Assembly (NCBI GenBank): GCA_964567285.1
Contig: CAZMLO010000005.1
Coordinates: forward strand, 55,866 to 119,865
Length of the DNA stretch: 64,000 bases
Direction: 5' to 3'
Source: an uncultured Gammaproteobacteria bacterium
GTDB lineage: Bacteria > Pseudomonadota > Gammaproteobacteria > JAIEPX01
Shown: positions 1 through 64,000 of the stretch, in pieces
Layout: every line of letters begins with the position of its first letter
Position numbering within the stretch: the stretch's first letter is position 1
Made by a program: the position numbers and the translations under genes
Notes under the pieces: generated by a model
Told to the model about the DNA's origin: nothing
The model's input: only the letters and a program-made list of their open reading frames with translations
Database searches by the model: none

Positions 1-1273
1 CTGGATTACCCATGGCGCATACGGAGAGGGGTCTGGCTCCATCCGCAATCAAAGAGCCGGCACCTTTGAGCACAGCAACTCCGCCAAAACGAGCTTGAAG
101 ATTTTTGACAGCGCTGAAACGATCGTGCTGAATTGTTGTTGCATCAGTATCTAATAAACGTCCAGCTTCACCGGGATGAGGCGTCAAGATCCAGTTGTCT
201 CGATGTACGGGCTTTTTCGCTAAAAAGTTAAGCGCATCGGCATCAACAATCATGGGCAAGGTTGAATCCACTAAGAACTCCCAGAGCGATTCGCCCCACG
301 ATTGTCGGCCTAAACCGGGCCCGATCACAACCACAGTTGCTTTTTCCAGCAGAGGCATTAATTCTTTGGCTTTATTCACAGCGTGACACATCAGTTCCGG
401 TCGAGACATGGCCACTGTATCCGCATGATCCGGCCGGGTTGCGATGGTCACCAAACCAGCGCCCGTTCGAGCCGCGGCTTCCGCAGCCATTCGCACAGCG
501 CCAGCCATGCCACAATCACCACCAACCACCAAGACATGTCCGAAGTCACCTTTGTGAGCTGATTTAGCTCGATGCGGTAAAAAAGGGCAAAAATCGCTGG
601 CCGTCATTTTTTCACAATAAGGTACCACCTCAGAAATCACTTCTTTGTGAATGCCCAGGGCATCATGAAATACTTTGCCGGCTACCCCAACGCCATCGGC
701 AGTGAATAATCCGGGTTTTAAGCCGATGAAAGTTTCAGTGGCACTGGCGTGTACCACGGTGCCTTCAAAGGTGCCGGTATCCGCCTGTAAACCGGAGGGT
801 ATATCCAATGAAAGAATCGGTTTGCCGCTGCGGTTCAAGATATCAATCGCGCTGGCATAAGGTTCTTGCACGGCGCCCCTGAGGCCAATTCCTAGGAGTG
901 CATCCACAAAAACATCGGCATCGTAAACCAGTCCTGGCAAAAAGGGTTTGACTTCAATCCCGGCATGAACAGCATTGTGCCTTGCCCACGTGGTCGCTTC
1001 AGAAAAATTTTCTTCCGAGCCAATGAAAAAGACGCTGACATTCAAGCCCTCGTGCTGGGCCAATTTAGCCAGAACGTATCCATCGCCGCCATTATTCCCG
1101 TGCCCCGCGAATACAACGATCCTTTTGGCTTCAGGCCATTCTTTGCGCAATGTTTTGAAAGCCGCGGTGCCGGCGTGTACCATTAAATCGAGGGTAGAGC
1201 CTCCGCTGGCAATAGCAGCTTTTTCGATCAATTTGATTTGCTCGATAGAATAGAGCGGGTCCGTTGCAGTCAT
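1..1273 (-). CDS. nnr: Bifunctional NAD(P)H-hydrate epimerase/dehydratase (YjeF_N + carbohydrate-kinase domains), partial: C-terminus lies beyond the window start
   Basis: Manual minus-strand translation from the ATG at 1273 gives a continuous ORF to position 1 (MTATDPLYSIEQIKLIEKAAIASGGSTL...GHGNNGGDGYV...LTPHPGEAGRLL), typical of the YjeF family; the ORF track omits it because it is truncated. Confidence 0.8.
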   Translation of the reverse strand, partial: MTATDPLYSIEQIKLIEKAAIASGGSTLDLMVHAGTAAFKTLRKEWPEAKRIVVFAGHGNNGGDGYVLAKLAQHEGLNVSVFFIGSEENFSEATTWARHNAVHAGIEVKPFLPGLVYDADVFVDALLGIGLRGAVQEPYASAIDILNRSGKPILSLDIPSGLQADTGTFEGTVVHASATETFIGLKPGLFTADGVGVAGKVFHDALGIHKEVISEVVPYCEKMTASDFCPFLPHRAKSAHKGDFGHVLVVGGDCGMAGAVRMAAEAAARTGAGLVTIATRPDHADTVAMSRPELMCHAVNKAKELMPLLEKATVVVIGPGLGRQSWGESLWEFLVDSTLPMIVDADALNFLAKKPVHRDNWILTPHPGEAGRLLDTDATTIQHDRFSAVKNLQARFGGVAVLKGAGSLIADGARPLSVCAMGNP

Positions 1274-1331
1274 GAGTCACTCTCCTTATATTCTCTATAA
1301 TCATAACACATTATGAAGATTTTTTGCAGAA

Positions 1332-1396
1332 GGTGTCAGGTCTCCCGTTGACCATTTATCAAATGTTAAATGATCAACGGGAGGCCTGACGCCTAC
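1332..1396. repeat. Palindromic repeat element family 1, copy A (GGTGTCAGGTCTCCCGTTG...CAACGGGAGGCCTGACGCC)
   Basis: Imperfect inverted repeat of about 24-bp arms in the nnr-pncB divergent intergenic region; same arm sequence recurs at 2851, 3598, 8111 and 48371. Confidence 0.7.
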
Positions 1397-1464
1397 TCTC
1401 CGAGTTGTACTTTGGTGGACAATCAGGGATTATTCTGCTCAGGTAAATTGCAAGGTAGCAAGCT

Positions 1465-2841
1465 ATGCATTCAGAATCAGCTTTACTGACAGATCAATAT
1501 GAATTGGTAATGGCTCAAGGTTACTGGCGTCTTGGGATGGCAGAACAAGAAGCCGTTTTTTATTTGAGTTATCGTTCCAATCCATTTGGTGGGAATTATT
1601 TGATCGCTTCCGGTTTGTCGGAAGTCATTAAATACCTAGCGCATTATGCTTTTTCTGAATCGGATATCGCTTATTTGCAAGACTTGCGCACTGCGGAAGG
1701 TCAGGCCCAATTTGATCCTAAATTCTTGCAGTATCTCAGCGAATTAAAATTCCGTTGTAGTGTGGAGGCTGTTCCGGAAGGAACATTAATACAGCCCAAA
1801 GAGCCTTTGCTCAGAATTCAAGGCCCTCTGTTACAGTGCCAACTTTTAGAAACAGCTTTAATCAATTTCGTGAATTTTTCCAGCTTGATCGCAACAAAAG
1901 CCTCCCGAGTATTTTTGGAGGCGCAGGGCGATTCCGTCATGGAATTTGGATTGCGTCGTGCCCACGGGCCTAATGGTGGTCTGATGGCGAGTCGGGCCGC
2001 CTTTATTGGAGGCTGCGATTCCACTTCCAATGTTTTAGCCGGTAAAACCTTTGGTATTCCTATTCAGGGAACTCAAGCTCATAGTTGGATTATGGCCTTT
2101 CCCTCTGAATTAGAAGCTTTTCGAGCTTTCGCACAAACGAATAAGAGTAAAACTATTTTACTTGTTGATACCTACGAAACGCTGAACGGTGTTAAAAATG
2201 CCATCCAGGTGGGACATGAATTACGATCAGAAGGCTTTGATTTAGCAGGAGTGCGTTTAGATTCCGGCGATTTGGCCGAACTTAGTAAATCAGTCCGGAA
2301 AATATTGGATGAAGCGGGTTTCAATAAGACTTTGATTGTGGCCAGCGGTGATCTGGATGAAAATCGAATTCGCGAGTTGAAAGCGAGCGGGGCGGTGATC
2401 AATGTTTGGGGTGTGGGCACGCGTTTAGTGACTGCCTACGATCAACCCGCTCTAAACACGATTTATAAATTAGCGGCCATCAAAAATGCGAATCAGACCT
2501 GGGACTACAAATTAAAAATCTCTGACAGCGCAATTAAAACGACTCTGGCTGGTATTCACCAAGTTCGACGATATTCCACTCACGATCATTTTGTCGGCGA
2601 CCGTATTTATGATATTCAGTTAGGAATATCCGATGAATTTTTACCCGGTGCCGATCAATACGAAGATTTGTTAGTACCGATTTTTGATAAGGGGCACTTG
2701 GTTTACGAGCAACCCAGTTTAATTTCGATGCAAGCCAGAGCAAGAACTCAGCTCAATCAGTTTCTAAAAAGCAGTGAAAGTTATTCCGTCGCTCTCGATG
2801 ATAATCTACTGAATTTACAAAGAAAACTAGGTGTTGACTGA
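1465..2841 (+). CDS. pncB: Nicotinate phosphoribosyltransferase
   Basis: 458-aa ORF; N-terminal LTDQYELVMAQGYW and overall NAPRTase-family pattern. Confidence 0.85.
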   Translation: MHSESALLTDQYELVMAQGYWRLGMAEQEAVFYLSYRSNPFGGNYLIASGLSEVIKYLAHYAFSESDIAYLQDLRTAEGQAQFDPKFLQYLSELKFRCSVEAVPEGTLIQPKEPLLRIQGPLLQCQLLETALINFVNFSSLIATKASRVFLEAQGDSVMEFGLRRAHGPNGGLMASRAAFIGGCDSTSNVLAGKTFGIPIQGTQAHSWIMAFPSELEAFRAFAQTNKSKTILLVDTYETLNGVKNAIQVGHELRSEGFDLAGVRLDSGDLAELSKSVRKILDEAGFNKTLIVASGDLDENRIRELKASGAVINVWGVGTRLVTAYDQPALNTIYKLAAIKNANQTWDYKLKISDSAIKTTLAGIHQVRRYSTHDHFVGDRIYDIQLGISDEFLPGADQYEDLLVPIFDKGHLVYEQPSLISMQARARTQLNQFLKSSESYSVALDDNLLNLQRKLGVD

Positions 2842-2850
2842 AGAGTTAAA

Positions 2851-2912
2851 GGTGTCAGGTCTCCCGTTGGCTATTTAGCATCGTTACATAGCTAACGGGA
2901 GACCTGACACCT
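2851..2912. repeat. Palindromic repeat element family 1, copy B
   Basis: GGTGTCAGGTCTCCCGTTGGCTAT...ATAGCTAACGGGAGACCTGACACC, near-perfect 24-bp arms, starts 10 nt after the pncB stop. Confidence 0.75.
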
Positions 2913-2987
2913 TACATTTTGTAACCGTTTGACTGACTTCTTCACTGTGTTAAACTTCGATTTTCAATCTACGGAAGGATATCCGAT

Positions 2988-3590
2988 ATGCTAGCCATCA
3001 TCTTTGGCATTTTTGCTTATCTGCTGGGTTCTGTGAATACAGCCATTATCGTTTGTCAATTTTTAAAATTACCGGATCCTCGGACGGGCGGTTCTAAAAA
3101 TCCGGGGGCAACTAATGTTTTAAGAGTGGCGGGTAGAAACCCGGCGATTTTGGTTTTGGTGGCGGATGTGCTTAAAGGATTTATTGCCGTATTTTTAGCA
3201 GGGATGTTTGGGCCCTCGGGATTTGGATTGGCTTTTGTGGCTTTAGCAGCGACTTTAGGTCATGTTTTCCCTGTATTTTATGGGTTTCATGGTGGTAAAG
3301 GGGTCGCGACGGCATTGGGTGGATTTTTGGGTTTATCATTTCCTATCGGGATTGTCTGTTTGGTGATTTGGGCTCTTACATTATTTGTCACCCGCTATGC
3401 ATCCTTGAGCTCGTTGATCGCCGTATCGAGTGCGCCTATTTTATTATTATTTGCCAACCTTGGCTATTTTATACCCACTTTAGCAATTGCAGGCCTTGTC
3501 GCCTGGCGACATCTGGAAAATATCGCCCGCTTAAGAGCAGGCACCGAAAACAAAATGGATTTTGGAAATCCTCCAGCAGCATCAGGCTAA
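2988..3590 (+). CDS. plsY: Glycerol-3-phosphate acyltransferase PlsY
   Basis: 200 aa, multiple TM segments, GGSKNPGATNVLR motif characteristic of PlsY. Confidence 0.85.
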   Translation: MLAIIFGIFAYLLGSVNTAIIVCQFLKLPDPRTGGSKNPGATNVLRVAGRNPAILVLVADVLKGFIAVFLAGMFGPSGFGLAFVALAATLGHVFPVFYGFHGGKGVATALGGFLGLSFPIGIVCLVIWALTLFVTRYASLSSLIAVSSAPILLLFANLGYFIPTLAIAGLVAWRHLENIARLRAGTENKMDFGNPPAASG

Positions 3591-3597
3591 ATGTAAA

Positions 3598-3660
3598 AGT
3601 GTCAGGGAGAAGGGGGCGGCCCTCCCTTCTCCCCACACAGTTCAACGGGAGACTCGACAC
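3598..3660. repeat. Palindromic repeat element family 1, copy C (variant with nested GC-rich palindrome)
   Basis: GTGTCAGGGAGAAGGGGGCGGCCCTCCCTTCTCCCC...CAACGGGAGACTCGACAC, immediately after the plsY stop; may double as a terminator-like hairpin (no U-tract). Confidence 0.6.
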
Positions 3661-3744
3661 ATATCGAACGCACCTTTACATCAATAGGCTGAGATTGCTA
3701 TGCTAAGGGCTCAGAGCCACAAATACCGTTGGGATAAAATTACA

Positions 3745-5082
3745 ATGAAAAGGACGATGATCAATATCCGCCTCGTGCTCCTCATTTTAGGGGCTTGTTT
3801 ATTCAACACTGTCGTTGAAGCAACAACTGTAACACTGAATAAAGTTCAGCTTTCCGAGACACCTTCCACAGCACGTGTAAAGTTGGAATTTTCTCAGGAT
3901 ATATCGATGGAGAGTTTTGAATTGCATAACCCTGAACGTTATGTGATTGATTTAAATCATGTGACATTAGCTGCTGAACTTCCCAGTAAAAATTATCCTT
4001 CTCCGCTGAAAAAAATCCGCAGCAATTCAGATGCAGAAAAACTTAGAATAGTCTTGGACTTAGAGCAAAATATTAAACCTCAATTGATGAAAACCAAACA
4101 CTCAAAACTGCAATCAGCTACACTGACCATTAATATTCCGCGCCAGGGCATGAAAGCGGCTCACCCTGAAAAATCTTTAGGGCGTTTATCGTACGCAAAA
4201 AAACCTTCAAAAGCTCAGCCACTACCTGAACCCAAAGCGATTGAAGCAGATGATGATTCCGAAGACTACGACGATGATCAAGAGGAAGAAAAACAACATT
4301 CCATCCAAGCATTACCAGATCCTAGTGCTGTGAAATTGCGAGCGCCTCGTGATGTGGTGGTTGTCATTGATGCTGGACATGGCGGAAAAGATCCTGGTGC
4401 CAAAGGCTGTAATGGCACTCAAGAAAAAGATGTTGTCTTGGAAATCGCAAAACGTTTGCAATATCAAATTAATCAGCAACCGGGTTTTAAAGCCGTTCTA
4501 ACGCGCAAAGGGGATTATTTTATTGGATTGCGTGAACGTCTTGATTTAGCCCGAAAATACCGTGGCGATATGTTTATTGCCATTCATGCCGATGCGCATG
4601 AACATTTGGATGCTTGTGGTGTAGGAGTGTACGCCTTGTCTCAGCGAGGTGCCACCTCTGAAGCGGCTCGTTGGTTGGCGCAGCGCGAAAATGCTTCTGA
4701 ATTTGTTGGAGGTTTGGATCTCAGTGATAAAGATCATGTCTTAAAATCAGTGCTGATTGACCTTTCACAAACTCAATCCATCACAGCCAGTTTACAAATG
4801 GGTTCTGTGCTCTTGCAGCATTTAGGAAAATTTGCCCCCTTGCATCATAACACAGTAGAACAAGCCGCTTTTGTGGTGTTGAAATCACCCGATATTCCCT
4901 CGCTATTAATCGAAACCGGATTTATTTCGAATACCCGAGAAGAGCGTCGGTTGAGAAGTCCGCAGTATCAAACACAGATTGCTGAAGCACTATTAATCGG
5001 TATCAAAGATTATTTTGTTCATCACCCTCCTCGTGGCAGTAGTTTGGCATTAACGCAGTCAAACAAAGGACGTCGGACTTAA
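3745..5082 (+). CDS. amiC: N-acetylmuramoyl-L-alanine amidase (AmiC/AmiB type; N-terminal AMIN-like region + amidase_3 domain)
   Basis: VVVIDAGHGGKDPGA, MFIAIHADA and LLIETGFISN motifs; signal peptide beginning MKRTMINIRLVLLILG; ORF track starts at 3700 but the signal-peptide Met at 3745 is the likelier start. Confidence 0.85.
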   Translation: MKRTMINIRLVLLILGACLFNTVVEATTVTLNKVQLSETPSTARVKLEFSQDISMESFELHNPERYVIDLNHVTLAAELPSKNYPSPLKKIRSNSDAEKLRIVLDLEQNIKPQLMKTKHSKLQSATLTINIPRQGMKAAHPEKSLGRLSYAKKPSKAQPLPEPKAIEADDDSEDYDDDQEEEKQHSIQALPDPSAVKLRAPRDVVVVIDAGHGGKDPGAKGCNGTQEKDVVLEIAKRLQYQINQQPGFKAVLTRKGDYFIGLRERLDLARKYRGDMFIAIHADAHEHLDACGVGVYALSQRGATSEAARWLAQRENASEFVGGLDLSDKDHVLKSVLIDLSQTQSITASLQMGSVLLQHLGKFAPLHHNTVEQAAFVVLKSPDIPSLLIETGFISNTREERRLRSPQYQTQIAEALLIGIKDYFVHHPPRGSSLALTQSNKGRRT

Positions 5083-5172
5083 ACTGAATTTTAAGTATTG
5101 ATTTGTTTTAATTTATCCACTCACTTCAATTGCTAGAAGTGGTAAGATGATCAGATTTTGTCCAGGTCGTGT

Positions 5173-5236
5173 GAAAAGAATGATTTTAAAACCGGAGTTT
5201 ACTCAGGTAAATGAGGATTTTAAAATCATTCTTTTC
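5173..5236. promoter_or_regulatory. Perfect 19-bp inverted repeat (GAAAAGAATGATTTTAAAA / TTTTAAAATCATTCTTTTC) with 26-nt spacer in the amiC-mutL spacer
   Basis: Seen directly in sequence; position is where tsaE sits in E. coli-type synteny (no tsaE here). Confidence 0.4.
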
Positions 5237-5285
5237 GCGCGAGCTGGGCGAAATATGACATTTGTGTGTTAGGAAACCGAAGTAA

Positions 5286-7259
5286 ATGAAAATTCATCGT
5301 CTTGATCCCTTATTAGCGAATCAAATAGCTGCAGGCGAAGTGGTCGAGCGACCGGCTGCTGTGGTTAAAGAATTATTGGAAAACAGTTTAGATGCGGGTG
5401 CCACAGAAATTGATATTGTGATCGAGCAGGGCGGTTTAGGGCTTATCAAAATTCGTGATAATGGTTCTGGCATCGCCAAAGAGGATTTAGCGCTGGCTTT
5501 GTGTCGGCATGCCACCAGTAAAATTGCGAGCGTAGAAGATTTAGAAAATGTAGCGAGTTTAGGTTTTCGTGGTGAGGCCTTGGCGAGTGTCAGTGCTGTT
5601 TCTCGTTTGACCTTAACCTCAGCGGTGAAAAATTCACCCAGTGCTTGGCAAATTCGCTCAGAAGGGCAGGTCGATAATTTAGATATCGTGCCCGCGTCTC
5701 ACCCTGTTGGCACCACCATCGAAGTACGCGATTTATTTTTTAACACACCCGCAAGGCGAAAATTTTTAAAAACGGATAAAACCGAATTTTCTCATATTGA
5801 AACGGTGGTTAAACGCATTTTATTGAGTCGCTTTGATGTGGCCATTTCTTTAACGCACAATAATAAATCTATCCTGCAATCAAAAATTGCCACCAACGAA
5901 GAGCAACAAGAATTGAGAGTCGGTAGCATTTGTGGTGATGATTTTCTGCAGCATGCTTTGAAAATCGATATCGAAGCAGCAGGATTACGGCTCTGGGGTT
6001 GGGTAGGCTTGCCTACATTTTCTCGCTCTCAAAATGATAAGCAATATTTTTATGTTAATGGCCGTATTGTCCGCGATAAATTATTGACTCATGCCCTCCG
6101 ACAAGCTTATGACGATGTATTGATGCACGGACGCCACCCCGTTGCGGTATTATTTTTAGAATTGGATCCTTTCGGAGTTGATGTGAATGTACATCCTACC
6201 AAACACGAAGTACGATTCAGAGAATCCCGTTTGGTGCATGATTTTATTCGGCGCAGTGTGCAACGAGCGATTGCAGAAATAAGACCCGCTGATTCAATAC
6301 AAACAATGTCACCACAGATAGAAACGGCGAACAAAATTCACAGCATTCAGCCGAACCGATTTGAACCTTTACAAGCTCCATTAGCTTCAAATCCATTGCA
6401 AAAAACATTGTCACTATCGAATTCAAATCAGATTGAAGAGTCTGAAGAGCTCATCTTACAAGTTCAGCAACAACAATCTCAACCCAGTTCTTCATCGTAT
6501 TCCACGCATCAAAGGACAGCGCCTACCATTTCAGAATCGCGAATTCAAGAGGAAATGGCAGCCTATACTGTAATGCATGAAACGGCCGATGAGCTCGCAG
6601 AACAATTTGCCTCACAAAAAAATACCACTGATGTTTTTAGCGCTGATCATCGTGAGCATCAAGTTGAACAAACCATTCCGCCGCTGGGTTTTGCTTTAGC
6701 GCAATTAAAAGGCATTTATATTTTAGCAGAAAATGCACAAGGATTAATTATTGTCGACATGCATGCCGCGCACGAACGTATTAATTATGAACGCTTAAAA
6801 ACACAATGCTTGAGTGGGAAAGTCATTGCTCAAACCTTGTTATTACCCGTCACAGTTTCCGTCACCGAAGAAGAAGCCGATTGCGCCGAACAATTTTCAG
6901 ATACCTTTGAACAACTCGGATTATCCGTAGAAAGAATCGGTGAAACAAATTTAGTGGTAAGGCACGTACCCACCTTATTACAACAGTCCGACATCGCTCA
7001 ACTGGTTCGCGATGTGATTGCTGATTTATTATCGTATGAAAACTCCGAAAGAATAAAAGCCCACCTCAATGAAATTCTCGCCACCATGGCCTGTCACGGT
7101 TCAGTACGCGCCAACCGAACGCTAACCCTTACAGAAATGAATCAACTACTCAGAGACATGGAACAAACCGAACGTTCAGGCCAATGCAATCACGGCCGAC
7201 CCACCTGGTCACAACTCACCCTATCTGAATTGGATAAGCTCTTCCTGAGGGGGCGTTGA
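5286..7259 (+). CDS. mutL: DNA mismatch repair protein MutL
   Basis: 657 aa; N-terminal [35 protein letters not shown] motif; C-terminal dimerisation region. Confidence 0.95.
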
Positions 7260-7288
7260 GATAAGTTCCTACGTGGCAAAGCCAAGAG

Positions 7289-7438
7289 TTTCTGTCTTAG
7301 ACTTACCTCTGTAGCGAATAGGTATCACGATGATAGCGGGATGGGCCATGGATGGCCCTTTGAGCGGAAGAGGTAAGTCTAAGACAGAAATTCTTGGCCT
7401 ATCCTGAGGCACCAATTCTTGGTCCATCCTGTGGCTCG
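7289..7438. repeat. Structured intergenic element: 22-bp perfect stem with 58-nt loop containing an internal GGGCCATGGATGGCCC palindrome, followed by two tandem 25-bp direct repeats
   Basis: TTTCTGTCTTAGACTTACCTCT (7289-7310) pairs with AGAGGTAAGTCTAAGACAGAAA (7369-7390); direct repeats AATTCTTGGCCTATCCTGAGGCACC / AATTCTTGGTCCATCCTGTGGCTCG at 7389-7438; lies between convergent mutL and pncA. Confidence 0.5.
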
Positions 7439-7452
7439 GCACTAGTCCCTGC

Positions 7453-8025
7453 CTAGATGATCTTCACGCCGAAGCTTTTTAAAACTCTGATCGTTTCAAG
7501 ACCGTCTTCTTCATTAATTGCCCGAGTTGCTTCTTTAACGACCACCGTCTCAAAATCATGTTTAATGGCATCGAGTGCACTGGCTTTAACACAATAATCG
7601 AGGGCAAGTCCCCCAATAATCAGGCGTTGGATATTGTGCTCATTCAGAAGCTCAACCAAAGTACGGCCATCTGAAGTCTCAGCATGAAAAGCCGAGTAAG
7701 CTTCGTGATCGGCTTTAAAAGCCTTGCTTACAACAAGCGTTTTTTCAGGGAAATGGACGCCCTCATGGAGCTCAGCTCCGTGTGTATTTTGAACGCAATG
7801 TGCTGGCCAAGGGCCGCCTTGTTCTTTAAAGCTGACATGGTTAGTGGGGTGCCAATCGCGAGAGGCAATAATGGTGGCGTGCCCCATTTGTGCGGATTCA
7901 ATCAAGGTGTTTATCAATGGAATAATCTTATCCCCATCTTGAACCTGGAGGGCTCCGTCTGGCAAAAAATCATATTGTAAATCAACTAGTAACAGCGCAT
8001 CTTTCGGGCCAAACTTTAAATCCAT
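7453..8025 (-). CDS. pncA: Nicotinamidase/pyrazinamidase (isochorismatase family)
   Basis: LLLVDLQYDF...IIASRDWHP...HVSF pattern (Asp, DWHP and His metal/catalytic positions typical of PncA); ATG at 8025 preferred over the TTG at 8043. Confidence 0.65.
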   Translation of the reverse strand: MDLKFGPKDALLLVDLQYDFLPDGALQVQDGDKIIPLINTLIESAQMGHATIIASRDWHPTNHVSFKEQGGPWPAHCVQNTHGAELHEGVHFPEKTLVVSKAFKADHEAYSAFHAETSDGRTLVELLNEHNIQRLIIGGLALDYCVKASALDAIKHDFETVVVKEATRAINEEDGLETIRVLKSFGVKII

Positions 8026-8110
8026 AATCCCACCCCCTAACAAAGAGGCGCCAGCATACAGAATTCCTGTTTTATAAACAATGGGTAAGATTAGTCGCCC
8101 AACAAAGGTA

Positions 8111-8172
8111 GGGTGTCAGGTCTGCCGTTGCCCCTATAACAATGTGACAGAGTCAATGGGAGACCTGACACC
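8111..8172. repeat. Palindromic repeat element family 1, copy D
   Basis: GGTGTCAGGTCTGCCGTTGCCCCTAT...GTCAATGGGAGACCTGACACC; the ORF-track ORF 8081..8815 reads through it, so the true CDS start is downstream. Confidence 0.7.
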
Positions 8173-8251
8173 TTCCAATTTTCCATCTGGGGTGCTTCTG
8201 ACGAAGATTTTTGATATAATCCGTAGCATTTCAATCTGTGGGTGTACGGCT

Positions 8252-8815
8252 ATGTCGATTCAGGGACTAAAAAATCTTCTGGTACGTTATAAAGCGACGT
8301 TGAGCTATATCTTGCTTATTGTGGTCTTGAATAAACTGTATGGGAGTTTACCGTTATTCAGCTTTTTTGATGAACTCGTATCGCCGCTCGATGTTGCCGT
8401 GGGCATGATCTACATTTTTCGGGATTTTTCTCAGCGCGAGATTGGGCGCGCAGTGATCCTGGCCATGCTATTCGCGGGGTATTTGAGTTTTGTGCTGGCG
8501 GATCAAACAGTGGCTTACGGGAGTCTTTGTGCCTTTTTAATCGGGGAATTTATTGATTGGGGCATTTTTACTTATACCCGCAAGCCTTTATCTCAACGGC
8601 TACTCTGGTCAGCTTTAATCAGCGCTCCTATTGATAGTCTAACTTTCCTCGCCCTCTTAGGTCGCTTGAACTGGTTAGCAATCAGCGTTATGACCTTAAC
8701 CAAAGTCTTAGGTGTGTTGTTCGTTTGGGCTGTCTGGCGATTCAAAGGCGATCATTCTGCTCTTAGTCCCTCGGCACCGCTTAGCAGAAGTTCAGGCTCG
8801 GCTCTCGAGACATAA
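8252..8815 (+). CDS. DUF165/VUT-family (YhhQ-like, queuosine-precursor-transporter family) inner membrane protein
   Basis: IYIFRDFSQREIGRAVILAMLFA and ISAPIDSLTFLALLG segments match the YhhQ pattern (FPFIFLATDLTVRIFGAPLARRII; NVSDTLAFFFIAF); stop is 3 nt before miaA. Confidence 0.5.
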   Translation: MSIQGLKNLLVRYKATLSYILLIVVLNKLYGSLPLFSFFDELVSPLDVAVGMIYIFRDFSQREIGRAVILAMLFAGYLSFVLADQTVAYGSLCAFLIGEFIDWGIFTYTRKPLSQRLLWSALISAPIDSLTFLALLGRLNWLAISVMTLTKVLGVLFVWAVWRFKGDHSALSPSAPLSRSSGSALET

Positions 8816-8817
8816 CG

Positions 8818-9777
8818 ATGACAATAAATCTAGCGATTCAGGAGGCTCCGCTCCAGGGCCGAGCATTACCGAAAGTTTTATGCTTAATGGGCCCAACGGC
8901 ATCTGGCAAAACAGATTTGGCTTTTGCTTTAGCTAGACAGCTTCCCATTGAAATCATCAGCGTCGATTCAAGCCAAATTTATCGAGGCATGGATGTGGGT
9001 ACTGCCAAACCCACTCTCGCGGAACAAGCGCAAGTTCCTCATCATTTAATTGATATTTTAGATCCCAGTGAATCCTATTCAGCCGCTCAATTTTGCCAGG
9101 ATGCTAATCGCCTCATCGAAGAAATTATAGCCCGCGGCAAAATTCCTATTCTCGTGGGCGGAACCATGTTGTACTTCCATGCGCTGCAGCAAGGTTTAGC
9201 GAAGTTACCTACCTCCGATCCGATGATACGTGCACAGTTAGAAACAGAGTTGGTGACTCGGGGGCTCGCCTCTTTATATGAAGAATTGCAACAAGTAGAT
9301 CCTCACGCGGCCGGCCGAATTAAATCCACAGACACCCAGCGCATTCAACGCGCCTTAGAAGTGTTTCGAAGCTCAGGAAAAACTATTACTGCATGGTGTG
9401 AAGGCCAATGTCCCCAAAATTTATCTTTTTTGCCAGTGAATGTCGGAATTATCCCTTCTGATCGTGCGATATTGTACAGTCGGATTGTGCTACGTTTTAC
9501 TGAAATGTTAAAAAAAGGTTTCATTGAGGAAGTGGAGTGGTTATACTTCCGTGCCGATTTGCATTCTAAGCTACCAGCAACGCGATCTGTCGGTTACCGT
9601 CAAGTATGGGATTATTTGGCCGGTAATTGTAGCTTTGCTGTCATGCAGGAGCGTAGTGTGATTGCAACACGGCAGTTGGCAAAGCGCCAGTTAACCTGGC
9701 TGCGAAGTTGGCAAGATTTGCATCGTTACGCAAGTGATGATCCACAACTTGTACAGCACATTTTGAAATTGTTATAA
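8818..9777 (+). CDS. miaA: tRNA dimethylallyltransferase
   Basis: LMGPTASGKTDLA P-loop, 319 aa, conserved position before hfq. Confidence 0.95.
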   Translation: MTINLAIQEAPLQGRALPKVLCLMGPTASGKTDLAFALARQLPIEIISVDSSQIYRGMDVGTAKPTLAEQAQVPHHLIDILDPSESYSAAQFCQDANRLIEEIIARGKIPILVGGTMLYFHALQQGLAKLPTSDPMIRAQLETELVTRGLASLYEELQQVDPHAAGRIKSTDTQRIQRALEVFRSSGKTITAWCEGQCPQNLSFLPVNVGIIPSDRAILYSRIVLRFTEMLKKGFIEEVEWLYFRADLHSKLPATRSVGYRQVWDYLAGNCSFAVMQERSVIATRQLAKRQLTWLRSWQDLHRYASDDPQLVQHILKLL

Positions 9778-21168: not shown

Positions 21169-24100
21169 AAAAATGATCAATCTGGCATAGTTAACGCTGA
21201 AATCATGAGCCCTCACTTGAATGAGGAAATGGATAGATATGTTGTAGTTTCAAGGCTTGTTTTGGTTTACACTCATTTTTATCGGGACGCCGGTTGGGCA
21301 CAAGTACTCTCTCGAAGTGAATCGAGTTATTAACTAAGGGAAATGCCGTGAAAAAATCAAAAATGCAGCTGCATATAGAAGATATTTTTGCTCGTAAGGC
21401 AAAGTGTAGTGATAACGATACTTCTTTGGCTGATGTCCTTGAGCGAGATATAGCAACCTCATTTGCTGGAGGGAATAAATTTATCTATGAGCTACTACAA
21501 AATGCAGATGATGCGGGTAAAAATAGCAATGTCGAAGTTTTGTTCAAGTTGTTCGAATTCGCTGGGGATAACTACCTTTTATTCTCCCATACTGGCGGTG
21601 GGTTTGAAGAGGGTGATGTCAATAAAATCACTTCCTATGCTAACCAGCGTGTAGAAGAAAAGACTATTGATCCAAATAAAATTGGTTATAAGGGTATCGG
21701 ATTTAAGGCGATATTTACTATCGCGCGTTCGGTGGTGATTTTTTCTAAGGGATATCAATTCCGATTTGATAGTGAATATGAAAAGTGGAGAGAGTCTGGT
21801 AAAGGGGAAGCTTATCCTTGGCAAATTATACCCATTTGGACTGAAGTTAATGAGTTGCCTGAGCCAGTAAGAGTGAGTATGACTAATAATATCAATGTCA
21901 ATTTCTTAGTCAAAATAAAGCCAAAAAATAATATTAAGTCTGCGATGGAATTTCTCCAAAATAATACTAGGATTTTGCTTTTTTTAAGACGTGTCCGAAA
22001 ATTGACGATTGCATTTTCAGAGAAATCTCAGACAAAAATTGAATCCCGGCATCGTCCTGAGGGACAATGTGACATCTTGTTAGATGGTAAACCTTATCGT
22101 AGTTGGTTGATAAAATCCTATAACCTTAAAATACCTCCTCAAATTTCCGAGATTTTGTCAGATATGAGTTCTCATGCCTGTCCAGAAAGGTTGAAAAAAG
22201 CAGATTCAGTGACAATTACCTTCGCAGGGCTTCTTGAGAAAGGTCAGTTGGTGCATTCTGCAAATCTCGCTGTATATTGTTATCTACCCACACAAGTGGA
22301 TTGTGGCTTGCCTTTTGTGATAAATGGGGATTTTCTTCTTGATCCAGCTAGAGCCTATTTGGCAGATAACAAATGGAATGAATTTTTAATGGGCAGCTTC
22401 GCACAAAAGCAATTTGAATGGCTAGCTGAATTAAGTTCTTCCGATAACTACCGGTTACAGGTGTTAAATGTATTGAGCCATAATGCACTTACATCCCTTT
22501 CACCGGGGATTTCTGCAAGTTTTCGCAAAGAGTATGATAAGGCCTCAAAATCCATTGCATTTATACCAGGCGATGTTGCTCAAAACCCTATACTTTTATC
22601 CAAAGCTTTAATTGATGAAACCAACTTTTATACAGTTTTTCCTGAACTGACGCCCCCTAATACCTCTAAACGTCTTGTACATCCCCAATTGGAAAATCTC
22701 AAGATACTACACAAAATAGGGGTAGAGAAAATATCGTTTAAAGACTTGGTGAAATCTATAGAGATACATGCAAATGAGAATAAGAATCCTGAATTTCAAA
22801 TACGATTAATCAAATTTATTTGGCAGCATGAGAAGAAATTTGATGCATCCGCTTTTAAAGCCAAGAAGTTTTTATTATCTCAGGATGGAACCGTATTGGA
22901 GCCTTCACAACTCTATTTTCCTTCTCAGGGTTCAGTTGCAGAGTTTTCCGGATACAAGGGATTAAAATTTTTACATAATAGAATCATTAGTGCCTTTGCA
23001 GAAGACAAGAGAATATTACAATGGCTAAAGGATTTAGGTGTCAATAACTCTAGTCCTTTACAGATCTTACGTGGGTATGTTTTCGATTTAATTAAAAAAA
23101 ATGAGATAACTCAAAATAATGTGGTCGAGCTAACCCGATTTGCAATGCACGTGGCTCGCGATAATAAGGTTACAACAGCTGATTGGGAGATGCTCTCTTG
23201 CATGCCTATACTGACTGAAAGTGGATTATTGCAAAAACCCTTCGACCTTTATTTGCCTGACCTTTTACGACCATTGATCCCGTTACAAGAGGTTATGCAG
23301 AATAAGTCAATCTACGTCTCAAGAGCATATTATTCAGATATACACGCTGGAGTTCGTGATTATGAAATGCAGTCTTGGCAGCAGTATTTTATTAAGGTTG
23401 GAGTACATGCTGATATCCGCTTTGTTTCAGAAGAAGTCAGTATAGAAAAAGGGGATCAGCAGTTGGCATTTTTTCTTAAATATAGGACCTTCTTGAAAAC
23501 TACGGGTAAAACATCGAGTACAATCAAACCGTATCATAGAATACTACATTTAGTATATGCACCTTTGATGAAACATCTAACTACCAACCCTTCGTTTGCA
23601 AAAATATTTGTACAGCGATTACTGGAGCAGTGGCGTACCATAAGCTCAGGCTACCAATCTTGTTATCGTGATGGTAATTCACAGGGTAAAGACTTAAATG
23701 TCAGCTATCTGCAGTTTGTTTTTCAGACTGAGGCCTGTTTTCCGGGGTTTGATGGGAAATTGTATAAGACAACTGACTTATATGATAGGTCTTTTGAAGC
23801 ATTATCTGAATATGATAGATCCCTGGTCACGACGGATAAGGATTTGGACCTAACACCGCCTCAAATCGAATTTTTCAAGATTAAAAATCAATTGTCGTTT
23901 GATCAATGCGTCAACTTACTGAAGCGGTTTAAAGATGAGATAGAGTTAATATGTTTCGTAATCGTATGGCGTCAGTTGCTACAAATGGAAAGCGACTTAA
24001 GTGATGATCAGAGAACAAAATTATTAAGCCTAAATATTCTATTGCCTAATTCAAATCATAGGCTGTGTCCACGTGATCAAATTGCCTGTTTTGCGGTACC

Positions 24101-25853
24101 CGGTGAAGATCCTCCTTTGCACTCCGATAAGTTTTTACTCCACTTTAACGATTTCACTCAAGCAGAGATGGTGCGAATTGCCAGATTGCTTGGTGTGAAA
24201 GTGCTGGGAGAGCGAGTCAGGATTCTAGATTTTGATGGAAAAGAGCCTGTTCCCGATTTGAAGACGAGCTCCTTTTTTTGTGAACCCATTATCAAAGAGT
24301 CATCCTGGTCTTATCTGAGCCTTGCTGTTTGGTTAGAACACAGACGACGCACACTCAATGCACAGAGTCTCTGGGATACCATTATCGCAAAATTCATTCA
24401 ATTAAAGTTTTATAGAGTAGAGCGGCTCAGTTATCATTTTGGTGACAAGTCCGACACCGTTGTCAATGTGCAAGTATGTCTTGATGAAACCAAAATTTAC
24501 TATGTGAGGGACTGGAAAAGAAAGCCGTTGCGTTTAGCTGAATTTTTGAAATTACTGGGTTCGTATTTAGTCATCTCAGAGAGTACACTCTTCGAATTGG
24601 AACGTTTAATTCTTGCCTTAAACCGAAATGAAGATCCTAGAGAGTATCTGTCAGCATGGCATTTGCCAGCACATCCCAATGTTAAACAAATTTTTCCAGA
24701 GTCTGTAAAACCACAAGAACCGACTCCGGAAGGGAATGGAGCAGGGCAAAGTCAAGAAAATTTTGGGAATGAGAAGGATATCTTTGCTAATGCTTTTGAA
24801 GATGAAACATCTGACGATAATTTTCAACAAGGTGAGGAAACGGAGGAGGATTCCTATGAATTAGCGACTCCTCCGAGTGGTTCTATTAAAAGACCCTCAA
24901 CCTCTGTCAATACACCCCTCAGAAAATCAGAAACATCATCAGCCTCTTCTCAAAGAAAACCTGTTGTAGAAAATGAGGGAATTCGTTTAGTTGATGTGGA
25001 GCAATTTGATTATGAACAACTATTCAAAATTCAAGAAGCGAATTTGACGGTTAGACAATCTAGCACAACGAAAGTAAAGGTTTCTGTAGAATTATTTGAG
25101 TCTGGTTCAGCCAAACAACGGCGACCAAATGATGCCTCTAATGAAGCTGATGAAGCGAATCATTCTAATGCGGACACTGTTCCAAGAGAAACGGATAGTC
25201 CGAGAAGTCCCAAATTCTTTGAACCCAGCGCTAAACCAGCTTTAACCAAAGCTGATAAGGATAGGATCGGTCGTTGTGGAGAAAGAATGATATATTTGAG
25301 GCAACGTTATCGCTACGAAAAGAAATATCCAAAATGTACAATTATAGAAAAAGCAAATGGGTTTCAGGTATTAGGGCAAGACCATCAAGACAAACCCGTT
25401 GATATTAAAGTCGTCTGGCATAACATGGATGCAAAACGTGATGAAGATCGAGATATTACGATTGTTAAGGCCACCGGGAAGCGCTATTTAGAAGTGAAAG
25501 CAACTACAACCGATAAGCCAGAGTTTAATTGGACCGCGCGAGAAGTTGCTCTTGCTAAACGTAAGGGGGATCGTTATAAGTTATTTCATATAGTTTCAAT
25601 GAGTTCAAACCCTATTGTCACTAAAATCAAAAATCCTGCTGCCAAACTAGGGGCTGAAATGCAGATTATCGGTTATAGGGTGAAGTTTTAAGGAATAATT
25701 GTCGATATTACAAGTTTCGGTGCTTTCGTCGAACTAAATCCGGTTTGTGTGTAATGCCTGCTCCATATCACTGCACTCGAAAACGACTACTATTCCTACG
25801 ATGCGCCTCACTACCGACTCGTTGGCCAAGGCTCCGGTCGCCAATATCGCTTG
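21156..25853 (+). mobile_element. Putative integrated genomic islet (about 4.7 kb, AT-rich) at the rnr 3' end carrying a single giant gene; no integrase retained
   Basis: Bounded by duplicated rnr 3' segments with an identical 68-bp core; GC and codon usage visibly lower than flanking genes. Confidence 0.5.
21348..25691 (+). CDS. Giant protein: N-terminal sacsin/NOV-like GHKL (HATPase_c_3-type) ATPase + long uncharacterised middle + acidic disordered linker + C-terminal DUF3883 (restriction-endonuclease-fold) domain
   Basis: YELLQNADDAG, LLFSHTGGGFEEGDV and KIGYKGIGFKAIFTIARSVVIFSKGYQFRFD match the sacsin/NO-VEIN GHKL boxes; C-term RIGRCGERMIYL...DIKVVW...YLEVKATT...REVALAKRKGDRYKLFHI matches the DUF3883 pattern. 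Confidence 0.7.
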   Translation: MKKSKMQLHIEDIFARKAKCSDNDTSLADVLERDIATSFAGGNKFIYELLQNADDAGKNSNVEVLFKLFEFAGDNYLLFSHTGGGFEEGDVNKITSYANQRVEEKTIDPNKIGYKGIGFKAIFTIARSVVIFSKGYQFRFDSEYEKWRESGKGEAYPWQIIPIWTEVNELPEPVRVSMTNNINVNFLVKIKPKNNIKSAMEFLQNNTRILLFLRRVRKLTIAFSEKSQTKIESRHRPEGQCDILLDGKPYRSWLIKSYNLKIPPQISEILSDMSSHACPERLKKADSVTITFAGLLEKGQLVHSANLAVYCYLPTQVDCGLPFVINGDFLLDPARAYLADNKWNEFLMGSFAQKQFEWLAELSSSDNYRLQVLNVLSHNALTSLSPGISASFRKEYDKASKSIAFIPGDVAQNPILLSKALIDETNFYTVFPELTPPNTSKRLVHPQLENLKILHKIGVEKISFKDLVKSIEIHANENKNPEFQIRLIKFIWQHEKKFDASAFKAKKFLLSQDGTVLEPSQLYFPSQGSVAEFSGYKGLKFLHNRIISAFAEDKRILQWLKDLGVNNSSPLQILRGYVFDLIKKNEITQNNVVELTRFAMHVARDNKVTTADWEMLSCMPILTESGLLQKPFDLYLPDLLRPLIPLQEVMQNKSIYVSRAYYSDIHAGVRDYEMQSWQQYFIKVGVHADIRFVSEEVSIEKGDQQLAFFLKYRTFLKTTGKTSSTIKPYHRILHLVYAPLMKHLTTNPSFAKIFVQRLLEQWRTISSGYQSCYRDGNSQGKDLNVSYLQFVFQTEACFPGFDGKLYKTTDLYDRSFEALSEYDRSLVTTDKDLDLTPPQIEFFKIKNQLSFDQCVNLLKRFKDEIELICFVIVWRQLLQMESDLSDDQRTKLLSLNILLPNSNHRLCPRDQIACFAVPGEDPPLHSDKFLLHFNDFTQAEMVRIARLLGVKVLGERVRILDFDGKEPVPDLKTSSFFCEPIIKESSWSYLSLAVWLEHRRRTLNAQSLWDTIIAKFIQLKFYRVERLSYHFGDKSDTVVNVQVCLDETKIYYVRDWKRKPLRLAEFLKLLGSYLVISESTLFELERLILALNRNEDPREYLSAWHLPAHPNVKQIFPESVKPQEPTPEGNGAGQSQENFGNEKDIFANAFEDETSDDNFQQGEETEEDSYELATPPSGSIKRPSTSVNTPLRKSETSSASSQRKPVVENEGIRLVDVEQFDYEQLFKIQEANLTVRQSSTTKVKVSVELFESGSAKQRRPNDASNEADEANHSNADTVPRETDSPRSPKFFEPSAKPALTKADKDRIGRCGERMIYLRQRYRYEKKYPKCTIIEKANGFQVLGQDHQDKPVDIKVVWHNMDAKRDEDRDITIVKATGKRYLEVKATTTDKPEFNWTAREVALAKRKGDRYKLFHIVSMSSNPIVTKIKNPAAKLGAEMQIIGYRVKF

Positions 25854-25931
25854 GGCGACCCAATATTTGTCCAAGTCGCCAGAGTAGATGTTGATGAGCG
25901 TCAAATAGATTTTGTTTTAGCCAAAAAATAA
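25692..25931 (+). pseudogene. Displaced/duplicated rnr 3' end fragment (candidate attR); frameshifted remnant
   Basis: Encodes GIIVDITSFGAFVELNPVCV*...HITALENDYYSYDAPHYRLVGQGSGRQYRLGDPIFVQVARVDVDERQIDFVLAKK, near-identical to the RNase R S1-domain C-terminus but with an internal stop/frameshift; begins directly after the stop codon of the giant gene. Confidence 0.8.
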
Positions 25932-25945
25932 ATTTTGTAACATCG

Positions 25946-26362
25946 CTATAAAAATGGATTAATTAAATCTAATTCAGTGTTATCAAAGTCGCTAATGTTG
26001 CGTGTGGCTACTGTGCAATTATGCGCACGGGCTATCGCTGCAATTTGTCCATCAGCAATGCTCATTGGTTTGCCCAGTATTTTCCTTTGGCTCATAATGG
26101 TTCCATATTGATGAGCGGCTACTTCATCGAAGGTGAAAATACGGTACTCAAAAGCTTCACGTACAACACTATTAAAGGCCTTTTCCAAATTCTTGCGTCT
26201 CTTTCCGGAGGGTAAAACATTAATTCTGTAGGCTAGCTCTGCAATGGTGATCGTGGAAATATAAAGATGCATAATATTTTGCTGATCTATCCAAGTTACT
26301 ACCTTAGGGTCGGGTGCAGGTTTCATCATCTCAGAAATAATGTTGGTATCAATCAGTATCAT
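25946..26362 (-). CDS. vapC: PIN-domain toxin VapC/FitB-like
   Basis: MILIDTNIISEMMKP... with conserved acidic residues of the PIN fold; overlaps the upstream antitoxin gene by 14 nt. Confidence 0.75.
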   Translation of the reverse strand: MILIDTNIISEMMKPAPDPKVVTWIDQQNIMHLYISTITIAELAYRINVLPSGKRRKNLEKAFNSVVREAFEYRIFTFDEVAAHQYGTIMSQRKILGKPMSIADGQIAAIARAHNCTVATRNISDFDNTELDLINPFL

Positions 26363-26594
26363 CAGAAAAATCCATAGGTTCATGTGGCTTGCGAGGATTA
26401 ATCAATTCTAAATCGACTCCATTTTCAGCACCAAAATGTTTGCGGAAAATGTCGCTGATACGATCTGGGGTCTTAACAGCCAAGATAAGAATTCGCCGTA
26501 CTTCTTCTTCCATGGGGACACCGTGCCTTGCCGCTCTTATCCTTAATTGCTCATAGACGCTGTCATCTAGCTTTCTTACACTTAAGCTTGCCAT
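26349..26594 (-). CDS. vapB: Antitoxin VapB/FitA-like (ribbon-helix-helix)
   Basis: 81 aa MASLSVRKLDDSVYEQLRIRAARHGVPMEEEVRRIL typical of FitA/StbC-type antitoxins. Confidence 0.65.
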   Translation of the reverse strand: MASLSVRKLDDSVYEQLRIRAARHGVPMEEEVRRILILAVKTPDRISDIFRKHFGAENGVDLELINPRKPHEPMDFSDDTD

Positions 26595-26624
26595 TTGTTT
26601 AACTCCTAACTAACTTTATACTTA

Positions 26625-26646
26625 AATGCTAGCATGCGCTAGCATT
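26625..26646. promoter_or_regulatory. 22-bp perfect palindrome AATGCTAGCATGCGCTAGCATT about 30 nt upstream of vapB: candidate vapBC operator
   Basis: Seen in sequence; TA antitoxin complexes typically autoregulate via such palindromes in their own promoter. Confidence 0.5.
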
Positions 26647-26863
26647 GCTGTCAAGTGCTATCAATAATATATTCGGCTGCTCAAGTCTTAATTTTCAGCG
26701 CTCTTTCATTTCTCGCTACGATTGTTTGTGCAATATCCGGGTTTAATTTTATCAACAGATGCCATATTTCGGGAATTGTATTAGATTGTAAAACCTGGAT
26801 TTACAAGGTAATATGAAATTATTAGCGGTTCCCGCTATACACTACGCGATGGGGGTTTATTAA

Positions 26864-26961
26864 GGGGGAGAAGCGCAGCTCTCCCCCTTAACTGGTTAAT
26901 GTAAACTTTGTTTACATTAACCATCAATAAATGGGAAGGAGATTCCCGCGCTAGCGGGAAC
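26864..26961. promoter_or_regulatory. Cluster of three hairpins upstream of yhhQ-tgt
   Basis: Three palindromes within 100 bp immediately 5' of the yhhQ start: GGGGGAG-N10-CTCCCCC (26864-26887); a perfect 13-bp inverted repeat GGTTAATGTAAAC-TTT-GTTTACATTAACC (26894-26922); and TTCCCGCGCTAGCGGGAAC (26943-26961). Confidence 0.4.
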
Positions 26962-26975
26962 TCCTGTGAACTTAT

Positions 26976-27632
26976 ATGAATGAGCTAATTTTTATATTAC
27001 AGGTAGTGGCAGTTGTTGGGGCTGTCATGGTAGGGCGGCGGTTAGATAAAGAGGCGCTGATGGTGCTGGCAGTTCTGCTGGCGGTCTTTGCTAACTTCTT
27101 TGTGCTCAAACAAATCGACATCATGGGTTGGACGGTCACCTGCGCCGATGCCTATGTGGTCGGTCATCTTTTGTGTTTAAATTGGCTTCAGCAAGAATAT
27201 GGTAAGGCGTTCGCGAATAAAACTGTTCAGCTCAGTTTTGGAGCAATGCTCGTTTTTGCTATCTTGTCTCAGATTCATTTAATCTTTGTGCCAAGCTCGG
27301 TTGATGTTACTCAGGAACACTATCAGGCCTTACTGGGGATTGCTCCTCGACTTCTGCTGGCCTCCTTAGCCACCTTTTATTTGGTGCAAAGGCTCGATAT
27401 TTATTTATTCGGTAAAATCCTCGATTGGATGCCACAAACAGCTTGGAAAATTCGTTCCGCGATTTCGCTTCTGATCTCTCAGGCAGTTGATACGTTGCTC
27501 TTCACTTTATTAGGGCTCTATGGGGTTGTGGATAATTGGCTGGCGATTTTCTGGATGAGTTTTGTGGTCAAGTGTGCTGTGATCGGGCTGATGGCAATGA
27601 CGTGGAGAGAGAAGAAGGTCTATGAAGTTTGA
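26976..27632 (+). CDS. yhhQ: Queuosine-precursor transporter family protein (DUF165/VUT, YhhQ-like)
   Basis: ASLATFYLVQRLDIYLFGKI and ISQAVDTLLFTLLGL align with the E. coli YhhQ segments ASFMAYALGQILDVHVFNRL and NVSDTLAFFFIAF; directly upstream of and overlapping tgt. Confidence 0.6.
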   Translation: MNELIFILQVVAVVGAVMVGRRLDKEALMVLAVLLAVFANFFVLKQIDIMGWTVTCADAYVVGHLLCLNWLQQEYGKAFANKTVQLSFGAMLVFAILSQIHLIFVPSSVDVTQEHYQALLGIAPRLLLASLATFYLVQRLDIYLFGKILDWMPQTAWKIRSAISLLISQAVDTLLFTLLGLYGVVDNWLAIFWMSFVVKCAVIGLMAMTWREKKVYEV

Positions 27633-28743
27633 GCTAGTGCATCAGTCAAAAAAATCAAGAGCACGCGTTGGACGAATTCATACCGCCCATGGGGTTATCG
27701 ACACGCCCAGTTTCGTGGCCGTTGGGACAAATGCGACACTGAAGGCCCTGGATAGTCGAACAGTGGATGAGATCGGTCTACAGCTGATGTTTTGCAATAC
27801 CTATCATCTGATGTTGCAACCCGGATCAACTGTTGTGCGAGATGCAGGCGGCATTCACAAGTTCATGAATCGCACCATGCCGATCATCACAGATTCAGGT
27901 GGTTTTCAGGTTTTTTCTTTGGCCTATGGCTCAGTGGCCAGTGAGCTCAAAAGCAAGGGAACTAAGCAGTCGACCAATTCAGTATTAAAAATCACCGAAG
28001 AAGGCGTGCTATTCCGTTCGTACCGCGATGGCCAAAAGGTCTTACTAACACCAGAAACTTCTGTTCAAGCCCAAAAAGATATCGGTGCGGATATCATTAT
28101 TCCCTTTGATGAGCTGCCGCCTTATCACATAGGACAAGAAGCTTTGGTGAAATCCCTTGAAAGAACCCATCGCTGGGAAAAAAGATCCTTGGATGCGCAT
28201 CTTTCGAATCCTCTTCATCAAGCAATGTATGCTGTGGTCCATGGCGGAATCGATCCAGAACTCAGGCTGCAAAGTTGCCGCTTTCTAAGAGAGCTTCCTT
28301 TTGATGGATTTGCCATAGGTGGAAGCGTAGGAAAGAACAAAACAGAAATGATCACGATGCTCAGTCAGATGATGCCGGAACTTCCCACGGATCGGCCGAA
28401 TCACTTGCTGGGAATTGGAGATCTACCTTCAATTGCAGAATGCATTCCACTCGGGATAGATACCTTCGATAGTTCGTATCCCACCAAAGCCGCAAGACAC
28501 GGAACAGCGTTTACTCATAATGGCCCCCTATACCTCACTAAAGGCGAAAATGTTTTGCGATTAGAACCCATCGATAAAAATTGCACCTGCCATACCTGTA
28601 CACATTATACTGTGGCTTATTTAAATCATTTATTCAAAGCCAGAGAAGTCAGCGCGCTGACACTCGTCACAATCCACAATCTCCATTACATGGTACAACT
28701 GATGGCCTCCTACCGAGAAAAAATCTGCGCCAATCTTGTTTAA
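27622..28743 (+). CDS. tgt: Queuine tRNA-ribosyltransferase
   Basis: MKFELVHQSKKSRARVGRIHTAHGVIDTPSFVAVGT N-terminus and CTCHTCTHY zinc site. Confidence 0.95.
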   Translation: MKFELVHQSKKSRARVGRIHTAHGVIDTPSFVAVGTNATLKALDSRTVDEIGLQLMFCNTYHLMLQPGSTVVRDAGGIHKFMNRTMPIITDSGGFQVFSLAYGSVASELKSKGTKQSTNSVLKITEEGVLFRSYRDGQKVLLTPETSVQAQKDIGADIIIPFDELPPYHIGQEALVKSLERTHRWEKRSLDAHLSNPLHQAMYAVVHGGIDPELRLQSCRFLRELPFDGFAIGGSVGKNKTEMITMLSQMMPELPTDRPNHLLGIGDLPSIAECIPLGIDTFDSSYPTKAARHGTAFTHNGPLYLTKGENVLRLEPIDKNCTCHTCTHYTVAYLNHLFKAREVSALTLVTIHNLHYMVQLMASYREKICANLV

Positions 28744-28839
28744 TCATCAATTAGTGTGAGATGGCAAAACCTTTGGATTTTTGTCCAGCACGGGCTGAAA
28801 GGCACGTTGCATCTGGAGGCAAGTTGTTAGATCTTAAGA

Positions 28840-30534
28840 TCAACGACGAAAAATATAGAGCAACCCCTCCAGTGGTCTGTTGTGTTGGAGTCTGAGGGTG
28901 ATTTTTTGTTTTGTGAGGAGGTTGAGTTGGTGTTGGGAGGCGAGGGATTCGATGTAGGTGGGGTTGTGGGCGTAGCGGATGGAGGTTTGTAGGATGTAGG
29001 TAGAGACTGAGGGAGGCGCAATTTCTACGGTGAAGGCGAAAAGGCCATTGGGGTTCAGGGCTTTTTTAATGGATACGAAGAGATTGCTGAGGTCGCCGAG
29101 GTAGGTGAGCACATCAGCGGCGATGATGAGTTCGTTGTTGAGATTCGTTTTTAGAGCTTCGAGGAGATCAGCAACAATCAGTTTGTCATAAATATTTTTT
29201 TCTTCGAGTTTTTGAATCATACGTGGTGAGAGATCTACCCCGATCAGTGGTGAGCCTAAATCACTGAAGAGTGCGCCAGCCAACCCTGTACCGCAACCCA
29301 AATCAAGAATAGGGCGAAGATGAAGATCATCTTTAATAACTGCCATCACTGCTTCATAAATCAATTGCGGGCTTTGATATTTTAGCTGCTCCACCAAGTG
29401 GTGATCAAAATAAGGCGCGTATTGATCAAATAAATGTTCGATATAATCCTGGGGTGCACGATCATGCGTTGTTTCTTGTTTAAGAGCACTTAAAATATAT
29501 GCAATTTCTTGATTATTCGGTTGAAGCTTGAGTGCGGCAGAAAAACTTTCGATGGCTTTGGGGATTTTCTCTAATTTTAAATACACAGCGCCTAAGTTAT
29601 TGTAGGCTGCGAAATATTCAGGATTCGCATCAATCGCCTTAATTAAATAATTCAGTGCATCATCGTGTCGATCTTGATACGAATAAATAACACCGATATT
29701 GTAATACGCTTCAGGGCTCGGTTTTTTTGCGATGGCTTTGATGAAATGCTTCAAGGCTTGTTGAATTTTTTGTTGATCTAAAAATGTGCAGGCCAAATTG
29801 TAATGGGCTTCGTAGTGTTCTGGATCGATTTCAATCACACGAAACAATATCTTGATTGCTTCATCCAGGTTATTTTGGGTCAGAAGGGCAGAAGCGTAGT
29901 TCGCCAAAGCATCTGTAAAATTCGGTTGAATTTCCAGTAGTGCGCGATAATGAAGGATGGCTTCGCTTAAATTGTCAGGGTCTTGAGATTGCTGGAGTTG
30001 CTGTGCCAACGTATAAAGCGCTTGCAAGTGGCGCGGATTAATTTCAATGGTTTGACGTAATTGAGAAATGGCTTCTGAGATATCATCTCGTTTTAGAGCA
30101 ATTAACCCGAGTGTGTAATGTGATTCTGCATTGTTGGGATTTATTTCTAAGGCCTTTTCAGCATTCATTTTAGCGGAATCAAGCTGGCCTTGAACGGTTT
30201 GTAAAAAAGCTAAATTATTATACGCGATAGTTGAATTTGGATTGAGCTCGATAGCCGATTGATAGTGTTGAATAGCGCCTTCAACATCGCCCAAATGTTT
30301 TTTGATATTAGCCAAGCTATTGTGATAGGTGGCATTATGAGGTGAAAGAATTAAAACGCGCTCTAAATATTCTTCGGCTATTTCATATTGTGCAATTTGT
30401 CCATATAGAATACCGACCAGGTGCAAAACATCGACATTGTCAGGATTTTCTTGCAGGAGAGACAAATAAAGTGCTTCCGCTTTTTCCCATTCTCCCTGCT
30501 GATGAAAAGCAATCGCCTCAGACAATGTCGACAA
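28840..30534 (-). CDS. TPR-repeat protein fused to a C-terminal class I SAM-dependent methyltransferase domain
   Basis: More than 10 TPR units (AxxYxNLGxxYxxxGxxxxAIxxYxxALxLxP), then ILDLGCGTGLAG...GVDLSPRMI methyltransferase motif I. Confidence 0.7.
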   Translation of the reverse strand: MSTLSEAIAFHQQGEWEKAEALYLSLLQENPDNVDVLHLVGILYGQIAQYEIAEEYLERVLILSPHNATYHNSLANIKKHLGDVEGAIQHYQSAIELNPNSTIAYNNLAFLQTVQGQLDSAKMNAEKALEINPNNAESHYTLGLIALKRDDISEAISQLRQTIEINPRHLQALYTLAQQLQQSQDPDNLSEAILHYRALLEIQPNFTDALANYASALLTQNNLDEAIKILFRVIEIDPEHYEAHYNLACTFLDQQKIQQALKHFIKAIAKKPSPEAYYNIGVIYSYQDRHDDALNYLIKAIDANPEYFAAYNNLGAVYLKLEKIPKAIESFSAALKLQPNNQEIAYILSALKQETTHDRAPQDYIEHLFDQYAPYFDHHLVEQLKYQSPQLIYEAVMAVIKDDLHLRPILDLGCGTGLAGALFSDLGSPLIGVDLSPRMIQKLEEKNIYDKLIVADLLEALKTNLNNELIIAADVLTYLGDLSNLFVSIKKALNPNGLFAFTVEIAPPSVSTYILQTSIRYAHNPTYIESLASQHQLNLLTKQKITLRLQHNRPLEGLLYIFRR

Positions 30535-30545
30535 AAATGATGCTC

Positions 30546-31682
30546 CTATTCTGTGGGAGAATCCGCCATTAATTCAGCTTCGCCGTTATAAATATTGTTA
30601 GCAGGCGCCTCAAATTCTTTAGGTGCTGTGGAGGTCACATAATTAGCATAGACATTTTTTTGAGTCTGTGATTTCTCGCGCAGAGTAATTTGTCTTTGTA
30701 GTTTGATGGCCTCTGCCAGTTCGTGCACCGCCAAAACATATTGCACATTGTGATTATAACGAGAAATTACCACAAAATTATTTAAACCCACCCAAGGCTC
30801 AATGGTGTTGTCAAAATCAACGGTAAAGAATGTTGCCTTGGCATCCGGTTGCAATTTTTCTTCCCAAGACACACCTTTTTTATTGAGTTCGGAGAGCGTA
30901 TAGGGGGTGGTTAAAGGATTTTGCTTAATATTTTTTAAGGCCGACGGGTTTGCCACAGCGTGCACAGCCACCAGTTGATTGGCTTGCCAGCCATTGCGTT
31001 TGAGATAATTTCCGATACTGCTGATCGCATCTGCGTGATTATTGAGCAAGTCAGCGCGTTTGGTGCCATCTAAATTAACCGCATAATTCCGATAACTACT
31101 CGGCATAAATTGAGGGATACCTAGCGCACCCGCATACGATCCTTTAAGACTCAGCGGATCAAAATGTTGTTCACGGGTTAAGAGTAAATAGTGCTCCAGT
31201 TCAGACGTGAAAAAAGGGGCTCGTTTAGGATAATTAAAAGCAAAAGTCGCCAGCGTTTGGAATACACCAAACTTCATTTGTTCAGTACCATAATTGGATT
31301 CAACACCGATGATGGCGACAATAATATTCGCCGGTACGCCATAAATTTTTTCAGCCTTGGCTAAATCGTTGCTGTGTTCACGCCAGTATTTTGCACCGTG
31401 ATCAATGCGATCTTGAGTCAGAAAGAAATTTCGATAGACTGTCCAGGATTTGGCTTCGTAGGGCTTATCCATTTTGGCGGTGACTTCAGGGTCCATGTGA
31501 ATTTGGCCAAATAGATTATTAAGATATTCTGCATCGAAATGATTCTTTTCTACCATTTGTTCGATAAATTTATTAACTGCAGGGGGTAAATTCTTTGTGT
31601 TTTCAGCAAATGAAGTGGCGCTTAAGCCGAGTGTGGCGAGTAACCCATTGATTGTAATAACAATTTTGCGGCGGAGTAACAT
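30546..31682 (-). CDS. mltB: Lytic murein transglycosylase B family
   Basis: IIGVESNYG and ALGIPQFMPSSY motifs; N-terminal signal peptide. Confidence 0.8.
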   Translation of the reverse strand: MLLRRKIVITINGLLATLGLSATSFAENTKNLPPAVNKFIEQMVEKNHFDAEYLNNLFGQIHMDPEVTAKMDKPYEAKSWTVYRNFFLTQDRIDHGAKYWREHSNDLAKAEKIYGVPANIIVAIIGVESNYGTEQMKFGVFQTLATFAFNYPKRAPFFTSELEHYLLLTREQHFDPLSLKGSYAGALGIPQFMPSSYRNYAVNLDGTKRADLLNNHADAISSIGNYLKRNGWQANQLVAVHAVANPSALKNIKQNPLTTPYTLSELNKKGVSWEEKLQPDAKATFFTVDFDNTIEPWVGLNNFVVISRYNHNVQYVLAVHELAEAIKLQRQITLREKSQTQKNVYANYVTSTAPKEFEAPANNIYNGEAELMADSPTE

Positions 31683-31750
31683 ATCAGTATCCTACGGTTG
31701 TGGAGAGTGGGATGAATCAATTTGGACGCTATAGTACTCGGGGGTCCAGG

Positions 31751-31824
31751 GAGGGGTCAAGTCTTGAATCAGGAATCAGGCAGGGTCAAAACTTGACCCT
31801 GCCTGATTCAAGACTTGACCCCTC
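31751..31824. repeat. Long near-perfect hairpin (about 36-bp stem, 4-nt loop, 7-nt bulge from an AATCAGG duplication) overlapping the 3' end of the def-like gene
   Basis: GAGGGGTCAAGTCTTGAATCAGG(AATCAGG)CAGGGTCAA-AACT-TTGACCCTGCCTGATTCAAGACTTGACCCCTC; not followed by a U-tract on either strand. Confidence 0.55.
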
Positions 31825-32545
31825 CTTTTGCCGCTTGTTTGAGCGATTGCAAAATCTCAGGCTCCAAATTGGAAAATGTTAATTTGATACGATCTGGAAT
31901 AATCAGAGGATGCCCCAAGTTATCTCGATCAACAGCCAGTGTGGGCACATCCGGTTGTTCAGAAAGCGGGAAGGGGTTCTCGAGAATTTCTTCGATCAAT
32001 AGGGCAAATTGTTGGCGCTGAGAATCTGACATATCGTTGATCAAGCGATGAACAAAAACAATGCCATTCAAATGATCAATTTCATGTTGAACAATATGTG
32101 CGCGTAATTCAGTAAATAATTCTTCATGGAAATTTCCCTGAATATCTTGAAAGCGAATTACGACCCAGCGATGTCGGTGCACTTTTCCTCGGAAAAAACA
32201 GGGTACACTGATACAACCCTCACCTGTAATCGGGAAATAAATCTCAGGAGAACGTTCAACAATATGGGGATTAATTAAGACTTCAGCCTTGGGAATTGGC
32301 ATATTAGGATAGCGTTTTTGGGCTCTTTCTAATGCGGTCTCGCTTGCATAGCCCACAATAATAATACTGGGAACTGGCGCTGGAATTTGTGCACACTGAT
32401 TGGCGGCAATACCCACACCGCCTTCTTCGATGGCCAGAGAGATCATGATATCAATTGTATTTTGAATGTTTTTTTCAGCACTAAAATCAACGCGATGAGT
32501 TGGTGTAAATAAAAGCGGATCTCCAAAACAACGTACTGAGTGCAT
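31808..32545 (-). CDS. def: Peptide deformylase-like protein with N-terminal extension
   Basis: GVGIAANQ (motif 1), GEGCISVP (motif 2), HEIDHLNG (motif 3); 245 aa versus about 170 for canonical Def; last 5 codons lie in the hairpin. Confidence 0.7.
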   Translation of the reverse strand: MHSVRCFGDPLLFTPTHRVDFSAEKNIQNTIDIMISLAIEEGGVGIAANQCAQIPAPVPSIIIVGYASETALERAQKRYPNMPIPKAEVLINPHIVERSPEIYFPITGEGCISVPCFFRGKVHRHRWVVIRFQDIQGNFHEELFTELRAHIVQHEIDHLNGIVFVHRLINDMSDSQRQQFALLIEEILENPFPLSEQPDVPTLAVDRDNLGHPLIIPDRIKLTFSNLEPEILQSLKQAAKGGVKS

Positions 32546-32559
32546 AAACTACCTATCGC

Positions 32560-33678
32560 TTAACGTCTAATTAGTTGTCGGTGAGTATGAATAGACATCA
32601 AAATACCAAAGCCTGCCATAATCGTTACCATCGAGGTTCCCCCATAACTCACCAAAGGCAAAGGAATTCCGACCACTGGCAGAATGCCGCTGACCATAGA
32701 CATATTCACAAAAAAGCAAATAAAAAATGTGAGACTGATGCTGCCCGCGAGTAGCCGTGAAAAAGTATCTTGCGCCTGAACGCTAATGTATAAACCGCGG
32801 CCCACAATCGCTAATAACAAAACAATTAAAGCCACAGATCCCATAAATCCGAATTCTTCACCTGCCACGGCAAAAATAAAATCAGTAGAATGCTCAGGCA
32901 AAAATTGCAAATGCGATTGAGTACCATTAAGCCAACCCTTACCAAATAATCCACCAGATCCGATGGCAATTTTGGATTGAATAATATGATAACCTGCGCC
33001 CAAGGGATCCCGTTCAGGATCAAAAAGGGTCAGTACGCGTTGGCGTTGGAAATCATGCATTACTGTCCAGACCGCGGGCAAAGCAGCCAGCAATACTGCT
33101 GAAGCTATGGCAATTAATCGCCAGCCTAATCCCGCTAATAAAAGCACTGATCCGCCCGCCGAAGCAATTAAAATGGCGGTACCCAAATCAGGTTGTTTAG
33201 CGACTAAAAGCACGGGAACAATCAGCATCACCACCGAGAACACCAAAATTTTAAGCGAAGGCGGGAGTGATTTGTCGTGCAAATACCAAGCCAACATCAT
33301 CGGTGCAGCTAATTTCATCATTTCTGATGGTTGAAATCGTACAACACCCACATTGAGCCAACGCTGAGCCCCTTTACCAATATGCCCAATGATATCCACT
33401 GCAATTAATAGGCCAATCCCGATCACGAATACTAACGGTACCCATTTAAAATATTTTTGCGGGGGAATTTGAGCAAAGACGATCATCACGACGATGGCAA
33501 GTCCTAATCGGATAGCTTGATTCGTCAACTGATCAATACTTTGACTGCCTGCGCTGTACAGAATTACGAGTCCTACACCCATCAACAAGATCAATAACGT
33601 TAAAAGGGTGGTGTCGATGTGAATGGTAGACCAAATTGAATCTTTGTTCGATTGGAGGCTACTGGTTTTTGTATTCAT
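32560..33678 (-). CDS. mrdB: Peptidoglycan glycosyltransferase RodA (SEDS family)
   Basis: 372 aa, about 10 TM segments, immediately downstream of PBP2. Confidence 0.85.
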   Translation of the reverse strand: MNTKTSSLQSNKDSIWSTIHIDTTLLTLLILLMGVGLVILYSAGSQSIDQLTNQAIRLGLAIVVMIVFAQIPPQKYFKWVPLVFVIGIGLLIAVDIIGHIGKGAQRWLNVGVVRFQPSEMMKLAAPMMLAWYLHDKSLPPSLKILVFSVVMLIVPVLLVAKQPDLGTAILIASAGGSVLLLAGLGWRLIAIASAVLLAALPAVWTVMHDFQRQRVLTLFDPERDPLGAGYHIIQSKIAIGSGGLFGKGWLNGTQSHLQFLPEHSTDFIFAVAGEEFGFMGSVALIVLLLAIVGRGLYISVQAQDTFSRLLAGSISLTFFICFFVNMSMVSGILPVVGIPLPLVSYGGTSMVTIMAGFGILMSIHTHRQLIRR

Positions 33679-33690
33679 TCAATCTCCTCA

Positions 33691-35538
33691 CTACTCTTCG
33701 GAAGGTTTGATAAAAAAAGCATCTAAAACCGCGCGTGCCACTTTAGCTGCTGAGTGTGAATTTTCAGCAATGACGCCCAGGGCGATTTGAGGTTTTTCAA
33801 CGGGCGCAAATACAATAAATAATGAATTATCTCGGTATTGCTCAGCGACTTCTTCATCTTTTTTGTCTGCTAAAGCGGAGGGACGATAAACTTGGGCTGT
33901 TCCTGTTTTTGCAGCTGCAGTATATAAATCGGGATGACCAAATTTAACATAAGCAGTACCCTGTGGGCTGCTGATGACTTCCGCCATCGCATTGATGACA
34001 ACATCCCAATTTTTATCATCTTCCAGCACTACCGGTGATTGTAGAATGGGCGGTTGCACAATCGTTTCCCCAGAGGATTTTTCGACTTTATGAAGTAACT
34101 GTGGTTGATATCGCACTCCGCGATTCGCTAGTGTAGCTACACCATGTGCTAATTGGAGCGGAGTGGTGAGCATAAATCCTTGACCAATTGAAGCATTCAC
34201 AGTATCACCGGGATACCATTTAGCGTGTTGATTTTTTTGCTTCCACTCGGGCGATGCCACGACGCCAGGTAATTCTTCGTTTAAATCAATGTGAGTCAAT
34301 TCACCAAATCCAAATTTATGCAGAATATCGTCCAGTTTGGTGATGCCTAACTTTGTGCCCAGTGTGTAAAAAAATACGTCGCAGGATTCGCGGACAGCAT
34401 CGTGCACCGTAGTGTGGCCATGCCCCCCTTTTTTATGATTCCAATCACGCCACTGACGTGAAACTCCGGGTAATGAAAAATAGCCATGGCAATTCACAGC
34501 ATCTGTAGGCGTGATGATAGCGGTATTTAAACCCTGGAGTGCAAAAAAGGGTTTTATAGTGGATCCGAAAGGATATAGCCCTCGGACTGCACGATTTTGT
34601 AAGGGTTTATCTGCAGCTTCCCGAAGTAATTGATAATCATTATTGCTGATGCCATTCACGAATAAATTGGGATCGTAATTGGGATGAGAAACTAAAGCCA
34701 ATACTTCACCATTATTCGGATCAATGGCAACTAATCCACCGCGTTCACCTTCAAACGCTTGGTGAGCAACGTGCTGTAATTTGCTATCGATGCTCAGAAT
34801 AATATTATCGCCCGGTGTAGGATCATAACGTTTAAGGATTCGTACGATTTGTCCGGTTGCATTCACCTCAACTTGATTATAACCAACTATGCCATGGAGT
34901 TCGTCTTCATAAAAATGTTCGATACCAATTTTGCCGATATAGTTTGAAGCACTGTAATTTGCAGAATCGATTGTTTTAAGCTCTTTTTCATTGATACGTC
35001 CGACGTAACCTAAGACGGTGACAAGATCCGGTCCGAGTGGGTAATTACGCATCAATCGAGCGTTAATCGTGACACCGGGAAAGCGATAAAGATTGACATA
35101 AAAACGAGCCACTTCGTCATCAGTTAATTTGAGTTTTAAAGAAACAGGTTCAAAAGCGCGATGCTGACGACGATGTTGATAAAATTGTTTGATGGCCTCA
35201 TCGTCAATATCAAAAAGCGTGCGTAATTCTGCGATTGTTTTTTTTATGTTAGGGACGTGATCAGGAATGATATCCAAACTGAAACTGGGAAGATTTTCGG
35301 CTAATAATACGCCATTGCGATCGTAAATCAGACCACGATTGGGTTCGATAGGAATTAGCTCTTGCTGATTTTGTAATGAAAGTGTGCTGAAGCGATTATG
35401 TTCAGTAATTTGAAGGTAAAAAAGTCGGGCAACTAATATGGATGCCAGTAAGAGAATGATGGTCGCTGCGATAATGACGCGTCTTAGGAACAGACTGGCT
35501 TCCTGGTGGTAATTTTTGATGGTAAGTCGTCTTGCCAT
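33691..35538 (-). CDS. mrdA: Penicillin-binding protein 2 (transpeptidase)
   Basis: 615 aa; STIKPF-like active-site Ser motif (GSTIKPF), KTGTA motif, N-terminal membrane anchor. Confidence 0.9.
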   Translation of the reverse strand: MARRLTIKNYHQEASLFLRRVIIAATIILLLASILVARLFYLQITEHNRFSTLSLQNQQELIPIEPNRGLIYDRNGVLLAENLPSFSLDIIPDHVPNIKKTIAELRTLFDIDDEAIKQFYQHRRQHRAFEPVSLKLKLTDDEVARFYVNLYRFPGVTINARLMRNYPLGPDLVTVLGYVGRINEKELKTIDSANYSASNYIGKIGIEHFYEDELHGIVGYNQVEVNATGQIVRILKRYDPTPGDNIILSIDSKLQHVAHQAFEGERGGLVAIDPNNGEVLALVSHPNYDPNLFVNGISNNDYQLLREAADKPLQNRAVRGLYPFGSTIKPFFALQGLNTAIITPTDAVNCHGYFSLPGVSRQWRDWNHKKGGHGHTTVHDAVRESCDVFFYTLGTKLGITKLDDILHKFGFGELTHIDLNEELPGVVASPEWKQKNQHAKWYPGDTVNASIGQGFMLTTPLQLAHGVATLANRGVRYQPQLLHKVEKSSGETIVQPPILQSPVVLEDDKNWDVVINAMAEVISSPQGTAYVKFGHPDLYTAAAKTGTAQVYRPSALADKKDEEVAEQYRDNSLFIVFAPVEKPQIALGVIAENSHSAAKVARAVLDAFFIKPSEE

Positions 35539-35548
35539 ATTGTCCCAT

Positions 35549-36142
35549 TCATGCCCGATGATAAGGGTGATTTGTCATAATACTCCAAGCGCGATAAATC
35601 TGTTCAGCAATAATGACACGCACTAAAGGATGTGGCAAGGTGAGGGGAGAGAGAGACCAAATGTAGTTGGCGCGCTGACGGACAGCATCGGATAATCCAT
35701 CTGGGCCGCCAATAATCAAACAGATTTTGCTTTGTTCTTCACGCCAATTTTTGAGCTGTTTGGCGAGTTGAAGGGTGTTCCAGGCCTGTCCTCGTTCGTC
35801 CAGCGCAATCACGAGGTGCTGAGGGGGAATGGCAGCGAGTATCTTTTGACCTTCTTTCTCAATTGTTTGAAGTGTAGCACTGGATAATTTCTGGATCGCC
35901 ACGCTGCGCTCGTGATGACGGGAACGTTCGGGACTTTGTGAATAGGATTCGTGATGCTTTAAGGATTCTTCTGGTGGGTGTGTCGGTTTTCCTCGTGAAG
36001 GAGATTCCTTGCTTCGGTGCTCGGGTCGAATTTCAATGAGTTCAAGGGCAAATTCAGGGGGTAAACGTTTGTTATAGTCAGAAAACGCTTCTTTAACCCA
36101 AGAAGGCATATTTCGACCGACTGCCAAGCATTTAACGGCCAT
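35549..36142 (-). CDS. rlmH: 23S rRNA (pseudouridine1915-N3)-methyltransferase RlmH carrying an in-frame 43-aa insertion derived from repeat family 2
   Basis: MAVKCLAVGRNMPSWV...ELIEIRPEHRSK[ESPSRGKPTHPPEESLKHHESYSQSPERSRHHERSVAIQKLSS]ATLQTIEKEGQKIL...TLPHPLVRVIIAEQIYRAWSIMTNHPYHR aligns collinearly with E. coli RlmH except for the bracketed segment; start at ATG 36142, not the upstream ORF-track start. Confidence 0.8.
   Translation of the reverse strand: MAVKCLAVGRNMPSWVKEAFSDYNKRLPPEFALELIEIRPEHRSKESPSRGKPTHPPEESLKHHESYSQSPERSRHHERSVAIQKLSSATLQTIEKEGQKILAAIPPQHLVIALDERGQAWNTLQLAKQLKNWREEQSKICLIIGGPDGLSDAVRQRANYIWSLSPLTLPHPLVRVIIAEQIYRAWSIMTNHPYHRA
35879..36007. repeat. Diverged copy of palindromic repeat family 2 inserted in frame within rlmH
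   Basis: 35889-35918 TCTGGATCGCCACGCTGCGCTCGTGATGACGG matches the reverse complement of the 36570-36647 element (2 mismatches in 32); corresponds exactly to the extra 43 codons. Confidence 0.65.
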
Positions 36143-36512
36143 GTTTTTCCCGAACTTGCTCCGTAGTCGACCATAATTTTTCAAGACTATAGAATTCGCG
36201 GATTGGCGGTTGCATGATATGAACAACCACATCCCCAAGATCAACCAAAATCCACTCAGCAGCGTCTTCACCTTCAACTCCCAGAGGCTCTAAACCTTGG
36301 CTTTTGGCACGTATCACAACCTGTTCGGCCAGAGTCTTGAGATGACGTTTTGAGGTGCCGCTACATATAATCATGGTATCAGTGATGGAAGTTAGTTCGC
36401 GCACATCCAGATCAACCACATTGATGCCTTTGTAATCGTCCAGCACGGCCAAAACCATCTGTTTAATTTGCTCAGATTGCATTATTAATACCTTCTTTAC
36501 TTCAGGGGGCAA
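36132..36512 (-). CDS. rsfS: Ribosomal silencing factor RsfS (Iojap/YbeB)
   Basis: IICSGTSKRHLKTLAEQVV...GEDAAEWILVDLGDVVVHIM typical of RsfS; conserved position upstream of rlmH. Confidence 0.85.
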   Translation of the reverse strand: MPPEVKKVLIMQSEQIKQMVLAVLDDYKGINVVDLDVRELTSITDTMIICSGTSKRHLKTLAEQVVIRAKSQGLEPLGVEGEDAAEWILVDLGDVVVHIMQPPIREFYSLEKLWSTTEQVREKHGR

Positions 36513-36569
36513 AAACAGGGGATTATAGCAAAGTGAGAAGGGAAAGTTGAGTCTTTAGATAGAGCTTTT

Positions 36570-36647
36570 CTGGATCACCACGCTCCGCTCGCGATAAAGG
36601 AGTAGCGATGCGCCCACCGTCATCGCGAGCGGAGCGTGGCGATCCAG
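36570..36647. repeat. Palindromic repeat family 2, full copy (26-bp arms CTGGATCACCACGCTCCGCTCGCGAT / ATCGCGAGCGGAGCGTGGCGATCCAG, 26-nt loop)
   Basis: Seen in sequence between rsfS and the His-rich OMP gene; one mismatch between arms. Confidence 0.75.
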
Positions 36648-36731
36648 AAGATTGTTTGAGGGAGAATCAAGAGATGGCGGAAACAAAAAAGCAGTTCCCG
36701 AATGAACGGGAACTGCTTCAGAGTCAGAGAA

Positions 36732-37610
36732 TTAGAACGTATAAGCTAAACCAACTTTGAACACGTTAGTGTCAATGCGAAGCTTACGATCGCTCAGATC
36801 ACGCAAGTTGTTGTCATGACCGTGTTCTTGGCGAACGCCTTCATGGCCATGATGATGATGATTGTTATCATCAAAATCGTTGTGACCATAGTAAGTGTAT
36901 TCATAGGATGTGAACACAGAGAGTCTGTTACACAATTGCTTAGAAATACCAGCACCTAAGACAAAACCGTACAGAGTATCAGAGTTGCTTAGTTCGTTGC
37001 TGTTGTGGTGACGACGACCTTCTTGTCGAACATCATTGTCATGATGACGTCGGCCTTCGTCAGATAAGTCTTTAACTTTAGACTTAACTTGAGCAATTGA
37101 ACCACCTAAGATAGCAAATAATTGAGTTGAATCGCTGACGAAATAACCAGGTTTGAACACGAGTTCGCCTGAGTAAGTCATATCCCAGCTTTGTTCAAAA
37201 TTGAACGCTTCTTCACGATCACGTCGGCCGCCTTCTTGTCGGTCACGACGATCTCGGTTGAATTCGCCCCAGATGTTTTGGTAAGCACGGTTGCTGTAAA
37301 GGTTACCGCTGAGTTCTACGCTATAAATGTATTCACGATCGCAATAGAAGCTCCAACCTAAGGTTAAGCCACCGTTATATCCACGCGCGCTAGCTTCATC
37401 TCTGAATGTCAAAGTATGATCAACGTCGTTATCGTCGTGACGACGATTAGAGACTTTAGCATAGGTTTGACCAGTAACAAATGAAGCACCAGTGTTAACA
37501 CCTACGTAGAATCCTTTTTGATACTCCTGGGTGAAGTTACCAGCAAGAACTCCGCAAGATGATAAAGCTAAAGCGACTGAAGCCGCAATCCTAGCATGAT
37601 GAATAGACAT
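36732..37610 (-). CDS. Outer-membrane beta-barrel protein with His/Arg/Asp-rich loops (OmpA/OmpW-like barrel)
   Basis: Signal peptide, alternating amphipathic beta-strands, C-terminal GLAYTF; charged loops RDRRDRQEGGRRDREE, RRHHDNDVRQEGRRHH, DNNHHHHGHEGVRQEHGHDNN. Confidence 0.55.
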   Translation of the reverse strand: MSIHHARIAASVALALSSCGVLAGNFTQEYQKGFYVGVNTGASFVTGQTYAKVSNRRHDDNDVDHTLTFRDEASARGYNGGLTLGWSFYCDREYIYSVELSGNLYSNRAYQNIWGEFNRDRRDRQEGGRRDREEAFNFEQSWDMTYSGELVFKPGYFVSDSTQLFAILGGSIAQVKSKVKDLSDEGRRHHDNDVRQEGRRHHNSNELSNSDTLYGFVLGAGISKQLCNRLSVFTSYEYTYYGHNDFDDNNHHHHGHEGVRQEHGHDNNLRDLSDRKLRIDTNVFKVGLAYTF

Positions 37611-37771
37611 ATAAACTCCCTTAATGTCATTAATAAAAAAAGTAAAATCTACAACTTAAGTGATCGTTTGTCAAGGTTATCGAAGAAAAAACGCAGCAAC
37701 AACCCGATCAAACTTGAGTATAGGAGACGATCTAAAATATTTCCAGTTTTTGACAAGATTTTTTGCGAGAC

Positions 37772-38416
37772 TTAGTGATTCGAATATAATTCGTGTTGAA
37801 TAATATACTGCAAAACAAGGGGTGAAATCGCTTTTTCATCGTAGTGTTTTTTTTTCAACTGACTACGTAATTGAGTAGCAGAGATATCAAGCGGTGAAAT
37901 TTCGCTGAAAAATATTTTGCCGTGAGAAAGTGAAAAAAGCGAATTTAAATTTAATGATCGATATTCGATAATAAATTGTTGAATAGATTTGTTTAATTCT
38001 TTTTTTGAGTGTGGTCGATTAATGATGATCAAATGGCAATAATCGAGAATCGATTGCCACTCAAACCAGGTATCAAAAAAATTGAAAGCATCCTGACCCA
38101 AAATCAAACAGAAATGATCGTTGGGTTGTTCTTTTTTTAAGTCTCGCAGGGTATCAATCATATAAGAAGGACCCTGGCGACGGATCTCATGCTCATCGAT
38201 AGTGATGTTGGGGAGATTGGCGCAGGCCCGTTTTAGCATGGCCAGTCTGTCTTCGGGGCTGGCGATGGGGGCTGCACGGTGGACGGGTGTAGAGCAAGGC
38301 AGGAAGCGGACTTCATCGAGGGGAATCTGTTTGAGGAGGGAAGTGGCCACATGCAGGTGACCATTGTGAACGGGATCAAAAGTGCCACCTAGTATGCCAA
38401 TGAGCCGAGCTTTCAT
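37772..38416 (-). CDS. nadD: Nicotinate-nucleotide adenylyltransferase
   Basis: GILGGTFDPVHNGHL motif, 214 aa. Confidence 0.85.
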   Translation of the reverse strand: MKARLIGILGGTFDPVHNGHLHVATSLLKQIPLDEVRFLPCSTPVHRAAPIASPEDRLAMLKRACANLPNITIDEHEIRRQGPSYMIDTLRDLKKEQPNDHFCLILGQDAFNFFDTWFEWQSILDYCHLIIINRPHSKKELNKSIQQFIIEYRSLNLNSLFSLSHGKIFFSEISPLDISATQLRSQLKKKHYDEKAISPLVLQYIIQHELYSNH

Positions 38417-38507
38417 CCTAAGCGCTCGATATTTACTGTCACATAACCACTGTTGCTAAAGGGATTACTGGAAGAATAAAACGCCATACAGTTATAGATC
38501 TTCTTGA

Positions 38508-39536
38508 TCATCGAGGTTGTTCCGTTTCTAAGGCGGTGCCCGCAAGGTTCAGTAGAATTTCATTGAGACAAAGCCAGACGTCGCCTTTTTCGAGTCCTTT
38601 GATCATCAAATCGATTTGAGCGGCTTGCTCTAGGATTTGCAACAGCATCGGTTGATTCAATCGACGCAGGGCAGATTGGTAAAGCGGTTGACGTGTTTTC
38701 CAAATGTACAGTTTGCCGCAGGCGCTTTCGAAGCGTTCGCCACCTTGCATGAGTTCGCTCAGATGAATGAGTTGCCGAATTTCACGAGTGATGGTCCACA
38801 ATAATAGGGTTGGTTCAGTGCCAGATTCTTTTAACTGGGATAAAATTCGGACCGTTGCTTCTGCTTCACCTAAAAGTGCTTGATCGACCAAGAAATATAA
38901 ATCAAAACGGGCCTGATCGCTGATGGCCTCGCTAATTTCTTCTGCAGAGAGCGTTTGCTCCGGGTATAACAAGCTAAGTTTGGTGATTTCTTGGGCGCAG
39001 GCCAGTAAATTTCCCTGGGTTTGATCGGCCAAGATTCGGATGCCTTCGGGGCTGGTTTTGAGCGATTCTTTTTGCATGCGTGCTTGAATCCAGCGGGGTA
39101 GTTGACTGGCTTCCATGGGCCAGACGGTGATAAAAACGCCTTTCTCTTCAATGCCTTTGACCCACTTTGTTTTTTGTTGGATGGCGTCGAGCTTTGGTGT
39201 GATGATGAGCAGCGTTTTATCGCGGGGAAGTTCTGCCAGGAATTTTTCAATCGCGGCGGACCCTGTTTTGCCGGGTTTGCCTGTGTTAATCCGAAGTTCA
39301 ATCAGGGATTTACTGCTAAACAGAGATTGCTGTTTGATTTCAGCGAGGAAGCAGTCCCAGTCGTAGTCGCTGGTTGCGTGAAAAGAATGTCGTTCTGAAA
39401 AACCTTCTTTTTCGGCTTTTTCCACGATGGTATCGCGGGCTTCTTGGACCAGCAAAGGATCATCGCCTGCAATCAGGTAGACGCGGGCCAAAGCCTGTTG
39501 CAGCTGAGCTTTAAGTTGTTGCGCATTGATTTTCAT
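38508..39536 (-). CDS. holA: DNA polymerase III delta subunit
   Basis: 342 aa; conserved position between lptE and nadD; N-terminal LKAQLQQALARVYLIAGDDPLLVQEA resembles HolA. Confidence 0.8.
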   Translation of the reverse strand: MKINAQQLKAQLQQALARVYLIAGDDPLLVQEARDTIVEKAEKEGFSERHSFHATSDYDWDCFLAEIKQQSLFSSKSLIELRINTGKPGKTGSAAIEKFLAELPRDKTLLIITPKLDAIQQKTKWVKGIEEKGVFITVWPMEASQLPRWIQARMQKESLKTSPEGIRILADQTQGNLLACAQEITKLSLLYPEQTLSAEEISEAISDQARFDLYFLVDQALLGEAEATVRILSQLKESGTEPTLLLWTITREIRQLIHLSELMQGGERFESACGKLYIWKTRQPLYQSALRRLNQPMLLQILEQAAQIDLMIKGLEKGDVWLCLNEILLNLAGTALETEQPR

Positions 39537-39733
39537 CGGTCTTTTCCAATTGTGAACTCAGCCTCATTTAAGATCGTCGCTCGCTGCCGATAGCCTAGTT
39601 TAAGGTATTCTCTCTCGGGACCGCCCTACAAGTACATCCCTGTAAGGGCTGCGGGTTCCGCCATCCTGGCTCCACACGCTCCCGAGAGGTAATACCTTAA
39701 ACTAGGCTCTCAGCAGCCGTGCCTCAATAACTT

Positions 39734-40363
39734 CTATCCGTTGCTACCTTCTTCATAAGGCATCAATGGTGATTCAGAATCCATGTCAGGTGGCAAATCT
39801 GCTTCTGAATCTTCCTCTGCCTGATTATAGCGGGAAACTGTGGAGAATGCTTTGAGCTCGTTAATCAATTGCAAGATGGCTGCTTGTTGAATGTCGACGG
39901 TGAGTAAATCTAGCTGATTATTGGTTGTGAGCAGCACATCTTCATTCAGTGTGAGTAGCCGATTAATCATAATGGATTTCCTTTTAATCAAAAGTTTATC
40001 ATTTGATTTCAAAGAATATTCGAGATAAAAAGTATAACGATAAATCCGCGCTTGTTGGCTGCTACCAATGATCGGCATTCGATAGTTCAGCTTGTGTTTA
40101 TGAATAATCAGTTGAGTGCGTGGTTGGTGAGAACTGGGTGCCTTTTTTAGTAGCGCTAATTCTCGGTTCAGTTGTTTAATAAAAGGTTCATAGGGTTTAG
40201 CGCTGACTACTTCTAAGGGTTGAATGGAGGCAGGCAAACTATTTTGGTTGCGCAAATGAAAAGCGCAGCCGCTGAGCAACGAGAGTTGTAAAGTAAAACA
40301 GCTGAGCAGAAGCATCTGCATCAAAATGTTTTTGGCGTTTTTCATCTTCATATTAAACCACAA
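39734..40363 (-). CDS. lptE: LPS-assembly lipoprotein LptE
   Basis: Lipobox [11 protein letters not shown] (compare E. coli LptE GCGWHLR); conserved position after leuS. Confidence 0.7.
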
Positions 40364-42917
40364 TGTTCACAAGTCTGCCGGGAACGACGATCACTTTTTT
40401 GGGTGCTCGTCCTGACAAAGATTCTTGGACTTTTTCGTGCGCTAAGGCTTCTGATTCAATTTTATCTTGTTCGCATTCAATCGGAACGGTGATTTCACCG
40501 CGGCGTTTACCATTGACCTGCAGAACTAAAATAATACTTTCAGCTTTGAGGGCTTTATTATTGACGCGTGGCCAGCGAGCGAGTGCAATGTTGTCGCCGA
40601 AGCTTAATTGTTGCCAAAGATGATGCGTAAAATGCGGCGTAATCGGTGCCAATAATCGCAATAATTTACCCACACCTTCTCGAATTAAAGGGATATTGTC
40701 AGGCGTCAGCGGTTTTAATTCCAGGAGCATATTGAACAATTTCATTGTGGCCGAAACGACGGTATTGAATTGCAAACGTTCCATGTCAAAATTAGCTTGT
40801 TGCAAAATTAAATGCATTGTGCGGCGAGTAGCACGTGTTTGTTCAGGCACAATCGACCAATCGAATTCTCGAGGGTCGGCTATGTTCGCTTGCATCACAG
40901 CATCAGCAACTTCTTGGCAGTAGGTCCATACTCGTTTGATAAAGCGATGCGCGCCTTCAACGCCAGCATCAGACCATTCCAACGTTTGTTCAGGAGGAGA
41001 GGCAAAGAGAATAAACAAACGCAAGGTATCAGCACCGTATTTCTCGATATATTCTTTGGGCGAAACGGTATTGCCTTTCGATTTAGACATTTTGCTGCCA
41101 TCTTTGAGCACCATTCCCTGCGTGAGCAGTCGTGTAAAGGGTTCGTCCGAATTCAGCAAGTGTTCGTCGCGCAGAATTTTGTGGATAAAACGCGCATACA
41201 GTAAATGCATGATGGCATGTTCAACACCGCCGATGTATTGATCGACGGAGGTCCAATATTTGGCGCGATCATCCAGGATTGCTTGGTGCTGATTAGGGCA
41301 GCAATTGCGAGCATAATACCAGGAAGATTCCATAAAAGTATCGAAGGTATCAGTTTCGCGTTTAGCTTCAGCACCACATTGTGGGCAGCTCACATTGATA
41401 AATTCTTCGATTTTTTCGAGCGGTGAGCCGGGTTCAGTCAGAACAATGCCGGTAGGCAGTAAAACAGGTAAATCTTTTTCAGGTACAGGTACAATGCCGC
41501 AATGAGGGCAGTGAATCATGGGGATCGGTGCCCCCCAGTAACGTTGTCGTGAAATACCCCAATCGCGAAGGCGATAATGCGTTTTGAGAGTACCTTTGCC
41601 CATGTCACTTAATTTTTGTGCCACCGCTCTGAGGCCTTCTTGAGAGGACATGCCGGTAAATTCGCCAGAATCGATGAGGATTCCCTCCGCCGTATAGGCA
41701 TTGTCAGAAAAATCCCAATTGGAATGTGAGGTAGCAGACACGGTTTGTGAGGAATCTTTTTGAGAAAGTTCAGTTTCCGGAGGATTTTGGTCTGAAGAGG
41801 TCTTCTGGATAGAGAATGGCTGGATTACAACACGCAACGGTAATTGATACTGCTTTGCAAAATGAAAATCCCGCTCATCATGAGCAGGCACGGCCATCAC
41901 GGCACCGGATCCGTATTCCATCAACACATAATTCGCGATCCAAACTGGAATGGCTTCATTGTTGATCGGATTGATGACTCTAAAGGGAGTTGGTACGCCT
42001 TTTTTCTCCAGCGTGGCCAATTCTGCTTCGGCCACTTTTACATGGCGACATTCTTCAATAAAAGCGGCAACGCTAGGATCTTTCTTAGCTGCTAAGGCCG
42101 CCAGGGCATGATCAGGGGCCACAGCCACATAGGTTACCCCAAATAAAGTATCGGGCCGAGTGGTATATACAATTAAGGGCTGAAGACCTTCAGCAGATGA
42201 AGGCGCATCCGGCACAAATTCAATTTCAACGCCAGTAGAACGACCAATCCAATTACGCTGCATGGTGCGTACTTGCTCTGGCCAGCCCGTTAAGGTGTCT
42301 AAATTATCCAGTAATTCATCGGCATAGTCTGTGATTTTTAAAAACCACTGTCGAATTTTTCGGCGTTCAACGGGCGCTCCCGATCGCCAGCCACAACCAT
42401 CGACAACCTGCTCGTTGGCAAGTACTGTCATGTCGACTGGATCCCAATTGACTTCGGCTTCTTTTTGATAGGCTAAGCCTTTTTTGTACATCCGCAAAAA
42501 CAACCATTGTTCCCACTGATAATATTCAGGATCGCAGGTTGCATATTCTCGTTTCCAATCGATTGCAAAACCTAGCTGTTTGAACTGATTATGCATGTCA
42601 GCGATGTTTTGACGCGTCCAATTGGAGGGGGCCAGTTTATTCTGCAGCGCGGCATTTTCGGCGGGTAAGCCAAAGGCATCCCAACTCATTGGTTGAAGCA
42701 CATTCTTGCCCAACATGCGCTGATACCGACTGATCACATCACCAATCGTATAGTTCCGAACATGCCCCATGTGCAACTGGCCGCTAGGGTATGGCAGCAT
42801 AGACAGGCAATAAAATTTCTCAGTATTGAGGTCTTCTTTGGCTTCAAAACTGTGTTGCTCTTCCCAAAAGGCTTGAGCACTGGCCTCAAGCTTTCTGGCT
42901 TCGTAACTTTTCTCCAT
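40353..42917 (-). CDS. leuS: Leucyl-tRNA synthetase
   Basis: [41 protein letters not shown] (HMGH) and KMSKS; start at MEKSY (42917) by alignment with E. coli LeuS, ORF track starts at 42929. Confidence 0.95.
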
Positions 42918-43105
42918 CGGTAGTCTCATTTAACCAACAATATTAATCGCTAAGGATACCTGAGTGGTCGATAATAAAGAAGAGGGAGGATCAGGGGGCA
43001 GATCTCAGTTTGATGAGTTCTTTAAGAACCCAACAAACAGAGATCTGACCCCTGATCCCACTTTGACCTATTCTACATTCTGTAGTACCCTTGTAGATTC
43101 TGTCT

Positions 43106-44515
43106 GTGCGCCTATCGAGGTTGTTCATGAGCTCGTTTATCTCTGGTTTGTCTGATTTGCTGGGTCGAAAGAAGCTCAGTACTCCAACGTATAACGCTCA
43201 AAGCTTATTTACTGTTCGTAATGCTCATCAACTGCTCGAATCCTCTCAACGAGGTGCATATCTGAAGAAAATCAATGAAGTCGTTAAAATGCCTGAAGAG
43301 CATTTCCAGGCCTTGTATGGGAAGTTGGTGGACAATTTTGCAGAGTTTGTTCAGATTCTGCCGATGCGGTATAGCGAACCTTTGACGGGGATCTTGCAAG
43401 AAGGTCTAAGACATGGGTTGATGGCGCTGGAATTATTATTTGAAACCTCAACAAAAAAACCGCAGCCGCTCTATGTTTATGCCGTTTTCAGCATGGCCTT
43501 ATTGGCCGATATAGTGAAAGTGATTGCTACACAAAAGGTTATGATCTCCGATGAAAATGGTGTTTACATCGATGAATGGTGCCCTTTCGCGGGATCGATG
43601 GTAGAGCAGGGTGGTGAGTATTACAAAATACGAGAATACGGCGGTTATCGAGAAGCTTTTTTAAATTCGGCGAATCCGCTTCTAGCACAACGTGTGATGC
43701 CCGATTTAGGTCTGCGTTGGTTGGCGTCCAGCCCGCGGATTTTTGATATGTGGATTGCGGTTCTAACAGGCCATGAAGATTGGGCAGGCGATTTAGGGAT
43801 GCTCAAAAAATTACTCAAAAAAGAATGGGAAAAACAAAAACAACTGGAACTCTGGTTAGAACAAGTTCCGATGGATTTTACCGTACCTGAAGATGTGGCA
43901 ATCGGCGAAAAATTTTTAGAATGGTTAAAAGATGCCTTAGAAAATGAAAAAATTAGCGTGAATGAAAAAGATTCATTTGTGCACATTTTAGACGAAGGGA
44001 TTTTAATCAAAACCCCCGAAGTTTACGATGCTTTTAATCATACCTATTCGAGCTATCGCGATTTTATCGTTCTGCAAAAACAATTTAATTACTTAGGCAT
44101 TACAAAACTCAGCGGATACGATTATCGCTTTGAACAATATTTTACTCAACGGGCCGACACTTCAGCGCGCTTGGGATTTCTTTCGCATACGCAACAAGCA
44201 ACTCAGGTAGCAACCAAAGCTAATGCAGAATTAAAACAAAGTGCTGAAGCCATGGCGAATCAAAAGGCTATTTCGGCATTAACAGGCTCAGGACTTATTC
44301 AAAATAAAGACACTACAACTAAAAATGCTCAACAAATTTTGATCAAAGACCCCGCAATTATTTACGCTGCCGTCGGAAAAATTCCACCAGTGAGCAAAGA
44401 AATGAAAGATGTCAGTGTGACATGGGTTCAAGACAAACAGTTGCCTAAATTACCCAATCAAAAACCGCCACAGCAAACCGTAGTGCCTCCTACCAACCAA
44501 AGAACCCGTCGCTAA
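43106..44515 (+). CDS. Hypothetical protein; weak pattern resemblance to MobH/TraI_2 relaxase N-terminal (HD-like) domain with catalytic His/Asp not conserved
   Basis: LPMRYSEPLTGILQEGLRHGLMALELLF and ALLADIVKVIATQKVMISDENGVYIDEWCPF resemble, from memory, the LPxSxxHHHxGxGGLLxHSLEV and LLHDxGK segments of TraI_2; unverified. Confidence 0.4.
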   Translation: MRLSRLFMSSFISGLSDLLGRKKLSTPTYNAQSLFTVRNAHQLLESSQRGAYLKKINEVVKMPEEHFQALYGKLVDNFAEFVQILPMRYSEPLTGILQEGLRHGLMALELLFETSTKKPQPLYVYAVFSMALLADIVKVIATQKVMISDENGVYIDEWCPFAGSMVEQGGEYYKIREYGGYREAFLNSANPLLAQRVMPDLGLRWLASSPRIFDMWIAVLTGHEDWAGDLGMLKKLLKKEWEKQKQLELWLEQVPMDFTVPEDVAIGEKFLEWLKDALENEKISVNEKDSFVHILDEGILIKTPEVYDAFNHTYSSYRDFIVLQKQFNYLGITKLSGYDYRFEQYFTQRADTSARLGFLSHTQQATQVATKANAELKQSAEAMANQKAISALTGSGLIQNKDTTTKNAQQILIKDPAIIYAAVGKIPPVSKEMKDVSVTWVQDKQLPKLPNQKPPQQTVVPPTNQRTRR

Positions 44516-44540
44516 AAACCATTCATATTTTGTGCCCAGC

Positions 44541-46061
44541 TCAAGCTTTGCGCGGTGGTGTTGTTCCGCCGAAGCGGATAAACACTAAACCCAAGAACGA
44601 TAATAATAAAACAGGCCAGCTGCCCAATTTTGCCCAAGGTGTGGAGCCTTCGATGGTGAAAACTTTTGCAGTGATCACGCCTGTTTTATGTTCAGGTAAA
44701 TAATATTTGATAAAACCTCGGCTGGTGATAATGGCAGATGCCCCACGGCTCGATAAAAATAATTGTGGTAGGCCATTTTCGATAGAGCGCATTCTGGCCA
44801 TTTGTAGGTGTTGCTCTGAAGCAATTGAACCATCGAACCAACTATCGTCTGTGATGGTTACAATCATTTCCGCATGTTTTAGTGCACGTCTTACTTCATC
44901 AGGTTCAACAATTTCATAGCAGATAAACCCAGCCATCGGAATGTCATGGATTACCATCAACGGTTGTTTCAGAGGTCCACTGCTAAAATCAGACATCGGA
45001 ATATTGAGAGCACTGATCAATGGATTGAGCACAACTTTTAGCGGCACATATTCTCCAAAGGGCACTAAGTGCCGTTTGTAATAGCTGCCACTAAATTGGC
45101 CTATCATCAGCATGCCATTATAAAAATTTTTCCCTTCAGCCACGGGTATTCCTAGTATCACTGAACTGTTATGCGATTTCGCTTCTTGACTCAGGGCATC
45201 TAAAAAAGGCTCTGCCACCGTTGAAAGTGCAGGGATTGCACCTTCTGGCCAGATAATTAAATCACTTTTCCAATGTTGTTGAGTGGTCTTATGATATTTT
45301 TCAACGATCGATTGGAGTTGATCCGGTTGCCATTTCAGTTCTTGGGGAACATTACCTTGGATCATCGTCACCGTTACTGACTTGCCGTTTTTGTGCGTGA
45401 AAGGATAAAAACTCAGGAGGGCACCATTGATCCAAATTACAGCGATTAAAATCATATTAAACAAAGGATGCCATCGCGTATTTTGTTGCGGGTCTGAAGG
45501 GCGCAGTTGCCATCCCGCTTGCACCAACAAACCCACTGTGTAAGTGATTAACAGAGAAATGCCGTATGTACCCAGAATAGGTGCATAGCCGCCCAAAGGA
45601 GAATCAATTTGAGTATATCCCAAAATTAACCAGTGCCAACCTGTAAACAACGAACTGCGAACCCATTCCAAAAAGACCCAACTCGCTGGGAAAAATATCA
45701 AGGAACGAATTGAAGAACCCGCTGGAGTCCATCGTGCAAGTAAAAAACCTTGCAGCGTCGGGAAAAGAGCTTCATAACTAACGACCAAAACGGTGGCGAG
45801 GATAGCAAGTGGCGCTTCAAGATGTCCGAATTCATGAATACTAATATAAATCCACCACGTTCCTATGCCAAATAAACCGATACCATAAAAAAATCCCAGC
45901 CAGGCAGCACGCCGAGGAGATTCTGTTTGCCAGAGAATTAATAATAACGTCGGGCCTAGAATTGCCAGCGGTGCCCAAGAAAATGGGGCATATGCGAGCA
46001 CCGTTATCACTCCGGCAATGAAAGCCAGCACTAATTGCACACTAAAATGAAGTGGATACAA
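44541..46061 (-). CDS. lnt: Apolipoprotein N-acyltransferase
   Basis: 506 aa; N-terminal polytopic membrane region + C-terminal nitrilase/CN-hydrolase domain; conserved position next to corC. Confidence 0.85.
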   Translation of the reverse strand: MYPLHFSVQLVLAFIAGVITVLAYAPFSWAPLAILGPTLLLILWQTESPRRAAWLGFFYGIGLFGIGTWWIYISIHEFGHLEAPLAILATVLVVSYEALFPTLQGFLLARWTPAGSSIRSLIFFPASWVFLEWVRSSLFTGWHWLILGYTQIDSPLGGYAPILGTYGISLLITYTVGLLVQAGWQLRPSDPQQNTRWHPLFNMILIAVIWINGALLSFYPFTHKNGKSVTVTMIQGNVPQELKWQPDQLQSIVEKYHKTTQQHWKSDLIIWPEGAIPALSTVAEPFLDALSQEAKSHNSSVILGIPVAEGKNFYNGMLMIGQFSGSYYKRHLVPFGEYVPLKVVLNPLISALNIPMSDFSSGPLKQPLMVIHDIPMAGFICYEIVEPDEVRRALKHAEMIVTITDDSWFDGSIASEQHLQMARMRSIENGLPQLFLSSRGASAIITSRGFIKYYLPEHKTGVITAKVFTIEGSTPWAKLGSWPVLLLSFLGLVFIRFGGTTPPRKA

Positions 46062-46072
46062 GGCTGCAACCC

Positions 46073-46900
46073 TTAAATTATATTGACCTTCAATAACCGA
46101 ATGCGGCGACTATCGGCATGTAATATTTTAATTTTAAATTGATCAAGTGTGATCGATTCACCGCGTTTAGGCAAATGACCGAAGCGATTCATGATCAGGC
46201 CACCGATGGTGTCGAATTCTTCATTGCTAAAGTCCGAGCCAAACTGTTTATTGAAAGCCTCGATGGATGTCAAAGCTTTGACAGTGAATTGTCCCTCAGC
46301 GATTTTTTTGATTTGAGTTTCAGGATCATCAGTATCCGATTCATCTTCAATTTCGCCCACAATTTCTTCCAGCACATCTTCTATAGTGACAAGTCCAGAA
46401 ATACCGCCGTATTCATCAACTACGATAGCCATGTGATTATGATTTTCTCGAAATTCGTTCAGCAGCACATTCAAGCGTTTACTTTCAGGAATAAAAACAG
46501 CGGGACGCAAATATTTGCTCAGTTCAAAATGTTCTGTGCTCCGATTAAAGTAAGGCAATATATCTTTGATCAATAAAATCCCTTTAATTTCATCGCGATT
46601 CTCACCCACCACAGGATAACGTGAATGTTGATTTTCCGCGGCGATAGGTAAAATTTCCTCCAGCTTCGCATTGCTATCTATCGTACTCATTTGAGATCGA
46701 GGGATCATAATGTCTCGTACTTTCATTGAAGAAACTTGTAAAACACCTTCAATCATGCGTAAAGATTCTTGGTCAAGAATATTGTGATCCGCCGCTTTTT
46801 TTAGCAGGTAAATCAACTGCTCACGATTTTGCGGTTCGTGAGAGAGTAAATGTTTGGTGCGTTCAAGCCAGCGTTTGAGCGCAGTATTGGGCTCAGACAT
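46073..46900 (-). CDS. corC: Mg/Co efflux protein CorC (CBS pair + CorC_HlyC domain)
   Basis: VRDIMIPRSQM and CorC_HlyC C-terminus; start at MSEPN by alignment with E. coli CorC (ORF track 46933). Confidence 0.85.
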   Translation of the reverse strand: MSEPNTALKRWLERTKHLLSHEPQNREQLIYLLKKAADHNILDQESLRMIEGVLQVSSMKVRDIMIPRSQMSTIDSNAKLEEILPIAAENQHSRYPVVGENRDEIKGILLIKDILPYFNRSTEHFELSKYLRPAVFIPESKRLNVLLNEFRENHNHMAIVVDEYGGISGLVTIEDVLEEIVGEIEDESDTDDPETQIKKIAEGQFTVKALTSIEAFNKQFGSDFSNEEFDTIGGLIMNRFGHLPKRGESITLDQFKIKILHADSRRIRLLKVNII

Positions 46901-47339
46901 TGTGTTCTTCTCCATAAGGGTTTTTAAAACCAAGTTTCTTTAAGGTAGCAATTTCCATAGCTTCCATAGTAGCAGCTTCCGTCTCCGTTTGATGATCATA
47001 ACCTTGTAAATGATAACAAGCATGCACAGTCAGGTGTGCCCAGTGAGCGGTTTCTTCGATACCTTGGGTTTCGGCTTCTCGAGCCACGACAGGGGCACAA
47101 ATCACAATATCTCCAACGAGGGGTTCATGATCCAGCGTGAAGGATAGCACATTGGTGGATCCTTTTTTATCCCGATATTGCTGATTCAACTGTGCGGATT
47201 CTTCTTCATCGACAATACGAATGCCGATTTCGGCACCCTCATGATCGGGGAGTAGTGCCGCACAGATCCAGGTATAAAAATCCTGTTCAGAAGGCAAGTT
47301 AGTTTGAGTGGTTGCAATATGCAGACTAAAATCAATCAT
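46893..47339 (-). CDS. ybeY: Endoribonuclease YbeY
   Basis: HWAHLTVHACYHLQGYDH zinc motif; start MIDFSL by alignment. Confidence 0.9.
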   Translation of the reverse strand: MIDFSLHIATTQTNLPSEQDFYTWICAALLPDHEGAEIGIRIVDEEESAQLNQQYRDKKGSTNVLSFTLDHEPLVGDIVICAPVVAREAETQGIEETAHWAHLTVHACYHLQGYDHQTETEAATMEAMEIATLKKLGFKNPYGEEHNV

Positions 47340-48315
47340 GGTTTTTTTCATCAAGTCTGTTATAAGCGTTGACAATCAGTTGCACTAAAGGATGGCGAAC
47401 CACATCGTGGGCTTGGAAAAAAGTAAAAGAAATTTCATCAATGTCTTTGAGCACTTGAATAATATGACGCAAACCTGATTCTGTATCTTTGGGTAAATCC
47501 ACTTGAGTAATATCACCGGTGACGACCACTTTAGAACCAAACCCGATCCGTGTTAAAAACATTTTCATTTGTTCTTTAGTGGTGTTTTGACTTTCATCCA
47601 GAATAATAAAAGCATCGTTCAAACTGCGGCCCCGCATAAAGGCAAGCGGTGCAATTTCGATAATATTTTGCTCAATATATTTCAAGGTGCGTTCTGTGCC
47701 CAGCATTTCATAAAGCGCATCGTATAAAGGTCTTAAATAAGGATCGACTTTATCAGCCATATCACCGGGCAAAAATCCTAATTTTTCACCTGCTTCAACC
47801 GCCGGTCGCACTAAAACAATCCGACGTACCTTATCCGATTCTAAAGCTGAAACTGCTGCCGCAACAGCAAGATAGGTTTTTCCGGTTCCTGAGGGACCGA
47901 TGCCAAAATTGATATCGTGCGTTAAAATATTATTGACATAAATTGCTTGATTTTGACTGCGTGGCTTAATGGTTCGCTCACCCGTGTGAATGGCAAATTC
48001 TTGAGGATTTTTCTCTAAGGGATGATCAATCTGGTTGACTTCAGACTGTAAAATTAAAAAGATTTGAGCGGTACTTATGCGACTTGTGGCTGTTTCTGCA
48101 TAGATTTTTTCAATGACCTGTTTGGCAATACTCACAAACTTAGGTGGGCCAATAATATTGAACGTGTGTCCGCGATTGGAAATTTCGACACCCAGATAAC
48201 GTTCGATTTGCCTCAAATTTTGGTCGAATTGACCGGATAGGTCCGCTAAACGCCGATTATCGGCGGGCGAAAGTACTAAACTTTCTGTTCTGCGTGATTT
48301 ACTCAAAGTGACCAT
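47332..48315 (-). CDS. ybeZ: PhoH-like ATPase YbeZ
   Basis: GPSGTGKTYLAVAAAV Walker A, 327 aa, conserved ybeZ-ybeY-corC order. Confidence 0.85.
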   Translation of the reverse strand: MVTLSKSRRTESLVLSPADNRRLADLSGQFDQNLRQIERYLGVEISNRGHTFNIIGPPKFVSIAKQVIEKIYAETATSRISTAQIFLILQSEVNQIDHPLEKNPQEFAIHTGERTIKPRSQNQAIYVNNILTHDINFGIGPSGTGKTYLAVAAAVSALESDKVRRIVLVRPAVEAGEKLGFLPGDMADKVDPYLRPLYDALYEMLGTERTLKYIEQNIIEIAPLAFMRGRSLNDAFIILDESQNTTKEQMKMFLTRIGFGSKVVVTGDITQVDLPKDTESGLRHIIQVLKDIDEISFTFFQAHDVVRHPLVQLIVNAYNRLDEKNHD

Positions 48316-48370
48316 AATCTCCAGTTAATCCTAATAGTATCATTATAGCACAGGTGCCATGTAGGAAGGG

Positions 48371-48429
48371 GGCAGGTTTCCCGTTGACTAGGTAACGGAA
48401 GTTACCTAGTCAACGGGAGACCTGACACC
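48371..48429. repeat. Palindromic repeat element family 1, copy E (left arm degenerate)
   Basis: GGCAGGTTTCCCGTTGACTAGGTAAC...GTTACCTAGTCAACGGGAGACCTGACACC between ybeZ start and miaB stop. Confidence 0.7.
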
Positions 48430-48433
48430 TCTT

Positions 48434-64000: not shown

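Follow-up and report, generated by a model that had tools for sequence, protein, structure and literature searches.

Classical REP and REPIN sequences carry a conserved GTAG at one end of the unit and are present in tens to hundreds of copies per genome, and the transposases that mobilise bacterial MITEs such as the Correia/NEMIS, ERIC and RUP-type elements are of the DDE type and leave target-site duplications. These MITEs are mobilised by transposases that recognise their TIRs (PMC3733652). TIRtrons (Di Nocera et al. 2013, PMC3733652) are built differently, with Y1/HUH genes, termed TIRYTs, lying between long inverted repeats and not between hairpin REPs; the flanking TIRs carry the motif GGGGWSAS, and in moderately abundant TIR families the repeats may be solitary, paired as dimers or gathered in groups. 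The TIRYTs correspond to subclass 2.1 of Quentin et al. 2018, which has a C-terminal HTH and for which no REP-like sequences next to the genes were reported (PMC6006769). In the literature searched, the term TIRYT is confined to two comparative-genomics papers without protein tests (PMC3733652, PMC6006769), and we found no proof there of DNA cleavage or movement by such a protein.

The window analysed here, a 64-kb stretch from an uncultured low-GC gammaproteobacterium, contains a family of palindromes of about 60 bp. As each palindrome corresponds to two back-to-back copies of the end sequence flanking a RAYT-like TIRYT gene in other bacteria, sequence comparison points to a new family within a described, little-studied class of miniature mobile DNA and not to terminators. 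The repeats are real: scanning both strands of the window for the 19-nt arm GGTGTCAGGTCTCCCGTTG, allowing up to three mismatches, gives 9 matches, far above the 0.01 expected from 100 shuffles, and the arm is also present in other genomes. The nine matches assemble into four intact palindromes and one damaged palindrome (copy 3), so that the five sites reported in a first-pass annotation are all present, at coordinates correct to within 1–3 nt, though only four are intact. The copies are as follows.

1332..1393, copy 1: intact arm dimer (arms 1332-1350 and 1375-1393; DNA fold -25.8 kcal/mol, z = -9.9), between a divergent yjeF-like gene (minus strand, start ~1274) and pncB (start 1465).
2851..2911, copy 2: intact arm dimer (fold -29.2 kcal/mol, z = -12.9), beginning 10 nt past the pncB stop (2841) and ending 77 nt ahead of the plsY start (2988).
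3597..3661 (approximate), copy 3: damaged, the left head being the remnant AAGTGTCAGG and the right arm (3643-3661) having 3 mismatches; between the plsY stop (3590) and an amiC-like start (3700).
8112..8172, copy 4: arm dimer in which the inner stem has diverged (fold -17.6 kcal/mol, z = -5.3), flanked by two divergent genes, one isochorismatase-like (minus strand, start 8043) and one of the Vut_1 family (likely start 8252).
48368..48429, copy 5: arm dimer whose inner stem is perfect (fold -30.6 kcal/mol, z = -11.9), located 5 nt past the miaB stop (minus strand, 48434) and ahead of the phoH start (48315).

Several features of these copies stand out. First, the arms are near-identical over about 21 nt, after which the likeness fades across about 10 further nucleotides, leaving true loops of 2–8 nt. 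The 'variable loops' annotated earlier therefore consist in part of arm sequence that has diverged. Second, all five copies lie wholly outside ORFs, as had been annotated, and as intergenic DNA makes up only some 9% of the window, the probability of such a placement by chance is about 7e-6. Third, the claimed position right after stop codons applies to three copies (those following pncB, plsY and, on the minus strand, miaB) but not to copies 1 and 4, which lie between divergent genes. Fourth, the copies are not spread at one per 13 kb: four of the five fall inside 6.9 kb, and the 8.5 kb of this organism's DNA that precede the window (L008) have none. Altogether, five dimers and one solo arm of the main family are present in the 75 kb of this organism's DNA examined (the window, L008 and L023), and use of the copies as a genomic marker is plausible, but within those 75 kb they are clumped. 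Finally, the nested GC palindrome noted in copy 3 is present (3605-3633), comes after the left-arm remnant and is unique. No Rfam 15 family matches the copies at gathering score, the sub-threshold matches being only to eukaryotic miRNA hairpin models. As a separate observation on copy 1, the outward-facing CTGACA of its arm forms, together with CATAAT, a near-consensus promoter for the yjeF-like gene, a hint of host co-option.

The palindromic character resides in the dimer. A single consensus arm folds at -1.8 kcal/mol (z = -0.11), no better than shuffled sequence, whereas the dimers fold strongly, with z from -5 to -13; in copy 3 only the nested palindrome pairs. Hairpins of this stability, three of which begin 5–10 nt past a stop codon (pncB, plsY, miaB), could be host regulatory signals, either terminators or stabilisers of mRNA 3' ends, retained by selection for that role, and PMC3733652 presents transcription termination and mRNA stabilisation as hypothesised functions of REPs. 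However, such a primary role seems improbable. No copy has a T-tract after its stem, the tails are not T-rich, and none of the five is picked up by a terminator scan; two of them (copies 1 and 4), and also a related palindrome at 42988 (below), lie in promoter regions where the flanking genes start in opposite directions; a host terminator would not be expected to flank transposase genes in several phyla, as the arm does; and close relatives manage without copies at the same sites. With no T-tract and two of the five copies between divergent genes, the terminating hairpin suggested in the first-pass annotation is not supported, while mRNA stabilisation by the three stop-proximal copies is possible.

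The transposase connection comes from loci in other genomes; the GTDB representatives scanned do not include the source organism's genome. In a Thermoanaerobaculia MAG (L003), the arm (2366-2384, plus strand) and an inverted copy (3381-3399, minus strand, 2 mismatches) bracket a 309–342-aa ORF that contains HUH (NHYHLFL) and tyrosine (SRYVVLNPV) motifs, matches Pfam Y1_Tnp (8.9e-12) and scores 83.9 bits against the NCBIfam model 'REP-associated tyrosine transposase' (cut-off 80 bits); against the NCBIfam IS200 model this type of transposase scores 17.8 bits, far under the 55-bit cut-off. The exact arm also lies about 65–80 nt upstream of decayed transposase genes in three low-GC gammaproteobacterial contigs (L004, L005 and L030; tblastn 1.8e-11), and in L004 both arms are kept around the decayed gene in a 390-bp derivative. 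Elements of intermediate size are thus seen at about 390 bp, and there are others at about 110 bp. In L034 the arm is upstream of a transposase gene. Transposase relatives of 44–56% identity have flanking inverted repeats with the same 12-nt head, GGGGTCAGGTCT, carried by L031 (Acidobacteria), L033 (Nitrospirota) and L012; in this group L010 (Thiohalocapsa) has GGGGTCAGTTCT and L034 has GGGGTCAGGTCTGCCGTTGAC. Most family proteins are about 290–345 aa long, Y1_Tnp spanning just the first 120–150 aa or so; HTH_23, HTH_38, HTH_28 and similar models match a few of 16 members weakly, and there is no Pfam HTH in the Thermoanaerobaculia protein. A six-frame profile search of the window (E <= 1) found no transposase gene, and tblastn gave noise only.

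The repeats are also found away from any such gene. There are dimers in L006, L007 and L031 (19388-19494), a group of at least 14 tandem copies in L010, and single repeats in L023 (3504-3519) and in the window. Three further palindromes in the window, missed in the first-pass annotation, have related heads of the form GGGGTCA[AG][AG]TCT. These are listed here with the single repeat and with a half copy that had been proposed at 53185-53225.

31750..31825: related composite palindrome of another subfamily, head GGGGTCAAGTCTTGAATCAGG (fold -38.9 kcal/mol, z = -11.7), between an mltB-like start and a def-like stop and overlapping the last 6 codons of the def-like ORF.
42988..43058: related palindrome, subfamily heads GGGGGCAGATCTCAGTTTG and GGGGTCAGATCTCTGTTTG (fold z = -9.2), in the spacer that separates leuS (minus strand) from a TraI_2-like gene (plus strand), the two genes being divergent.
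53180..53225, plus strand: the proposed half copy, GAAGGTGTCAG, 17 nt, TAGTCAAC, upstream of pyrG.
59704..59722, minus strand: solo arm remnant GGTGTCAAATCTGC in the eno-ftsB spacer, a weak call from a single 12-nt head match.
62323..62371: related palindrome, subfamily heads AGGGTCAGGTCTAAGATTG and GGGGTCTGGTCTAACATTG (fold z = -8.3), flanked by the surE stop and a VTT-domain gene start.

The head of the 31750 palindrome recurs in three MAG loci (L002, L004 and L007). The proposed half copy has only GAAGGTGTCAG and TAGTCAAC in common with the family and is not significant (nhmmer E = 19); it is at most a heavily decayed remnant.

In several respects the family resembles the TIRtrons. A Y1/HUH gene homologous to RAYTs is flanked by the inverted repeat in L003 and L004, which are loci of genomes other than that of the window; the flanking repeats are plain inverted repeats and not self-folding REP hairpins, as judged by the single-arm fold test; copies distant from the gene occur as singles, dimers and groups; and most of the proteins are as long as TIRYTs (subclass 2.1, PMC6006769) and reach past Y1_Tnp on the C-terminal side, with weak HTH matches in a few. 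The heads fit GGGGWSAS as well. The main-family head GGTGTCAG agrees at 7 of 8 positions, with one departure, as do the 31750 palindrome (GGGGTCAA) and the right arm of the 62323 palindrome (GGGGTCTG), while GGGGTCAG, present in the right arm of the 42988 palindrome and in L010, L012, L031, L033 and L034, agrees at all eight. We therefore propose, with a probability of roughly 0.8, that the elements are head-to-head TIR dimers of a TIRtron, non-autonomous and mobilised in trans by a TIRYT, now or formerly. The source would be a TIRtron in which a RAYT-like Y1 (HUH) gene of the TIRYT class was bracketed by inverted 20–30-nt TIRs; retention of both ends with loss of the transposase would leave a dimer of about 60 bp that is non-autonomous for that reason. 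Its spread, present or past, would depend on a TIRYT encoded elsewhere in the genome and acting in trans; such mobilisation, and a working TIRYT in the source genome, are inferred. Analogy with IS200/IS605 elements and RAYTs suggests that mobilisation takes place on single-stranded DNA, with the dimer as a long hairpin, and any effects on neighbouring transcripts would be a by-product of that hairpin. The MITE/REP-like element of the first-pass annotation survives in this refined form, as a TIR of RAYT-like Y1 transposase genes, in keeping with the intermediates of about 390 and 110 bp and with sites that are empty in relatives.

The family also shares features with REPINs and RAYTs (PMC3116915, PMC5581495), in that two inverted repeats with a short spacer fold into one extended hairpin, a Y1 transposase gene is flanked by that same repeat, and the copies are intergenic and clustered. 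One could read the elements as classical GTAG-tagged REP/REPIN sequences that depend on a short RAYT, like those of Escherichia coli or Pseudomonas; in architecture the dimer is similar to a REPIN (PMC3116915, PMC3337134), the flanking transposase is filed by NCBIfam as REP-associated, and all four Thermoanaerobaculia arms have a GTAG that precedes the head by 2 nt. We nonetheless regard this as very unlikely. Unlike a REP unit, the lone arm is not palindromic (z = -0.1); only three of the nine window arms have a GTAG that overlaps the head, adjoins it or lies no more than 3 nt from it, and none of six gammaproteobacterial MAG arms flanking TIRYT genes has one, nor does the L007 dimer; the spacer is just 2–8 nt; the head fits the TIRYT motif (PMC3733652); and the transposases are of the long TIRYT type (about 290–345 aa), extended at the C-terminus and matching HTH models weakly, unlike the RAYTs of REPINs. 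The REP unit itself, a 20–40-bp imperfect palindrome, was rejected as a description of the arm, as only the dimer is palindromic and a single arm does not fold significantly. The family shares its Y1/HUH catalytic domain (Pfam Y1_Tnp) and, probably, a single-strand DNA chemistry without target duplication with IS200/IS605 elements, the ends of which are differing subterminal hairpins and not, as here, inverted copies of one sequence.

Like the bacterial MITEs (Correia/NEMIS, ERIC, RUP), the elements have short non-coding inverted ends with almost nothing between them, are intergenic and hairpin-forming, and can be co-transcribed with their neighbours. Their origin as MITEs from a DDE-type insertion sequence of the ordinary sort, with TIRs and target-site duplications, is nevertheless scarcely credible, as every gene found between arms, full-length or decayed, is Y1/HUH and never DDE, and direct reading of the sequence reveals no direct repeats flanking the copies; the partner enzyme in this case is of the Y1 type, and target duplications are not observed.

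Taken as TIRtron derivatives, the palindromes differ from the described families in several ways. Their sequence family is new, and its host is an uncultured low-GC gammaproteobacterium; the repeats adjoin the genes, whereas nothing REP-like was reported beside subclass 2.1 (PMC6006769); and the conserved head reaches 12 nt across three phyla. Moreover, the 21-nt arm is identical in high-GC Thermoanaerobaculia and low-GC gammaproteobacterial loci despite transposases that are only 38.5% identical, while closer transposase relatives share only the 12-nt head. This pattern raises the prospect that the miniature palindromes, or the arm itself, pass from phylum to phylum or are recruited without regard to the transposase gene or, as a variant, that the arm is a deeply constrained recognition site now co-opted by the host; we consider it unlikely. 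The family may be a fossil that no longer moves, since all three exact-arm transposase genes in the gammaproteobacterial lineage are frameshifted or truncated.

The positions of the elements vary between close relatives. Syntenic regions were compared in L026 and L027 (PyrG identity 86–91%), and because the spacers of these relatives do not align with those of the window, no target-site signature or empty/filled-site junction was resolved against them. The copies at 48368 and 62323 are absent from both. The 62323 site is empty in L027, where the spacer is 46 nt long, and no arm is present in 21 kb of syntenic L027 sequence; L026 carries a single related element, located in another spacer.

Scanning of the window for the 19-nt arm GGTGTCAGGTCTCCCGTTG, allowing for up to three mismatches, reveals nine matches where 0.01 is expected from shuffled sequences, and the repeat family proposed in the first-pass annotation is real, although only four of its five palindromes are intact. 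These arise through inverted pairing of the arm matches, such that each palindrome of about 60 bp is a dimer of two inverted arms. A relaxed version of the conserved start of the arm (the head), GGKGTCARRTCT, has 10 matches in the window against 0.03 expected, and exposes one solo arm as well as three more palindromes, whose arms are related to the main type but differ from it. The elements are as follows.

Palindromes and solo arm in the window
1332–1393: copy 1, intact dimer; divergent gene starts on either side (yjeF-like gene and pncB)
2851–2911: copy 2, intact dimer; 10 nt 3′ of the pncB stop codon
~3597–3661: copy 3, damaged dimer; about 7 nt 3′ of the plsY stop codon
8112–8172: copy 4, intact dimer; divergent starts on either side (isochorismatase-like gene and Vut_1 gene, the latter probably starting at 8252)
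48368–48429: copy 5, intact dimer; 5 nt past the miaB stop codon, minus strand
31750–31825: related palindrome; carries GGGGTCAAGTCTTGAATCAGG
42988–43058: related palindrome; carries GGGG[GT]CAGATCTC..GTTTG; flanked by divergent leuS and TraI_2-like genes
59704–59722: solo arm from the relaxed head search
62323–62371: related palindrome; carries (A)GGGTCAGGTCTAAGATTG

An arm-by-arm listing shows that there are three zones. The first ~21 nt, GGTGTCAGGTCTCCCGTTGAC, are near-invariant; the next ~10 nt have diverged yet are recognisably related, with a consensus near TATTTAACA; and a true loop follows. Because this true loop is only 2–8 nt long, most of what had been described as variable loops is decayed arm sequence. 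In copy 3 the right arm is retained with three mismatches, while the left is reduced to AAGTGTCAGG and followed by a GC-rich palindrome (3605–3633) that is unique within the window. For the degenerate half copy suggested at 53185, the resemblance to the family is limited to 11 + 8 nt and lacks significance (nhmmer E = 19).

The window has a GC content of about 43% and a gene order that looks gammaproteobacterial, with a first block of yjeF/tsaE, pncB, plsY, an amiC-like gene, mutL and miaA, and later blocks of lnt-corC-ybeY-phoH-miaB, pyrG, eno-ftsB-ispD-ispF, surE, nlpD and rpoS. Several features of the placement are apparent. First, all five copies are outside genes, as had been noted, and lie wholly within the ~9% of the window that is intergenic (chance ~7e-6), as do two of the three related palindromes; the repeat family accounts for about 9% of this intergenic DNA. 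Second, the reported position right after stop codons applies to copies 2, 3 and 5, but copies 1 and 4 are located between divergent gene starts. Third, a density of one per 13 kb is correct as an average only, the copies being clumped, with four of the five within 6.9 kb and none in the 8.5 kb of the same organism's DNA upstream of the window (L008). Integron attC sites were rejected as a reading, because the neighbors belong to the core housekeeping set and the element ends are not those of attC, as were CRISPR repeats (the copies are dispersed and not in an array) and any known RNA family (there is no Rfam match).

The arm sequence is also conserved outside the window: the exact arm is present in two MAGs and in the JGI contig L030, including at the flanks of transposase genes. 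A scan for the exact 19-mer over one genome per GTDB species, a set that does not include the window's own genome, identified seven stretches. One, in Brevibacillus (L001), has neither a second arm nor a palindrome and is probably a match by chance, as are four isolated single arms, the only exact matches in the JGI metagenome scan. The remaining six come from an ‘uncultured Gammaproteobacteria’ MAG (L002, L004, L005 and L007; 36–41% GC) and a Thermoanaerobaculia MAG (L003 and L006; 65–68% GC). L003 has a 1-kb segment bracketed by the arm on one side and, with two mismatches, its inverted counterpart on the other; the sole long ORF of this segment encodes 342 aa from a GTG start (the called gene, P0001, encodes 309 aa). 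The product contains the HUH motif NHYHLFL and the tyrosine motif SRYVVLNPV, matches Pfam Y1_Tnp (8.9e-12), and passes the NCBIfam equivalog model ‘REP-associated tyrosine transposase’ with 83.9 bits against a cut-off of 80. In L004, L005 and L030 the exact arm is located ~65–80 nt upstream of genes of this same transposase family, all of them frameshifted or truncated; L004 is a 390-bp derivative in which the two arms are retained along with a gene remnant, MINHYHFLML. L006 and L007 contain arm dimers like those of the window, with interiors of 30 nt and 48 nt. There is no transposase gene in the window; use of the gammaproteobacterial fragment as a protein query returned only four relatives, all short and truncated, and a scan of viral contigs with a transposase profile gave none.

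These repeats closely resemble those associated with a known class of transposases. RAYT-like genes with long terminal inverted repeats (TIRs) instead of hairpin REPs have been named TIRYTs and the bracketed units TIRtrons (Di Nocera et al., PMC3733652). Many TIRYT-flanking repeats share the motif GGGGWSAS, and ‘moderately abundant families of TIRs’ occur as singles, dimers or clusters (PMC3733652). Most TIRYTs belong to subclass 2.1, whose members are long and carry an HTH-like domain at the C terminus, and no REP-like sequences were found adjoining subclass 2.1 genes (Quentin et al., PMC6006769). The present repeats fit this description in several respects. The head GGGGTCAG matches GGGGWSAS at all eight positions and GGTGTCAG at seven of eight; the arms, like TIRtron repeats and unlike classical REPs, are inverted repeats that do not fold by themselves into a hairpin; the transposases are long; and the repeats are present in dimers, groups and singles. 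HTH matches among the transposase relatives are weak and patchy. The family falls outside the classical definition of a REP. All four Thermoanaerobaculia arms have the tetranucleotide GTAG ahead of the head, as do three of nine window arms, but none of the six gammaproteobacterial MAG arms flanking TIRYT genes has it, and it is absent from the L007 dimer too. We conclude that this is a real and well-defined repeat family, newly added to the TIR repeats that accompany TIRYTs.

The wider transposase family is large, with a profile search identifying more than 7,700 relatives, mostly of ~290–345 aa, many of which carry the source annotation ‘REP element-mobilizing transposase RayT’. The surroundings of seven relatives were examined.

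Repeats near transposase relatives
L031, Acidobacteria, 72% GC: inverted pair of GGGGTCAGGTCTTGTACTATGTGGGTT; a 125-bp dimer of the GGGGTCAGGTCTTGTACTATGTGGGTT repeat 8 kb off
L033, Nitrospirota: inverted pair of GGGGTCAGGTCTT...
L012, source unknown, 74% GC: inverted pair of GGGGTCAGGTCTTGATTTTC
L010, Thiohalocapsa: GGGGTCAGTTCTCGCGTTG, at least 14 tandem copies downstream of the transposase gene
L034, JGI contig: GGGGTCAGGTCTGCCGTTGACTTAAG 5′ of the gene
L011, ENA/NCBI contig: a more distant repeat, AGGGTCACACCT...

The 12-nt head therefore characterises this transposase family as a whole, in no fewer than three phyla, and it extends the published 8-nt motif. Two of these loci have further features. 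In L012 (9964–12223) the inverted repeats enclose a Macro-domain gene in addition to the transposase gene, and a third repeat farther out also encloses a NAD_binding_10 gene; both may be TIRtron passenger genes. In L010 the direct tandem copies (1015–1583) lie immediately 3′ of the transposase gene, and one inverted copy is located upstream.

TIRYT-type transposases are among the largest Y1 subclasses and are present in 14.9% of surveyed strains (PMC6006769). Within the library searched, a query for the arm motif by sequence returned unrelated primers only, and one for the term TIRYT only the two papers cited, both on comparative genomics. The main value of the family is a sharply defined substrate and a longer conserved head for a large transposase class apparently without experimental tests; the 21-nt arm and its 60-bp dimers are compact, abundant and well-defined, and offer a specific sequence on which DNA binding and cleavage could be assayed.

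We propose, with a probability of roughly 80%, that each element is a non-autonomous dimer of a TIRtron terminal repeat. A size series of ~1 kb (full element), 390 bp, ~110 bp and 60–62 bp suggests that dimers would arise by interior loss from a full TIRtron. A TIRYT would mobilise the dimers in trans, probably in the form of single-stranded hairpins by analogy with the IS200/IS605 and RAYT systems, and an active enzyme would then be present in the genome of the window organism. However, all three gammaproteobacterial genes with the exact arm have decayed, and the family may therefore be a fossil population. The sharing of the arm is puzzling, since the 21 nt are identical between the Thermoanaerobaculia and gammaproteobacterial loci even though the Y1 domains are only 38.5% identical, whereas closer protein relatives (51–54% identity) have only the 12-nt head in common. 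Ancestral retention is plausible, because in a third lineage, represented by L034, the 21-mer is almost unchanged; exchange of repeats independently of the transposase gene is also conceivable.

Single-stranded DNA folding supports the dimer as the structured unit. Folding is much stronger than in shuffled controls for the four intact dimers and for the three related palindromes (z from -5.3 to -12.9), pairing in copy 3 is confined to the nested GC palindrome (z = -3.7), and the consensus single arm does not fold (z = -0.11). Compensatory changes are present in 12 of 27 stem pairs, but we do not take these as evidence of structural selection, since the pattern would be identical if a single arm variant had simply dimerised. 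The suggestion that the elements are terminating hairpins finds no support, as a T-tract is absent after every copy and a terminator scan flags none; annotation of this organism should avoid labelling dimer hairpins as terminators. Copies 2, 3 and 5, which follow stop codons, may have a host role at the 3′ ends of transcripts, but the sequence gives no indication of one. An arm of copy 1 supplies CTGACA, a -35-like hexamer 18 nt from CATAAT (1310–1339, minus strand), a 10/12 sigma-70-type match directed at the yjeF-like gene; no such -10 partner is present at the other copies.

Presence/absence polymorphism among strains, for which a comparison had been suggested, is not seen: all other assemblies of the organism, an uncultured gammaproteobacterium (Logan runs SRR28640811, SRR28640814, SRR14932608 and SRR14932609) are 99.96–100% identical over the overlaps and contain all element copies. 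The best named relatives have PyrG identities of ~79% or less, and gene order is kept in relatives with 86–91% PyrG identity. Two syntenic loci from such relatives were compared. The 21 kb of L027 contain no arm; L026 has one related element in the ybeY-phoH spacer, where the window has no spacer, and a comparison of its 119-nt interior with transposase sequence revealed no similarity. Neither relative has the copies that the window carries in its phoH-miaB and surE-VTT spacers. These comparisons show gain or loss of copies at the scale of related species, the relatives' spacers being too diverged to align with the window's at empty and filled sites.

Other arrangements were observed among the related elements. 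In the gammaproteobacterial MAG, L002 (5458–5512) has one main-family arm joined directly to a GGGGTCAAGTCTTGACCCC-type palindrome, so that members of two subfamilies are nested or fused. In L023, from the same organism as the window and 1 kb past its end, a solo 16-nt arm remnant (3504–3519) directly follows the rpoS stop codon, and beyond it is a hairpin that, with its T-run, does resemble a terminator. A def-like ORF (31808–32545, minus strand) encodes 245 aa, of which only residues 2–169 form the peptide deformylase domain; its last six codons and stop are inside the palindrome at 31750–31825, which may have altered the 3′ end of the gene. A TraI_2/TraI_2_C gene (43106–44515, plus strand), a putative conjugative nickase/helicase, adjoins leuS and the palindrome at 42988.

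Finally, the window contains inverted repeats of other kinds. A TwoAYGGAY RNA (Rfam RF01731; 44.6 bits, gathering score 43) is located just 3′ of mutL (7274–7405, plus strand) and is built on a 30-nt inverted repeat (7281–7310 and 7369–7398). Long intergenic inverted repeats unrelated to the family are present at 5151–5258, 36568–36649 and 39583–39717, with arms of 52, 33 and 41 nt, respectively; an Rfam search of two of these three regions gave no match above noise, and an inverted repeat of similar architecture is present in L026 (7175–7304).

Follow-up and report, generated by a model that had tools for sequence, protein, structure and literature searches.

A 1447-aa protein encoded in the 64-kb stretch of DNA analyzed in the present study (hereafter, the window) is a member of the TmtA family, and its gene, tmtA, probably represents the single component of a Tiamat system of the PDLC03972 subfamily that arrived by horizontal transfer as a one-gene islet of 4.77 kb, through recombination at the 3' end of rnr. 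The protein comprises four parts: a GHKL plus Hsp90-middle-like module, a folded scaffold containing internal repeats, a low-complexity linker, and a PD-(D/E)xK nuclease (Table 1). An earlier reading made from the sequence alone (the sequence-only reading) leaned toward a role in anti-phage defense, and rightly so; its statement that no named system possesses such an architecture was wrong, because the match to TmtA of Tiamat extends over the full length. The locus therefore does not define a novel type of system, and the classification is unchanged.

TABLE 1. Features of the tmtA locus, numbered from the first nucleotide of the window.
Feature	Position	Strand	Description
rnr (RNase R)	18997-21168		Intact; Pfam RNase R matches
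Left direct-repeat copy	20924-21161	+	238 nt; 3' end (S1 domain) of rnr; repeat search and alignment
rnr-tmtA spacer	21169-21347	+	179 nt; rnr stop to tmtA start
tmtA	21348-25691	+	1447 aa, GTG start; sole gene of a Tiamat-type defense system
GHKL and Hsp90-middle-like module	21348-22436	+	Residues 1-363; GHKL (Bergerat) domain, Hsp90/sacsin-type, and Hsp90-middle-like domain
Middle region	22437-24659	+	Residues 364-1104; folded alpha/beta, pLDDT mostly >85
Linker	24660-25247	+	Residues 1105-1300; acidic, Ser/Pro/Gln-rich, low complexity, by composition
DUF3883/NOV_C	25248-25688	+	Residues 1301-1447; PD-(D/E)xK nuclease fold
Right direct-repeat copy	25690-25927	+	Displaced, non-functional rnr 3' remnant, beginning at the tmtA stop codon
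vapC (PIN)	25946-26383	-	Pfam PIN, E = 8.1e-14
vapB (FitA-like RHH antitoxin)	26349-26594	-	Pfam FitA-like_RHH, E = 5.7e-16

Identification of the Gene Product as TmtA

The open reading frame was found exactly where the sequence-only reading had placed it, with the same length. In the public annotation, the start is the ATG at 21363, five codons downstream, which yields a 1442-aa protein (P0001) that is identical to the present TmtA. An AAGGGA motif resembling a Shine-Dalgarno sequence is located 7-12 nt upstream of the GTG.

The PADLOC profile PDLC03972 matched residues 7-1435 of the protein along positions 4-1289 of its 1302 positions, with an E value of 2.2e-190 and a score of 633.6 bits, and seven further TmtA profiles were matched with E values ranging from 2.7e-45 to 4.9e-07. 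The protein homolog search returned 1562 homologs with E<1e-5; one homolog, P0002, is 61% identical. In the scan of the genome collection for relatives, an alignment was used as the query, a single-protein query having returned none.

The domains of TmtA have been annotated as "Hsp90, DUF3684, DUF3883," and the protein from Bacillus cereus FORC_005 (IMG 2641244160, 1590 aa) is marked "Verified" (Millman et al., 2022, preprint supplements). A BLASTP comparison with the N-terminal 399 residues of the verified protein, which is the part that this comparison covers, gave 26% identity (E = 3e-17), and the remainder was compared via PDLC03964, the best profile for the verified protein, with which the N-terminal, 361-800, and 1290-1447 segments were each collinear. 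In both cases, one gene makes up the system, and the order of the domains is shared, from an N-terminal Hsp90-like GHKL domain through an extended middle region to the DUF3883 nuclease fold at the C terminus. However, they are distantly related and fall into different subfamilies (PDLC03972 here and PDLC03964 in B. cereus), the present protein is approximately 140 aa shorter, and motif II of the GHKL domain reads HTGGGF here and NNGNPF in the verified protein. The screen that verified this protein also tested a second candidate Tiamat system, that of an Enterobacter strain, which received an "x" (not verified) (Millman et al., 2022), and, thus, defense activity may not be assumed for every TmtA.

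Domain Organization

The Bergerat boxes that had been quoted from the N terminus are present in the protein, and this region was matched above the cutoff of 50 by NCBIfam NF047352, "sacsin N-terminal ATP-binding-like" (residues 44-131, 64.2 bits), while the match to Pfam SACS (residues 33-142, 31.9 bits) was slightly below its cutoff of 32.8. When compared with the PDB, the family profile matched the crystal structures of sacsin SR1 (5v44-5v47) and Hsp90 N-domains. The AlphaFold model of residues 1-1110 had a pLDDT of 90.3, and its Foldseek matches included full-length TRAP1/Hsp90, MORC2/3/4, SMCHD1, and sacsin SR1. As proposed previously, a sacsin/Hsp90-type GHKL domain is combined with a C-terminal DUF3883 nuclease fold in this protein.

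In an alignment of 80 sequences, motif I (E48-LLQ-N52-A-D54-D55), which fits the GHKL pattern ExxxNAxD, was invariant at E48, N52, and D55, and motif II (S-H81-T-G83-G-G-F86) at H81, G83, and F86; in motif III, which corresponds to the lid (G113-Y-K115-G116-I-G118-F119-K120), G113, K115, G118, F119, and K120 were invariant and G116 nearly so. The adenine-binding Asp of the canonical motif II, DxGxG, is absent from the alignment, and His81 is found at that position in a register versus Hsp90 that is our own alignment of the published motif. An Asn residue occupies the equivalent of Hsp90 Asp79 in sacsin, and whether sacsin-type domains bind ATP at all is disputed (PMC9880540). R335 was also invariant in the 80 sequences; in the AlphaFold model, it is positioned in the loop between the strand at 324-327 and the long helix at 342-363, and a loop-borne Arg in the same arrangement has been described for Hsp90 (R380) and sacsin (R474) (PMC9880540). 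Judging from these motifs, the use of ATP by the GHKL module of TmtA appears plausible but is unproven because the invariant His81 replaces the adenine-binding Asp.

The sequence-only reading had assigned about 900 residues to a region of unknown function, an estimate that needs to be narrowed: residues 1-363 are accounted for by the GHKL and Hsp90-middle-like domains, leaving residues 364-1104, which are confidently folded and contain repeated modules. These related modules are each approximately 100 aa long and consist of a beta-hairpin followed by helices, and hhalign aligned residues 385-500 with 490-600 at a probability of 70%, and residues 490-600 with 600-700 at 94%. No match to Pfam DUF3684 was obtained in the protein at E≤1, although residues 361-800 do align collinearly with positions 392-804 of PDLC03964; among the TmtA profiles, residues 800-1110 matched PDLC03972 only. 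The middle region may serve as a scaffold for target binding or dimerization.

The acidic and Ser-rich linker was also present as previously described, with D/E accounting for 18% of its residues and S/T/P/Q/N/G for 44%. The equivalent linker varied in length between 29 and 309 aa in 37 family members and between 172 and 201 aa in the closest clade, and it may function as a flexible tether for the domain that follows.

Anantharaman et al. (2013; PMC3710099) regarded DUF3883, the C-terminal domain, as a restriction-endonuclease domain that was novel, and Tiamat has been grouped with PD-(D/E)XK single-gene systems (10.1101/2024.10.26.620412). The candidate catalytic set is complete in the present protein, consisting of E1312 (GRCGE), D1369 (RDITI), and E1382 and K1384 (LEVKAT), and the family-invariant residues are all kept in the GHKL and predicted nuclease modules. 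[quoted passage not shown]

Insertion of tmtA at the 3' End of rnr

A direct repeat of 238 nt flanks the insert, in which tmtA is the only gene, and the single-gene islet postulated from the sequence was therefore confirmed. The two copies of the repeat are 87% identical, and the right copy carries an in-frame TAA. Of the codons that differ between them, 22 are changed synonymously and 10 non-synonymously, with 25 of the 37 substitutions at third codon positions; a block of 66 nt (21088-21153) is identical between them, and, over the first 164 nt, the identity between the copies is 81%, versus 71-77% to relatives. No integrase or recombinase was found between the repeats, where tmtA is the sole non-nested ORF of at least 50 aa. 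Flanking repeats that duplicate the target gene's 3' end, a feature of site-specific integrative islands, are thus present here in the absence of an integrase.

The GC content of the insert is 0.38-0.41 versus 0.42-0.47 in the flanks, and a syntenic relative, L009 (hflKC-purA-orf-rnr), does not carry tmtA at that site. The closest homologs are located at differing chromosomal sites with different flanking genes, except for the syntenic pair L092/L093. The insertion of tmtA is bounded by repeats, and its acquisition by horizontal transfer is supported by the mostly synonymous divergence of the repeat, the lower GC content, the absence from L009, and the different sites occupied by the homologs. 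Direct repeats of at least 25 nt that appear to be meaningful were not detected around the closest homologs in L002 and L004, which indicates that the duplication of rnr is particular to this locus and not an integration signature of the family. An origin from a plasmid or phage was considered and rejected, with just 10 plasmid records and one phage record containing partial relatives.

A consensus scan around tmtA detected neither a promoter nor a terminator in the rnr-tmtA spacer, and the total counts did not exceed those expected from shuffled sequences. Since the spacer has no consensus promoter or terminator, tmtA may be transcribed by read-through from rnr.

Genomic Context and Alternative Roles

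The vapBC module that had been noted beside tmtA was identified by its PIN and FitA-like RHH domains. The two ORFs overlap at 26349-26383 and form a type II toxin-antitoxin pair, which is outside the repeat-bounded insert, and neither has a PADLOC match. The surroundings had also been regarded as typical of defense islands, which does not hold: apart from vapBC, the 55 further ORFs in the window belong to housekeeping genes, their PADLOC matches were weak and generic, and the PADLOC scan of the window revealed no other credible defense system. An Rfam search of the intergenic region 26590-26990 gave nothing credible.

Defense genes were seen near homologs at the level of the family, but neither at the present locus nor in its closest clade. 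The neighbors of 15 same-subfamily homologs include MkoA-like helicases, MADS mad2, type I and IIG restriction-modification systems, Cas12a, DruE, PD-T4-6, and HEC-06, together with integrases and PRTRC genes. The five closest homolog loci are not in defense islands and are likewise lone inserts amid housekeeping genes, and no partner gene of tmtA is conserved across the loci of the closest clade. A DUF3883 cluster of approximately 1227 aa has a defense score of 0.875 in Table S1 of Millman et al. (2022).

The housekeeping neighbors at this locus and the synteny of L092 and L093, which belong to one sublineage and suggest vertical retention, are consistent with a resident genome-maintenance factor, in which a MORC/MutL-like GHKL clamp and a resolvase-like nuclease would function in recombination, repair, or chromosome compaction. 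We consider this role to be unlikely because the distribution of tmtA is patchy, with differing insertion sites in close relatives and an empty syntenic site in L009, and because the GC content is foreign-like with a flanking duplication. Moreover, other members of the subfamily adjoin defense and mobile-element genes, and one member of the family has a verified anti-phage phenotype.

The stop codon in the rnr remnant bears on a second explanation, namely, that tmtA was acquired recently as a passenger and at present does nothing for its host, as might be suspected of a gene that stands alone without a recognizable promoter of its own, from a family in which one tested member gave no defense. 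An intracellular lifestyle, if real, would also lower exposure to phages. However, the 4.3-kb frame of tmtA is intact and the family-invariant residues are all kept in both catalytic modules, whereas the remnant next door has already gained a stop codon, which suggests that selection maintained tmtA over the same period and makes the passenger explanation quite improbable.

The best named matches of RNase R are those of C. burnetii (60%) and Ca. C. mudrowiae (58%), which point to a Coxiella-like host lineage, and genes for ankyrin, Sel1, DUF5630, and Ras-family GTPase proteins are found near tmtA homologs in related genomes. The sequence-only reading had suggested a eukaryote-derived effector as an alternative. 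In such a role, the protein would be secreted by an intracellular bacterium into the host cell as a mimic of NOV, sacsin, or MORC and act on host DNA or chromatin. The unusually long, disordered linker of the clade, its location outside defense islands, and the presence of the same domain pair in eukaryotes (Trichoplax P0043 and P0090) are in line with this view, which is nevertheless very unlikely and was not supported by the present results. The best full-length match is a bacterial TmtA profile, the family spans Bacteroidota, Firmicutes, Cyanobacteria, and free-living Gammaproteobacteria, and the eukaryotic members (27% identity) show no greater similarity than do generic bacterial ones. 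Dot/Icm substrates usually possess a free, Glu-rich C-terminal tail, whereas the C-terminal residues here are folded into the nuclease domain, and no secretion-system genes are present in the 64-kb window.

The Coxiella/Legionella-like TmtA clade has in common a linker of approximately 170-200 aa, an isolated location amid genes of housekeeping or eukaryote-like type, and a lack of defense neighbors, and there is only a very slight chance that this clade was exapted from phage defense to a host-directed nuclease or chromatin effector or that its invariant His-type nucleotide pocket senses a ligand other than ATP.

Discussion

Regarding the mode of action of Tiamat, only catalog-type mentions were found in the literature, with no account of its trigger, target, or mechanism. 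Since Tiamat has been validated and has no published mechanism, an anatomical description of any TmtA is useful. With the protein taken as a Tiamat TmtA, we infer that a nucleotide-driven GHKL switch licenses a tethered nuclease. The Hsp90/MORC-like N-terminal module would function as a switch or clamp, probably as a dimer, with Glu48 as its catalytic residue, Asn52 as its Mg ligand, a glycine-rich lid, and Arg335 contributed by the middle domain. The folded middle region may then sense a cue of infection, such as foreign DNA or a phage protein, and the resulting conformational change would permit the C-terminal nuclease at the end of its tether to cut nucleic acid, by which the invader would be destroyed or the infection aborted.

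The residues that may now be named for mutation are E48, N52, H81, and R335 in the putative switch and E1312, D1369, E1382, and K1384 in the predicted nuclease. The PDLC03972 subfamily is marked by an invariant His in place of the canonical adenine-binding Asp, and the presumed sensor region contains internal repeats. Legionellales and Coxiella have no entry among the Tiamat instances of 2022 (Millman et al., Table S20), and the present locus extends the range of Tiamat to a Coxiella-like lineage missing from the original catalog. It also documents the acquisition of one gene without an integrase, which is marked by a duplicated and diverged 3' end of rnr.

Among other known systems, sacsin SR1/SIRPT shares the sacsin-type Hsp90-like N-domain and the Arg-bearing loop that leads from a strand into a long helix (PMC9880540), and plant NO VEIN (NOV) shares the C-terminal NOV_C domain, as its Pfam name indicates. 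Unlike the present protein, in which one module is combined with a nuclease, sacsin has three such modules together with UbL, DnaJ, and HEPN and is without NOV_C; both sacsin and NOV are eukaryotic with chaperone or developmental roles, whereas the present TmtA is bacterial. Membership in the eukaryotic sacsin/NO VEIN proteins was rejected because, although domains are shared, the SACS score is below its cutoff and the architecture and closest relatives are those of bacterial TmtA. Prokaryotic MORC and paraMORC proteins of restriction-modification-like systems resemble TmtA in the coupling of a GHKL ATPase to a nuclease within a conflict system, and MORC2/3/4 are among the structural matches. 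These proteins, according to what Iyer, Abhiman and Aravind reportedly described in 2008, are encoded in operons of several genes, in which the nuclease, helicase, or methylase is a separate partner, and have the canonical DxGxG. TmtA, in contrast, belongs to the sacsin/Hsp90 branch, consists of one polypeptide, and lacks a conserved neighbor. Fusions of Snf2 helicases with DUF3883 similarly join an NTPase motor to this domain in a defense context (PMC3710099); however, the NTPase in these fusions is an SF2 helicase and not a GHKL module.

Two minor observations concern tgt. Upstream of Vut_1-tgt, the Tgt relatives carry rearranged DNA that gave no information on an empty site, and the empty-site comparison described above came via the RNase R relatives. 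A PADLOC match to DpdA was also obtained in the window (2.7e-9), in a table that does not assign it to an ORF; since DpdA is TGT-like, this match most likely corresponds to the Tgt gene.

Assignment of TmtA to the Tiamat family

In the present study, the product of tmtA matched the PADLOC TmtA profile PDLC03972 over residues 7-1435 (E=2.2e-190, positions 4-1289 of 1302), and seven further PADLOC TmtA profiles also matched the protein. Regarding PDLC03964, another TmtA subfamily profile, the N-terminal region was collinear with positions 50-805, residues 361-800 with positions 392-804, and residues 1290-1447 with positions 1402-1519; residues 800-1110 were matched by PDLC03972 only. Profile match and collinearity together place the protein, as judged from sequence, in the Tiamat family as defence-annotation tools define it. 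Tiamat is a single-gene system (tmtA) among those reported by Millman et al. (2022), and thus the sequence-only reading was incorrect in holding that this architecture belongs to no named system; Tiamat itself is known, and the subfamily found here is already represented in PADLOC.

In the supplements of the Millman et al. (2022) preprint, the tested Tiamat candidates are labelled 'Hsp90, DUF3684, DUF3883'; a Bacillus cereus FORC_005 gene (1590 aa) is scored verified, and an Enterobacter candidate (1429 aa) is scored 'x'. The verified TmtA, of which 399 N-terminal residues were compared, was 26% identical to TmtA of the window (E=3e-17). These residues belong to PDLC03964, whereas the window protein falls into another subfamily than the experimentally tested one. 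Tiamat has been counted among the single-gene PD-(D/E)XK systems (10.1101/2024.10.26.620412) and described in later literature as almost always chromosomal; relatives on plasmids and phages were few, with 10 records and 1 record, respectively.

The reading frame comprises 1447 codons, and all sequence motifs cited previously were found in it. AAGGGA lies at a Shine-Dalgarno distance upstream of its GTG start (21348). An identical public protein, P0001 (1442 aa), starts five codons downstream. The earlier observation was confirmed, and its interpretation was borne out in part.

Domain architecture and proposed mechanism

The sacsin-type GHKL N-terminus proposed from the sequence was upheld by NCBIfam NF047352 (sacsin N-terminal ATP-binding-like; residues 44-131, above the cutoff) and by Pfam SACS slightly below its 32.8-bit cutoff (residues 33-142, 31.9 bits). 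A family profile of 37 sequences retrieved the sacsin SR1 crystal structures 5v44-5v47 (E of about 4e-7) followed by Hsp90 N-domains, and a Foldseek search with the AlphaFold model of residues 1-1110 (pLDDT 90.3) gave alignments to full-length TRAP1/Hsp90, MORC2/3/4, SMCHD1, and sacsin SR1. Residues 1-363 thus comprise a GHKL domain and, after it, an Hsp90-middle-like domain.

Among 80 aligned homologues, E48, Q51, N52, and D55 of motif I were invariant, with E48 predicted to be the catalytic Glu and N52 the Mg-binding Asn, as were G113, K115, G118, F119, and K120 of the glycine-rich lid. Motif II reads S-H81-T-G83-G-G-F86, in which H81, G83, and F86 are invariant; that of Hsp90 is D-x-G-x-G-M, and His81 would occupy the position of the adenine-binding Asp when the two are aligned. 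The HMMER alignment to sacsin offsets this register by one residue, and the canonical Asp is absent from TmtA in either register. Sacsin has Asn at this position, and ATP binding by sacsin-type domains has been debated (PMC9880540). In the model, R335, which was also invariant, lies in the loop joining strand 324-327 to the long helix 342-363. Hsp90 (R380) and sacsin (R474) have their catalytic Arg in the same loop arrangement (PMC9880540), and R335 may be its counterpart.

Residues 364-1104 are well folded and contain mutually related modules of about 100 aa. The tandem modules at approximately residues 385-700 each consist of an 'hhPxxxGxhxxPxxhY'-type beta-hairpin followed by helices, with hhalign probabilities of 94% and 70% between neighbours; we found no published description of this repeat. 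The linker (residues 1105-1300; 18% acidic, 44% S/T/P/Q/N/G) has a length of 29-309 aa in the family as a whole and of 172-201 aa in the closest clade. The DUF3883 domain expected at the C-terminus was recovered as Pfam NOV_C/DUF3883 (residues 1355-1426, E=1.7e-12), and residues 1280-1447 were modelled with a pLDDT of 93.9. The expected residues E1312 (GRCGE), D1369 (RDITI), and E1382 and K1384 (LEVKAT) are present and conserved in most members.

The mechanism of Tiamat is given as unknown in later papers (PMC12926258, PMC10482375), and our literature search found none. Membership of the family, the folds, and the conserved residues of TmtA are established. From this anatomy, we infer ATP use, dimerisation, a trigger, and a nucleic-acid target: a GHKL switch driven by nucleotide, of the kind seen in Hsp90, MORC, and MutL, would be linked to the sensing of an infection cue by way of the repeat-containing scaffold, and may then release or activate the tethered PD-(D/E)xK nuclease.

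Neighbourhood, homologues, and host

The adjoining vapBC module, downstream of tmtA, was confirmed as a PIN/RHH gene pair, followed by the Vut_1 transporter gene and tgt. The tmtA locus is not the defence island previously assumed: housekeeping genes account for the other 55 ORFs of the window, with weak and generic PADLOC matches only. The closest homologues (35-62% identity) are also solitary and at varied sites (Table), whereas the expected proximity to defence genes held for more remote Bacteroidota and Nostoc proteins of this subfamily, the neighbours of which include Mokosh-like helicases, MADS mad2, type I and IIG R-M, Cas12a, DruE, PD-T4-6, HEC-06, integrases, and PRTRC genes. A DUF3883 cluster of about 1227 aa has a defence score of 0.875 (Millman Table S1).

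A eukaryote-derived effector, the alternative raised earlier and an improbable one, would fit the host lineage, the eukaryote-like neighbour genes, and the long linker, but the family is broadly bacterial, its eukaryotic relatives are no closer, and the C-terminus is folded, which argues against it. A housekeeping role in repair or compaction is opposed by the patchy distribution and variable insertion sites.

The best named relatives of the RNase R were those of Coxiella burnetii (60%) and Candidatus Coxiella mudrowiae (58%), and metagenomic relatives reached 80-88% identity. The 2022 list of Tiamat instances (Millman et al.) has no Legionellales or Coxiella entry, and so the known host range is modestly widened by this tmtA.

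More distant relatives occur in an uncultured Chlamydiales MAG (L063, chromosome OY969414.1), a Legionella sp. MAG (L046), and a Legionellaceae MAG (L012), lineages known for intracellular lifestyles. Two full-length TmtA-like proteins, P0043 and P0090 (27% identity, SACS and NOV_C), are annotated on one 832-kb contig of the placozoan assembly of Trichoplax sp. H2, representing either transfer into a eukaryote or bacterial-symbiont sequence.

The islet and other features of the window

The 238-nt direct repeat (87% identity) encloses tmtA as the sole gene, without an integrase, in agreement with the single-cargo islet proposed earlier; GC is 0.38-0.41 in the insert and 0.42-0.47 in the flanks. 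The copies differ at 22 synonymous and 10 non-synonymous codons, with 25 of 37 substitutions at third positions, and share an identical 66-nt block near the 3' end; in the diverged 164 nt, identity is 81% between them and 71-77% to relatives' rnr. We read them as two rnr alleles that had separated in different lineages under purifying selection, one or the other allele having arrived with tmtA, with recombination or gene conversion in the identical block. A metagenomic relative (L009, RNase R 87% identical) has the same upstream order, hflK-hflC-purA-small ORF-rnr, followed by queC and a TPR-methyltransferase gene, without tmtA or vapBC. That tmtA keeps an intact frame and motifs while the rnr remnant beside it has already decayed speaks against a dead passenger gene. 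Between rnr and tmtA, no consensus promoter or terminator was found, and so their co-transcription is possible.

The tRNA-Leu(CAG) gene lies away from the islet border and was thus rejected as the integration site. The 116-aa ORF had no match in Pfam or PADLOC.

Features of the window and of relatives' loci
Feature	Sequence	Position	Strand	Remark
TwoAYGGAY RNA match (Rfam)	window	7274-7405	+	44.6 against 43-bit gathering score (barely above), E=6e-4
tRNA-Leu(CAG)	window	18320-18406	-	sole tRNA of the window; upstream of rnr
Conserved 116-aa ORF	window	18536-18886	-	between tRNA-Leu(CAG) and rnr; syntenic in relatives
Left repeat copy	window	20924-21161		3' end of intact RNase R gene
tmtA	window	21348-25691	+
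Tandem modules	window	22500-23450
Right repeat copy	window	25690-25927		starts at tmtA stop codon; remnant of same rnr segment, in-frame TAA
Palindromic element	window	26828-26961		134 nt, nested; vapB-Vut_1 intergenic region
423-aa ORF	window	49754-51025	-
AT-skew segment	window	50001-51000		within the 423-aa ORF
tmtA homologue	L002			between EVE-domain gene and MFS transporter
tmtA homologue	L004			adjoins ATP synthase operon
tmtA homologue	L092/L093	7167-12482		two syntenic genomes; adjoins eukaryote-type Ras-family small GTPase gene
tmtA homologue	L094	8001-13916		with 485-aa ORF (no Pfam match); interrupts bat (VWA/TPR/BatD) operon

The palindromic element matched no credible Rfam family. 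Its perfect 10-nt outer arms, GTTCCCGCTA and TAGCGGGAAC, have no other copy in the window except one site with one mismatch. Two perfect hairpins, whose stems measure 12 bp and 14 bp, lie between the arms. The element may be of a small MITE/REP-like kind or may serve the transporter gene as a structured leader. The AT skew of +0.31 in the segment listed, at a GC of 0.49, was the strongest in the window.

Follow-up and report, generated by a model that had tools for sequence, protein, structure and literature searches.

In-frame palindromic insertions in housekeeping genes are reportedly known from Rickettsia, where RPE-1 and its relatives are said to have been described by Ogata et al. in 2000 and 2002. 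RPE-1 is about 100-150 bp long, and the whole element is recognisable inside the genes that carry it. For the GTAG REPs, REPINs and RAYT transposases were reportedly described by Bertels and Rainey in 2011; we know of no RAYT association shown for repeats of the CGTC type.

The CGTC-tagged REP superfamily is characterized by a CGTC tag, an AT-initiated stem and a CCA tail (Di Nocera, De Gregorio, Rocco 2013, BMC Genomics 14:522; PMC3733652). The tag is terminal and unpaired, with TGTC or CCTC allowed as variants, and the published families CGTC-1 to CGTC-4 have an 8-9-bp stem and a 4-5-nt loop; Rickettsia conorii RPE-4 (CGTC-4) and RPE-6 (CGTC-1) belong to the superfamily, as does Neisseria dRS3, and its members are not known to have a transposase of their own (PMC3733652). 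The paper also lists numerous REPs that lie in frame within genes, above all in UvrA/B/C/D, RecB, DnaE2 and RNA-modification enzymes (PMC3733652). Another set of repeats, QMITE1 and QMITE2 of Coxiella burnetii, measures 150-400 bp with direct repeats, and QMITE2 contains a GTAG REP (Wachter et al. 2018, PMC5896051).

The window analysed here, i.e. the whole stretch of 64 000 nt from an uncultured gammaproteobacterium, carries a repeat arm of the CGTC type in frame inside rlmH, together with copies outside genes. The features concerned are the following:

35549-36142, minus strand: rlmH CDS, 197 aa, predicted 23S rRNA m3-pseudouridine-1915 methyltransferase, SPOUT fold (ORF listing, Pfam PF02590)
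36132-36482, minus strand: rsfS, directly upstream of rlmH and overlapping it
35879-36001, minus strand: in-frame insert in rlmH, 123 nt = 41 aa, residues 48-88, between strand β2 and helix α2 (codon alignment)
35889-35921, minus strand: REP arm, a singleton, inside the insert; its sense strand is CCGTCATCACGAGCGCAGCGTGGCGATCCAGAA and encodes R75-K85 (RHHERSVAIQK)
35922-36001, minus strand: non-REP part of the insert, P48-L61 and K62-S74
36568-36649, no strand assigned: intergenic head-to-head REP dimer, 33-nt arms and 16-nt spacer
18479-18511, plus strand: REP singleton, CGTCATCGCGAGCGTAGCGTGGCGATCCAGTAA, beside a tRNA gene
18323-18406: the tRNA gene that adjoins this singleton

Judged by collinearity and conserved motifs, the window protein is a full-length protein of the RlmH type (PF02590), for which methyltransferase activity is predicted. 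E. coli RlmH (1NS5) matches it with E = 1.9e-41 and is collinear with it except for the insert: residues 1-47 pair with 1NS5 1-47 and residues 92-196 with 51-154. The RlmH alignment shows little or no variation at R43, R175, the GGPDG motif and the HPYHR tail, and the gene lies in a conserved order (holA-nadD-omp-rsfS-rlmH-mrdA-rodA-def). Since rlmH is identical at every nucleotide in 5 Logan contigs from 5 sequencing runs, the insert is no assembly artefact.

The bounds of the insert were set by codon alignment with the closest insert-free orthologs (156 aa; L127, L128 and L129). A search for the 28-nt core of the repeat, allowing at most 2 mismatches, returned four matches in the window, at 18481-18508 (+), 35891-35918 (-), 36570-36597 (-) and 36620-36647 (+), and none in 100 dinucleotide-preserving shuffles. 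CGTCAT is present in 3 of the 4 window arms; the left arm of the dimer is degenerate, with TTTAT for GTCAT. This dimer is flanked by the terminator of the outer-membrane-protein gene, which lies upstream, and by the start of rsfS, and as single-stranded DNA it folds with -36.5 kcal/mol (z = -10.5). The other palindromic elements of the window are all intergenic.

An earlier note on this DNA had claimed that rlmH contains an in-frame copy of the repeat arm, and this is borne out by the 33-nt arm at 35889-35921, which is 94% complementary to the dimer arm at 36617-36649 over 33 nt. Its sizes (129 nt or 43 aa for the insert, a 78-bp hairpin, a half copy at 18485-18512) were nearly right but a few bases off, the present values being 123 nt or 41 aa, 36568-36649 and 18479-18511. 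By contrast, its view that the palindromic element makes up the whole inserted segment cannot be shown: the demonstrably repeat-derived part of the insert is 33 of the 123 nt only, and no second arm was found. Arm-like similarity in the insert was scored by Smith-Waterman alignment against shuffles. On the sense strand, the 81 nt upstream of the arm show no significant similarity to it (direct, p = 0.21; inverted, p about 1), and a second, inverted arm within the insert was ruled out (p about 1 in the window, p = 0.49 in the related lineage L006). Compared by BLAST with about 1 Mb of sequence, the non-REP part of the insert matched only itself, and neither a target-site duplication nor an empty/filled pair marks the insertion boundaries.

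The arm is laid out as a CGTC tag, an AT-initiated stem, the centre CGCGAGCGNAGCGTGGCG and a CCAG tail. A 5-bp closing stem stands round a GC-rich centre of 12 nt (18-20 nt in variants). On these sequence features the rlmH repeat is a member of the CGTC-tagged REP superfamily, and it is placed outside CGTC-1 to CGTC-4 as described because it has a closing stem of 5 bp only and because a lone arm shows no folding advantage over shuffles (z = 0.0 and 0.4). The repeat was further characterized with a sample of 127 arms from other genomes, all selected for one exact core and then filtered with a simple pattern. The tail ATCCAG is found in all arms, i.e. those of the window and the 127 sampled, and the 4 nt before the stem are CGTC in 59% and TGTC in 18% of the sampled arms. 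The closing stem, AT(C/T)GC...GC(G/A)AT, covaries at its third position (C:G 142, T:A 61, G:C 5, non-pairs 6).

Like the described CGTC REPs, the present type bears CGTC or TGTC as an unpaired terminal tag, A/T at stem positions 1-2 and a CCA tail; it likewise occurs as singletons and inverted dimers, mostly intergenic, with an in-frame intragenic minority, often in genes for DNA repair (UvrA, UvrD) and for RNA-modification enzymes, and no linked transposase known. It differs from them in lacking a contiguous 8-9-bp stem with a 4-5-nt loop. Of the 127 sampled arms, half stand alone; a partner is present tail-to-tail in 41% and head-to-head in about 9%, so that tail-to-tail exceeds head-to-head in this core-selected sample, whereas for the superfamily head-to-head is reported as predominant and tail-to-tail as rare (PMC3733652) and the single dimer of the window is head-to-head. 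The peptides HRERSVAIQ, VIASEAWRS, LDRHASLAMT and GSPRFARDD are absent among the CGTC entries examined in the intragenic list of PMC3733652. Neither a ATCGCGAG nor a ATTGCGAG type came up when the paper and its supplements were searched by sequence string, and rlmH is not mentioned there. A full-text literature search for the repeat strings returned nothing relevant, and Rfam assigned no family to the hairpin, the only matches being sub-threshold ones to generic microRNA-precursor models.

The comparison with in-frame insertions in Rickettsia, already drawn in the earlier note, is apt. RPE-4 and RPE-6 belong to the same superfamily (PMC3733652); the peptides listed there (such as VIPAKAGI, SFPRKRES and WIPWSNHGMT) differ from those encoded by the present repeat. 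What is shared with RPE-1 and its relatives is an in-frame palindromic repeat tolerated in surface loops of host genes that remain functional; here, unlike there, a single 33-nt arm is recognisable, and the host is a gammaproteobacterium, not Rickettsia. REPINs, too, are built of short imperfect palindromes whose inverted pairs form long hairpins and whose singletons are thought to be decayed or immobile, but the tag is GTAG there and CGTC here, and REPIN families are lineage-specific and vertically inherited whereas the present core is identical across phyla. QMITE1 and QMITE2 are likewise small non-autonomous repeats, from an intracellular gammaproteobacterium, some of which overlap annotated ORFs (PMC5896051); they have no sequence relationship to the rlmH arm. 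In-frame intragenic REP insertion is already published; what is new is the host gene, rlmH, and the lineage, an uncultured gammaproteobacterial clade, together with a REP type that falls outside the four described CGTC families.

The search for RlmH homologs found 7,581, of which 120 were listed; statements on lengths refer to the listed ones. Among these 120, the insert is carried only by P0001 (the window protein, 197 aa), P0002 (183 aa) and P0003 (170 aa). The remaining listed homologs (about 118) measure 155-169 aa, and those aligned are without a comparable segment; the insert-free P0004 type stands at 78% aa identity. The comparison of orthologs that had been proposed as a check thus finds the insert missing in all but three of the 120 listed homologs, absence being judged by length or, where aligned, by alignment. 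The translated arm, ERS(V/L)(A/G)IQKLSS, stands at the same position in P0001, P0002 and P0003, and in the DNA alignment the same arm is found at the same codons in L006 and L008. The three lineages have inserts of 41, 27 and 14 aa, all of whole codons and differing in steps of 13-14 codons, and the notion of an insertion that is recent or private to this genome cannot be kept.

Nucleotide identities over the core are 0.84 for window-L006, 0.83 for window-L008 and 0.89 for L006-L008, from which the topology (window,(L006,L008)) follows. The window and L006 have the K62-S74 segment in common, and under this topology it would therefore be ancestral, L008 having lost 39 nt; the P48-L61 segment (14 codons) was seen in the window lineage only. 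These alignments trace the arm back to an ancestor shared by three related lineages of uncultured gammaproteobacteria. The insert is the derived state, and the insertion is an old one that predates the split of the three lineages at dS about 0.9. The arm of L008 is decaying, about 7 of 39 nt differing from L006. No counterpart of the window's intergenic dimer can be recognised in L006 and L008 (p = 0.37 and 0.08 for the best local matches), where decay is indistinguishable from absence. A search of JGI metagenome contigs revealed no closer relatives of this RlmH, the matches having only 42-46% identity.

In all three lineage pairs the core of RlmH has a dN/dS of 0.06-0.10, at dS 0.42-0.98, and the enzyme thus has been under strong purifying selection even while carrying the insert; the insert itself, with a dN/dS of 0.36-0.62, is under relaxed constraint. 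Judged by the core dN/dS, the insert-bearing rlmH would be functional, in agreement with what the earlier note thought probable. An AlphaFold2 model of the 197-aa protein has a pTM of 0.78. The mean pLDDT of its 10-residue blocks is 55-72 for residues 41-90 and 94-97 in core blocks, and the low-pLDDT insert region lies between the strand E33-38 and the helix H88-104 of the model. The other internal indels observed among 78 aligned homologs (+3, +4 and +9 aa) are confined to the same β2-α2 loop, which thus appears to be the only internal loop of RlmH that tolerates indels within this alignment. K42 and R43 belong to the putative helix-69-binding patch of RlmH (Koh et al. 2017, PMC5430550), and because the insert starts 4 residues past R43, its remoteness from the substrate site is doubtful. 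The earlier note had proposed a structure model to see whether the insert maps to a surface loop away from the SAM site; the loop is surface-exposed and tolerant of indels, but it is not clearly remote from the substrate site.

We consider it probable, and with considerable confidence, that the β2-α2 surface loop of RlmH contains one CGTC-type REP arm in frame, that this arm is ancestral to the three lineages, and that the core has since stayed constrained while the insert evolved under relaxed constraint and changed its length in multiples of three. The arm would have arrived via the dispersal process of CGTC REPs, in which, by analogy with GTAG REPs and RAYT, a single-strand hairpin-specific enzyme may act at replication forks. 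Its survival in rlmH may be due to two properties: the reading frame in use runs through the arm without a stop, as HRERSVAIQ (hand translation showed at least 4 of the 6 frames to be open), and the loop is tolerant. After arrival, the insert was probably remodelled by in-frame indels, the loss of 39 nt in L008 probably occurring via deletion between the two 8-nt direct repeats CATCGCGA, and we would regard it as a tolerated neutral passenger, not an adaptation. The arm in the window and in L006 shows 1-2 differences from the family consensus where neutral drift over dS about 0.9 would predict about 5; these are rough hand estimates and the shortfall is borderline, and they hint at gene conversion or constraint rather than a pure passenger. 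Because 81 of the 123 nt are untraceable to the repeat, the original event could have been larger or composite, or the arm could have landed in a pre-expanded loop.

A rival reading, in line with the earlier note, is the insertion of a whole palindromic element, i.e. two arms with a spacer, about 80-130 nt in all, of which the second arm and the spacer then decayed while one arm stayed intact. The inferred ancestral insert, at least 81 nt (K62-S74 and the arm region, common to the window and L006), is near the size of the 82-nt intergenic dimer; dimers are also frequent (41% tail-to-tail and about 9% head-to-head among the 127 core-selected arms), and the insert is fast-evolving (dN/dS 0.4-0.6). 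However, similarity to an inverted arm is nil both in the window (p about 1) and in L006 (p = 0.49), and the complete decay of one arm next to another with at most 2 mismatches in 28 nt is unexpected under equal drift. We find this explanation doubtful.

It also seems unlikely that the insert grew by tandem duplication of an arm-containing unit of ~39-42 nt, present once in L008, twice in L006 and three times in the window, the older copies having then diverged. The insert lengths of 14, 27 and 41 aa do step by 13-14 codons, and in both species an 8-nt direct repeat (CATCACGA in the window, CATCGCGA in L006) is found upstream, at a distance of 39 nt from the same octamer within the arm, the upstream units that bear it scoring p = 0.07 and 0.03 per unit against the arm. 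In addition, hand inspection showed ATCCAG to be doubled at the 3' end of the arm (35891-35896 and 35880-35885). Yet the upstream units are overall not significantly similar to the arm (p = 0.21), with which they share nothing but the octamer, and on the phylogeny the single unit of L008 results from loss and does not represent the ancestral condition. The octamer and the steps of 13-14 codons hint at slippage or duplication, but not significantly.

A gain of function by the insert or the arm, either as a larger rRNA-binding surface or as a DNA or RNA structural signal in the rsfS-rlmH operon, is very unlikely in our view. It would fit with the retention of the insert over dS about 0.9 in three lineages, with its start 4 residues after R43 (K42/R43 being proposed to bind helix 69; PMC5430550), with an arm that in 2 of the 3 lineages is closer to the consensus than drift predicts, and with an insert that by eye is rich in K, R and H. 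Against this, insert length varies threefold among the lineages, the dN/dS of the insert (0.36-0.62) contrasts with that of the core (0.06-0.10), the L008 arm is decaying, model confidence over the insert is low, and the same REP type occurs in unrelated proteins. A chance match (0 matches in 100 shuffles), an assembly chimera (rlmH identical in contigs of five runs, with orthologous copies in two other species) or an rlmH pseudogene (frame intact, core dN/dS 0.06-0.10) has no point in its support and can be dismissed for practical purposes.

As a clean and datable case of a REP arm turned protein sequence, with three lengths over dS 0.4-1.0, the rlmH insert amounts to a small natural experiment on the tolerance and remodelling of repeat-derived loops. 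The distribution of the repeat itself extends much further. A scan for a 22-nt core, with one genome per species, identified at least 118 stretches; the carriers belong to Alpha-, Beta- and Gammaproteobacteria, Thermodesulfobacteriota, Saccharibacteria, Gracilibacteria, Peribacteria, Minisyncoccia, Melainabacteria, Clostridia and others, and they include cultured isolates (Limnohabitans, Roseiarcus, Porticoccus and Lichenifustis). A core of 22-29 nt is identical in Alpha-, Beta- and Gammaproteobacteria, Thermodesulfobacteriota, several CPR lineages, Melainabacteria and Clostridia. The 'family 2' of the earlier note is not a lineage-specific family; it is a type of CGTC-tagged REP whose core is identical in many phyla. 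We tentatively raise the possibility, without favouring it, that these repeats form a fifth CGTC-type REP family, not described before, in which the hairpin has two tiers (the 5-bp covarying closing stem and a variable GC-rich centre), the core of 22-29 nt is identical across phyla and genic copies such as that in rlmH are kept near consensus by gene conversion or by a conserved mobilising or binding protein instead of drifting freely. If true, this would imply either recent spread between phyla or recognition by a conserved mobilising or binding protein. The identity of the core across phyla, CPR included, and its recurrence in repair and RNA-modification genes bear on the mobilisation of CGTC REPs, and may matter more than the rlmH case.

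Other intragenic copies were counted if the core was in frame, at least 60 codons from both ends of the open frame, and if the frame was Pfam-supported. Several candidates were set aside. Eight long open frames over arms in high-GC genomes were rejected as intragenic cases, being either spurious or preceded by the arm: 6 are without a Pfam match, and in the other two, both of L119, the Pfam domains (P450 and ATP-grasp) lie well downstream of the arm. An amidase of L012 is ambiguous, the N-terminal part of the domain being outside the frame, and was left uncounted. In the fetched loci the intragenic copies amount to 7 genes, about 6% of the sampled arms:

L082: RecG, in-frame core (Pfam)
L082: IscS-type cysteine desulfurase, in-frame core, about 25 extra residues relative to 9wer_A, reading SLRGCNPKQSSDSLDRHAALAMT
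L036 and L095: two UvrA-like genes, in-frame core (Pfam)
L106: UvrD/AddA-like helicase, in-frame core (Pfam)
L115: Mur ligase, in-frame core (Pfam)
L117: TilS, in-frame core (Pfam)

The REP core CGAGCGNAGCGTGGCGATCCAG was found to be identical in genomes labelled as many phyla, CPR lineages included, among the matches listed (loci L009-L126); these come from GTDB species-representative genomes, and the spread seen is a lower bound, the true spread being larger. In these loci, as in the arms of the window, the core usually follows (C/T)GTCAT, and variant partner arms (ATTGC...GCAAT, with centres of 18-20 nt) co-occur with it. Copies in the window are:

18479-18511, singleton arm
35889-35921, (-), arm in frame inside rlmH
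36568-36649, intergenic head-to-head dimer

REP copies of the rlmH-arm type also lie in frame within other genes:

L082:3180-4421, (-), IscS-type cysteine desulfurase
L082:2-1516, (-), RecG
L036 and L095, two UvrA-like genes
L106, UvrD/AddA-like helicase
L115, Mur ligase
L117, TilS

These host genes, all from other bacteria, parallel the bias of intragenic REPs towards DNA-repair genes described in the literature.

At the rlmH arm, the ATCCAG tail (35891-35896, -) has a direct second copy 5 nt downstream, at 35880-35885 (ATCCAGAAATTATCCAG). The doubled ATCCAG is present in all three lineages carrying the arm in rlmH (window, L006 and L008) and could be a footprint of either slippage or an insertion junction.

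The intergenic dimer has the following neighbours:

36732-37610, (-), outer-membrane beta-barrel gene upstream of rsfS
36689-36718, (-), terminator-like hairpin followed by a T-run, after that gene
about 36522-36527, (-), TATAAT box upstream of rsfS

Since the dimer is located between the terminator-like hairpin and the TATAAT box, both of which are kept in 3/3 lineages, it is probably outside the rsfS-rlmH transcript. The beta-barrel gene contains low-complexity His/Arg/Asp-rich stretches and its product differs in length between relatives (292, 287 and 261 amino acids); this is possibly another expanding loop.

Four hairpins in the window belong to a second family of palindromic repeats (arm AAGGTGTCAGGTCTCCCGTTG...), and each of them seems to lie between genes or at a gene end. 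These, and three long hairpins, none of which is spanned by a long ORF, are:

1330-1394, 2849-2913, 8110-8173 and 48366-48430, second palindromic family
39583-39717, 41-nt arms, 88% complementarity
31750-31825, 24-nt arms, 100% complementarity
5151-5258, 52-nt arms, 79% complementarity

A 238-nt direct repeat (87% identity) has copies 4.8 kb apart, at 20924-21161 and 25690-25927, the former overlapping the 3' end of an RNase R-like ORF (18997-21168). Finally, Rfam's TwoAYGGAY RNA family matches at 7274-7405 (+), scoring 44.6 bits against a gathering score of 43; the matched segment coincides with a 30-nt inverted repeat (7281-7310/7369-7398).
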